A DNA stretch of 64,000 nt from Catajapyx aquilonaris (taxonomy: Eukaryota), in contig JYFJ02001079.1 of NCBI GenBank assembly GCA_000934665.2, positions 1 to 64,000 on the forward strand, given 5' to 3'. The notes beneath the pieces are model-generated. The model saw only the letters and a program-made list of their open reading frames with translations. It was not told the DNA's origin and made no database searches. The position numbers were made by a program, and so were the translations under genes. Shown piece by piece: positions 1 through 64,000 of the stretch (within the stretch, counting starts at the first letter, position 1; each line of letters opens with the position of its first letter).

Positions 1-996
1 AGGCGGAAGAGACCAGTCGCTGGGTCGTTCGCGTCACTCGTTCGATTTGTAAACAGTGGCAACAATGAAGCGCTCTCCATGGGCTGATGTTTGAATTGGC
101 CCGCCGGACAGGGTTGCCAGGTAACGCCGCCGCCGCCGGAAAAAAAACATTCAGCGACGGCTAATATGTCCAGCACTGTACACAGTGTTCAACATAAGCG
201 TGATTAAGGAAAATAATGTCGAAAATATGACAGGGTTTGAAGAGAAAAATGCGATTTTTGTGCAAAAACATGCACAAATTTATACTAGGGGTAAGATAAC
301 TCATGCGTTTGGGGGAGGTGGCTTGTGACCTTGGCAATCAAATAATTAACCCCGCCCTCTACCTGTCGACCAATCAGGATTCGATTTCAAAGGCGGTGGG
401 CGTTATGTTCTAAAACTTCATTTAAAAATAGACTCACTTTCAATTTAAACATAAGATAATGCTAGATTTTTCAACTATAAAAGTCGACTCAAAATCTAGC
501 CCTTTTTTGTATCTATACATCTACAACTAACAGAGGAATAAAAGGTACCTGCACTGTTCCTTTTGGACAAAAAAGCAAACAGTCTCTTTTATTCTGGACC
601 TTTTTATCCTCTCTTGTTTCAAAGTTTAAATCGCGTTTTTCTGGCCCACTTTGCATGCCCTTTTTTTGCGATTTCATGTGCAGGACGTATGCAAAATCGG
701 TTCAGTTAAGGGCGGCGGCTGAGGTCAATCGATGAAGAATTCAAGGGGTCGTTTAAATAATGTGAGGTGCGAAAAAAAATACAAAATTAAACGTAGTTGT
801 CTGACCACTAATGCGATCAAAATGGTAGACTCAAATACGATTGATCAAACTATTTTAAATACTTTTTTTCTAACTTCTTTTTTTTGCATTGAAGTTCATG
901 TTAAAAGGTTGCGAAATCTAGGATTTTATTTTGGAGAGAAATGGACAAAGGAGTTGTGCAGTATTCAAAGACCAAAATCCAATTTTGAATAGAACT

Positions 997-998
<2 letters not shown>

Positions 999-1040
<42 letters not shown>
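999..1040. repeat. (TC)21 microsatellite
   Basis: Perfect dinucleotide run read directly. Confidence 0.97.
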
Positions 1041-1045
<5 letters not shown>

Positions 1046-2676
1046 AAAAGAAACCTTTGTGTTCAGATTAACTTTTTGGCTTAAAAATGGCGGCGGACTG
1101 AAAGGAAGTTGGATTTAAATTTGGTGCAAAAATGACCTAACGTACGGAATTATCTATGCTGAAAAAAGTTGACAACTTTAAAAATCGTTGCTAACTTGAA
1201 GAACCGGCAGTTACTTTAAAATTCAAATACTTGTAAAACTAGTGTAATGCGTATGGCTTCAAATTAGGGCAGGCTTGTTCATGCTTGGAAAACAAGTGCA
1301 AAAAATTCAGTTGGCAACTCTTAATTTTTGCAAAAATTAATTATTCAAAATATTAAGGATGAAGTTACCAACTTTATCCATCAGGTTTACGCACTTTTCA
1401 GGGGTGACTGACTGCAATGATTCAATTTAATGCCAAACATTACCTAGCCAAAACCGAACGCAATTAAAATAATTGAACTCATTATTTTCGACTGCCACTT
1501 CATATCATTGATATTAATTATACTAATAATTGCAAGCAAAGCAAGCAACAATACATTTTCGAGATCATCGTTCACATTTTCAGGTGACACTTAAAATGAC
1601 TTTAAACATCATACACAATTAAAGTAAATTAAAATAGTGTGAAACTGAATTAATATGATGAAAAACTAATGAAATACGTAGCGTATTTAATGTGCACTGT
1701 AAAATTATTACGTAACAAAAAGTTAATGAAAAATAATGTAACGTAATAATGAGTGTAAAACAATGCGAATAAAATGTAATAATTGTAATTTAAGTTTAGC
1801 TTCATTTAAATTCTTTCGTTTTATTCATATATTATTTTACACTAATTATTACGTAACATTTTTCATTAACTGTTCTTACATAAAAATCTTGCACATTTTA
1901 TTTAAAATTATTGTTTCCAATAATTTAAATAAAACAGATATAATTATTTATATTGATTAATAAATAAGCACTAATAAAACAGCATACAGTAAATATCAGT
2001 GAAACAATATTGTCAATATTCGAGGGTTGTGTATACTGATAATGGGCGCGGCCATGTTTGGTCCAGAACCAATAACCAAAACACAACAATTATGTCACAT
2101 TTTGCCTTCCAAAAATTACAACCTACGCTCCTAGCACACTCTAGTGTCCATTCCAGCCTACATTTTTACCCAAAACAAAAGAGATGCCTTTCATCCCCAT
2201 GCATGTTTGCCCTTGCATCACATGCACTCCTACCGTCCACGCACAACAATGTGTTCACCCTACCCGAAACGACTCGCGTCGCAACCATTTTGAAAAAAAG
2301 AAAAAAAAACTGTTGGGGTTGGGCTGTAAAAAGTGCGATATCTCCATTAGGAAGCGGTTAGGTTGGTAGGGTTGGCAGAGGAGGGCAGGGGCAGGCAGGC
2401 AGTGAAATGGGTCTGGTGTGACGTCCACCCAAAGAGCCCCTCTCTCTGATCAAAAAGGGGTTTGGGAGCCGAGTGGGGAAAATCAGGCCCACGTGAGTCG
2501 CCTGCAGAGAGGGCCTAATTTTTTGGGGGGAAAGGAAAAAAGACGACCCAACGCTGCTTGCCCACACAAAAGAGCACACCTTCCATTTTCAGACACGCTG
2601 GGAGCAGAGACGAAGAGAAAAGAAAGGAAAGCTCTAACTCTGCCCGTTTGGGGGTTTGGCCATACTCAGATAAGAT

Positions 2677-3620
2677 AGCATCGGTTTAGAGATAGTATCG
2701 AATTATCGATTTAGAAATATTCCATTTGGAGATAGTATCGAATTATCGATTTAGAGATAGTATCGAATTATCGATTTAGAAATATTCGATTTGGTGATAG
2801 TATCGAATTATCGATTTAGAGATAGTATCGAATTATCGATTTAGAAATATTCGATTTAGAGATAGTATCGAATTATCGATTTAGAAATATTCGATTTAGA
2901 GATAGTATCGAATTATCGATTTAGAAAGAGTCGCTGTATGGACTATCGATTATAAATAAGAGTATTTTTATGGAGAGAGAATTGATTTATAAATTATAGA
3001 TTTGGATAGTATCAATAAAAGAGTATCGATATAGAAATTGTCGATTCTGATAGCATCGATTAAAGAGAACCTATTCTGTTAGTATCGATTAAAGAGTATC
3101 GATATAGAAATTGTCGATTCTGATAGCATCGATTAAAGAGAACCTATTCTGTTAGTATCGATTAAAGAGTATCGATATAGAAATTGTCGATTCTGATAGC
3201 ATCGATTAAAGAGAACCTATTCTGATAGCATCGATTAAAGAGAACCTATTCTGATAGTATCGATTAAAGAGAATCTATTCAGTTAGTATCGATCAAAGAG
3301 AATCTATTCAGATAGTATCTGTTAAAGAGAAAATAGATTTAGAAGTATCATTGAGATAGTATCGATTTTAAAATACCTACATAGAGAGAATTTATTTAGA
3401 AAATCTACCTTTCAGAGTAAGTATTGATATAGTGATAACCGAATTAGAGTATCGATTTAGAGACGGCATCGATTTAGAGTAACGATATAATGTGCTTATC
3501 TGTTTAGAAAAAGTATCGATACAAAAAATATGATCGAATCAGTATAAATTTGTTGATGTTATCGATTGATAGTATGGATTCAAAGATGATGATACCATTT
3601 GTGTTATTGTATGAGAAATA
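2677..3620. repeat. ATCGAT/ATCGA-based compound minisatellite
   Basis: 25/40-bp units (gatagtatcgaattatcgatttaga +/- aatattcgatttaga) at ~2690-2925, ~73-bp and ~30-bp units at ~3010-3330, degenerate tail to ~3620. Confidence 0.93.
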
Positions 3621-4399
3621 AGACCTAAAATGGACCCCAACAATGCAGATGGCAGCCAAGTCTGTCCTTGGAGAGACACCATTCCTGTGCCCATCATCCA
3701 AATGCGGTATTTATGTCGTTACGGTCCCGACGTCATCAAGGAGAGTTGGCACCGATTGGCTCAAATTTTCTGCTTAGCTCTTAGACGGAAAGAGGCACAA
3801 AAAATGGAGGAAAAGTGGGCAAGAGATCAAGATGGAGGATGTGCCTTTTTGGAGTGGGTCCGGTGGTCGTCTCATTTCCATATCGATTCCTATGTTGGAG
3901 AGGATGAAAGACAAGTGGCACGGAAACCTTCCAAGGAAACTTGTCAGGATGGGTATGGGAGGTTAAAAATGGCAGAGGTTTTTCAGAAGAATTGCGACGT
4001 GCGTTTGGGGACTGCGGACTTGGCCAATATCCATAAATTTTGCCCGGAATCCTCCAGGCCTCCAACTCCAATGGCTCTATTTCCTGGGATCAGGTCAGCC
4101 ACCCGAAACAACAGTGTTTATGTCCTCGGAAGATTGGAGTAGTTGTGGATAGTACCGATCTGAACTATGGCTTATTTTCCGTCCATATAATGAGGCTGGA
4201 GGGGATGTTACACAACTTATCATATATGGAGAATTGGATCTGTGCTTCTATTTGTCCGGGGTGAGTCATCAGCTAGCTGCTTGTACTGTAGTACGACTAG
4301 TAGTGGGAGCGGTACGCAAAAAAACCGCATTTGATGATAGAAGCAAGCCACTTTGCACACTTGCTCCTAACTCCTCATCCAACACAGAGTTGCAATAGT

Positions 4400-4530
4400 T
4401 CAAAATAATTATTATTCGAAATATCATTTCGAAACCATTATTGTTCAAAATATCATTTCGAAATCATTCTTGTTCGAAATATCATTTCGATCGAAATAAT
4501 TCTGGTTCGAAATACCATTTCGAAATGTAT
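4400..4530. repeat. Short degenerate TTCGAA array (~30-bp unit)
   Basis: Repeated ttcgaaatatcatttcgaaa; same family as 5200-6330. Confidence 0.85.
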
Positions 4531-5177
4531 ATATGAATTAAATCTCGAACAACACATCACATCTTTGTGAGGGACATGGTACTACGTGGACACTCGAGCT
4601 TTTGACAAAGGGTTCGACTGAGCTTATGTGGCTGAAAATGTCAAGTAAGGTGTCCGCCTCCTATAGCAACCGCGGTGTTAACCAATTTTCCGCAACACAA
4701 GGCGCGCCAATCACCTTTCACCACCCGGTTATTGTAAACCTTCCCGAGTAATTGACATCCTCCTGCCAACAATATCAACCCCCTTCCTCATTATTGCTCC
4801 ACCACTGCATACCACTAGTTACACCCCCTTTTGATTTTTTAAAAAGACCTTGACACCCCTTCAGCTCTCTAGCGTCTCTTCGGTTGGTTCACTGGACCAA
4901 AAGGAAATGGGGTCGCGTCCAATGAATTTGGGTTCCTATCATTGTGCCTCCGGCCAGTGGAAGTAAATTTGCCGTCGGCTTGGAAACGGCTGCCCAGAGG
5001 ACGGGGGGACCAAACGGACAGTCTGTTTCGAAACTAACAAAAAAATAGGCTCGCGCATAGAATTTTCATTCTGTTTCCAAACGTGAATAGAAAAAGATAC
5101 AAAACTTTATGCACTACATAGAATAAGGGGGGATATTGGCACAGACCTTCAAATGTGTGGGTTTATTTGATTTGGGA

Positions 5178-6330
5178 GATAAAGCCTGATTTGAGAAAAA
5201 AATGGTCGAAAAATAAGTTAGAAATAATTCACTTTCGAAATATTTCGAAATAATGTTCGTTCGAAAAATTTCGGAATAATTTTCGCTCGAAATATTTCGA
5301 AATAATTTTCGCTCGAAATATTTCGAAATAATGTTCGTTCGAAATATTTCGGAATAATTTTAGTTCGAATTAATTATGTCGAAATAATTTTCGTTCGAAA
5401 TATGTCGAAATATGTCGAAATAATTTTCGTTCGAAATATGTCGAAATAATTTTCGTTCTAAATATGTCGAAATATGTCGAAATAATTTTCGTTCTAAATA
5501 TGTCGAAATATGTCGAAATCATTTTCGTTCTAAATATGTCGAAATATGTCGAAATAATTTTCGTTCGAAATATGTCGAAATATGTCGAAATAATTTTCGT
5601 TCTAAATATGTCGAAATATGTCGAAATAATTTTCGTTCGAAATATGTCGAAATATGTCGAAATAATTTTCGTTCGAAATAATGTATGTCGAAATAATTTG
5701 CGATCGAAGAATCACTTCAAAATCATTCTCGTTCGAATTATCATTTTTCTATATCGTGCTTATTTGACATATCGGTTCGATATAATATTATTCTTATCTG
5801 AAATATCAGTGCGATATAATATTATTCTTATCTGAAATATCATTTCGATATAAATATTATTCTTATCTGAAATATCATTTCGATATAGGGTTATTCTCAT
5901 TCGATAAAATTGTGGGCTTATATGATTAAGGTTTTAGGCATTTAGGGGATAAAACCTGTTTTGTGAAAAAGTGATCGAAAAATCAGCTCGAAATTATTCT
6001 CGTAGGAAATATCATTTCAGAATACATTATGGTTCAAAAATTAATATTAGAAATAATCCCGTTCGAAATATTTTTTTTTTTCAATGAATTTCTTCGATAT
6101 ACTTCTTGGTCGAAATATCAGTTCGAAAAACTCCCCCTTCGAAATATCACTTCGAAATAATTCTAGTTCAAAAATAAGTTCCATATATTTCTCGTTCGAA
6201 AAATCATTCCGAAGTAATTCTCGTTCGAAATGGATAGTCGAATTAAATATTTTCAATATATCTCATTCGAACTCATCATCGATGACATGGTCGATATATC
6301 GAAATATATCGAACTTTTCTATCCTATCCA
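5178..6330. repeat. TTCGAA/TCGAAAT minisatellite (26- and 36-bp units), two blocks each preceded by a related head sequence
   Basis: Units such as cgaaataattttcgttcgaaatatgt; ORF 5464-5835 is merely its translation (MSKYVEIIFVLN repeats). Head copies at ~5178-5230 and ~5948-5999. Confidence 0.92.
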
Positions 6331-8391
6331 AGCCCGTGTCCTTATTTGGCACACCACCAAGTACATTTCCCTCATATTTTACTCCTCTTCCCTAATGACA
6401 ATTAATCGTCGCCACCGGCGCTTCATCAACCCTGGAGATAGACACTGCCAAAAATATACGTCGAGAGAGACTTGACAAATGTCCCTGGCAGTCCCCCGGT
6501 GTCGGAATAGCCTCCAGGATTAATCGCTGATGTCGGTCCGTCCACAATAGAAATAATTCTCCTGCTCAAAGAGCGTGCAATATTGGGAGGGACACACTGA
6601 ATACTGAATCATGCAAAGGTGGGGGAAGGCGGGGAAGGGAGAGAAAAAAAGGAGGGATACATCCAGCAGTCTGATTGGCTCCATTCTATCCACGTAACCT
6701 CAACTAATATTTATATGTTGCAGAAAAAGTGTAGATTTGTTTTGACACACCACCCTGTAGCAGCTATGTAATGTAGTTGGTCGCTTAATGCACTTTGATT
6801 AACTTACAATTAAATAGTGAATGTACAGGCCCAAATTCAATTGGCTAAAAGTTGTGAAATTTACTCTAAAAATTTTGTGAGTGGTTTTCGACTCTATTTG
6901 AATGAATTTCACACTTTCGTTCACTCTTTTCCAGCTATTTGAGTGCAAAACACTATTTCATTTGAGTCAAATATATTCACTCAAATGGAGCCGTTTTCAC
7001 TCAAATTGAGTCATTTGTCTCTATTTCTTCCACGTTTAGATTGACTCCCACTTTTTTCGAGTGACATTATTTTCGTGACAGGGAATTTATTATTTTCACT
7101 CAAACTGTCTTTTCACTCAGATTGAGTTGAATTTTCACTTATTTTGAGTAAGGTAATTTGAGCCCAAAAAATAGCTAAAAATGAGCTCGTTGACCACCAA
7201 AAATGCTAGTGGCCAATTAATTTTCAAACACTATTCTGTAAATGAAAATAGTGTTTTTTTTTCAAAATTATTTATATGTGCTATTCCATTTGCATGCCGT
7301 CAGAGGTGCCAAAATCCCTTTTGAGTATTAACAAGCTTAAATAGCTGATCCAGCACAGTTGGTTTGGAAGCGGGAGGTGGGGGAGGGAAGTGGGGAGAAA
7401 ATAGCACATTTTGGACGCCTATTTTTTCGGTCAATAGCAAAAAAAAATTTGCTTTTGTAGAGTGATTTTGGTGGCATTAGTCCGGTTTTTGCGCAACAGT
7501 CAACAAAGCACTTGTATTTGACTGCGAAACGCGATTCATTAGCGCTAATTGTTGAATTAACCAAACTAATTCCATATTTTGCCTCAAAATGAAATAATCC
7601 TGGCCAGGCATTGTGGTTGGGATTAGTAGTGGAGGGTTGGGAGTTGGAGGGGGGAGGGAAATAATAAAATTCGCAAAAATAGGTAGAACTGGTTTTACAA
7701 GATATTGTGTGTAGGTTAGCATGCAAAAAAAAAATTGGCTACTGTGCAACATGGGAATCGTTTTTAATGTAAAATATGAGTGAAATTTGGATTAATTGTT
7801 TCTAAATTTATGGTGTGAAATTTAACTAACAGTTAAGATCATTCCTGAAGTCAATTTATCATCTGACATATCCACAACACTACATCGACAAAACCCTGAC
7901 AGCCAATAACCTCTGAAAATCGCACACTGGCTTAGGTGGCCAGCCAATATCTCGCCTCAGAAACCTCTAGCGACCCTTGACCTCACCCCAAACTTCTCAA
8001 ATCCCTTGGTGCCCTTTTGTGCCTTCAGGTGGTTGTAAGTACCGTACCCACAACACCTTTTGTGCCTTTTTTTGTGGGGAACAGTTGAGCTTCTGGGACT
8101 GACATCCAGAGAGGAGCAGTTTCCTTGATGTTGAGAAGAGGAGACCAAAAGAGCTTCTCTCCTCTCACTGCTTTGATGCTCCTGTCGAGGAAACCAGATC
8201 TAGAACCGCGAAGAGGGTTTTGGGCTGAGCTGTCTGTAGGGTTTTGGCACCAATATTACTATTGCAAGGTCACTCAGGCTCATGGTGAAATAATACGCAT
8301 GTTCGGGACCAGTTATTGACACCAGTCTGCAACCAGGCCGTTTCACGACTGACTCACAAACTGCCCCCCAGGTTCACGCCCGGAAGACTCC

Positions 8392-8406
8392 ACTGCCATC
8401 TAGTGA
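8392..8406 (-). promoter_or_regulatory. Candidate CTCF site
   Basis: Minus strand TCACTAGATGGCAGT matches 14/15 of CCASYAGRKGGCRSY. Confidence 0.4.
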
Positions 8407-8919
8407 GGAGCGTCACAATGGTGATATAAATTGTCTCAAAAAAATCATTAAAACGTAGTTAATTGCGAATATCTTTTATGAAAAGTTACATTAGAAGTTA
8501 TATATGACGCCAATTTCTAGTAAGAACTGACTTTTATTTGGCGAGCGAAAAATTTGTTCGCGAAAATTTTAGGCCCCCGGATATGAAAGTTCCAGCCGTC
8601 ACTTACGTTTGCGAAAAAAAACCCGAGCAATCTTGGCAAATAAACAAGTTTGTAACTCCCTCTTGGGGCTGCTATTCATAAATCCAACTTGAGCTGGAAG
8701 CGAATTATTTACACCTTTATAGTCTGACAGGTGCGATAAAAAATTAAGCTGTGTCACCATGCGACGTCCCCTTAGGAGCGTAAGTATGACACTGGTTGTA
8801 ACTTTACAACTCTTAATCATTTTAGGTCTAGGATAGAAGCTGTGGATTGTTTAGAAACTAATATTAAAGTAAGCGAATTCAGTTCGTAAGCTAACCTAAT
8901 CTATAACCTGATGAAACCT

Positions 8920-9093
8920 GACAACTGGCTGCAGGTCAACTGGCAGTTAGTCAATTGGCTGCCGTGCCATTTGGCTGCGGTTAATTTGTAAGCTACCTAT
9001 TAGTGGCTAAATAAATTGACTCACCAAATGTCACGGCAGCCACTGACGGTGTAGCCAATTGTCTGGCAGCCAGTTGACTGGCAGCCAAAAGTC
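8920..9093. mobile_element. Small foldback/MITE-like element with ~15-bp GGCAGCCAATTGAC sub-repeats in inverted arms
   Basis: Left arm repeats ttggctgcc, right arm ggcagcca; 8950-8974 is the exact reverse complement of 47967-47991. Confidence 0.6.
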
Positions 9094-9543
9094 GCAGAGT
9101 AACCTAACTATCCTAACATGATCTAACCTAACCTAACCTAATCTAACCCAAGAAAACAATCTTATTTCCACCCCTGCACTTAAGCTTCGTTCAAACAGCT
9201 GCTTTTTCTAATGCGCAAGTGAGCTTTAGAAGCTTCTTAAAGCTTTCTAAGCAATTTTATGAAAAAGCGTGGCTGTGATCAGGGTTAGAAATACTAAATA
9301 TACCCAATCGTGTTTCTTCGATCGCAAATAAAATCGAACTTATCGAAGTATAGATGGCGGTAACAAACACACGCACCTTTGGCAGGTGGAGAAAAAGTAA
9401 TAACATCATTGGTCGAAGCTTTTAGAGGAAATGAAAGAGTTCCAATAGGGGTGTTTGCAAAACCTCTCTGATCGACCTGTTGCCTTTCTACATGCAACAA
9501 AACACTAGACACGACACGTCTATCCGTGTTTTTGTGGTGGTGG

Positions 9544-9630
9544 ATTGGTTAGGACCAGTTTGTAAAGAAAGTTTGATTGGCTCTAGGGAGGGGCGGAGCA
9601 TAAAAAGAGAGGAAATCGCAGAGTTTGGGA
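9544..9630 (+). promoter_or_regulatory. Pol II promoter-like module (two inverted CCAAT boxes, GC box, TATA-like)
   Basis: ATTGG at 9544 and 9576 (32 bp apart), GGGGCGGAGC 9590-9599, CATAAAAAG 9599-9607. No downstream gene recognised. Confidence 0.35.
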
Positions 9631-9954
9631 AGGGGTGAAATTGACAACTTTGTCAATTATCTGCTCCCGGAGACTTTGATCAAGGTGGGGGAGAAATCTA
9701 ATTAGACCCGCATCTAAGGAAAGCCCCCGATAAAATTATTTCTGTCTGAAAACCCCCTCCCTCCTCACTTGAAGTAACACAATTACAGGGCAATGCTATC
9801 CCTTTGCAATTGAATTTATGGTAATTAACTGAGTCGAGACCATAATACAAATTCGATCGTTTGACTAAATCGGTGACGATTCTAAGCTCCGCCCATTTCA
9901 CACCAGAATGGCCAATCAGGTGTTTCGAAATTTTGTATTTTTTGATTGTTTTTG

Positions 9955-10270
9955 GTGTAACCTGACACCGTTTGAATCAGGTAATTTGACACCTTGGAAC
10001 CATTGTGCAATTTGACACCTTGGAATCATTGTACGCGTAATTCGTATCATTGGTACGGTATCATTGTAATAGACACTATTGGCATCGTTGTAATAGGCAC
10101 CATTGGTATAGTTGTAATAGGCACTATTGGCATTGTCGTAATTTGACACCTTGGAATCATTGTAATTGACACTATTTTACACCAGTGTAATTTGACACCA
10201 TTTTACACCTGTGTAATTTGACACCATTTTACACCAGTGTCATTTGACACCATTTTACACCAGTGTAATT
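9955..10270. repeat. TTGACACC-based minisatellite (24-26-bp units)
   Basis: gtgtaatttgacaccattttacacca repeated at ~10185-10270; related 24-bp units upstream. Confidence 0.88.
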
Positions 10271-10704
10271 TAGCCAACATCATAGATGATCAGTGTAGAT
10301 ATCTTATACATCTGATGCTGGGAAAATGCATCCATAGCCTGTATTTTTTCCACCAATTTCGACCGCCATTTCTTATGAGAGCGTGTGTCGGGTGGGGATT
10401 GGGTGAAATATATGCGTGGTTGAAATAGTGTGCAATTGGAAACGCTTAGTTTTCCAGTTTCGTGCGCACTACATGCATGTGCAGGATGAATCCTCGCGGG
10501 GACTCACGCCACTCGTATTTCTTTTTTACCCCCCTCTGAAACAACCCACCCAGCTTGTCCCACTCCCTGTGCACACACACACTAACCTAATTGCATGGAA
10601 ACATTCCGGCCATAAAAGCGAGACAGTTGACATAACACATGGGACTAGACAAGATCGAAAGTCGGACGAGGGAAATCGCTCGGAAATCATACACTCTCAT
10701 TACG

Positions 10705-11545
10705 AATAGCAGATAGCGGGTAGCAGGTCGCGAATAACCGGTAGCGGGTAGCTAGTATCGAGTGTCTGTTGTTTGGTAGCGGTTAATGGGTAGCAATAAG
10801 CGAGTAGTTTGTGAAAGGTAGCTAACAGGAGGTAACAGGGAGTGAGTAAGGATAGCGAGTAACGGATAACTGGTAGTAACAGCAGATCACACAAATAGTG
10901 GATAGCTGGTAACGAGTGTCTGGTGGTAGGTAACGAGTAACTTAATAGGTAGCGGATAACGAGTAGCGGATTATAGGTAGCTGATAGCAGGTAACAGATG
11001 AGTAACAGGTAGGGGTTAATGGGTAGCGAGTAGCGAGTAATGGTCAGTGGGTAGCGGCGAGCGAATAGTTGGTGAAAGGTAGCTAACAGGAGGTAACAGG
11101 GAGCGAGTAACGGATAACGGGTAACGGAAAGCCATTAGCGAGTAAGTGTTAGTGTATAAGTGATAGCGAGTAACTGGTAGCAATAGGTCACGCAAGTATT
11201 GGGTACCTGATAACGAGCGTCTGGAAGTAGGCAGCCTGGTTAACAAGTAGCGAGTAGAAAGCAATATTGTTAATGGGTAGAGGATAGCGAGCAACTGGTA
11301 GCGGTTAACAGGTAGCGAGTAGAGAGTAACTGTTAGTTGGTAGAGGATATAGCGAGCAACTGGTAGCAATAGCATATCACGAATAGCAAGTAGCGAGTGT
11401 CTGGTGATAGGGAGTGGTAAATGAGTAGCGAGTAACTGTTAGTGGGTAAAGGATAGCTAGTAGCTGGTAAATGGTAGGTAATAGTAGATAACTGGTAGTG
11501 AGCATCGGATAGCGAATAACTGGTAGCAGATAGCGGGTAAAAGTG
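10705..11545. repeat. Degenerate 7-bp-period purine-rich array (consensus ~TARCGRG)
   Basis: Reads in register as tagcgag tagcgag taatggt cagtggg tagcggc gagcgaa tagttgg ... taacgga taacggg. Confidence 0.85.
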
Positions 11546-12160
11546 CTAAAATACGACCAATTCGAATGTGAGTGAACTGATGAAACGCACTGCTGTTTGT
11601 ACTCTCTGACTTTTTCCCTCCTCTCCCCACTCTCCCCGCTTCCAGCTTGGTAATTTGACTCCAGAAGCTGAATCTGGAAGTGTCGACTCCGCTTTTGGGC
11701 GGGTGGATAGTGGGGTGGGTGACTCGTAAACGGGAGAAAACGAGGCTTCCATCCCCCAGGCCCCGTTACGAGCATGAAGTTGGTTTGAAAGCGGGTAGTA
11801 GGCTAGGATATTTTCAGCCCCCCGCCAGCAGATGACGTCTTTGAGCAGTTATCAGCGATAGGAGCTCCCCCTTCATATCATGCAGAATCCTCAAACTCTG
11901 TGGCGCCAGATGAAAGGATATGGCCAGTAGGGATAATCGGGACTTCGTGAGGATCATGTGAATCTCCACCCTACTACCTGAATTAGCAAGCGATCAATCC
12001 CTTCCATGCGCATTAACTCCGCCCAACCTACTACCCGGGGTTCACTCTAACGATGCTCTATAATCGAAATCCTATCTCGACCTGTTATTACAGGGGATTT
12101 TAACCCCCCTTTTTCTAGACACCTGAAAAATGGGGAGGGAAACTCGAATCAGACATGCAG

Positions 12161-12365
12161 AGTGTGCTGTTATCATAGCAGGTAATCCACGCCACAGTGC
12201 CCCCTTCACTAGGTTTTTTTCACTTATGCAGTAGAAACCCTGATACGTGCACGAATATGTCACGAAACATATGCTGGTAGGCAATGACAGGGGGGCTTAG
12301 TGCTTGTTAACTGCCAAGTGTGTCGTTATCATAACCAGGAATCCACGCCACAGTGCCCCCCTCAC
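12161..12365. repeat. Pair of ~49-bp direct repeats
   Basis: agtgtg..gttatcata..aatccacgccacagtgccccc.tcac at 12161-12209 and 12317-12365. Confidence 0.85.
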
Positions 12366-12479
12366 AATTTTCACTTATTCATTACTACCCTCGTAATTAA
12401 GCCAATCTTTCACAAAATAACTGCATCAATACGTCCATAAATAATAAAAAGGCTGTGGCTCCGTCGGTTGAGGGAAAGT

Positions 12480-13430
12480 GACAACTGTGCTGTTACGATA
12501 AAGGTCGCAGCTAATTTTGACTAACAAGAGCTGATAATACTGCTATTTTTGTAACAGGCTCATTTTGGAGAAGTGTATGGCTAATAACTGCTATGTCAGA
12601 GAGGAGACCAGGTTTATACGACGTAGTAACAGCATGGCGGATAACTGCTATATAAAATAGCACACACAATTTTTGATAAAATGGGATAAAATATTATTAT
12701 CATTTGCTGCTATTTTTGAACAGCAATTTTTGCAATATATGACCGATAACTGCCGTTAGAGCAGACCCAATTTTGGAGTAACAGTATGGCCGATAACTGA
12801 TGTTATAAATAGCAGACAATTTTTGATATAACTTTAATGTAGGTAACTGCTACGTTTAAAGAGCAGATGAGTTTTGGATGACAATATTTTTGAATAACAA
12901 CAGTGCACATCACTGCTACTTTTGTATAGCAGGCACAATTGGGGAAAGTGTATGGCCAATAACTGCTACGTTAAAGAGCAGACCCATGGTTTGGAGAAAC
13001 AGTATGGCCGATAACTATTATTATAAATCGCAGGCAACTTTTGACAAGATTAATGTCGTTAATTGCTATTTTAACTAGCAGATAATTTTTGAATCACAAT
13101 AGCTTAGATCGCTTTTGTTTCTGAATAGCAGACAATATATTTTTGAGCAACAGAGCCACTGATAACTGCTATTATTAAGTATTTTAACTGCTGTTTTAAA
13201 TAGCAGAAAATTTATGGCAAGAGCGTATATCCACCATTCTGACTGTGAATAGCAGACAGAATTTTCGAACAACTGTATGTAAAAGTAGCAGTTAAAGGAG
13301 CTTTTGTTGCTCAAAAATGATTTCCTACTATTTTAGATAATAGCTGTTATCAGATAACTGCTACTTTTAAGTAAGAAACACAGGCTTGAGCAACAAATGA
13401 TAGTTTCGAATATTAGATGCTATTTTCGAG
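12480..13430. repeat. Old degenerate array (ataactgct...tagcagac...tttt...gtatggccg)
   Basis: Recurrent aactgct, agcaga and gtatggc motifs at roughly 40-50-bp spacing. Confidence 0.75.
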
Positions 13431-14224
13431 ACATTATGTCAATCTTTATCACCAGGTACCCTCAAACCCTGCACAATGGGCCTCAAAACAGGGTTCTCAC
13501 CTGTCACGCACCTTCTCTCACCCCATAAACAATTCAACAACGCACTATCTCACGTTCATATAGCCCGTTCAAAATTAATTATTTCCCCCCAATCAGAATC
13601 ATTTCCGCATCAGTTCCCGCCCATAAAATAACGAGCGATTTTCGCTCCAAATTTTTGGTCCAAAAAATTTCGGAAGGAAGAGGTGATGAACGACACATTT
13701 CCTTGGTGGGCAACATGGCGGCTTTTTTGGGGGGAGTAGGGGGCAGCCATCTCTGCAATTCAATGGGTCCAACTTGGCCTCCCAAAGTGGGGAGTCGCCA
13801 TTATTCACTTATGTGAAGGCCCGGGAGCGGAAAGGAAAAGGCATTATCTCTTTTCAAAGGCAGAATGGCTTGGGCTACAGAGGGGAGGGGAGGGTTGGGA
13901 TATATCACACACTAGGCCTATATCGGACTGCTATCGGCCTACTAAAAAGCAAAGGGGGCGACTAGAGAGAGGGGTTTTGGCTGTCGCCCCATCACAATAG
14001 GCCCAGGCACACATTTTCTTACGGGCCTGTCGGACCGAGGAACAGATTAAATTCATGCGCTCAACGCTCCAGCGACTGACGTTAGTTATTTGGTGGCTCC
14101 GCATGATAGCCTCTAACTTATGGGCGGAGCTTAGAGGAAGCCCGCCTAGGAGAGTATCAGATGTGCGCGCCACCTTATGAGAGGGGATACCAAGTACCTC
14201 ATGGACACAAACGTAGGTGTTAAG

Positions 14225-14905
14225 CTACTAATATAGCGAATAAACATCACTGCTACCAGGTGTAGCGAATGATAATCACTGCTACCAACTCTAAATAATA
14301 GTTATAATTGGTAACAGTGATCTGTATTGGTTATAGTTGGTAACAGTGATCTGTATTAGTTATGGTTGGCAACAATGATTTCTATTTGCTGCATCTGGTA
14401 GCAGTGATTTTTATTCGCTGCATCTGGTAGCAGTGATTTTTATTCGCTGCATCATTCTGGTAGCAGTGATCTTTATTCGCTGGATCTGGTAGCAGTGATT
14501 TTGATTGTGATTATCACTGTTACCAACTAAAAATAATATAGTCATAGTTGGTAGTAGTGATCTGTATTAGTTATAGTTGGTAGCAGCGATTTTGATTATC
14601 ACTGATACCATTAAAATAATACAGGTAGTTATAGTTGGTAAGTGGTCTGTATTAGTTATAGTTGGTAACAGTGATCTCTATTAGTTATGATTGGCAACAA
14701 TGATTTCTATTTACTGTATCTGCTGGTAGCAGTGATTTTTATTCGCTACATTTGGAAGCAGTGATTTTTCTTCGCTACATTTGGAAGCAGTGATTTTTAT
14801 TCGCTACATTTGGAAGCAGTGATTTTTATTCGCTACATTTGGTAGCTGTGATTTTGATTGTGATTATACCAACTATAAGTAATACAACTCACCGCTACCA
14901 GCTTC
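14225..14905. repeat. TGGTAGCAGTGAT minisatellite (~29-bp unit) containing inverted units
   Basis: tttggaagcagtgatttttattcgctaca x3 at ~14750-14840; reverse-complement units atcactgctacca at ~14247, 14276 and variants at ~14513, 14598. Confidence 0.9.
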
Positions 14906-15259
14906 TAACACGTCGGTAATAGCTAATGAAATCCCCCTCAGGAGCAGTTAATTCGGGCGCCAACCCGTAACAACTGGGTGCGAATCGAAGCTTCCAGGAT
15001 TCCGATCGCGTTTACTTCCATCGATCAGAAAACATTCCCCTCCCCTCCCCCTCCACCACCCGTCGAAGTTGTGGGTTTTAACTGTGGGAGGGGGTAGTGT
15101 GCGGTCGGAGGGGCATCCCTGTAGTAGCAGTGTCAATTACACAGTTGCCAGGCGATAAGAGGATCGCTTCCAGTTCAAACCGATCCTCAAATTGGTTGTC
15201 GAGGTGGCGATGACTGTTACATGTTCCGACTTGGAGATGGAACATTTGGGATAGTCAAA

Positions 15260-15860
15260 GTCGATTTATCTCTCTTTGATAATCATTCATTGATATGTAT
15301 GATTGGATATCGATATATCAGCTCCAATCAGCTATGTGGACACGCAATGGGATTTATCGATATTTTAATATACTCGTATCAACATTTTCTTCAGATGTCG
15401 ATATGTTTCGATGTAGTGGATATTTCTATATTATATATCGATATATTTCCTTGTAATGATATTTCTATATTTTATATCAATATATTTCCATGTAATGATA
15501 TTTCTCTATTATACCGTATATCGATACATCACACAGGATATGGATGTTTATAGATATATTGATGTTTCTGAATTGCGTATCGATATATTGATGTTTCTGA
15601 ATTGCGTATCAATATATTGATATTTCAATATTTCATTGGTATATTAAATAGGATATCGATATTTTCGATGTTGAACTTTATCCAATCATTTATCGATATC
15701 CTCCCGATAAATCGATATATGCCAATATGTCGCACAACATTTCTTCATATCGATATGTTTCGATACATCGCTCAACATATCGATATATCTTCTATTCTAT
15801 CACGACCAAAATCAGTATATCGAGGATTCGATGTTATATATCGATTTTCGATGTCTAATG
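15260..15860. repeat. Degenerate ATCGAT/GATAT array
   Basis: Dense tatcgat/atcgata motifs with short local duplications. Confidence 0.75.
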
Positions 15861-16884
15861 CGTCAGGCTGATCGTAATGATTATGACTTTGAACAGCCAC
15901 CACCCGGGGCGCTCAAAGCCGGGCCAAAAGCATATGAATAAACGCCATACGGGACTTTAATCTTCCGGATTTTCCATCGCTTCTGGACCGCAGAAAGTGG
16001 TTGCCCGGACCTAAATCCTCAAATTAAAGTGTCATCAGGTGAATTTCCCTTAGCCACGCCCCCACATTCGCCTCCGACTATATAATTGTTATTTTAATGG
16101 CTGCGGCGATTAAATGTCTTTTCTAGGAAAAAATAGAACAGGGTGAGCTCAAGTTCGGTTCTAATTACGTAATGAGCGGGTTCTGAGTTTTTGGAATGTT
16201 TAACGTGCGGCCAGTTTGACTGTCAGTCAACCGCTATTTTTACGCTACGGTATTTGCTCTATATGAGAAGGCTTTGAGCTACAAAATGGCCGCCACTCCA
16301 AACAACAAGAAATTGCTGACTATTTTTTGACTTTTGTTTTAAAGATGAAATGGTGTTTTAGAACCGGTCTTTTCTGGTGGCAACGGTGTGGATTGGAGTC
16401 GGCCAGGCAGCCATAACAGCTGCCACACGATGCGATGCAGCTAACCAGCAAAAAGCAGGAGTGATGATGGCCCGTGGTATCAAGCTTCCAGCCTTCCAGA
16501 TTAGAGCCCCATTCAAAAACCGGGGGCCAGCACCGGAGGGCTTATTTACTCCCGGATTTTGAGGGAGGTGGGGGAGGGAGGAGGCTACACCGTAATTCCT
16601 TTTGAAATATTAGGAGAGAGGATTCGCATCTGGGATATGGGACATGCGGTGGTTGGGAAAGCGGGGTAAAAGTGACACTAGTTTTGGTAACATTGGTCAC
16701 CATACCTGGCGTTGGTTGGGTAGAGGATGGTTCAGAAATTAACCGGTTGTTTAACCTATGGATTGATCTAGAACTAACTGTACATGTCATTCTTGATTTT
16801 TTGAACAAAACATTCTAGTTAGAATGATTTCCCTGTAGCATCGATACAGATATTTGATAGTTCATGTTATCCATATCGATGACA

Positions 16885-17122
16885 AAGTATTTATATCGAT
16901 AACATCAATTATAAATATTTTGTCATCAATATCGATAACATCAATTATAAATATTTTGTCATCAATATCGATAACATCAATTATAAATATTTTGTCATCA
17001 ATATTGATAACATCAATTGTAAATATTTTGTCATCAATATCGATAACATCAATCATAAATATTTTGTCACAAATATCGATAACATCAATTATAAATATTT
17101 TGTCATCAATATCGATAACATG
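16885..17122. repeat. 36-bp minisatellite with TATCGATA core (~6.5 copies)
   Basis: atatcgataacatcaattataaatattttgtcatca repeated. Confidence 0.95.
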
Positions 17123-17372
17123 ACGTATCAAATATCAATACCGATAACATGAACTATCAAATATTGTTATCGATAAGATTAATTATCAAATTATTATTTA
17201 CATAGATTACATCTAATATCAACATTGAAAACATGGAATGATAATAAATTATCGAATATCGATACCTCCAGGAAATTGTTTTAACACGAATATCGATAAC
17301 ATTAGATAACACAATAGATGTCGATATTTATTTTAATGCTATCAATATTAAAGGTACCATCCCATGTCGCTC

Positions 17373-17548
17373 TCGATATTCAATGTTTCATATCGATATT
17401 CAATGTTTCATATCGATATTCAATGTTTCATATCGATATTCAATGTTTCATATCGATATTCAATGTTTCATATCGATATTCAATGTTTCATATCGATATT
17501 CAATGTATCATATCGATATTCAATGTTTCATATCGATATTCAATGTTT
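17373..17548. repeat. 20-bp minisatellite with TATCGATA core (~9 copies)
   Basis: tcgatattcaatgtttcata repeated, one substitution. Confidence 0.97.
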
Positions 17549-20500
17549 ATTATCATTATTTGTTGCTGTTATATCATCGATATTAGATAAAATCGCGTAT
17601 CGAGTAGTGTTTCCAGCTTTCCTGCAGGTTCCACACCTGGCAGGCTTGGAATTAGTTTGTTCCTAGCACTGTACCTGAATAAAACCTGGCGATAAATCCG
17701 GGCCCCGATTTATGAGGGGCGTCATGTGTTACCAAGTGCGAGATTTTTATGGGTGACGACGTGACCGGACCAGCGGAGGGGGCACAGTGCAGCTCGTAAA
17801 ATATACTGCAACCAACCCCCTTTCCCCTGTCGTAACAACACCCATACTATCAGTCAAGTCCAAACTTTTTAATTTGGGACCCGGTCTGGTTCCTACGATA
17901 AAATGGAGTCCACGACAGGATTAAAATGTCGGTGAGCAAGTTTAGCATCTGCTGGCAGTTTAGGTCCGACCAAATCCGGACCTATGTGGTCGCCCTAAGG
18001 CCCCCTGGATCAGGGAAAAAAAAATTTAAAGGAAGGAGTTGGCGTATTCGATAGTTGGACAGGATTGGAAATAAGATGGGGCTTAACTTGTGGCGGAATG
18101 TGGTTTAAGTGTCGACATTAATGGTGTTATCTGGAGCAAAGTGTTGGTCATCTCATGGGTCAGTATTAAAATTCTGCACTAATAACGTACATGAGTTTAC
18201 TTAAATTTCAGTAGGCTTCCTATAAAAAGGCATCTAACTTCATTTTACTAATGTCGTAATTTCCACTAGTTTCGAACCAGTAAATTAAAAAAAAAATTTA
18301 TCAAAATTTTCACTCATAATTGGCCCAAATTCGCTGCAAAGGGACATATTTGACGCAGCTGAAATTATTCATTTGGCAAATTTTTTGTAGGACATGTGCA
18401 TGCAGGGGGTTAATTAGCTGTGGGGACGTTGCTAATAGAGTCATTTCAATATTGCAGTGTGCCTATCGGCTATGGAATGTGCCCAAAATACATTTTGAAG
18501 CTAAGGTCTGTACTGTACTAGTACCGGCACCATATACTGTATAAGTATTATAGCCTATGCTATTAAAGTCGACTACAAAATGAGTGCTAAAAATTGCCGA
18601 AAAATTTGTATCTCGTTTATGATTATTTGTGTCATAAAAATGTTACCGGAGAACCGGAATTTCTCCCAAATTTGATAATTCCAATATAATAATTTTTATA
18701 GTGTATAAAAATTAAAATAACTATTATAGATACTAATGATAAATGTAAAAAATAAAAGATGAGCTATTCAATTGGAAAATATTTCTGACAAATTTTATGA
18801 TTGCAATGAAATTTTTTAAATGCAGTAATATATAAAAATTGCAATTCGATATATACTAATAAATTTAATAAATAAATCAGCAATTCAATGACAAAATATG
18901 AAAGAAAAATTGCGATTGACAAGCAATTAATTTCAGCATATCTCCACAAATTTGTCCAAAACATTAGCCCCATCTGCATTCAGCTTGGTCTTAGACCTAT
19001 TTTTATTCTCTATTCCCCCCCCCCCCNCCCCCCCCCCCCCCTTCCTTTGATTCGACCATTTGAAGGCAAGTGGTCTGGAGTAGCGGCCACGGACTTTTCT
19101 TCCACGCAAAGTGGCGAAAAGTTTCAACATCGAGACGATACACTATAGGAGGAAAAAGGGCGGGCCAACCTTGTTTTTTGGCCAAAAAAAACTCCTTTTG
19201 AAAAAAAAAAGATCCGAATGTTTTTTTTTGTACCAGAATTTTTTGTGTGGCCCTTTTCCCTTCTCAGCTTAACGTTATTCACGAGTGGCTTCAAGAAGTT
19301 GGGTGGGGAAACTAATGCGTTTTCCGAGTTCCAAGACGGTCCTCGCAAAGGATTGGCGAAACCGGAGAGATTTGCTAAATACAAAGAAACAGCGGGAAGG
19401 AATGAATTCACAAAAAAAAAAGTGAGGGGGGGAGGTATGGGGTGGAGGAGTTACGTTCTTAAGGCACGCACCTGCTCGGCAAATAAGCTTCAAAGGGGCC
19501 CAAATCAAGTTGGATTAAGACACGTCCTTGCGCTGAGTTTTAAAGGAGTGGAGGATGGTAAGGGGGTGGAGGAGGAGAAGGAGGAGGAGATAATGCGATT
19601 TACTGTGGAGACCTTTTTTTTCTTTGTTGCAAATTTTTAGTCATGGCCACAGACTAGGTTTTGCATTTGGCAGGAGGGTTTTTTTTTGGAATGAAAATGT
19701 GTTGGGGAAAATCGAAGATCGGATATCGATATGATCATCTGGAAATTTTCGGTAGAAATTACAAATTATTTTAGTCACAACACAGTCACAATTTAACACT
19801 GCAAATCAATGACAAAGGAATATATAATTTAACATTTTACTGGAATGTTAATTATTGAATAAGAAATTATTTTCTATTTTATGCTGTCTGGATCATAAAT
19901 TACATTATTAAATAATACATTCCTAATTTTGTTATATTATATGTTTAATGATTTATATTGATGTATCATGATATGGCGCATGTACGTATGTCTACTGGCA
20001 GGTGCTAATATTAAATTAACTATCACGATTAATTAATAATATATTAATAAATTTTATTAATATTAAAATGTAATGTACAAAATTGGTTTAAATGAAACGG
20101 GTACCGGTAGTCAACATTAATAAATCATTTTAAATGATAGTTTTATAACATTTTTATTATTTGCTTTAATTTTCTTTAATTTTATGAGTTCTAAATATCG
20201 ATGTATTATAATAACTAATAAAATATTGTATATTATTTTTATTATCAACTTTTTATCATTAACAATAATGACTTATGTTGACTACCAGATTCATTTAACA
20301 TATTCTTTTGTACATTACATTTTAATATTGACATACGGTACCGTAAATTTTATACTTGCACATGTCATTAGACATGCAAAAATCTACACTTGAATAGATT
20401 TATTTGTGTAATTTTATTTGTGTTAATTATTTTATTTTATTTTATATTAATTTATCATGTTTTTGTTTTATTTGTGTATTTTTATTCACTTGTAAGAGAA

Positions 20501-21519
20501 AAGAAATTTTCACAAAATTTTGTACCCAAAGCTGGCAGTACCGGTACTACTTACGTCATACTATTACAAAACACATCACTATTCCTATCCCTTGACGTAC
20601 ACTAGATTAATTAATAATCCGGATTACACACATAACTTCAAATCCATAATCCTCCTACGTCACTCCCTAACCCAATTATTGTTCCCTTCTCCCCAAAAAA
20701 AACAGAGTGAACTGACCCATAACCCAGTTTTCCTCTCTGAATCTACAATGGTAATGCCTCTTCAGATAGAGCCCGTACAGACGGACTTATTACTGCAGCA
20801 GAGCCTATTTGAGCACTTTCCATAATTGCATTGCGTACTTTTAATTACCCCCCTTCCTCCTCTTCTGTTCCTATACAGAACAAGACGCTATTTTTTTGTT
20901 CCTTGAAAAGAACTGCTTTTTGTAGGCCCATGTTGTTACTTTATCTGCCAGTCCGGGTCATTTCCAAACTTGTGTTTTTCTTTTGGACCTCCCCCTCCCT
21001 TACCCCACCCCGCAGGATCCAAAAGAACTTTTTGCATTAAAAGAACTCAGTTTTTGGGGGGAGTTAACAGATAATAAAGGCCAGGCCAAATTGGCAAACT
21101 TGTCTATTTGCGCGGGACAGATTTAAGAGGCGGCTTCTCCAAAAGAAGAAGGCACTTTCAGATAAGCAGACGTGCTGTTATTGTGTCAGGAACAATCGGA
21201 CCCAAATTGTGCTATTAAAAATGGCAGGAAGGGAAATGCTTGTCTGACTATAAAAAAGAGTGGGGTTGATATAATTTTATGCATGGCTATAGTCAGAGTT
21301 ATAGCTCAGTAGGGCTACTATGAAAGTAGTAGAGGATACGTTCTGTAGTGTGGGTTAAGTCCAACAGTTACAAACCAAAAGTGAAAACATTTTTAAAATA
21401 CTAAAATATTACATGTTTTTTAAGAAATGAGATATTTAGTTAATTCATTTTATTTCGTTTTTTAAATATTATTTATTTACTTTTCGTCATTTTCATGAAA
21501 TGTATTGGTTTATTTTCAG

Positions 21520-21735
21520 ACAATGTAGCACCCATAATTTTAGTCAATGTAGCAGCTAAGCTTTTAGTCAACGTGGCAGCTAAGCTTTTAATCAATGTAG
21601 CAGCTAAGCTTTTAGTCAACGTGGCAGCTAAGATTTTAGACACTGTAGCAGCTAAATTTTTAGTCAATGTAGCAGCTAAGTTTTTAGTCAAAGTAGCAGT
21701 CACATTTTTGTCAATGTATCAGCTAAATTTTAGGC
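21520..21735. repeat. 24-bp minisatellite (~9 copies)
   Basis: aatgtagcagctaagcttttagtc units; ORFs 21473-21703 and 21495-21740 are its translation. Confidence 0.93.
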
Positions 21736-22264
21736 AATAGTTTTAAATAATTTGAAGTATTTTAGGTAACATATTTATTTAATTTTTAGGTCGGATATTT
21801 CATTAAGTTTTGGACAATTATTTGACAAAAATTGATAGATGGCGCAGGCTGCTTCCTTCCCAAATTCTGTCGCGGCACGACATGATGGAGGCGTTAAAAT
21901 ATACAGTACCGTATATAAACCTACTTTTTAGAAGGATATGGCTAACTATTCCGGGTATACCAAAACATCCGCTAATAAGCTCCGTTGCTAATGTATACGA
22001 GACAACCACCGACAACAATAAACCTATAGCTCCTGTCCAACAAACAGCAAAGTAAATAGACCCGGATACTCCTCCCCTCAGCACTTGACTAACAAATTGC
22101 GCTTCCACACCGGATCTGAAAAGTCCTGTTTATGTTCCGGAAAAACCCGGGCAAGTCCGTCATCCGACTACTAGGCGACAACTTTACGACGACATTACAA
22201 ACTACCATACCATACCATCCCCCTATTTCCACCACCCAAAAAAGAGCCGGTTTCAGTCCCAAAC

Positions 22265-22279
22265 CCTGCAGAGGGCGCT
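22265..22279 (+). promoter_or_regulatory. Candidate CTCF site
   Basis: CCTGCAGAGGGCGCT matches 14/15 of CCASYAGRKGGCRSY. Confidence 0.4.
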
Positions 22280-22814
22280 TTTGAGCAACCGGATCCATCC
22301 GAAATGAAATCCGGAGCGTGGAGAGATGCGTCACTCGCCATTAATGCATCCACCCCTCTTTTTTTCAAAAAAAAAAAAAAAATCCGTACTATCCCACCCA
22401 GCCCACCCATCCAGCAGGGTCCTCTCCAGCCTGGTCCCAACATGCCCTAATTTATTTAAAATCCTTTAGCGGCGACGCGAACTAACCGCCAGGGTTTTCC
22501 ATCCCGTGCCATCATGGCTGATGCACGTGCGGATTTTTGCCTAAAAATTGCCTCGTCATGGCAGCGTCAGGCTGTCCTGCTTGCTCAGTCTGGGGTGTGA
22601 GGAAGGGTGGGACATTCGCAAAAAAAATGGCGAGCCAAAAAATTCGAGGAGATGAAATATGGCCGCCAAGAACAATACCAGGTTGATATGGGCATATGAT
22701 TTTAAGATTTTATTTTAGCTGTTCTAACCATGTCTATGAGATAATATATGCTTATGTATTCTCATATAGGTAGTATATTAATAAGGTTAGGGGAGATAAT
22801 GATAGGTTATTATG

Positions 22815-23070
22815 GGTTAGGATGGGTTAGGTTAGGTTAGGTTAGCTAAGACGTAATTGACAAGACTGAGAGCCAATAAGGATTGACAAGACTGAGGGTT
22901 AGGTTAGGTTAGGTTAGACGTAATTGACAAGACTGAGGGTAAATAAGGATTTACAAGACTGCGGGTTAGGTTAGGTTAGGTTAGGTTAGGTTAGACGTAA
23001 TTGACAAGACTGAGGGTAAATAAGGATTTACAAGACTGCGGGTTAGGTATAGTAAGAATTTACAAGACTG
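22815..23070 (+). repeat. Composite interstitial telomere-like repeat: (TTAGG)4-6 alternating with a ~50-bp ACAAGACTG-containing unit
   Basis: Three ~70-80-bp higher-order units: ggttaggttagg...acgtaattgacaagactgagggtaaataaggatttacaagactgcg. Confidence 0.92.
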
Positions 23071-24979
23071 AACATCTGGTGAAGTTTGCAACGAACAGTA
23101 ATACCATGTCTGTCACATAGATAGCCCCTAGCTCACTGGACAAACAGAGGCGCAGACCCAAGCCAATTCTATACAATAGTTTGTATTTACATACTTATTA
23201 ATAATTCTCGTTTATGCTTATTTGGAGGGTCATAAAGTAGTGAACAAGTTCGTTCCTTGAGCCATTTCGAGCCATGAACATCACTACAAGTCCTTTCCCT
23301 TGAAAGCCTTGGACTTAAGACCTTTTCATGGACAAAAACCGCTTCCTCCTTCCAGTAAACCGCATCTCCTCGGTTTGCTATTAGCCAACCGGTATCAAAA
23401 GGGGGTTCCTTCCTTAACCCCTGGTTTTAGAAGACAAAAAAAGGAGGAAATCAGAAAGTGCTGAATAAGTAAATGTCAGGCATGGCGAATCCCCAGCGGT
23501 GCATTTGGGATAATGGTAAATCCCCAATTGATACAGGGTGAGTCTGGAGGGTACTTCTAATTTATGGCACATCCAAGCGAAAATGGAAAGTTATCAAGGC
23601 AAGGTAGGTAAAAGTTTCCCTTCAAGGAAAAGACACGCGCCTTTGCTTCTTCTTTTTCTTTGGAAGAGAGAGAAAAAAAGAACTTCTTCCTTTATGGTCG
23701 ACTGTGACACGTCTTCGCAATTTTATTAACGCCAGAAATTGATGTCATAAACTCAAGCTCTGCAGACGAGGCGTTTTCTTCAGCCCTTTGCCATTGGTTC
23801 CCTCCTCTTTCTATCTTTGGTTGGTTCAGATGGGAAGAGGGGGGAAGAAACTCCTGAGTTAAAAGGATAGGAAAAAAAAGAAAGTTATATAGCAAATGCT
23901 TCAAAGTTTTGGTTCCAATCGGCGGCTGTTAGGCCAACTTGGGAATGGTCACTCGCAATCGTGTCCAAAATGTCCCTCGACGGACACATTTTTGTCAACC
24001 TGTACAATAAAGGATAGGCTGGTTCTGATAGGATTCATTGATTGTTAGGTCAGTTTTCTGCTGAACAAAGAACAGTATTTCTATTAATGGATAATTTCAT
24101 TTCATTTATTTTACGTATTATATTTTATGTATTCTGTGAAATTTATTATATCATTATACGCAGTGTAATTTATTTTATTTATTGTATGAATTATGGGTGT
24201 ATTTTATTTATTTATTTACTTTATTTTTAAAGTATTTTTTTCATTATGAAATTATTCGACTAGCCATATTTCTCTGTCCAAATTCAATCACAGCAATCCA
24301 TCAAGAGTATGAACAATTTTTTGATTAATGATCAGTACAATGTCAGATTCACTCGCTTCAATTAAGCAATATATGTACTGTAATTACACTCCCCCCCCTA
24401 AACTTTAGCAAACTTTTTTAGAGTTTAATATCAAGGCTGACGTAAGGCAGCCATCTGCAGAGATGATTGTTGAAGAGACTTGAATGCCCTGTTACACTTT
24501 TACAATCAATCCAAATAAATCAGATTTTTTTGGTGGAAGTGCAGGGTTTGGCCCACCCTCTCTCTTTTTTGCCCAAAAAATTATTTTTCCTCCCATGAGA
24601 ACCGTACATTTTTGACGTTTTTATTGCAACTGGAAGACAGACTGATTCAATTTTATGCCCGGTACTATTCTCTGGAGAAGCCCATTTCTCTCATATTACT
24701 TTTAATGTGTTCAGTAATTTCATTTCAACGTTTTTTTAGAATCCAACTCTCTCTAGCAACCCACCCTCAACTCCAGAATAATCTAATGAACCCTCAGAAT
24801 ATGGCGTATGTTCGCCATTAAACCGTCATCTTTCGGCCAAACCAGAGACCGAAAGTACACATGAAATTACACCAAAAATTCGTTCCCACAAATATTATAT
24901 TACATAATTATCCATTATACGTACCTGTTCGTCAAAAAAATGTTATGTCCAAAATTCTAGTTTGAGGCGATCGATAGGT

Positions 24980-25312
24980 CATTAGGTGGATATTGGACAA
25001 AATATCGTAGCCATATTGTTGAAATATATTTCGGACGGAAAATTTTTAACACATTTTGACCAGGACTTTAGCGGGACAACCATGTTGGACAAAAAATATT
25101 GGACTAATGTTTTTTTTTGGCAGAAAATAATTTTGGAGGAATTTTTGTACGGAAAATATATTGGATTAAAGTTAACTTCTGTGTACATTTTTTGACTTGA
25201 AAAATATATTAGATACTGGACTAATATTGGATCGAAAAATTTATTGGACAAAATGAATGCCTTTGGACCAAGTTGAACTTGATACCTTTGGACCAAATGG
25301 TGTGAAACCCTT
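24980..25312. repeat. Degenerate TTGGAC array, foldback-arm-like
   Basis: Recurrent ttggac/ttggacaa motifs ending ...ttggaccaaatggtgtgaaacc. Confidence 0.6.
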
Positions 25313-25989
25313 CGGGCCAGAATTTTTCAACATTTTTCCTCTGCCAAAATTTTTTGGGGGGTTAAAAAGGTGAGCCACTGACTAGTGGCACCTCTTGCAG
25401 GCTGTTCCGGGAAGATCCGGAGGATCAATACTGCATGGTGGCAGGGACTTTGGCGCCGGTCCTACTGCGCCGAATCCAACCCAGAGAGAGAGAGAGCTAG
25501 AGATGTGCAAGGAAATTAGGCGAAAGAGCTACTCGGAAATTCCTAGCAAACCTTTAACTGTAGGTTTCCACCAGTCGGAGAACTCCAAAAAACCTCTCTG
25601 ACTTTGCTGGGACCGGACTTTGAAGCGCCTCAGGGCTAGTGGTAAACAGGGTTAAACGCTGGGAGTTATACAAATAGCTGACGCTTTCCCCTAGCTTAGG
25701 ACCCCCTCACGAGTTGGCCCTTTGGACGCCGTGACCTACTAAAGCATTTCCAGGCGACATTTCCGTGCAAGGACGCCCGACGGTGCGTGCAGGGACACAA
25801 CAGCAGGGTGTTCTAAGCTTAGAAGAAATGTGCTGGGTTCGTACCTCTGCTAGAAGAACATTCGCTAAAATTAAAATCTGCATCGAGCAGGCAGCGCCAT
25901 CTGTAAACAAGTCACAGCGCCATCTGCAAGCTGGCTGGATTTTTGTACAAAAATGTGATATGATCTGTACTTACACCTGTATGCTATAT

Positions 25990-26390
25990 AGAAATGACCC
26001 ATTTTTCCGCAGATGGAACAGAAACTAGATTGGTGTGATTCGAGTAGACTTTTTCTCATTTCTAAGGAAATTCAAATTCGATAACGACATAGAATGTCAG
26101 TCTCATTTCTCATTTGCAAGTGCAAGTGCGACCGCCTGTTGACTTGATCTTGGCTGATAGAGTGATCCTGGACAACCGGAAGTTGGCCAGTGTAGGGTCC
26201 GTTGAATCCGAATCCGAGAACCGTTTTTCGATACCTCTTGCTGTTCAACCTGTCTACCTGTTCGATTAGAAAAAGTCTAATGACTAATCTGAATGTATCA
26301 CATCGATGCATGTTAGACATGTATCGATACTCCCATCGGCATGGACTTTCAAAATGTCCCATTCATCTGCAGATGAAACAGAAACCTTAC
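25990..26390 (+). mobile_element. Copy of a dispersed repeat family (related to 44110-44660), bracketed by ~35-bp direct repeats
   Basis: gtgattcgagtagac (~26035) and aatccgaatccga (~26206) shared with 44110-44520; aaatg.cccatt...gcagatg.aacagaaac at ~25992 and ~26352. Confidence 0.65.
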
Positions 26391-27159
26391 TGGGAAGGAT
26401 ATCTGGGTATTGTACAATCCCCAGAAGCCTAATTCATCTCGGCAGCGCTTCAAATTCCCTCCAGGGGGAACCCTCCCCGTACACCCTGGGTGTCGTCATC
26501 CAATACGAACAGCTCCAGGTGGAATTTTGCCATGTCCGACCAACCAGGTTCGCACAAAAAAACATGATGGAAAATTCGGCGGATGAGAGTCATCACACTT
26601 CCGTCAGAACACATTTCGTACGTAACGACAAAATGTTCGTACGAAAAGTTTAGGACGAGTTTCTCCCTGCTTTTCATACTGTACAGTGTAATAGATGGGG
26701 TGTTACCAAAACTTCATTAACTTGATCATTGCACGTTCTGAGGGTAATGACATGAGGCTTTATAGTGGACTTGCTTATCACGACGTAACGCATCGATCAC
26801 TCTCGCTACGAGCGTGTGTCCAACGGAATTCTCAGCAGGGCTCAGCAGGAGCGATAGTCGCCCGGGGATGAGATAGAAGGGTGTGGTGATGTTGCTACAG
26901 CTGCTGGAAGGGCAATCAGCAACATTCTTTGCCAGGTTTGTCATGTGCTAAATGGTATTTCTCACACTGCTCATAGGCCTGTGGTGACGTCAGTTGGAAG
27001 TTGTGGCGTTAAGAGGCCATTTTGAATAAGTTGAAAGCGATAATTTCCAATGATTTTGATATCGGTCGTTCAAATTTGGAGTGTAAAAATAATATTACTA
27101 ATAATATTAATTAATATTAAAAATTAAATTTAGAATAACAAACGAAATTCAAAATGAAA

Positions 27160-27370
27160 GTTAATTACAGTAGACGATAAAAATTAATTACAGTACAAAT
27201 TAAAATTAAAAATACAATTAATCGCAGTGCAAATTAAATTAATGATAAAATTAATTGCAGTGCAAATTAAAATTAATAATAAAATTAATTGCAGTGCAAA
27301 TTAAAATTAATAATAAAATTAATTGCAGTGTAAATTAAAATTAACAATGCGAGTAATTAAAATTAAAAAT
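27160..27370. repeat. AT-rich 34-bp minisatellite
   Basis: taattgcagtgcaaattaaaattaataataaaat units; gcagtg at 27257 and 27291. Confidence 0.88.
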
Positions 27371-28499
27371 AAAACTAAAATTTTGAAGACACTTTAAAAT
27401 TAATATGACAAAAATAAAAAAATTAAAATGCAGATAAAATTAGTAAAAATCGCAGATTAAGTACTTTGGTCTTCACAATGATCAGACATTTTATCCTTCA
27501 TTTGTGTTCATATAACAATCTCGAACATGTTTACATACCCGAACGTTTCCTAATTTGCGTTCACGCATAATCAATTATAATTTCCATTAATTCCCGTTAA
27601 CCAAAGCTTAGAGCACCACTTAAGCTATCGGTTAACTCACCTAACTGAAGAAGTCTGGAAATAATCGATCCCTAGATGATCAATTACAAACTTTAATTTT
27701 CCCACTTCATCGGGGGGGTTGCTAGGGGCGGTAGAGGGTCGCGTTCGACTCCTACTAGTTTAAAAAGTTGCGACCCTATTAAATCAAGCCGCGACCTCGT
27801 GAATCAACGTCACCCTGGTAGGGTTTCTCGATGAAAATATTCCCCGAGGGCAGTCACCCAGGGTTTATACCCACGGGTTCCCCCCCTCTCACAAGAGGTC
27901 GCTTTATCTTAATTTACATCTCGCCTCCCCTAAACTCCCAAAGTGTAATTAAATCCTCCTTCTCTTCCCTACCTTGCAGATAAGGTTTCTCCCCAAGCAG
28001 GTAAAAGCTCATATCTCACCCAAGTTTGTGTCGAGGGGTTAAGAGACTATGGAGGGGGAGTTTAAAGGGTAAAGAAATGTTGCGGACAAGCATGAAATGC
28101 GAGTCAAGGGGCCAAGGTTAATATAATGAACGAGGGGTAAGAGGCCCCTAAGAGCCTTTGTCTGTCCTCCTCCCCCTCTAATGTGATCTTCCTAGACGTG
28201 ACCCGACACTGATGGCGTGGGACTCAAAATGGCCGTCAGAGAGGGTCGTTCGCGGAGTTAGCGGATGTAATTAGACTCGTTACCCATTACGAAGTGAAAC
28301 TGCGGCTTTGTTTGTTGTTTATGTCGTGTTGGAGGTAAGCAATAGGGCCAGCCAAAATTATTTTGTGAAAATTTCTTAAAAATTATTTTTGAACAATATA
28401 GTCTCACTTAGACTTCTCTAAGCGTAGAGTGTGGTTCGTTCATAATTATATTAGATATTTTAGCGGCTACTCGTGTGCATTTTTAGCCGCTAGTCGCAG

Positions 28500-28822
28500 A
28501 TTAGATAGGGTTAGGACCTAATCAATCTAACCATTACCTAACCGTTAACGTTAGGTTATGGTTAGGTAGAGGTCACCTATTCAGAGGTTACATTGGCGCC
28601 CAACGTGGGGCCAGAGTAGGCAACTTGCAGGCAGCCATACCGAGACAAAGGTAAAGGTTAGGTAGTGTAGGTAATGGTTAGGTAGGGTTAGGACCTAACC
28701 TTGCCTAGCCCTAACCTAACCCTTACCTAAACAACCTAACTTTAGGTTATAGTAGGGTTAAGTAAGGGTAGGTAAGGTAAGTTAAGGGTTAGGTAAGGGT
28801 TAGGTATGGTCAGGTTAAGTGA
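28500..28822. repeat. Degenerate TTAGG/CCTAA telomere-like tract in mixed orientation
   Basis: ggttagg and cctaacc blocks alternate. Confidence 0.82.
28575..28650 (+). mobile_element. LTR-retrotransposon fragment: LTR 3' end plus tRNA-Lys(CUU) primer-binding site
   Basis: ...GGTTACA (ends 28592), one T, then TGGCGCCCAACGTGGGGC (28594-28611), the 18-nt PBS complementary to the tRNA-Lys1,2 3' end. Outer limits approximate. Confidence 0.85.
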
Positions 28823-29896
28823 GATTAGCTACAAAATGCAAGCCTTTTGCAGTATCCATGATCGATTCTTGTTCTAGGCAGAGATTAAAATGATGTCCTA
28901 ACCATCTATACTTCCTCCATCAAACGGGAAGGAAGGGGGATGGAGGAGGGCCGTTAAAAAATTATGCGAAACGAGGCAGTTAGTATATAAAACCCTCTCA
29001 AGACAGGCCCACCCCTCGAAATGTCTTTATTTTACGTCTCCCTAAACAAGTGCCTACTACAGATTTCATATGTAAAGTCCGGGCAGTTACTTCCCCTTGG
29101 AGTTTTTAACGGCCCTTCTTTTTATGCGACAAACTCTCCTAGAACTAGTCATAGGCTAATAGTTTGTGATATCTCAAGATAGTTTCAGTTTTATTTGCAG
29201 TTGGGTGTGGGTGATGCTGGAGAGTCAAACTTGCTGATTCATAAGTTGGCTGGAAACTTGTGCGACGTATAATAATAATATGTTAAAAATGATTTTTAAA
29301 ATATTTTATTCATATTATTTGTTAAAATTTAAACGATTTGTCGAATGAAGTGTGAGTGTGTATGAGAGTGAAAGGGAACGAAAGAGTTGTGTGTGTGTGT
29401 GTATTTTATATTAGTGGCCATCTAAGAGCACTTCGATCCTGGAGAAACAGGCCATTCCCGAAGTTTCTCCGATAGTAATTCTAGTCGTGCTTGGTAGCCA
29501 GACTCCCCATTCCCTCGACCGTGATGCCACTGCAGACGTAGTTACACACTCGGATTGAATAAGGACCTAGGGAGTTGGCTAGCTGGGATGTTGGAGAGGG
29601 CGGGGGTGTCTTCAAGAAATGGTTGGTTGGTTGAAGAAGAAGTAGAAGAAGAAGCCACAGAAGAAGAAACGCGTCTCTTTTTTTGAGTAAAAATTGGAAC
29701 AGTCAATGATGACCTTTAAAGAGCAAGTTGCGCCGAAAATGGGGTAGTTCCAACCCTGAATTTTTTGCTACTAACTGTAGACTATTGTACATTGTACATT
29801 CATATAAAGTTCTTTAACATAATTATATAGTGCAACCTATCTATGTTGGACATTGCCGGTTCCATTTTAAGCAAGGGGTTGAGGACTCAACTGTAA

Positions 29897-30892
29897 AGTG
29901 TACACTGGAGTACCAAAATTCAAGGAGTACCAAGGAGTACCAAAGAGTAAGGTACCTAAGGAGTACCTGGGAGTACCAAAGAGTAAGGTACCTAAGGAGT
30001 ACCTGGGAGTACCAAAGAGTAAGGTACCTAAGGAGTACCTGGGAGTACCAAAGAGTAAGGTACCTAAGGAGTACCTGGGAGTACGAAAGAGTAAGGTACC
30101 TAAGGAGTACCTGGGAGTACGAAAGAGTAAGGTACCTAAGGAGTACCTGGGAGTACCAAAGAGTAAGGTACCTAAGGAGTACCTGGGAGTACCAAAGAGT
30201 AAGGTACCTAAGGAGTACCTGGGAGTACCAAAGAGTAAGGTACCTAAGGAGTACCTGGGAGTACCAAAGAGTAAGGTACCTAAGGAGTACCTGGGAGTAC
30301 CAAAGAGTAAGGTACCTAAGGAGTACCTGGGAGTACCAAAGAGTAAGGTACCTAAGGAGTACCTGGGAGTACCAAAGAGTAAGGTACCTAAGGAGTACCT
30401 GGGAGTACCAAAGAGTAAGGTACCTAAGGAGTACCTGGGAGTACCAAAGAGTAAGGTACCTAAGGAGTACCTGGGAGTACCAAAGAGTAAGGTACCTAAG
30501 GAGTACCTGGGAGTACCAAAGAGTAAGGTACCTAAGGAGTACCTGGGAGTACCAAAGAGTAAGGTACCTAAGGAGTACCTGGGAGTACCAAAGAGTAAGG
30601 TACCTAAGGAGTACCTGGGAGTACCACAGCAGATGTACACCGGAGTACCTGGGAGTACCAAAGAGTAAGGTACCTAAGGAGTACCTGGGAGTACCACTGC
30701 AGATGTACACCGGAGTACCTGGGAGTACCAAAGAGTAAGGTACCTAAGGAGTACCTGGGAGTACCACTGCAGATGTACACCGGAGTACCTGGGAGTACCA
30801 AAGAGTAAGGTACCTAAGGAGTACCTGGGAGTACCACTGCAGATGTACACCGGAGTACCTGGGAGTACCACTGCAAATGTACACCGGAGTAC
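29897..30892. repeat. Homogeneous 36-bp GTAC-rich minisatellite (~19 copies) followed by 70-bp higher-order units
   Basis: gagtaccaaagagtaaggtacctaaggagtacctgg; a 34-bp variant (actgcagatgtacaccggagtacctgggagtacc) starts at 30626, 30696, 30766, 30836. The 250-300 aa ORFs here are repeat translations. Confidence 0.98.
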
Positions 30893-32373
30893 CGAAGTGG
30901 TTAACCCCTTGATTTTAAGTGTCCAACATAGGGAGGTGTCCAACATATTAAGGTGTCTAACTTGACAAGTTTTACTGAACGTTATATAACATATTAAATT
31001 AACTGCTTAGACTCTATGTATTTCATGCACCTGTTGGGACGCCTGTTACAAACACACACAAATAATAACAAGAGTGAAATGGTATGCAAATGTTGGGTCC
31101 ATTCATGTCTGTTGATTTGATTTGGGTTGGGGGGTGAGCTGAGCATAGAAAGTGCTGGATTGGACATGGGTGCATTCAGTTGTTTGTTGTAGTCAAGCAT
31201 TGTCCTCAACCTGAGCAGAATATATGGGGTGGTACAAGGATTGAATCATTTACGGGGCGATTGCATGGTAAACGTTTGCACCAAAAAGCAAGACCTATTG
31301 TACACAACAAGCACTGGACCAATCACAGGGGTGCACCCGGTCCAAAATTATGTGCATTGCTCGAATTAAAATCGATCGGGCTCTCAATATAATAATTCTG
31401 ATTTTACCCATTGTGTAATTAGGTGGGAGCAAAGAGGGAGTAATCACATCAATTAACACCGCAAACGGTTTCATCAGCAGCTCGCTTTTCATGTAGGATG
31501 GGGCCATGGCGGTTGGGGGAAATGTGATCAGACCCTCCATCCAATTGGTCCATCAGAGGTTTTTTCCAAAATTGACAGACACGGGTCTGGGTTGTCGACC
31601 CCAGCTACCTGGTAGGCTTATATTTTTTTTAAACTGATTGATGATCGTTTGGAAATACATTTTTAGGCCTATGACAAGCCACTTCTTGCAGAAGTAACTC
31701 CAGACTCTAGTTGAATCATCTATTAAACGTAATATGACACCAGTACTTGCGCAATATTCATAAACTACTTCCCATTTTCTCACAAAAAAAATCATTCCAC
31801 TCCACACCCAAAGTCCAACGCTCCAAATATGTAAAGTGACACCTTTCGCGATATTAATAAATATGCTAACCAACCAGAATGAAGCTTAATGTTCTTCCCT
31901 CCCCCCCTCTTCTCCCCACCCACACCCATCCTCCCTTCTTTAGCCCAGTTCCAAAATTTATCACGTCAATAAAAGAGCTTCGCCCAAAATTATCCAAGTT
32001 AGTTTCGAGCAAGTAGGAAGAATTCGTAATGAGTCCATTAGTGTGAGTCTTGCGCCAAGCAAAAAAAAATAAAGGAAATTTAAAGGTTCTCCCCACTTCC
32101 CTCACTCCCACCCCCAGCTTTTCCCCCCCTTACAAAAACTTCTTTTATTCTAGAAATCGAGGAGAGAAAACCCAAGAGTTCCGCTTGCGGTGAGACTTGC
32201 AGATGATGATGAAGAAGAAGGCGACGGGAGGTAAAATCTGCGAAAATTTTCCTCCCCCCCCCTACCTTCCTCCCATTGCGCCACCCCCTACCGTGCCATT
32301 TTTTTTCCTATTTCGGTTCAACGATATTCGAATTATTCTCGAAACGGAATACCGACTGAGAATGACACCTTAC

Positions 32374-32406
32374 CTTGCTGGTACTGCTGTTTCTGCGTGC
32401 TGAGAC
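32374..32406 (-). other. Candidate 33-nt spliced microexon of an unidentified minus-strand gene
   Basis: Minus strand: ...gttaataactatacttttcttctactttcag|GTCTCAGCACGCAGAAACAGCAGTACCAGCAAG|gtaagg. Strong polypyrimidine acceptor, AAG|GTAAG donor, length 3n, no stop in any frame. Confidence 0.65.
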
Positions 32407-32653
32407 CTGAAAGTAGAAGAAAAGTATAGTTATTAACTTTTTAGCACAAAATTTTTGCAAGTGTCAAAAACTTATATGAAATTACTGCGCTGGAAAATAT
32501 TCAAGGACTTTTCTATGACAGAAAGTTAGACAACTAATGTTGATTATGTAAAGGTAATTACAATGCAAAATTATCGGAGATTTAGGCTGACCATGGTGGG
32601 TCAAATAAATCAGATAAATAAATCAAATAAATATATAAATAAATAAATCTCTA

Positions 32654-32860
32654 CAGGGTGGTCCAAGTTCAAGTATCGTTTTATAACGGCGATTAATAGA
32701 AGCGCTTAACGATGAAGTAGCAGCGACGCGTAAAATGTCCCACTTCGGCGCATCTTCGGCGCAATCGAAGTGGGACATTTTACGCGTCGCTGCTACGTCA
32801 TCGCAAAATCACTGCTATTAATCGCCGTTATAAAACGACACTTGAACTTGGACCATCCTG
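32654..32860. mobile_element. Palindromic Tc1/mariner-type MITE (207 bp)
   Basis: TA|CAGGGTGGTCCAAGTTCAAGT...ACTTGAACTTGGACCATCCTG|TA; arms are reverse complements almost to the centre. Confidence 0.92.
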
Positions 32861-34249
32861 TATATACGTATATAAGGCAAAGTTTGCTGGTTTGTCCAGT
32901 CATGGCATCAATAAGCAATGATTGATTGTTGTTAATTACATTAAGATGGAAACAGGCTGTGTGAAGAACGGGCTCAGCTGCTATTAAATAAATAAATAAA
33001 TAAATAATACATACAGGGAAAGTTTGTTTGTTTATCCATGGCAAAGGGTTACCATGGCAGGAATAATCAAACATTGGAAACAGGCATACGAAGAACGGTC
33101 TCCGCTGCGAGTAAAAATAATAAATAAATAAATAATGACTGAATTAATTAATTAATTAAAGGATGCTTAACCATCCTGTTGGACTTCGGCACTATCATTA
33201 GTGACCTTGTATAGTCAAAGATTTACGAGAAATTCGGCTCAATTTTTTAAATTAACTGTTCAATTAATCGACGATTTGCTTCTTAATTGTAGCTAATAAA
33301 CAGGCTATTATTAACTTTACAAAATCGGGGTTTTTTCAAATTTTATTTCATTATGCCTGTCCTTAATGGTAGTTTCATCAACAGAAATTGGTACCAACTG
33401 CGTGCGTAATCGAAGATTTTTCCTTAATTGGAGTCTGCAAAACCGGACTTATCAGAAATTGTATGGAAGATCGAAAATTTTTCAATTTATTTTTTATCCA
33501 GTCCAATTGTATCATGAAATGAAATTAATTAATATTATATCTTGCGTAATCATATATTCTAAATATATAATTTCGTTGATGGAACGGGTTCTAAGTAAAT
33601 GAAAAATTATTGTTCATGTATTATGAACACATTTTGCAGCTTTTTGATCCACCTTTTACCTAAATCAAATCCGATTTTTTTCTTCTTCTTAAAACCCCCT
33701 TTAAAAATTGGGGGTATATCGAGCACAAAGGGCGTATATCTAGGCGTATCTGGAATGTAAGTAAATGCCATGTTGTGAGGGTTGATTAGAGAGCGGAGCG
33801 CATGCAATTTGGCGTTCAATTTTGAACCCACGTCTTGGGCCTCTCTCAAAGGCCTGGGCCTCTCTCAGAGAGAGGTTGAAGAACTTGGATTAAAAGTTGG
33901 CCAACAGTTAGAGTGATGGCAACGCCTCTCTTTTGGAGAGAGGGGTATAAGGGGGGCGACTACCCTCCCCTACCCCCCTCCAAAACCTTCCTTTTTCCCT
34001 TTGGTTCGGAGATTAATTGAAAGTTGGTTCAATCAACCCCCCCCCCCTCCTTCCACCTCTTCCTACTTGCCTTTTTGGAAAGTCGACAAAATGGCCGCAA
34101 CTTTACAATTAAACGCTAACTTTCAATTGGAGGTCAATTACGCGCAAAATGGACGAATAAAAGGAAGATATTTAGAGATTTTTCAGAAAGTATAGTGTAA
34201 TCAATGTGTTGGAAAAGTGTAACCTAATTTTACGGTTGCAATGTTTTGG

Positions 34250-35050
34250 TGTTAGATATATCGATATGTGTTTTATGTGTTCGATAAATGTTCGATAGTC
34301 GATACATGTTCCGCACATGCTCTGCATTTGATGGTCGAAATATACACAATATTTGATAAAATATTTATCCATATGTTTCGATACATTCGTAATAGATAGG
34401 TATTTCCCAATACATACATAATCGATATTATTTTATCCGATAAATTTATAATCGATATTTATATGGTAAATTTATAATCGATACTTGTACGATAAATTTA
34501 TAATCGATACTTGTACGATAAATTTATAATCGATACTTGTACGATAAATTTATAATCGATACTTGTACGATAAATTTATAATCGATACTTGTACGATAAA
34601 TTTAATATCGATATTTATCTGATACAATTAATATCGATATTTATCTGATACAATTAATATCGATATTTATCTGATACAATTAATATCGATATTTATCTGA
34701 TACAATTAATATCGATATTTATCTGATACAATTAATATCGATATTTATCTGATACAATTTTAATCTATATTAAATATCGATCCTAAATTGTATCAGATAA
34801 ATGTCGATAACAAATTGTGCCAGATAAATTATTAAATTAATAGAAAAATATCGGTTAATATGGTATCAGATAAATTTTAGCTGATGCCATAATTATATTA
34901 ACCGATATTTTTCTAATATTTTAATAATCGATATTTTATATTTCGATATTTATCTGGTACCATTTATAATAATCCATGTAAATTCTATATGTTCGATATT
35001 GAACATTTTCTGCAGGCTCTTCGATATGTGCTATTACATTTTCAATACAT
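34250..35050. repeat. ATCGAT array with two successive 26-bp units and inverted copies
   Basis: taatcgatacttgtacgataaattta (~34475-34603), then aatatcgatatttatctgatacaatt (~34604-34760), then reverse-complement aattgtatcagataaat from ~34786. Confidence 0.93.
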
Positions 35051-35994
35051 TTGGTATTTGATATTAATAAAGTATATGGATGCTGGGCATGCGCAGTAGG
35101 GTCGAGTTGAAGGTGCTGGCGTAACCAGGACACGGTTGGAAATAAGTGCTGCTTATCTCGTTCTATCACTCAAAATTTTCGCAAAATAATTCTGGACCTG
35201 ATCCGACGCGTAGGTCCCTCCTCCACTTCATCTCTCAAGAAAGGCACCCACTTCACCCTTTTTACCCAGAAATGACACCTAATCGATCCCGAATCTGGAT
35301 CGATCATTGACGCCTCATTGGATATTCTCCAATTTTGTTAAAAAAAGACCGATTATTTCCCCGCCTGATCAAGCGTAAAACTGGATTTTGACAGGTCGAA
35401 TTAAGACTAAACGTTGCGTAACTTACATTTATTCAAAATGTTACAACTATATTTTTTTTCCTGCCAAAAATTATGCTAGAAGTTGGGTTGAAACTTGTGG
35501 TTTAACCTTTATAAAGGTAAGGTAAGGCTTCCCCTTTTCATTCAAATCGACCGTTTATTACATTATGGAACACATGCAAGGAACGGCATCTAGAAGCAGG
35601 CATTTGCAATTCCTGTGCGCCGGTACGTCGGTACCGCCCCAGGAAGTTTACAGAATCTTGACATTTCTATAAGGCCTTCCCCTTGGAATGAGGCGTACTT
35701 AGTCAAGCAATGTTTTTGGGGGAGGCAAATTTTTTTTTCGGGAGTTATAATTCGTAAGGGAAAATCTGGATTTGCATAATTCGGCGTAGGTGTTTTGGCA
35801 ATAGAGTGGGCCAATCTGATAAGAGCTGACGTCAATCTTGGGGACTGAACTTTAATGAAAATCAAAATTTGCATATTACAGTACTTACTGTATGTCAAGT
35901 AAATTTTTGAACATATTTTGGCAATATGAAACAATCAGCACTCTAGCAAGGTACTGTCTATACAAACACGAATTTGTGAGGTGTAAACTTGAGG

Positions 35995-36450
35995 CAAAAA
36001 TTTGCAAAAATTCGTGAATTTTTTTGGAAAATGACTAGAAATGGCCAAAACTACAAAAGTTAACAATTAATAGAATTTTTACAGATATATTAGGGAAAAT
36101 AGTCGCCATGAAATCTCATTTTAGCAATATTTTCAGATATTAAAATGTGAGAAATATTTTGGCAAATGAGCAGAGAAATTGCCAAAATAAATTTCAATCG
36201 TGAAATATTAAGAAATTTTTGTAAGAGAATCCATCCCTAATTTTCGCAATATCTTCAAATTTTGGAAAGTATGCAAAATTATTCAGAAAAATGGCTAGAA
36301 ATTGACAAAACTTCAAAAGTTAAAGATTGAGAAAATTTTTGTAATAACATTGGGGAAAATATTTGTCATAAAATTATTTTCGCAATATTATCTGATATTT
36401 AAAAAATGTGCACAATATTTTGGAAAATGTCAAGAAATCGCCCAAATTTC
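35995..36450. repeat. Diverged ~260-bp tandem duplication
   Basis: gaaaatgactagaaatggccaaaactacaaaagttaa (~36027) versus gaaaaatggctagaaattgacaaaacttcaaaagttaa (~36286), with collinear downstream similarity. Confidence 0.75.
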
Positions 36451-36520
36451 AGCCAAAATTTTCCCGAATATTTTCACATAATATGTGAAAATATTGTGGA
36501 AAACTTTGGCTGAAATTTGG
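36442..36520. repeat. Palindrome, 39-bp arms, 1-nt spacer, 3 mismatches
   Basis: ccaaatttcagccaaaattttcccgaatattttcacata A tatgtgaaaatattgtggaaaactttggctgaaatttgg. Confidence 0.93.
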
Positions 36521-37374
36521 CAAATTTGCTAATATTATTAGCAAATTTGCAAAAAATGTAAGAGTGTCACATATTTAGCGAGAGTTTGACGCAACAGTCT
36601 CACATCATCCCTCTTTTAGATTTGAATAGTGCAAATTTGTCGCCATTTTGTATCCAAACTCCATCGTTGCATAAAACCCTAGATTTCTGCACACTTGCGA
36701 CTGTCAAATTTGGATACATTTTTCGACCCATAAAACTTGACAATACAACCTCCTTAGCACGGAAGACGGTTCTTACTAATTCAACCCGTCTTGGAAAGTG
36801 TGTTTCGCAACACAGAAATCAGTCTCTCTCAGACTTCGCTCCGTTATTTGCACACAAAGTCAGACCCAAAATCAGATCCTCAGAGGAACTTGCACTTTGG
36901 AATCCGGAATATGCTTTATTAATGCTGTATTCAGAGAGGGAATGGCAAGATGGAGGAGGTGGGGTGGGGGGGAGGTGGAGACCAAAAGATGAAACTTTCT
37001 AGGATGTGAGGGTGGTGAAAGGGAAGAGGCTTCGGCGCCAGGGATGTGTTTCGGCTTGAGTTGTGGTGCGAAACTGCTTGTTTCATCCGCAGACGTTTCA
37101 GCAACAATGGACTTGGAGGGGGAAAAGGGGCAGGGTTGGCTACACACCCATGGATACGGAGACTGAACATACGTGCGATTAACGTATCTCGCAAACTTAG
37201 GACACTTCTCTTCCTTTCAGCCTGTTCGCGTCATTAAAGTAACTAATATTGGTAGCTCATACTTTAATTGTTGGCTAAGGTGCTTATTTTGACACTGGTC
37301 CTTCTGAAAAGTATTGGCTGATATTTGGATGAAATGTATGCGCAAGTTAATGTTAATAGCTAATTTATTAATTA

Positions 37375-37679
37375 CTAGCTGCGGCACCCGGTGTCGCCCG
37401 GGAAGAAATGAATGAAGGGAAAACACCTGCCAGTAGCCCCGTCAACTGTCTGTCTTCATGTATGTCCGCCCACCAATACCATCTGTGGTCCTGCTACTCC
37501 AGCACCTTCAACCTCTCCCGCCTGTATCACGGCAACCGTCATTTGCCTGCCATCTGTAGTCAACCCCCAACACCTCCATCCTCTCCCGGCCTGGGGGTGG
37601 AGCACAGATGACAGGCAAATGCCGGTTGGCAGGCGGACAGACAGACAGACAGACTCACAAACGGCTTTATTTATATAGA
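37375..37679 (-). mobile_element. Non-autonomous Helitron (305 bp), copy 1
   Basis: Minus strand A|TCTATATAAATAAAG, (CTGT)n near the 5' end, 3' GC hairpin CCCGGGCGACACCGGG then GCTAG|T; inserted between A and T with no TSD. Confidence 0.9.
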
Positions 37680-38399
37680 TTACATTTGACATTAATATTA
37701 ATTGCTTAATTAATGAAAACTGTACAAGTAATAATATTGTTTAGCCAGTTTGGGACAAAAAAAATGGCACTGTACAGTGTACAGTCTGTGTATCGATGTT
37801 GGTAACATACAATTTGAACATAATTATTGGCAACAATGCGAGAATAGATAACGTCCAAAAGTCCATCGCTGCTAATCCCTTTCATGGATGCCATAAATTC
37901 CGTTATAATAATTACATTAAAATGAGTTAGCCAGGCAGCTGAAGCCCACTCGGCGTGAGATTAACAACAGTAAACAACAAACCAACGTCCCACAGACGAT
38001 GCCATCCAGTCATGTGCATAGGCCGATATTAATATTGCGGTTTTATTGTTACGTAATATTAAATATTCCAGTATTTTACAGCACTCAGATTGGGTGTACT
38101 TTTTGGCGGTTTATGGGTAAACAGCAGCATGTATGTTGCAATATGCGGTGTGGGTCATTCAAATTAAAATGTGGGTGTAGTAATCTCTTTTAAGCTGGTT
38201 ATATTGCCCGGGATGTATTTCGTTAATGAGAGTGTCCGGTAATGCTGAATGATGTTAGGATTTTCCATGTTACAAAATAGATGTAGCGATAATATCGAAT
38301 GGCATGCAATGCCGTATATCTAAAGCTTAAATACATCTTTGCTTATGCACCATATAGTGCCCTGTGTGTATTTGTATTGATGATGCAATGAGTATCGCT

Positions 38400-38930
38400 T
38401 CGTCGACAAAAGTATAGTCTAGGTAATAATCTAAATAACTACCTATATCGACAAGTATCGTCTTCTGCAAGTATCGAAAAAGTATCGTCCACTATAAGTA
38501 TCGAAAAAATATCATTTGACAAAATTATATCGTTTTTTGTAACTATGGAAAAGTATCATTTGACAAATATCACCTCGGTAATAATCGATATAAATACAGC
38601 CTATATCGACATGTATGATCTTTTGTATCTATTGAAACGTAGAGTTTTTTGTTAGTATCGAAAGAGTATCATTCGACAAGTATCGTCTTTTGTTAGTATC
38701 GAAAGAGTATCATTCGACAAGTATCGTCTTTTGTTAGTATCGAAAGAGTATCATTCGACAAGTATCGCCTTTTGTTAGTATCGAAAGAGTATCATTCGAC
38801 AAGTATCGTCTTTTGTTAGTATCGAAAGAGTATCATTCGACAAGTATCGTCTTTTGTTAGTATCGAAAGCGTATCATTCGACAAGTATCGTCTTTTGTAA
38901 GTATCAAAATCGACTGGTATCGATCTCGAT
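38400..38930. repeat. 41-bp GTATCG/TCGA minisatellite (~6 copies) with degenerate left flank
   Basis: ttttgttagtatcgaaagagtatcattcgacaagtatcgtc at ~38647-38905. Confidence 0.95.
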
Positions 38931-39929
38931 AATTCCCTTCCACATAGGCTATTGCTTTGCAGTTTTGAGCATTTCCATTGCATATTAATATGCGATATAT
39001 GAATTAATCGCTCACGTTTACGTCAACTGTTCGTGACGTACGGTATCCCTTTTCACGTTAAACTTCACGTTATCGTGTAACTGGGGGGAAAAACTTGTGA
39101 ACAAGCCAAGTTCACCGTTAACCCTAGTAAATGACGATAGTCCTACATATCCAATATGCTATATATTTTTACAATCGTAATATCCAGCACGATTTACTGG
39201 TACTTATACCATGACTTACGCTCATTTCAAGATAGTATTTATCCGGACCAACGTATTACCCCAACCTGATTGATATAACCCACGTTAGAAACATATTTTT
39301 GCTCAACTTTTCTCCAGAAAAAAAACCCAGTTCCAGCATCTGAAATTTTACGAGTGGATGTAAGTTAGTTCTGATATTACCGGCCGTAAATCTCTCTCTT
39401 TGGTAAGATTCCATATTGCTGCAATTTCACATCTTTTACGGTTTGCATAAATTTTCCAGCCAAGTTTTTTTTTCGGGTGGAGAGAGGCGGGGGCTGTTTC
39501 CCTCTCTCCATCAGGTGGCCCTCCCCAGGCAATAAGAATTGACTAACAGTCTTGACGACCGTCAATCACGACACGACTGGGTGACACTTATTCGGAGACG
39601 CAAGGTTAGCTTTGTTTACCAGAAAAATGTGTCAGGGTTGGTCATAAGATGTGTTGAAAATGTGTAGGATTTTCGATACCAGTATAGTATTGAGATAAAT
39701 ATTTTTTGAATAATAACATACTGTATATTCAACTCTTTATAGACATGTAGGTAGAATTGTCTAGCGTCATAGCCCCATCTTGGACGACTATGATGTTAAA
39801 GAATAATAAGATTGGTCTAAAGCAACAGGGCGATACTATCGATACATATGTGTGTCAGACATTTCATGCAGTAGATGGAGGCGATATTTGATGCCAGCCT
39901 TGGTTTAGTTTTCATATTATTGAAGCCGG

Positions 39930-40375
39930 TGTTAATATCGATGCTCACTGCCCATAGTAAATTTCGATATACTAGTCGATTCCGATATTCAAAATCGACA
40001 CTATAAGTATTCAATATTGCTATTTGATGCACATATTTGTTATCAATAGTCAATATCGACAATTGATACCAATAGTCATTGTCGATAGTCAATATGAAAC
40101 TTGATGCCAATAGTCATTGTCGATAGTCAATATGAAATTGATGCCAATAGTCATTGTCGACAGTCAATATGAAACTTGATGCCAATAGTCATTGTCGATA
40201 GTAGTCATAGAGGATAGTAGATATCGATACTTATGCCAATGGTCATTGTCGATTGTCGATATCAGTACCAGTGCAGGTGACAGTAATTAGTGTAATATGT
40301 ATATAGTAGATCACTAGTCGTATAGATAGACTATAGAGTATAGACGATAGTATCTACATTCGATATCGATACTAC
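39930..40375. repeat. 37-38-bp GTCGAT minisatellite with degenerate flanks
   Basis: tgatgccaatagtcattgtcgatagtcaatatgaaact at ~40065-40200. Confidence 0.88.
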
Positions 40376-41022
40376 ACCCTAATTGGGCCACCTGTACAGG
40401 ATGTACCAAAAATTCCTTCCCAAGAAATTGCAGTCTTCACCCCCCATGCCGTGCTGTAGAACTTAATTTATAGACTAGTTTTTGTGTGTGTGTAGAATAC
40501 TATGTCGAGGGTGGGGAAATTAATAACCGTTGGCTAATGAACCCGGGCGTCAGTTTTTTTTGGAGGTCACCCCAGCACGCGTTTGGGGAACCCAAATTGA
40601 CACCTACCAGGGGGTGTTTTGACGCTATACAACCGGTGTAATATCCGGAGAAGAAAGATGGTCTCAATACTTGCCAACATGCGAGCAGGTACAAAGCACG
40701 CCATTTTTTTCACTCGCTTTCTTTTCGAGAAGGGAGGGGAAGGGTGGGGGGTTGGGGGGGTATTCGTGACAACCTGTACCGGCATCGAGCATTATATGAC
40801 GTACACGTGAATTATTGTTCGATAGAGTACGATACGGTGTTCCCAATTGAAATGTTCATACTCCTTTTATTGGGCACATCAACTTACTGCTTAATAAATT
40901 TCCTTTAGTAATCAAAACAGCTGCTAATGTCCAACCTTTTCAAATGTAGCATATTCAATGTAACTGGTTAAATACAAGCAGCTTAGTGCAAAAATCGCCA
41001 TAGAGATGATAGAAATTGTTTA

Positions 41023-41054
<32 letters not shown>

Positions 41055-41063
41055 ATAATAATA

Positions 41064-41137
<74 letters not shown>
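41023..41137. repeat. (TAG)n(TAA)n compound microsatellite
   Basis: Direct reading. Confidence 0.97.
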
Positions 41138-41138
<1 letters not shown>

Positions 41139-41864
41139 CAGATGACACTAATTAGCGACACTATTGGAGAGGGTGATTAGTATTTATATAAACATGACCC
41201 ACAGACTAATGCGTTTGTGTACTTTTGAAACTGCTCTTGTGTAGTGTGTGGGAGGGGCTTCATTTGCAAATCAAATTTTATTAGCCAATAGGTGAAGAAT
41301 CCGCCACATGTTAATAATGCATGTTCGGAGAGGGTGGGGGTGGGGTGTTTCCATTGTTGGATAACCCGCAGGGGGACATTAGAGGCTGGATGTGTGTGAA
41401 TATATTTTTTAGTCGAACAATCGAAAAAGATTGGCCTGGGTCACCACTGATTGCAATGGCCACCAAAAAATTCACCTTTTTTTGTTGGCCCTCGGAGCAA
41501 TAATGGTGTAGGGGACGTAATCACCTTTTGTGGGGTACCCTAATTATCCGGTGTGCCCGCATTTTGCACCAACCGTTTTTTTTCCCCCGAATTAAAAAAT
41601 GTTGAGCCTAAAAAATTTGTGTCATCATTCCAGTAAATCAGCGGGTCGTTTTTCGGTACGAATCTATAAATATGGAGCGCATTGTACGGGCTTAACTCCA
41701 TTAAAACCGATTTATGTCGAATGCAAATTCGGAGGTTTTCCAGTGGGACGGGCCTAATTCCATCAGGCGATTCGGGTTCAAACAAACAACCAAATCGTAT
41801 CCAAACCTAGCTGGGCATGAATCTACGCGATTTTGATTCCATTCATCGGGGCTTCAACAATGTC

Positions 41865-43345
41865 CCCTTGCCCCTCGCTCTGTTGGATGATCTAGTAGCC
41901 TCGTTGCCTTTACATCTTGTTCTGGTGACATTTTACACTGTTTCTATTGCTCCAGTCGCGTATTTTGCATATATTTATTAAGTTTCCGTATTATCTCCTT
42001 GCCCCGCATTATTACCCCCATCTCTTGTCCCACACTGACCAATAAAATGCCCCAATTTTTCAATTGTCCGTATCCTCTTGCCATGTTCTATTGAGTTTCA
42101 TGACAATTCCGTATTGCCCCGTTTACTTACCCCGCTCTTTAGTTCCCCCTCCTCTATTACTTCATTAACCTATTAATCCATGTAAAATACCCTTATTGCA
42201 TGTTTAATAATTTAGGTCAATTGCATTCCACCTTGCCCCTCCACCTTGCCCCGCTCTTTAGTTCCCCCTTCACTCTTACTTCATTAACATATTTATCCAT
42301 GTAACATATTCTGATCGCATTTTTCGTAATTTAGCTCAGTTGTATTACACTTTGCCCCTCCATCTTGCCCCGCGCTTTATTTACCCTCCCGGCTTACGTC
42401 ATTAACTTATTTATCAGCCATGTAACCTAGCCTTATTGCATTTTTCGCAATTTAGGAAAATTGTACTCCTCCTTGCCCCTCTACCATGCCCTTCTCATTA
42501 GTCCCATCCATTCTTGTCTTCTTATTTATTTTCCACATTATTTTCATCTTACTCGCCTACTTGCATGCTCCTACTTGCCCAAATACCTACTTGCCCCGCT
42601 CTTTCGTCCCTCCCTTCTCTCATATCATTAACATATTCTCCTTATCAGCCATCTAGCCTATTCTTATTGTAATATTTGTAATTTAGACCAATTGAATTCC
42701 ACCTTGCCCCTCCACCTTGCCCCGCCTCTTAGTCCTACCTCTCCCTTTTCATATCAGTATTTATTTTTCACATTGTTTTCCATCTCACTCGTCTTATATC
42801 ACGTTCCTCCTTGCCCAATCGCCTTATCGACTTGCCCCGTTCTGTTACTAATTTTCTCACATTTCCCCACTCCTTTGCCCCGCCCTATAGTGCTGCACTC
42901 TACCCTTGCCTTTATTAGACCCATATTGAGCAATTGTAATGCCCAGTTTATGCTTGCCCCTCACCTCAACTTGCCCCTTTTCTTACCATGCCCCACTCAT
43001 TTACCTCCTTGCCCCGATCTAGTGCCTCGCTATATTTCCCCATATTGAGCAAGTGTAATGTTCAATTTCTGCTCACCCTCCTCTCACCTTGCCCCTTTTC
43101 TCACCTTGCCCCCACTATTTTACCTCCTTGCCCCGTCATAGTGCATCGCTCTATTTTCCGCCATATTGAGCAATTGTAATGTTCAATTTCTGCTCACCCT
43201 CCTCTCACCTTGCCCCTTTTCTCACCTTGCCCCACTGTTTTACCTCCTTGCCCCGTCATAGTGCCGCGCTGTATTTCCCCCATATTGAGCAATTTCTGTT
43301 CACCCTCCTCTCACCTTGCCCCTTTTCTCACCTTGCCCCTCCTCT
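41865..43345. repeat. Pyrimidine-rich CTTGCCCC satellite (~120-bp units, progressively degenerate leftwards)
   Basis: ccatattgagcaa... units begin ~42921, 43040, 43161, 43280; many ttgccc cores throughout. Confidence 0.9.
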
Positions 43346-44003
43346 CTCTTCCTTCGCTTTCACCCCTCAAAAAAAATCGCATTTCAGCAGGGCACTTACA
43401 TGTGCTAACCCCAGTATTTGCGCAGGGATTCTTAGTCCGTGTCAACAAGATTTACCGTTTGCTTACGGGGGTCTTCCAACGGAATCCCAGTTTATCTTTC
43501 CCAGATGTTTCTTGGAGTTGGGGTAATGACTCTGGAGATTTGGAGGAAGGTTTCCACTGTGTCCTTCTCTTCAGCAGGCCTTGCTTTTCAAGCTACTCTC
43601 TAATCGACCCCCTCACAAAGTTATAATGAGCCTCAGCTTCGAAAAAATACATGTTTCAGTGGGCAATCTACAACTACCGCCCACCTGGAGGGCTACAGAC
43701 ATTCTGACTCATCCTGTACGCTACTGTGTAATTCAGGTCGCAAAAATTCTACAAAAATTCATAGATCACACTTCAAAACCCACTTTGTCATTGTAATGCA
43801 TCTAAATTTACCTGCATTAATTTTAGGGGTGATTTGAGTCATCTGAGATGTAATTAGGCAAAATGGAGGACCGCGTCACGACAAGTGGCCGGTTGTAAGC
43901 TTGGAAATTCCCAGCCATTAAAGGTCCGGAAGAGTTATGTCCGGTAGTTGGGAAGCCGCAACGTCCGCACGATGAGGTAAAAACAAAAACCCACATTTTC
44001 CTA

Positions 44004-44018
44004 CCACCAGAGGGCTTA
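44004..44018 (+). promoter_or_regulatory. Candidate CTCF site
   Basis: CCACCAGAGGGC matches the first 12 positions of CCASYAGRKGGC exactly. Confidence 0.35.
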
Positions 44019-44109
44019 TTATCTATCGCAAAGTTTGATTAACATTCCTGGAGACTAGTCAGCACCATGAAATCTTTTAATTCGTAAAAAAAAACAGTTT
44101 TTTCTGTAT

Positions 44110-44660
44110 TGGTGAGAGTGATTCGAGTAGACATTTTATTGTTTACCAGATCATAAGCGGCCAGTGACCTAAAGTTGACCTTTAAGCATATTTAGATCAC
44201 GCTTAATCCGAATCCGAAAATCGGGTGCGGCTATCTCACACAGTTTAGTCCCTGATACTTGTCCACTGACGGACATACACTTTTTAAAGAGAAAAAGTGT
44301 GAAAACCTACTAATTCCAACACTGTTTAATATTAACAATGCTTATAGGGACTACTCAGCACTGCAATCTATTAATTCGTGGTTTTCTGTCAAAACAAGAT
44401 GAGGGTGTGATTCGAGTATACTTTTTATTATTTATCAGAACATCAGAAGAGGCCAGTGACCTCAAATTGACCATGATACCTATATAGAACAAGCTGAATC
44501 TGAATCAGAAAACCGTTTGTGCCAATCTCCACCGGTTTACGCCCTGATACGTGTCCACAGACAGACGGACACTTTTTCTAAGAGAAAATGTGCAAAAAAA
44601 CGACTAATTACAACACGGTTTAATATTAACAATGGTTTTACCGCCACAAATACGGACACT
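44110..44660 (+). mobile_element. Tandem dimer of a ~290-bp dispersed repeat
   Basis: gattcgagta at 44120 and 44409; ggccagtgacct, tgtccac.gac.gac and tttaatattaacaatg each present twice; third copy at ~26030-26260. Confidence 0.8.
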
Positions 44661-45141
44661 TAATAATTCAAGCTCATAAGTACTATCTTTTGCTAGATTT
44701 TTTTCTCTAGCCAATCCCTCTTCTTCCGGAGATTATTTTGACTAATCGGATTAGGCGTTTTTCTTTTCCTTCCTCATAGTAAATTTTGAAAACCTGAAAA
44801 GTAAGTAATTACACTCGTCTCTAGACCACATTTCGAGCCATATTTTTTTGAGTCTGGAGTGGTTAAGAATGTAATTATGATTATAAGAATTAGTCCGGTT
44901 TTTATTAGGCCCCTGGAGGGGGGTGTGGTTATAAATTAACCTCATCATCAACTATGGTAAAACGTGGCTTTAAGATCGATTTGGTTTAAAAAACTGGATT
45001 TTGAGGCTATTCAGCTATTACTGTACTTAAAACTGGTTAATCATAATATAGAATTGGTTTGAGTCTGTGCCTCTGTTTGTCCACGGAAGGCCACAGAGAG
45101 AATGACCATTTATATGACGGTTTATGGTACTGTGTGAACAG

Positions 45142-45194
45142 TGGACTGTTAGCCGATACACTGTAATAATTACAGTGTATCGGCTAACAGTCCA
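45142..45194. repeat. Perfect palindrome, 26-bp arms, 1-nt spacer
   Basis: tggactgttagccgatacactgtaat A attacagtgtatcggctaacagtcca. Confidence 0.97.
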
Positions 45195-46029
45195 AACATT
45201 TCAGAAAATAGTTTATCCGATTTGTCCGAACCTTGACATGTGGACATACAGACATCGACTTTAATTGAACAAGTACACTCTATGTTGTCACTTTCCTTGT
45301 ACGGTTCCTTCCAAATTGATATTTCTTTGTCTCCAGGGCAATATTACAAATGGCGTCCAAGGTCCTGTCTGCAGAAGAGTCAGTGCAGCTGACATGCAGG
45401 TGACGCAAGACATATTCTCTATACTTTCCTTCTGGGGCCCTGACCTACTCTGCTATATTGCTAGAACAAGCCAACGGTCCCAAAATGGCCGTTAAAAAGT
45501 GCTGGCAGGGCTAGATACGGATGAGGAGCATTGGTACCTGCTGACGAAGAGGGTTTTCATGTAGCAGGACTTGATATGGTGCCCAGCTGGGTGGACTTTT
45601 CTCCCCAAAAAATACCAGTCTACTAATACTATGATTAGTCTTTCAAAAACCGGAGCTACCTAAACTAGGACCTAGGCCTAGTAGGCCTAGCTCATCTGAG
45701 GCAACAAACCTTCTTGCTACGAGGGTGCTAACCTTGCAGGCTTCTCCTAACATGATTTTCGCATCAAATATGCAAAAAGAGCGGCTTTTGCAAAGCAAAG
45801 TAAGTGGAGCGGCTGGAGAGGTATGGTTAACTAATGCTGATTGCATCAAAAGGAGATTTTGATGGAGGTATTGGAGACGGGAAGGAACCACGGAAAAGGA
45901 CAAGGTGATACCAAGAACTTAGAACAAAGTTGGGTTCTAGGATGAAACGTTTGTAGTACAAAATATGAGGACTTGCTGTCGCCAGATGTAAGAAGACCGT
46001 ATCTCAAAAAACTAGTAAGAGTGAAAGCG

Positions 46030-46330
46030 TCAGTTGTCCCCTACCTCGCTAATAGCTCGTCAATAAGGTTTGAAAAACTGCACTAAACTGCTGATTAAGC
46101 AGCTAATTTGAGATAATATAAGTAGCTACTACTTTTGATAACTACTATGGCTACCACTAGTTGTAGGAAGAAATATTTTTAATGCAAAAATGAGTTGCGC
46201 CCACCTCACTAACAGCTCGTCAAGAAGATTTGCAAAATCACCGATTCTGCACTAAGCTGCTGATTAAGCAGCTAATTTGATTCACAAGAGCTAATATGAG
46301 TAGCTAATACTTTTGATAACTAATATGTGG
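46030..46330. repeat. Diverged direct duplication (~120-135-bp copies)
   Basis: agctcgtcaa...ctgcactaa.ctgctgattaagcagctaatttga...gtagcta.tacttttgataacta.tatg twice. Confidence 0.85.
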
Positions 46331-47914
46331 AAATAATCGCTTTGAAATAAAACGTGTGGCAGGGAATGATATACCAATAATAACGGCTTCTGGACCCATT
46401 TGGACGAACAGTGATTGCTCTTTTCAGTAGCTGCTACTAAAGGCTATCAAAGCAAGCAAATGGACCCGGAGACGGGGGCACCCGATTACAAGACCCAGCG
46501 TAATAACCGCACAACAAAACAGTGTAACCGCACAGCAATATGAAGTCGTAAAACCCAATCCTGAGAAGACCATAAAGCGTTGAGGCACAAAGGTCATAAA
46601 ACCACAAAAGGGCGGGGCATCATCAGAGAGAGCTAGAGAGAGAAGGCGCTAGGGCCTCCTACGCAATAGTAATCAATAAAGCTATACTACGACGCGCCAT
46701 AGAAGGCTATAAAGCAATAGAAAGGCGGCTTCGTGTGGATGAAATCGCTCCGGGAATCCATGGAAATCCGGGAAAGGCTATAGACATCCCCCTCCAGTGA
46801 TTTGTTCCATTCAATAAAACCCTGTACAGTCCTCCGCAAAATGACCGCTCCACTGCAAATATAACAATTTTAGTTAGGGATGTGAATTATTGTGTAATTT
46901 TGATTTTTTTGCGTTACGCGGGAGGAAATTTATTAATTTTAAATTGTGATTTCAATTTTCAATATTAATTATTTCATTTCATTTTTTATGATTTTAATTA
47001 TGATTTTCAATTTTTATTTCAACTGAACTTTATTTATTTATTTATATTTATGATTTTATGTAGTGTTCCATTTATTTATAATTGTGATTTTCATTTATTC
47101 ATTTATTTGTAAATTATGGTTTGTAATTTTTAATTTTTAATTTTAATTGTCTAAAATGTTAATAATTATTTAAATTATTATTCATAACTTGTAATGTTAA
47201 TTTATTAATTTTGTGAAAATAATTTTGATACTAATTTTTAATAATTGTTGGATATAATAACTGTTACCGTACTTTATACATTTCAACATCCATTAATTTC
47301 AATATTATCGAAGACTAAGAAGCTATATGTTCCAACTGAAATGCCATTAGCTATCCATTTGGGCACTAAGCTGCTTAATTTGAAACAGCTATTATTCTTG
47401 CCATCACAAATATTAGCTGGTAGTATTAGGTCAAATAGAGCTGATACTATCGATTCAAAATCGTTACAAATCCTGAGTCTTGCAGTGATTACGTAGGTGT
47501 CACGTACCTCTGAAAGTCAATTCATATAGACTCACGTCAACCCAAACCCAGGGTTTATTTCCCTCCATCAGGAACCAGGGGGAGCTCTCCGTTTGCTTAG
47601 TAATTCTAGTCCCGGAAAATCCGAGGGGTGAACTAATCCTGACCAGAACAGACCGATTTAATTGAAACACAACTCTCCCAGCTTCCCTGTGTCGCCCTCA
47701 CACACTTGAATTTTGCATTAGGAAGGATCGAGTTTTTCCACCTGTTAAATATGACTCGAAACACCTGGAAGCATGCCATGAGTACAGTATCGCTCAGCGC
47801 TATTTTACATTTAGCATAATGCCTTACGCTATGATGACGTTTGAGGTCATATGTTGTAAATTTTATAGTTGAATAATTTGAAAGTAGCAGTGACAAATCG
47901 CAGTTAGCGCTTAA

Positions 47915-48046
47915 GGAATCTACGACATTTGGTGGACCAATTTAATCAGCAACCAAAAGGCAGCAACCAAATGGCACGGCAGCCAATTGACCGGCGGCGA
48001 TTTGCCTGGCAGCCAATTGACACGGCAACCAATTGTCGGGATACCG
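47915..48046. mobile_element. Partial copy of the GGCAGCCAATTGAC foldback family
   Basis: ~15-bp sub-repeats; 25-bp identity (inverted) with 8950-8974. Confidence 0.6.
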
Positions 48047-48254
48047 GTTTTTACGAATTCATAAAATTGTTCTCATCAGTTAGGCCACACCCGACGCGTG
48101 TTTGGGCAAAGTCTGCGCATTTATGAGCCTATAAATGGCAGACAACGCAAATATTTTGAGTGTGTGATTATGTGAAGGAACATGGGCTAAAGACGCTGTG
48201 TGATGAGCAAAGGAGCCAAGATAACTGCTATAAGGTGTGTCCTCATTCCCCTTC

Positions 48255-48335
48255 CCAAGCCCTTATCCGAGGCCCTCTTGTTATGGCCTGGGATGAACGT
48301 GACTACTACCATAATTGCCAAGTGTGGCTTCCAGC
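48255..48335 (+). pseudogene. Possible pogo/Tigger-like transposase remnant
   Basis: Frameshifted reading LSEAL/MAWDE/VTTTIIAKCGF resembles the AW..V...TI....KCGF motif after the pogo-type DDE domain (from recall, not aligned). Confidence 0.35.
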
Positions 48336-48567
48336 GATGGCACACTTTGGACGTGGCTGCACCACCAGCAGAAATGGATATAGCTACTGCTTCTATTACT
48401 TATTTTTTAGGAGAACCCTGCGCTTCCTTGAGTGCATCGCTTGATAATTAAGCAAGGAAGGTTACTTCAGTAAGGAGGGCATCGTTAGATGCATCTTGAC
48501 TTAATACATGGCATACTTGAGAAGGCTAGTCTTTCGTATCGGGAAACCCCGTACTTTTGCCGACACT

Positions 48568-48660
48568 GCTGAAGGATAGGTGCATATCCGCTGATGAATG
48601 GGCGTGTATCCGCTGAAGGATAGGCATGTATCCGCCGAGAAGGACGGTTATAGGATAGGT
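48568..48660. repeat. ~23-bp tandem repeat (tatccgctgaaggataggc), ~4 copies
   Basis: Direct reading. Confidence 0.75.
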
Positions 48661-48821
48661 TGGTTCGGCGTTCGACGTCTTTATTTTGAGACTTGTATGC
48701 TAGTAGCTAATAATTGCAATAACAGCTAAAATAGCTGTTGGAAAGTACTTTGGGCCATAAATCGCTGACTCCTAAAATTGTTGGAAGACACCACTAATTA
48801 ATTCCATGAAATTAATTAATA

Positions 48822-49138
48822 CTCGCTGCGGCACCCGGCGTTGCCCGGGAAGAAATGAATGAAGGGAAAACACCTGCCAGTACCCCCGTCAACTGTCTGT
48901 CTTTCTGTGTGTCCGGCCACCAATGCCATCTGTGGTCCTGCTACTCCAACACCTTGAACCTCTCCCGCCTGTATAACGGCAACCGTCATTTGCCTGCCAT
49001 CTGTCGTCAACCCCCAACACCTCTATCCTTTCCCGGCATGGGGGTGGAGCACAGATGGCAGGCAAATGACTGTTGGCAGGCGGACAGACAGACCGATAGG
49101 CAGACAGACAGACTCACATTCGGCTTTATTTATATAGA
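48822..49138 (-). mobile_element. Non-autonomous Helitron (317 bp), copy 2
   Basis: Collinear with 37375-37679; same 5' A|TC end; 3' CTAG mutated to CGAG; longer (CTGT)n tract. Confidence 0.9.
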
Positions 49139-49249
49139 TTTATTTAATTATTTGATTTACCTGCAATTAAAAATACCCAATTAGAAACTATTTTTAAAGG
49201 CGATTAAAATAAAATTGAAGTATACCATGATGTGCATTATTGAAAGGTT

Positions 49250-49480
49250 CTGCAAGTCCGCTAGAGACATACTTGGAAATAAGGAAATCCCATATGTGAT
49301 AATGCAATATTCAAGCCCCTCGAGACTATATAAAATCACCTTTTGACTTTTGATCGTTCGTTTCAATTGTAAAATGTACAACTGTTGACCTTCTGACACA
49401 GTTTTCTCAACTTGAATTGATCTTTGTACAAATAGTACGTCCCTTTTTATAGATACAAGTCCAACAAAGCCAAACCTTAT
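49250..49480 (-). pseudogene. Probable degenerate non-LTR retrotransposon (CR1/L2/Rex1-like) ORF2 C-terminal remnant
   Basis: VEKTVSEGQQLYILQLKR...ILYSLEGLEYCIITYG...LADLQ resembles the post-RT pattern KAQQRLYFLRxLK...Y...ES.L.YCI..W.G...LQ (from recall). Confidence 0.45.
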
Positions 49481-50291
49481 ACAATATGCTCTATTCATGA
49501 TTGTACTATACATACTGTACTGTACAATACCTGATTGTTGTTCCAGTTGCTTGTATCGTCCAATAATGCTAGACTACCCTTCGAAAAAAAAATCGCATCA
49601 ATCTCTATGCAAAAAAACCGGGGGGGCCTATTTCCTATTTTATAACCGAGCTTGAAACTAACCTGCGCAAAATCGATCCAAATCCATTCAATAATACATG
49701 AAGCGATTGGAGGAAGTCGCCCATGTCACTCCCCCTATTTTGCCTCTGATCAATAAGAGAAGGGCACCCCCCCTCTCTCTCCGCTTGCAAACACAATTCT
49801 GCAGACAAGTTACGGCTATTTTGCAATTTTCCACCTGGGGAGAGGCGGCGGACCTTAGTCTCCCTCATGCATAATGCTTCCCATAGTCTTCCTGAGGGAC
49901 TATCTGAAAGCGCCTTTGGCTTCGGAAGTAATGCGAATGATGAGCCACAGGTGAAAGCTCCACCGGACACCATTAGAAAGCCATGCAAAATGCATGGATA
50001 GGTTGGAGTGTGCTGTAGGAGGCTGAGGGAGAAGAGCTGTTTGGGAGTAAGGCCAGCTGAGAGTGGCGGAGGAGGATGCTTGGGATTGGCTCAAGAACTG
50101 GCTTTGGTTGATTGGAGGATTAGTTCGGATGGTCATGGCTTGTAATTAATGGTGGTTAAATACGGTATATGATTTGGACCAAATATGACAATGACATAAC
50201 TTTATTGTCAAGATATTATAAATCGCATGCGCAGAAAATATCCTTGTGGATTTCATGGATATCCACGATATTTTCATAGATCTTATGGATA

Positions 50292-50357
50292 TCTATATAA
50301 ATAAAGCAGTTTGTGAGTCTGTCTGTCTGTCCGCCTGCCCACCGTCATTTGCCTGTC
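50292..50357 (+). mobile_element. 5' fragment of the same Helitron family, copy 3
   Basis: A|TCTATATAAATAAAGCAGTTTGTGAGTCTGTCTGTCTGTCCGCCTGCC...TTTGCCTGTC. Confidence 0.88.
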
Positions 50358-50829
50358 TATGGGCAGGGGAGGGGAAGTAGGAATTTCACGATTTTTTGTG
50401 GGGATATTTTGTGCTTGTTGGAAGACTAGGCTAGGCTAGCCGAGGCCTGGGGAAAAATATTTGTATCATCAGTGAATAAAGTTTTGTCCCGCCATGCTTG
50501 TGACTTCCAAATGACCCTGTGACCCATTTTTGATGGGGGCAGAGGTCAGATTATGACCACACCTTTTTTTAAAAAAATTTGGTGCATTGACATTGACATA
50601 TGCCGCTCTCCAATATGGGTCGCGGTCATTTTGAGCAGGTAACTATAGGTGCGTTTTTTATTCCTTTGGGTGGGCTACCAAGGAAATCGGTGAGGTTGGA
50701 ATTTTACGAGTTGGAAAATGTCCCAAGTTGTCAGGGCCCATGCACTATGAAATGCAAATTTCACCTTATTCGCAAACCTTGTATTATGTGATGGCAGGCT
50801 GGGATTATGGTCATATTTTATAAACATCT

Positions 50830-51450
50830 GAACATTTGTACGTATTGATACATACAAATACTCCATGTTTATTGATATCGGTAAAACTACGTATTCTTTT
50901 CTGTATCGACCAAGTGATCTATCAGTATCCATCAAACGATACATCGACAGTGAGCAAATGGCATATTGATACTGACTAAATGATATATCGATATTGATCA
51001 AGCAATATGTAGATACATACCATACAATTACGTCTGTATCGATCAAGTAATCTATCGGTATCTCTCAAACGATACATCAATAGGCCTACTGATCAAATGA
51101 CATCGGCTTTGACTAAATGATATTTTTATATTGATCAAGCGATATATCGACACATACCAGATACGTCTGTATCGACCAAATGATATATCAGTATCTCTTA
51201 AACGATACATCGATATTGATCAAATGACATCGATATTACTAAATTGTACGTATATAACAATATAATGGCATATAATAAAACGATATATTAATATACCGGT
51301 ACACTAGATAATTCCATCGATATTGATAAACGATATATTAATATACACCAGATATATCGATATTGGCCAAACGATATAATTATCGGTGTCGATCAAAATA
51401 TTTTCTATATATCCATCAGCTAAGTTGCAATAAATCGATATATCGGACCA
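50830..51450. repeat. Degenerate ATCGAT/ACGATA array with ~130-bp internal duplication
   Basis: ctgtatcga.caa.t.at.tatc.gtatc...aaacgatacatc occurs three times (~50901, 51034, 51167). Confidence 0.82.
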
Positions 51451-52214
51451 TACTGGAATCCTAGAATCAAATGTTGTCCAAATTGCTCCAGATCGTTCCG
51501 TGTCCGCTGGATTCCCGTATGAACACCCCAGACAATTTCAGCTCCCAGAACCAGCGAAGTGACTAACCCCCGTCGGTGCCTAGGAATTGATTGGTTACCA
51601 GGCGAGAGTTGGGTGGTGGGTGGTGTAAGGGAGGGAGGGCGGGAGGGGGGGGGGAGCTATAATGTGCCGTTGGCAGATATGAATGACTTCTATTATCAGG
51701 CGCGCTTGGCGAGCGCTGAACTTGATCGCCAAACTCATCTTTTCAATCTGGAGAATCAGCGGGACATCGGTCCAATGATGCAAGGCTAACGCGAGGTGGG
51801 GAGAGGCGGGGACGAGGGGGGTGGAGGCGGATTCAATATTATTATTTTTTTGGAGGGTGGGGATTGGTCCCCCTGCCTTTTATTCAAACGCGAGAATCAC
51901 AATGACAGCCATGGACTGGCCTGGATCCAACACAGATGCAGATCAACAATGCGGACCTTTTGGGTGGAATCCGGCTCATAAATAACTCGCTCTTTGTAGG
52001 GGGGGGAAAAAATTTCGTGCTTAGACTGCTCTGTCAGGTTTGCCTGCGATGGATACTCAATCACCGGCGATGTGTTAACGACCCTTCGATGAGATAGATC
52101 TCACTTGCTAATTCGGGTTCAAAATGGAGCGGTTTTGGATGCATTTGTCTTCTTCGTGTCAACAACTGTTCAGAAGAATGGAACGGGCCAGATCTGGCAC
52201 GTACTGGTTAGTAC

Positions 52215-52800
52215 CTTGGGTAATTCCGTCATGCGTTGGATAATTTCGTCATACTTCCAGTAATTACGTCACACATTTGGTAATTTCGTCACGCAGCGGG
52301 TAATTTCGTCATACCTCGGGTAATTTCGCCGTACCTCGGGTAATTCCGTCATACGTTGGATAATTTCGTCCTACTTCGAGTAATTTCGTCACACATCGGG
52401 TAATTCCGTCGTACGTCGGTTAATTCCGTCGTACCTCGGGCAATTCCGTCATACGTCCGTTACTTTCGTCCTTCTTCCAGTAATTACATCGCACATCGGG
52501 TAATTCCGTAATACCTCGGGTAATTCCGTCTTACATCGGGTAATTCCGTCACACATCGGGCAATTACGTCAGACTTCTCGTAATTACGTCACACATCGGA
52601 TAATTCCCTCGGACGTCGGTTAATTTCGTCATACCTCGGGTAATTTCGCCGTACCTCGGGTAATTCCGTCATACGTCGGATAATTTCGTCATACTTCGAG
52701 TAATTTTACATCACACATCGGGTAATTCCGTAGTACCTCGGGTAATTCCGTAGTACCTCGGGTAATTCAGTCACAAATAGTGTAATTCCGTACGTCTTGA
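52215..52800 (+). repeat. 20-bp minisatellite family CGGGTAATTCCGTCATACAT, block 1
   Basis: About 29 diverged units in register. Confidence 0.95.
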
Positions 52801-54574
52801 ATAATTCAGTGTCAGAATTAATCTAATGCGTTCCAGATCGATCTGGATCGTTCCAGATAGAGTCCGGATCAATCTCGTTCCAGATCATGTTATCTGACCT
52901 CCATATAATTGAGATAGGAATCATGCAGGCATGACCCTGGTTGTTTCCAATTGATCCGCGGAAACGATTAGGGTCACGCTCAATTTATTACTAAATGTTA
53001 CATGCAGGTAATGACACTATTTAGCCTCCCCCCCCAGCATGTATCGAAATCCTAGTTCGTTTCCACCATATGCATTAGGTCACATGTTGGGGGCAGTATG
53101 TTGTGTTCAGCTCTCTCTCGCTCTCTATTATGTGAATGTGGGTGTGTGTGTGTGTGTGGACTGCATGTGCTCTGCGCATCTGGTCCACTCAATTAGTCCA
53201 CTATGCTAATTCCATCGGCATCACCTGTCTGGTTGAATTCAAAGTTACGCCCTTTTGAACTCTCCCGTATGAATGACAGTGAACACACACACACACACCC
53301 ATACTCATACATACTGAGCTAGTCCCGGTTTTGAACCTGGTTTCCAAAAAAAGGAAATTTGCTCCAGGCTGGCGGCTGAATGTCCTAATTAGTGGGCCAT
53401 CTACACCTGGAGTGTAAACGTAACGTGAAACTCAGTAACGAGAGTGGTAAGCCGCAAAATCCGGCCAGAGAAATGTGCTTTTCCTCGCCTTTTTTGCAGG
53501 GGTTGGAATGAATGCGTTGTTATTTCCAAACAGGCAAGTTGAAAATCAGTTTTTACCTACTAGTGAAACGTGATCGTAGCTTAAAATCAGACTAGGCACA
53601 AATTTGCCAAAATTTGGCAAAAAATGGCATCGAAGCGACCACCGATGGTGAAGTGCTGAAGTAAGCGAGTCGCCACCCATGAGGTGGAGCCCCGGCTCCC
53701 GGAACGGCGGAAATTGAAATTCCGTGGAAGGACGCGGTCGTTTTTTTAGCGTTTTTTTAGTTTTACAAAGTCCCTCCGCACCTTTTCCAAAAACCAAAAG
53801 AGGTTTGCAAATATAGAAACCACGGGCTAAATTTGGACACCACTCCCAAAGCTGTAGGCCGTACAGTGCGGGAGGAGTTTCCATGACAGTCGGCCGTTAA
53901 TACTGTAATATCGATAGAGCTGCTAACCAACCGGTTACACTTCATCGGAATCTAAAAAACGTTTGTTGCTATTTATTGCGGGTTAAGCTCTGATATCTGT
54001 CCACAGACATACAGACAGAACCGTTCTGTAGGACTTTTTCCGAGAAGGAAAAGTCTTAAAGGTGCGGTTTTCGGATTTTTCTCTAAATCATCAGCACATA
54101 ATCCATCAGTGTGCCAAGTTTTAGCACTCTCAGTAGTCCAGAAGGGAGTTACCCCGGACGTGCATACCAACAAACTTTCCTGTTTATACTATGAGAGACA
54201 AATGTGTATGCAGGGAATGGCGCATAGATAAGACCTATCTATCGGGCATCAGATGAGCAGTCTTCTGAGTAAAGACTACAGCTGGAAGAGGAATTCCTCA
54301 ATTAGGTGAATTATTCCGGGATTTTCCACTCGACTGATCTCCCGCTAGAGTTTTCATTAAAACTAGAGGTTACGTATACATTCCCTCCTCCTCCTCCTCT
54401 CCCCATCTCCCCGATTTCCAACCAACCGCTTCCCTAAATCGCATTTGCCTTCCCTCCTGCTTTTCCATGATCGTTGCACTCATTCCCACCGGAATGTTGA
54501 CGCAACCAGTGTATTTTAAGGGACTCCAAAACTGACGGTATATTCACACGGTCTAACTGGCCGTTTTTTAACGT

Positions 54575-55190
54575 TCTCAACAATGTTTGAAGAGATGGAG
54601 AACTTGAGGTAATTTGGTCATACCGCGGGCAAGTCCGTCAGCATTCCCCAATTCCGTTTGCTACTCTGGTTATTCCATCATATTTCGGGCCATTTCGTCA
54701 TACATCGGGTAATTCCGTCACACCTCGGGGTAAATCAGTCATGAGACTCATGACTCATGTAAATGACTAGGAGTGTTTAGCGGTTCTTAAGGCTCTCAAC
54801 AATGTTTGAAGAGACTGCGAGTTTTGGTGGGGTAGTTTTGTCATACTTCGGGTAATTCCGTCATACATCGGGTAATCCCGACATACATCGGGTAATTCCG
54901 TCATACATCGGGTATTTCCGTCATACATCGGGTAATTCCGTCATACATCGGGTAATTCCGTCATACATCGGGCAAGTTCGTCATACTTTGGGAAAGTACG
55001 TCAAGATTGGGGTAATCCTGTCATACCTAAATTCCGTCGCACATCGGCCAATTTTACCATACTCCGGGCAAGTCCTTCATTCTTCGGGCAAGTCCGTCGT
55101 ACCTTAATACCGTCATACATCGTTCAATTCCGTCATACCTCGGGTAATTCCGTCATGAGTCATGACTCAGGTAAATGACTAGAAGTGTTC
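54575..55190 (+). repeat. Same 20-bp family, two head-array-tail cassettes in tandem
   Basis: Head tctcaacaatgtttgaagaga at 54575 and 54794; tail gtcatgag..tcatgactca.gtaaatgactag at ~54738 and ~55152. Confidence 0.9.
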
Positions 55191-56819
55191 CAGAATATTT
55201 TTCTCTTTCTTTCCGGTAGAGGGCAAAGTTAGAAAATAAGACTTGCGTGGCTTCCCAGGGATGTAGCTGCAGGCCGATGACCAGAGACGCCTGATATCGG
55301 TGTTCGATAAGAAGTGCTCCAGGAAGAGAAGAGAAGAGAGCTTCTTTCTCTTCCCTCCACCAAAAACCTCCCTTTTGCTCAGGCCAAAGGAAAAGGAAAA
55401 GAAGAAGAAGAAGAAAAGTACTGGAAGAACTTTCCTTGCTTGCCTCGAGGTTTTTGCGGATTTTTTTTAGCTACAAAGTACTGGGAGTAACCTGGCTAAA
55501 ACCAGGCCCGATTTTAATGCTTACGTTGGTTTATTCCAGGTGGCAGAGAGGGATTGGAAAAGCACAAGTTTTCGAAGGACAGGATTAACGTGTGGGATGC
55601 ACAAATGTTGGGCGTAACTATTGGGTCCAAGTATTGTCCTAGAACCTAGACTAAAATTTACTAGTAGTGCAGGTCATGACGTAGGTCTACACCTGAACTA
55701 GAGGTGTCAATAAATTTTAATCTTAATGGAAATTTACACTATATCAAAATTAGACAAGATCTAATCTAATTTTGATATTGTGCAAAATGCATTTGATGTT
55801 TCAAAATTATTATTAAAATTTTCTGATATTAATGAAATTTATAAAATTAAATTATTTTGAAGCTATAAAATATGCAATATACAATAATAATAGTAATTAT
55901 AATTAATAAATAAAACAATAAAATGAAACAAAATGAACAGATAAATAATTAAACAAATAATAGAACTAACAAAAATTAAATGAATAATCAATTAAGTATA
56001 TAAATATAATAAAAAAACGCAATAAAAGAAAATTAATTAATTAATTAAAATATGACGATGTAAAATTCATCTTCCTAAAATAAATTGTGCATATTGTTCT
56101 TACGTCCCCAATTTATTTAATGAATTAATTTATATTTTCAAATAAGGCACATATTACTAAATATTCATATCTTCTCCCTCTCTGTCTATTGTTGTTGTCA
56201 CTTTTATAAGAGCCTATCTTTTTGAAGTGAACATTGATTAATTAATTAACTGTAATTGAAATGGACATAATTAAAAGCTGCTTGGTCGACATTGGCCCAC
56301 ACTTTTGCTGACGCCATCGCCAGTCCAATACCATGTCCGCTAATGAAATGACAGGCCGAGTCCAACAATGTGTTTGGCGTCGAGTCATTTCCCTTTGGAA
56401 TGATTTGCCGATAGTGCCCCCCCCCCCCCNNCCCCCCCCCCCCCCTTCCCGTTGCTGTGCTGACCCGTCACAATAAAGCAAGTTGTGTTACACGCACCGA
56501 GTCTCACTTTACTGCGCATTGTCCCAGGGTTTTGTATCGAACTATAGAAGGTAGGGGGTGGAGCAGGGAGGGAGGGAGGGAGGCGTCGTATACTGTATAG
56601 TCAGGATACGATTGCTGCTTCATTAGCATGGAAAGTAGCTCCGGGGAAATGGAAAGTGCACCGAACCTCATCGCTCACAATAAACTTGTCTGGAGAAGTA
56701 ACATCCGCTACTCACTTTCCAGTAACAAAGATGGGTCTGGCCTAGCTCGCCCTCTATTGTTACTGATTGTGAGTTTTCTCAAGCTCTGAGAGTTTAAATT
56801 AAAATTTAGAGACAATGCG

Positions 56820-58440
56820 TAACACCTCGGGTAATTCCGACATACTGTACCTATATCGGGCAAGTCCCTCAAATTTGTGCAATTCCGTGACACATCGGGC
56901 AAGTCCGTCATGGTTCGGGCAGGTCCGTCATACATCGAGCAATTCCGTCACACATTGGTCAATATATTTCGTCATGTGCTGCACATAGGGCAAGTCCGCC
57001 AATATTCGGGCAATTCCGTCACACATCGAGTAATTCCGTCAAGATTCGTGCGATTCCGTCACATCGCGGGTAATACCGTCACATCTCGAGTAATTCCGTC
57101 ACATCTCGGGTAATTCCGTCATTGGCTACTTCGGGTAATTCCGTCATTGGCTACTTCGGGCAAGCAGGGGCGGATTAGCCTTCTTTGCCGCCCTAGGCCA
57201 GTCCTGAAATTGCCGCCCCCGGAAACATCAGTGCAGGCGGGGGGGGGGGGGGACACGGTGNGTCATCGCACCCCCTATACCATGCCAGGGGCGATAGATG
57301 ACGTTCAAAGATAGACGTAGGCTACACCTTGCTCACAGCCATTGCCAAAATCGCGTATTTAATTAAAATGAGAGTTAATTTAAATGAAATATCCTTCAAT
57401 GAAAGAGTAGAACAAGTCGGAAATGGCGGGGAGGAAGCCCGCCGCAGGCGAAATTTTTTCGTTTAAGGTGCTTAGGTGAATGTAACTGACTGGAAGATTT
57501 GAATAGGTGTGTCGGGGTGTGTATTTGACGAAATTGGTACCGTAGCACTTTTTTCATGGAAGTGGAATTACAGAGTAACATGGGGCTGTACGAAATTATG
57601 GTATTTTCTGTGTACCATTATGGTTCATTTGGCACGCCCTACTCGTACCCTTAGGGGAGCCACCTCGCATCTCAAACATTGCCACATCGGGGCCCCCTAG
57701 AAAGTAATTTCAGATTTAGCCCCCCCTCCCTCCCCAAACCGAATGAGCCCGCCTCAGGCGGAATTTTGTTGTTGTTCAAGGTCACACAATCTTAGGTGAA
57801 TGTAGGCTAATAACTGAAAAAGTACAGTGGAAGCCTCCTACACTGTAAGCGCATATATAAGCAAGTAGTAGAAAGACCGATCCCTTCATAAGTTATTTCC
57901 AGCAGTGCCAATGTCGTCGCAAGCGCAGTTGAATCCGGATATAACAGACTTGTCTGCTATTATGTGACTGCACAATCCTTATTCAGAACTGCACATTTGG
58001 CTTTTAGAACTGCACGCTACAGTAAGTCCCGAGAAGTAGTTCTTACCTAATCAGTGCGACTTTTGTCCTGTTTCGAGTCACATAATTTTTGGATTCGCCC
58101 CCCCCCCCCCAGGGGGGCGCGCCCCACAGTTTGAGAACCGCTGCTTTAGCCGTCTGCAGCCTGTAACTGTTTTATTATCTGTCTCCAAAAGCTGTCTGAC
58201 TGGCTCGAAAATACGTGCTAATATAATATGAATAATAATACTGCGTTGCTTAATATATTGATATAATATTGCTTTATTTAAACTTGCCGGTTGCCGCCCT
58301 TCAAAATATGCCGCCCTAGGCCATGGCCTAGTGTGGCCTTACGGGTAATCCGCCCCTGCGGGCAAGTCCGTCATTGGCTACTTCGGGCAAGTCCGTCATA
58401 CTTCGGGCAATTCCGCCATACTTCGATCGGGCAATTCCTA
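56820..58440 (+). repeat. Same 20-bp family, block 3, interrupted by a hAT insertion
   Basis: Units at 56820-57164 resume at 58359-58440 (ccgtcattggctacttcggg on both sides). Confidence 0.9.
57165..58358. mobile_element. Non-autonomous hAT element (1194 bp)
   Basis: TIR CAGGGGCGGATTA ... TAATCCGCCCCTG; 8-bp TSD CGGGCAAG at 57157-57164 and 58359-58366; subterminal TGCCGCCC repeats. Confidence 0.93.
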
Positions 58441-59672
58441 CAGTATGCATCAGGAAGCATGCAGGGGAAGGAATTCATGTACCGCATGAGTGGGCCTATC
58501 CGGGGCGAGTCATCATATGCTCCTCGCACGAACCAGAGAGTGGCATATACGCCATCTACGTGAGGGATCTGGTAATAGAGGTTGGTTGACCGGTTACAGC
58601 GTGTAGTCCTAGAAATAAGCTGGTCAAACAGGCCCTTTGGCAACTGCTATGTCCAAAAGTCCTGAATAAAAAAGGAAAAAAGGACCGGGAATGGCGTCCC
58701 CAAACAGGATTGGAGCGTAGTGCAAATATGGTAATGACATGCGTAGGACTTGCCAAACACAACCTGAACCAGTCCGGTTGTATCCCTCCTACCCCCCTCT
58801 ACTGCCCTCCCGGTGTAAGTATCGCTATTGCCAGATTACGGCGGAGTAATTCCCGAGTCTTTCTAAATAAATCAAGCTTGCTAGGTAGGGGTAGGGTTTT
58901 TGGTCCGAGCCCTGGTTTTGCGAGGGGTTGTGTTTAATATTCATGGCGTCGGACCCCGCTTGGGGCTAACTTTCCGTTCCGTTATTTTCCCTTTTCCCCG
59001 CTTGTCGACAACTGACACACGGGGCTTTTGATGCAAGGGTCTTTTGGAATATGCGAAAACGCTAATTAGCCAGGTATTTAGCTGTTGGCGGGGGGTTGAA
59101 TTGTACGGGTCTTGTTCGTATCAGTACTGAAATGGGGCCAGGCTCTCGGCGTAAATGCTGTTTCAATATGCCTGATAATAATACGCTTCAAGGTCACGAA
59201 ACGCAAGGTGTGCCAATTTTATGGCAATAATGTATAATATTTATTTATGATGCTTCAAATAATATTAAAACGAAGTTAGTAACAAAATGGCGTAGTTAAA
59301 AAAATCATTTCTAAGTAGTTCACACATTGACCTAATTACAGATTCTTTTACGCTCTAACAAGAGTGTATCGATTGTATCGTTTCATACAACCGAACATGT
59401 CGTCCAACTTCCGCGCCTTGCCAACCCCCGTATACGCCATCATGCAAAACTGTTATTTATGAGCTGTAAACAAGTCCATCAAATGAGCATAACCTGCGCG
59501 TTTAATTAGGTTGCTAAAACCTTGATTGGCAACAAACCGTCCTTGAGCACCCGAAACACCTGCATTATTATCGTCTATAGTGATTCGAAAAAGTTATGTT
59601 TATGTGACGGTGAATATAGCTAGGCAACTTTGATATACCAATGTCCAATCATGTATTGGCATGGTAGCCAAC

Positions 59673-59819
59673 TGAACATCACCATATCGTCGTAATATAT
59701 GAAATATGAAAATACCTAAAAATACGAAATATTACAAATGGCGATTGAACATCACCATGTCGTCGTAATATATGAAATATGAAAATACCTAAAAATACGA
59801 AATATTACAAAAATGGCGA
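59673..59819. repeat. 73-bp tandem duplication
   Basis: tgaacatcaccat.tcgtcgtaatatatgaaatatgaaaatacctaaaaatacgaaatattacaaa.tggcga starts at 59673 and 59746. Confidence 0.95.
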
Positions 59820-60659
59820 CTGGAATACTTATGGTGCATTTGCGTGGCCGTCATGGGCGCATTCACACTGATGTCAAATAATCTTTGATCAAATTTTTTG
59901 AAATTTCCATGCACTGTTGCCAATTTTCTCCCAAAAATCATCGGTCTATAACCACCCATTTTTGATTCCATAACCCGAATAAAGTCGCAACTCGAGGGAC
60001 CTGACAAGCTTGGCAAAGAAAATGGCGGCGACAAGGGGCGTAGATCTTCCTTCCACATCAATTCCTGGCGGATTTATAGGTCCCTGGCGTGGGAGGCTGA
60101 GACCAGTGGAAGGAAGACTCGGGCGTGATTAAATGGAGGAAGAAGAAGAAGAAGAGGGGGAAAAAAGAAGGATGGAGGGTGGAAGGGGAGGGAGAGGGAT
60201 ACCCAAGTGCTGCCGCCGGAAAACATCGCTAGACTGAGAGGGGTAGGTAGGGGGAACAATCCAGAGGGGTAGGAGGGCAAAGGAAAAATATCAATATTTG
60301 CCCTGCTCTTGTCCCGCTTGCTCTCGCTCGCTTTCCTTCCAAACGACAGACATGCATTTGCGCTCACTGGAATAACTTTTGCTTCACAACCACTTCAGGG
60401 ACCTAGATGAAAATGGGGGGCTAGTTAGGACTGGAGGGCGCCAGGAGGCGCTGGCCACAAATGGAGAGAAGTAACTGCTCACAAACATGAAAATTAGTCA
60501 CATATGAGAAGTAGCCAACTAGAAACAAAAATATATTCTTATGTATATTATTTTATATTTTATCAGACCTAATTACTTATTTTTATTTGTTTATTTATTT
60601 AATCCATTCGTTTTTATTTTTAGTTGTTTTATTGTTTAATTTGTAGTTATTTTATTTAC

Positions 60660-60790
60660 GGATGCGACCCCGAAATTTTCCTGGGAGGACCGTGGGAAAC
60701 TACAGAAACAGGATAGCCTCCTCCGGGACTCGAACCTAGGACCTCCTGATTAGCAGTCCGCTTTACCCACTCAACCAACCTGCTTCGGCC
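60660..60790 (-). mobile_element. tRNA-derived SINE fragment
   Basis: Minus strand A-box-like TGGTTGAGTGG (60767-60777), B box GGTTCGAGTCC (60726-60736), followed by a non-tRNA body gtttctgtagtttcccacggtcctcccaggaaaatttcgggg; no complete cloverleaf. Confidence 0.78.
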
Positions 60791-61834
60791 TCATTTATTT
60801 ATTTTCATAACAGAAACTTGACAAACTAACAAACTTTGGCTTTATAATAATATATAGATAAGATAGAGCTTGGTATTAAGATGACAGTGAATTCTGGCTT
60901 TCTGATTGGTTGCAGACGACAGATTTTCAGCATATGTTCCTGATCCAAATTTGCGTCCTACAAAGGCACCCTATTTTCGCCCCTCCCCTAAAACTCCGAA
61001 AATATATGGCCCTCTAGTAAACAGGAAGCAAAACTATTCCTATGCAAATTTCACCCTATCCCGGAAAAGGGATTAATCAAATTCACCGGGCCGGAAAACC
61101 GGCCAGGATAATCCTCCAAATCTTGCAAAAGGGGGGGGGGGGGGGCGTAAGTTTACTTTTCGAATCTTTGGAATGAATAACGAGCATTGCTTCCGACTCA
61201 AAATTTTCTCCACACTTTAAAACCATCGAATTTATAGCTAAAATTTTCAGAGGGGGGGGGGGGTCAACGAAACGTCAACGATTTGTATGGCGGCCATTTT
61301 GGTTCCAGGGTTACTTCCTGGGGTGGAAAGTTGGAGCCATCAATTATTGCGGGACTAGAGACAATTAGGAGCGTAGGACGATAGACTATTGAACCCTCCG
61401 GAGTAAAGCTCGGGTAGGGGAAAAAAACAACAGAGGGTCTATAATGCAAGCCTATCTCCGGGGCCTCAAATCACCTCCAACTCTTGAAAACGCTCGTTAG
61501 AATGATTTAAGCGGCGTTTAAAACGGCCGCATTGTTAGCCCTTCCCTCTCTCTTAATTGCGAGGTTGCAAATGGACTTGTCTTTTCATGATCGTTGCTAT
61601 AAATTTGGATCCCCAACTTTCCAAAAAGCGGGTGGAGTGGGAGGGAGGGAGGGTTAAATTATGTACCTGTCTCATGGCAGTGTAAAAACCATTCATTGCT
61701 TGGAACATTCGGTTCTGTAGGGAAGGGTTGTTGATTAGGGATAGCCAAATGTAGGGCTGTTTGGCTGGAAGATTCATAATATGAATCTGCTAGCCGAAAC
61801 ACCCCACATTTGGCTTCATATTATAAGGGTGTAC

Positions 61835-62350
61835 GAGATTCATCATGATTCCTCGATGACTCGATTCGATTCACCCAAAACTCATTCATTACAATTTGTC
61901 CAAGATCCAATGATTCACCATAGATTAATTTATTATTCACCTTAGAGGCGATACTATTCATTATTATCCCCCCCCGCAGATTCAATATTATTTGACCAAT
62001 ATTCAATACTACTTGCCCAATAGTCAGTGATTCATCCAAGATGTCATTATGATTCATCCTAGCTGCAATTTTATTCACTACGATCTCCCCAACATTCAAT
62101 GATTCACCCTACAGATTAAATATGATCTGATTGTGATTAATTATGATTTGACTAACGTAAGAGTCAACGATTCATCTAAGACTCATTATGATTTGCCTAA
62201 AGTCAATGATTCATCAGAGACTCATTATGATTAGCCTGAGTCAATGATTCATCAGAGACTCATTATGATTCACCCTAGATTCAATTTCATTCATTATCAT
62301 TATTTCCTTAAGGTTCAATACGATTTGGCCAAGATTCAATGATTCGCAAG
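61835..62350. repeat. Degenerate ATGATTCA array
   Basis: agtcaatgattcatcagagactcattatgatt repeated at ~62200-62270; many gattca motifs elsewhere. Confidence 0.82.
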
Positions 62351-63397
62351 AAATGGAGATGATTTCTCTCCAATAATTTTTCACGAAAATTTATTGAAGA
62401 TAACAGCTATTAATAGCAGTTATTTTATCCAAAAAATATTTAAAAAATACCCTCCCTGTATTTTCCTGGGTTCATTGATGACACGCCAAAAACCTTTCCG
62501 CGGCTTGTGCAAGCGAGGGTGCATTATTCTTCCCTTATCGGGGGTGGGATAGGGGGGGACCTGCCTGCCATATGTTACACATATTGCACTTTTTGCTGCC
62601 CATTACTTCACTTTCTAATGGGATGCGATTATGTCGGTTTGGTGGGTGTGTGTTTACCCCATAAGCGGTGGCCCCCCTGTTTATATGGTACAGTCTATTC
62701 TTCCTGGTGCCAGATGCCTGTCAGCAAATAAACACATCCGCTCACAACAATCGTGTCAGTGATGTATTGTTACGAGCACTTTTCTGTAGTGCGCCTGTAA
62801 AGTATCCGGCGTGTTTGGCAATAGAGGTGTTTGAGTTGCATAGGAGCCAGGATATGTTTTCATCCATTTTCAGTCCCACCTTTTTTTTCCTTCTCAAACA
62901 TTTTGAAGATGGAAAAAAGTCCTCGAAAAAAAAAATTTCACGAGTGCCACTGAGCTTTTGGGAAGCCCCCTTAGAACGAGGGAGAAGAGGCTTGCCTTTC
63001 CTTTGAGACAAGAAATACAATAACAAGCAGCGTCAATGGCACGGAAATGCAGCTTGGGTTAAAAAAAACTATAGCTATGCCAAGCTAGCTAGTTTTTCCA
63101 AGCCTGCATGCGGTCCACATGGGGATGACTTGATCTGAATTTCAATCTTCCATACACGGTTTGCGGTCTGGTTGGCTCATTTCAAAAAACCGAAGGGGAA
63201 ATTTTTTGGGGTCACGAATAATATTTTTTTCGATTGGATTCGTATCATATTCAGAGCATAGAATTTTTTTTTAAAATGAGAAGCAGGGAATATAGCCAAA
63301 TATATGCCCTATAATAATAGAAAGGTTTATTAGCTGGTATTTCAGGCGTTGTAAAAATTATTAGATGCTAATATCAGGTCGTATACCAAATCGATTG

Positions 63398-63492
63398 TGT
63401 ACGATTAGGTACGAATGTGTACGATTGGGTACGAATGTGTACGATTGGGTACGTATGAGCACGATTGGGTACGTATGAGTACGATTTGGTAC
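63398..63492. repeat. 20-bp GTACGA minisatellite (~4.5 copies)
   Basis: gtacgattgggtacgaatgt units. Confidence 0.9.
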
Positions 63493-64000
63493 AGATGCTA
63501 TTTTACCACTATTTCAAGTGGAAATTTAGTAGTGTACATTACGAACTGTTTGCATTGCGCGTTATTTCCCCAGTTGGCAGGTCCATATTTCGGCGAGGTT
63601 TTTTTTTCGTCTCTGGCAAAATAGAGCTAGGCCATGGCTTTTCTGCGAGTCTGATCGCGCAAATGATATTTATGGGCTGGGTCCCATGTTCAACTTGTGG
63701 GAGGGCTACAAGGCGTCATGTATCACACTCAAGCGCTTTAATGGCGGAACCCCCCCCTTTCCACCCCACTTATTATTTTCCAAATACTAATCATCTCGTG
63801 AGCCGGAAACAAAGCAGGAGGCGAAAAAAATGGCGCGGGGGGGCGGCTCGTAATTTGTGCATCAGGAATCCCATTAGTTTCGGGTTCTTTTCCAGGAGGG
63901 CTAGGCAAGCAGGAACTGTTAAATAGGACTGAGTTGTGAAATTTCTCTATTTGCGAAAGAAATGAATGGCGAATTTGCAAAAAGGTTTTCATATTTGTGT

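Follow-up and report, generated by a model that had tools for sequence, protein, structure and literature searches.

The window analysed here, a stretch of eukaryotic DNA covering positions 1..64000 (64 kb), gives the impression of unique, GC-richer islands alternating with spacers at a quasi-regular distance, and the question is whether this alternation reflects a maintained spacing. We favour, at a probability of roughly 0.6, the reading that the whole window is gene-free non-coding DNA, either intergenic or a long intron, with ordinary short-period interspersion and without length-controlled spacing.

Composition and coding content

Over the window, GC content is 40.0% and the CpG observed/expected ratio is 0.87. 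A two-state GC HMM was used to segment the window, yielding a GC-rich class (~46% GC) and an AT-rich class (~29% GC). No tRNA or Rfam family was found within the 64 kb. The 424 ORFs considered comprise 146 of >=75 aa, none of which reached the Pfam cut-off, and 278 of 50-74 aa, none of which retrieved a Pfam match at E<=0.001. No TE protein domain was present among these ORFs, a period-3 signal is absent from the 64 kb, and no coding exon was detected there.

GC-rich islands

Each of the 18 islands listed by an earlier sequence-only reading does exceed its surroundings in GC (0.42-0.51), and their pooled GC is 0.468 versus 0.386 in the remainder of the window. Tandem repeats account for 0.4% of the bases in these islands versus 17.6% elsewhere, and the DNA between the islands of the first 23 kb consists of AT-rich or minisatellite tracts. 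A clear example is the following:

2040..2680: island of GC 0.49 without tandem repeat, flanked by DNA of GC 0.23-0.28

When the window was compared to itself by word-7 blastn with tandem repeats masked, none of the 70 of 72 weak self-matches listed joined two islands. The islands within 13401-24000 (10.6 kb checked) are single-copy at >=80% likeness in the contigs of three DNA runs, because extra contig copies pile up at four other sites only. The proposed alternation thus stands insofar as unique, GC-richer blocks exist, whereas the window-wide quasi-period attached to it is not supported, given the broadly scattered sizes and the shuffles described below.

Tandem arrays and the origin of the AT-rich tracts

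TRF identified 56 tandem arrays of 26-915 bp in the 64-kb window (14.5% of bases), which merge into 36 clusters of 30-1221 bp. Their units are mostly 13-119 bp long, with matches of 58-100% and with higher-order periods present. The gaps between arrays (CV 0.71-1.10) are at least as variable as randomly placed arrays would leave (p 0.14-0.83), and the spectrum of the array mask has no signal in the 1300-1700 bp range (p 0.27). The arrays of most concern here are:

2680..3331: minisatellite complex with units of 25/65 and 29/73 bp and ATCGAT/TATCGATA cores, with degenerate copies to ~3580
4398-4526, 5221-5708 and 6093-6231: three arrays of one TTCGAAAT-type family, around the unique block 4560-5170
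14230..14903: 29-bp minisatellite in both orientations (inverted arrays), with arms 14230-14317 and 14723-14810
15308..17548: TATCGATA-bearing arrays with 39-, 29-, 38-, 36-, 29- and 20-bp units, flanking island 15870-16800 on both sides
29922..30836: largest single array, GC-rich, with 25.6 copies of a 36-bp unit
34259..34829: 26-bp TATCGATA-bearing array with weak likeness to the 20-bp array at 17373-17548
42126..43346: arrays of a C-rich 119-bp repeat with strong strand skew
52212-52791, 54685-55156, 56855-57160 and 58379-58425: four to five arrays of one 20-bp family, with unique DNA between

The spacers had been described as mostly unrelated to one another, which does not apply to all of them, as two array families recur (the 4398-6231 trio and the arrays at 52.2, 54.7, 56.9 and 58.4 kb). 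Within 4398..6231, flank and array were duplicated locally (~5170-5220 resembles ~5938-5990). The two inverted arms of the 29-bp minisatellite span 88 nt and are 76% complementary. The array at 29922..30836 is a spacer-type element lying within the GC-rich HMM state.

Of the 27 AT-rich segments of >=300 bp, 12 are >=25% TRF array. A relaxed TRF scan of the other 15 gave a summed score of 1889, versus 769 +/- 91 in the nulls, with four segments exceeding all 40 composition-matched nulls and seven reaching p<=0.05; the remaining 8/15, without residual tandem structure at p<=0.05, count against the reading that we favour. Altogether, some 60-70% of the larger AT tracts can be recognised as tandem arrays, either still present or decayed, and this suggests that they originated by slippage and local duplication.

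We infer a cycle of birth and decay, in which unique ~46% GC sequence would be broken up by AT-rich tracts that are mostly minisatellite arrays or their decayed remains. Short AT-rich units, many of them centred on ATCGAT/TTCGAA/TATCGATA palindromes, would be multiplied into such tracts by replication slippage, by unequal exchange and by local duplication that is sometimes inverted. The arrays would reach a few hundred bp (at most ~1.2 kb) and would then be decayed by point mutation into unique-looking AT-rich DNA. The spread of array matches, the same-family neighbours, the duplicated flank plus array, the inverted arrays and the occurrence of TATCGATA outside arrays all support this cycle. 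Since both kinds of segment are typically a few hundred bp long, the eye would perceive a ~1-2 kb alternation, while segment lengths would remain broad and near-exponential, with nothing that points to maintained spacing; the spacing itself would probably be neutral.

Palindromes and regulatory motifs

The palindrome TATCGATA occurs at 45 sites in the 64-kb window versus 1.31 expected, a count reached by 0/100 shuffles. The sites are spread over six or more distinct arrays whose units differ, 26 of the 45 falling within 15308-17538. Fifteen lie outside TRF arrays; AT-rich pieces free of tandem repeats hold eight sites versus 1.0 expected, and in such DNA CGATA is enriched 2.6-fold. Passages of PMC12476417 give TATCGATA as the motif of Beaf-32 and TATCGA as that of Dref. 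By this motif identity, the window contains dense TATCGATA/CGATA clusters similar to the CGATA-cluster elements of Drosophila DRE/BEAF-32-type insulators. The motifs here differ from those elements in lying within tandem minisatellites of gene-free DNA.

A set of Polycomb response element (PRE) motifs was taken from sections of PMC6735708. In GC-rich DNA free of tandem repeats, GAGAG is enriched 1.95-fold and CNGCCATNDNND (PM) 2.8-fold, while none of four scrambled control motifs shows enrichment; in GC-rich DNA, GCCATHWY (PF) is enriched 1.84-fold, GTGT 1.27-fold and RRGGYG 1.31-fold. Among the 18 listed islands, 15 contain GAGAG, 11 PM and 9 PF. No enrichment of the Zeste, Grainyhead or site-A motifs was seen in GC-rich DNA. 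PF is also enriched in the AT-rich tracts (2.4-fold), so part of the GCCAT-type enrichment is a general k-mer bias. The modest GAGAG and Pho/YY1-type enrichment gives a weak hint that the GC-rich blocks may be regulatory DNA, and their unique, non-coding, motif-enriched state is compatible with candidate cis-regulatory modules. As judged from motif counts, the roughly twofold excess of GAGAG and the excess of CNGCCATNDNND would be more in keeping with functional DNA than with plainly neutral DNA, and they count against our preferred reading. Taking the motif set in those sections of PMC6735708 as a guide, the blocks resemble Polycomb/Trithorax response elements and developmental enhancer clusters as GC-rich unique DNA with GAGAG, CNGCCATNDNND, GTGT and RRGGYG. 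They depart from the response elements in that Zeste, Grainyhead and site A are not enriched and in that the enrichment of GCCATHWY is just as strong in AT-rich tracts.

These two sets of motifs raise the possibility that the arrays of the Drosophila DRE/BEAF-32-type palindrome are putative insulator-like boundaries, or landing pads for BED-finger-type proteins, which part regulatory blocks with GAGA and Pho motifs within a developmental locus under Polycomb control. We consider this combined proposal unlikely. It draws on the excess of TATCGATA in independent arrays, on CGATA even where no tandem repeat is present, on the motif names and PRE set in the parts of the two papers cited above, on the GAGAG and Pho-type enrichment, and on the position of arrays next to islands, e.g., on both sides of 15870-16800. 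However, TCGA is carried by only 18 of the 56 arrays, slippage multiplies a motif without any need of function, and three motifs of the PRE type (Zeste, Grainyhead and site A) show no excess.

Segment lengths and periodicity

The sequence-only reading had proposed that the islands are constrained candidate cis-regulatory modules and that the spacers are interchangeable filler kept at their length by selection, for nucleosome-array or loop spacing. We regard this as quite improbable, although the islands consist of unique, non-coding DNA of higher GC and bear the GAGAG, PM and PF motifs counted above. The spacers, too, show the GCCAT-type enrichment. The supposedly narrow spacer range is not confirmed by the reading's own 11 contiguous spacers, which measure 159-2529 bp (CV 0.61); periods calculated from its islands are 930-3000 bp (CV 0.36). 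The 58 GC-rich HMM segments are 100-4250 bp long (mean 722 bp, CV 1.05), with a median of 500 bp, quartiles of 312-850 bp and a long tail up to the maximum, and the 59 AT-rich segments are 50-1150 bp long (mean 361 bp, CV 0.83). Shifted exponentials fit both sets (KS p 0.73 for GC-rich and 0.82 for AT-rich), and random, exponential spacer lengths were the outcome named beforehand as speaking against maintenance.

The lengths were also filtered by absorbing AT tracts shorter than 150-300 bp, which left 26-36 AT tracts, and were compared to a geometric null cleaned alike. The filtered AT tracts have a CV of 0.41-0.59 versus 0.66-0.81 in the null (p 0.000-0.026), a result in favour of held spacer lengths and against ordinary interspersion. 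Nevertheless, the residual light upper tail of AT-tract length is explained as easily by limits on array growth. The CV of the filtered islands (0.86-1.00) is not under the geometric null, nor is that of the periods (0.62-0.74 versus 0.56-0.60), and the filtered islands measure 350-4800 bp. Given exponential unfiltered lengths, periods at least as irregular as in the null and islands of such varied size, the claim that spacer length is maintained is not supported. With block sizes scattered so broadly, the window looks like ordinary interspersed DNA of non-coding type rather than an architecture with controlled lengths.

The autocorrelation of GC dips to ~-0.1 at 500-900 bp and rises to +0.11 at 1300-1700 bp (p 0.03 versus segment shuffles), and the three tallest peaks of the GC periodogram lie at 1422-1488 bp. 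The 1400-1700 bp band, named in advance by the sequence-only reading, has z 2.5-4.7 versus block shuffles and p 0.036 versus segment shuffles, which favours held lengths over ordinary interspersion, but 50% of 2000 segment shuffles match the highest peak of the 700-4000 bp range. Moreover, the 1.45-1.5 kb GC signal is local to ~15-23 kb (strongest at 16-22 kb) and is missing over most of the window, which speaks against selection on length throughout. Spectral power at period 1500 is 0.26-0.48 within 15851..22700 and <=0.15 elsewhere. The coordinates, from the HMM and filtering, are:

15851..22700: sole regular ~1.5 kb GC alternation, recognised by spectral power
15851-16750, 17601-18150, 18951-19600, 20651-21350 and 21851-22700: its five GC-rich blocks

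The five blocks are parted by AT tracts of 850, 800, 1050 and 500 bp, with start-to-start distances of 1750, 1350, 1700 and 1200 bp over the five cycles, and in DNA contigs they are single-copy and contiguous with their spacers. Scanning all positions and 18 periods in 2000 segment shuffles gives p=0.0105 for the highest local power, a value that again counts for held lengths and against ordinary interspersion. Most likely, the run is a chance succession of five similar intervals. These cycles and their local power would also suit a relic of an ancient tandem duplication whose ~1.5 kb unit was one island plus one spacer, but this is very unlikely: no island matches another (word-7 blastn, E<=1) among the 70 of 72 pairs listed, successive units show no likeness of the kind a higher-order ~1.5 kb tandem repeat has among those same matches, and the spacers differ in kind, some being arrays and some AT-rich unique DNA.

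Copy number in genome contigs

Copy number was checked over 13401-24000 using the contigs of three DNA runs, with depth available as one figure per contig. Extra contig copies occur only at 21836-21900, at 22605-23312, in the 17.3-17.6 kb minisatellite and at the poly-C near 19.0 kb, and the other spacers are at single-copy depth. The suggestion that spacers are germline-limited or under-replicated, and so removed or under-represented in somatic cells, is extremely improbable: nothing specific favours it beyond a somewhat lower depth of one short contig inside the 14.3-14.9 kb array (15.0, 16.3 and 29.5 versus 19.9-22.3, 30-30.8 and 35.2-36.9 in its neighbours, contig depth being coarse and locally unreliable), contigs of all three runs cross island, spacer and island unchanged (e.g., 19028-21573 and 17535-19026) and break at arrays and homopolymers only, and 0/8 listed joints remove a spacer from boundary to boundary, their short sides being 18-26 letters at repeats.

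Comparison to known interspersed DNA

Short-period interspersion is described in portions of PMC3186762 as ~1-2 kb of unique DNA with ~0.2-4 kb repeats, and in portions of PMC4009782 as single-copy islands of 300-1200 bp amid repeats of 50-2000 nt. Measured against these descriptions, the window resembles Xenopus-type interspersion, in that unique blocks, from a few hundred bp up to ~2 kb, alternate with short repetitive tracts, and with similar sizes (the GC-rich median and mean given above, and arrays of 26-1221 bp). Single-copy segments of ~0.3-2 kb are present, as seen from the GC-rich quartiles and the single-copy status in 13.4-24 kb, and so are short repetitive segments of ~0.05-4 kb, namely the arrays and their merged clusters. 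In contrast to the dispersed families of the classical case, most repeats of this window are tandem arrays specific to their locus. Genome contigs show the majority of the spacers in 13.4-24 kb at single copy, which weighs against ordinary interspersion. The repetitive segments of 13401-24000 do not behave as genome-wide dispersed families, as contigs pile up at the four sites named above only, and the window contains one dispersed pair and the two local array families. Euchromatic minisatellites produced and lost by slippage and unequal exchange are likewise similar to the 56 arrays in their local families, duplicated flanks and inverted copies; the window differs from them in the unusual share of independent arrays built on the one palindrome TATCGATA.

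The dispersed repeat and one further minisatellite are located as follows:

37362..37713, plus strand: dispersed repeat with 87-89% identity to 48810-49170
22830..23048, plus strand: 67/77-bp minisatellite with (GGTTA)n, i.e., TTAGG-type, runs, at very high copy in genome contigs

The dispersed repeat holds a hairpin and a (GACA)n run, its end recurs inverted at 50291-50357, and a comparison to Rfam retrieved sub-threshold hairpin matches only. The sequence-only reading had placed its putative TE insertions in spacers; this sole clear dispersed pair sits in GC-rich segments. At the minisatellite, the summed depth of contigs of the DNA runs reaches 782-1568 in the bin 22605-22958 versus ~20-40 around it. 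The source eukaryote carries TTAGG-type repeat runs.

Islands are unique, GC-rich and non-coding

The alternation of islands (18 unique, GC-richer blocks) with spacers (the tracts between them) is real, but in its dimensions it is no different from random interspersion combined with minisatellite turnover. The islands differ from their surroundings just as the sequence-only reading had described them: all 18 have a GC content of 0.42-0.51, pooled 0.468 vs 0.386 in the remaining window, and tandem repeats make up 0.4% of their bases vs 17.6% elsewhere, with flanks that are mostly AT-rich. Direct reading of 1900-4600, 4380-6420 and 15800-22600 likewise showed unique blocks lying between arrays (tandem-repeat, or minisatellite, tracts called by TRF) or AT-rich tracts. 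The islands also do not resemble one another, i.e., none of the 70 distant self-pairs printed (of 72) in a tandem-repeat-masked blastn comparison (word size 7, E<=1) links two of them.

Contigs of three DNA runs (X1, X2 and X4), all from one sample that is possibly the source of the window itself, were placed on 13401-24000 at 80% likeness; a fourth run of this sample, X5, contributed only 3 short pieces. Within this stretch, piles of extra copies were found only at 21836-21900, at 22605-23312 (a TTAGG-bearing minisatellite together with a dispersed piece of about 37 bp at 23137-23173), at the array of 17.3-17.6 kb and at the poly-C tract, and the five islands located there are thus single-copy in the genome.

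The window as a whole (GC 40.0%, CpG observed/expected 0.87, four N in 64,000 bases) is gene-free non-coding DNA, since searches for genes of every kind tried came back empty. Neither a tRNA nor any Rfam family at gathering score is present, and none of the 146 stop-free frames of at least 75 aa that were scanned, from a total of 159 of which 13 were left out as lying within tandem arrays, reached the Pfam cut-off. The only three sub-threshold Pfam matches were BofA at 19.5 bits (cut-off 26.1), zf-RING_10 at 17.7 (31) and SMEK_N at 17 (27), and no match at E<=0.001 was obtained among 278 frames of 50-74 aa, a set that left out frames that were at least 30% tandem repeat or contained N. Period-3 signal was absent, with a maximum of 2.87 in 429 tandem-repeat-free 300-bp windows vs 3.63 in shuffled windows. 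The longest frame in an island, 175 aa at 3615-4139, found no relative at E<=0.001 among the proteins of 96-307 residues in a 5.8-billion-protein collection, and by our own estimate its length is what chance would give. Given the Pfam scans and the missing period-3 signal, coding exons or transposable element proteins in the islands were rejected.

Segment lengths and array placement

A two-state binomial HMM on 50-bp GC counts (states at 28.5% and 45.9% GC) divided the window into 119 segments. Internal GC-rich segments (n=58) have a mean of 722 bp, a median of 500 bp and a range of 100-4250 bp (CV 1.05); AT-rich segments (n=59) have a mean of 361 bp and a range of 50-1150 bp (CV 0.83); and the CV of start-to-start distances is 0.74. 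It had been proposed that spacers fall in a narrow length range, and exponential lengths had been named beforehand as the outcome that refutes this; shifted exponentials fit the lengths of the GC-rich and of the AT-rich segments (KS p 0.73 and 0.82, respectively). Even in the contiguous part of the original island list, spacer length runs from 159 to 2529 bp (CV 0.61) and the period from 930 to 3000 bp (CV 0.36).

The arrays are placed in a similarly unremarkable way. TRF reported 111 rows, merged into 56 arrays that occupy 14.5% of window bases, with a CV of 1.0 for array length and 1.1 for the gaps between arrays. Under four merging schemes the gaps do not stand out from random non-overlapping placement (CV 0.71-1.10, p 0.14-0.83). 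Called arrays make up only 21.8% of the AT-rich state, and they take up 10.9% of the GC-rich state, e.g., at 29.9-30.8, 42.1-43.3 and 52-57 kb.

One departure from randomness is a light upper tail in the lengths of the AT tracts. When AT interruptions shorter than 150-300 bp were absorbed and tiny GC pieces removed, the filtered AT tracts (n=26-36, 200-1300 bp) had a CV of 0.41-0.59 vs 0.66-0.81 for a geometric null cleaned likewise (p 0.000-0.026). Neither the filtered island CV (0.86-1.00) nor the period CV (0.62-0.74) fell below the geometric null.

Periodicity is confined to one run

At lags of 500-900 bp the GC autocorrelation is negative, and it peaks a second time, at +0.11, at 1300-1700 bp; the three tallest GC peaks in the periodogram lie at 1422-1488 bp. 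Against block shuffles, the 1400-1700 bp band, one of 14 bands, reached z 2.5-4.7 (p 0.000-0.017). The sequence-only reading had called for a shuffled-segment control; when the real GC-rich and AT-rich segments were permuted 2000 times, the pre-named 1400-1700 bp band retained p 0.036 and the 1300-1700 bp autocorrelation p 0.03, but the tallest peak between 700 and 4000 bp was matched in 50% of the permutations. In the spectrum of the array mask the 1300-1700 bp range is unremarkable (p 0.27), and the highest peak falls at 4267 bp (p 0.17). A band of the same mask at 3800-4800 bp (p 0.006) was chosen post hoc and was discounted, the maximum statistic giving p 0.17.

A wavelet scan at period 1500 showed that the signal is local, with power of 0.26-0.48 at 16-22 kb and at most 0.15 elsewhere; across all positions and 18 periods, the highest local power reaches p 0.0105 in 2000 segment shuffles. 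This is where five GC-rich blocks start at distances of 1750, 1350, 1700 and 1200 bp. In place of the window-wide quasi-period of about 1.3-1.5 kb that had been suggested, there remains one regular run of about 7 kb (15-23 kb), of borderline significance.

Taken together, the islands of the sequence-only reading are real, but the periodicity and narrow lengths do not extend across the window, and the interpretation built on them is partly supported at most. The idea that spacer length is maintained is not supported. If spacer length in a gene desert were under selection, this would amount to a new kind of non-coding constraint and would offer a handle on module spacing in chromatin; the window does not provide evidence for it. 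What it leaves is a modest residue, namely the borderline-regular 7-kb stretch and many independent arrays carrying the palindrome TATCGATA beside GAGAG-rich unique blocks.

Spacer anatomy and known forms of interspersion

The larger AT tracts consist in good part of minisatellite DNA. Among AT-rich segments of at least 300 bp, 12 of 27 are at least 25% array. The remaining 15 were searched with relaxed TRF settings, and residual tandem structure exceeded all 40 composition-matched nulls in four of them and reached p<=0.05 in seven, with a summed score of 1889 vs a null of 769 +/- 91. About 60-70% of the larger AT tracts are therefore present or decayed arrays. Several arrays, often neighbouring ones, are related:

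4398-4526, 5221-5708 and 6093-6231: TTCGAAAT array family
52212-58425: 20-bp minisatellite family of four to five arrays (52.2, 54.7, 56.9 and 58.4 kb), at intervals of about 2.5, 2.2 and 1.5 kb, the intervening DNA being unique and unrelated
17373-17548 and 34592-34744: related array pair

Near 5170 and near 5938, a segment comprising flank plus array is duplicated, and the 29-bp array of 14.2-14.9 kb contains both orientations. Homology among the non-array AT tracts was also considered. Against a composition-matched null, 12 of 210 ordered pairs passed its 99th percentile, where 2.1 would be expected, and none passed its maximum; the similarity was taken as mostly compositional. At 42001-44000, C-rich 119-bp repeats with the word CACCTTGCCCC show strong strand asymmetry (GC skew -0.55 and -0.25).

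This anatomy fits a course in which AT tracts would be born by slippage and local duplication and would then decay. A ceiling on array growth could, in addition, produce the light upper tail of AT-tract length without any selection on spacing.

The closest known description is classical short-period interspersion, given in an excerpt of PMC3186762 as unique DNA of about 1-2 kb with repeats of about 0.2-4 kb, and in one of PMC4009782 as islands of 300-1200 bp among repeats of 50-2000 nt; the sizes in the window fit. Classical repeats, however, are dispersed families, whereas the repetitive tracts of the window are mostly locus-specific tandem arrays. We consider it probable (roughly 0.6) that the window is non-coding DNA of an ordinary interspersed kind, which turnover of minisatellites has shaped.

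Spacers in assembled contigs

A more speculative proposal was that spacers are germline-limited or under-replicated. The contigs of X1, X2 and X4 cover 13401-24000 without differences and cross from island through spacer to island (e.g., 19028-21573), breaking only at arrays and homopolymers. None of the eight joints listed for 13401-24000 removes a spacer, their short sides being 18-26 letters long and located at repeats, and contig depth gave no usable contrast between island and spacer. The intact contigs and the joints thus lend the proposal no support, and contig depth is too coarse a measure for this to amount to a refutation.

Motif content of islands and arrays

The top de novo k-mers in 46 GC-rich segments are GAGAG-type, GGGAGGG-type and AAAATGGC words. 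The YY1/Pho-type word GCCATTTT occurs at 20 sites window-wide vs 4.70 expected (0 of 100 shuffles), with 15 of the 20 on the minus strand (binomial p 0.04); its flanks are unrelated among sites, with mostly C or G at the two positions before the word. GAGAGAG was counted 46 times vs 3.5 expected, 18 of the 46 belonging to one (TC)n run.

Enrichment was measured for a motif set as quoted in an excerpt of PMC6735708. In tandem-repeat-free GC-rich DNA (37.3 kb), GAGAG (x1.95), CNGCCATNDNND (x2.8), GCCATHWY (x1.84), GTGT (x1.27), RRGGYG (x1.31) and GAAAA (x1.23) were enriched; Zeste, Grainyhead and site-A motifs and four scrambled GCCAT controls were not. In tandem-repeat-free AT-rich DNA, GAGAG (x0.74) and CNGCCATNDNND (x0.65) were not enriched, but GCCATHWY was (x2.4). 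Since GCCATHWY is thus enriched in both states and GAGAG and CNGCCATNDNND in the GC-rich state alone, the island-specific part consists of GAGAG and the extended Pho-type word, which may weakly hint at regulatory DNA. Over-representation of simple-sequence words is a common feature of non-coding DNA. The islands are possible candidates for regulatory DNA.

The 8-bp palindrome TATCGATA occurs at 45 sites in the window vs 1.31 expected, a count reached in none of 100 shuffles. It is carried by at least six separate arrays of differing unit lengths and sequences:

3024-3521, 15308-15785, 16894-17538, 34259-34743, 39837-40371 and 50986-51362: TATCGATA-bearing arrays

TCGA is found in the repeat unit of 18 of the 56 arrays, and in tandem-repeat-free AT-rich DNA TATCGATA has 8 sites vs 1.0 expected and CGATA is raised x2.6. 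This abundance of TCGA, TATCGATA and CGATA in arrays and AT-rich DNA accounts for a CpG observed/expected of 1.33 in the AT-rich state vs 0.74 in the GC-rich state.

In an excerpt of PMC12476417 the Drosophila Beaf-32 motif is TATCGATA and the Dref motif is TATCGA; the excerpt also states that TAD formation does not require Beaf-32. One could imagine that the minisatellites sharing TATCGATA are fast-evolving arrays of DREF/BEAF-like binding sites insulating blocks with GAGA/Pho motifs in a gene-free locus of developmental type, with the run at 15-23 kb as insulated modules, but we regard this as very improbable. Slippage can multiply a motif without function, and the abundance of TATCGATA is therefore recorded as an observation.

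Other repeats and sequence features

The following dispersed or inverted elements were also noted:

37362-37713 and 48810-49170: dispersed repeat of about 350 bp, copies 87-89% identical, containing a hairpin and a run of (GACA)n
32640-32874: near-perfect hairpins, one with 38-nt arms (97%) and one with 68-nt arms (85%)
36426-36536: palindrome with 55-nt arms and a 1-nt loop

Both full copies of the 350-bp repeat are located within GC-rich segments rather than AT spacers and yield only sub-threshold Rfam hairpin matches. One end of the repeat recurs inverted at 50291-50357, 1.15 kb downstream of the second copy, and the element may be of foldback or MITE-like type. The hairpins at 32640-32874 and 36426-36536 may likewise be foldback or MITE-like elements.

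Interstitial runs of TTAGG type, (GGTTA)n/(TAACC)n, are present at 22830-23048 and 9100-9148; TTAGG being the telomere unit of arthropod type, they are a possible lead to the kind of organism. The run at 22830-23048 sits inside a 67/77-bp minisatellite whose summed contig depth of 782-1568, vs about 20-40 nearby, marks it as a high-copy family in the genome. The piece of about 37 bp at 23137-23173 recurs inverted at 45047-45083 (92% identical); it matches dozens of contigs with unrelated loose ends on both sides, and is thus a dispersed element or motif of very short length and high copy number.

Long poly-C tracts with N are found at 19010-19042 (N at 19027) and 56419-56449 (N at 56430-56431). 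All three DNA runs show contig breaks at 19026-19028; the length of the poly-C there is therefore probably unsettled in the assembly.
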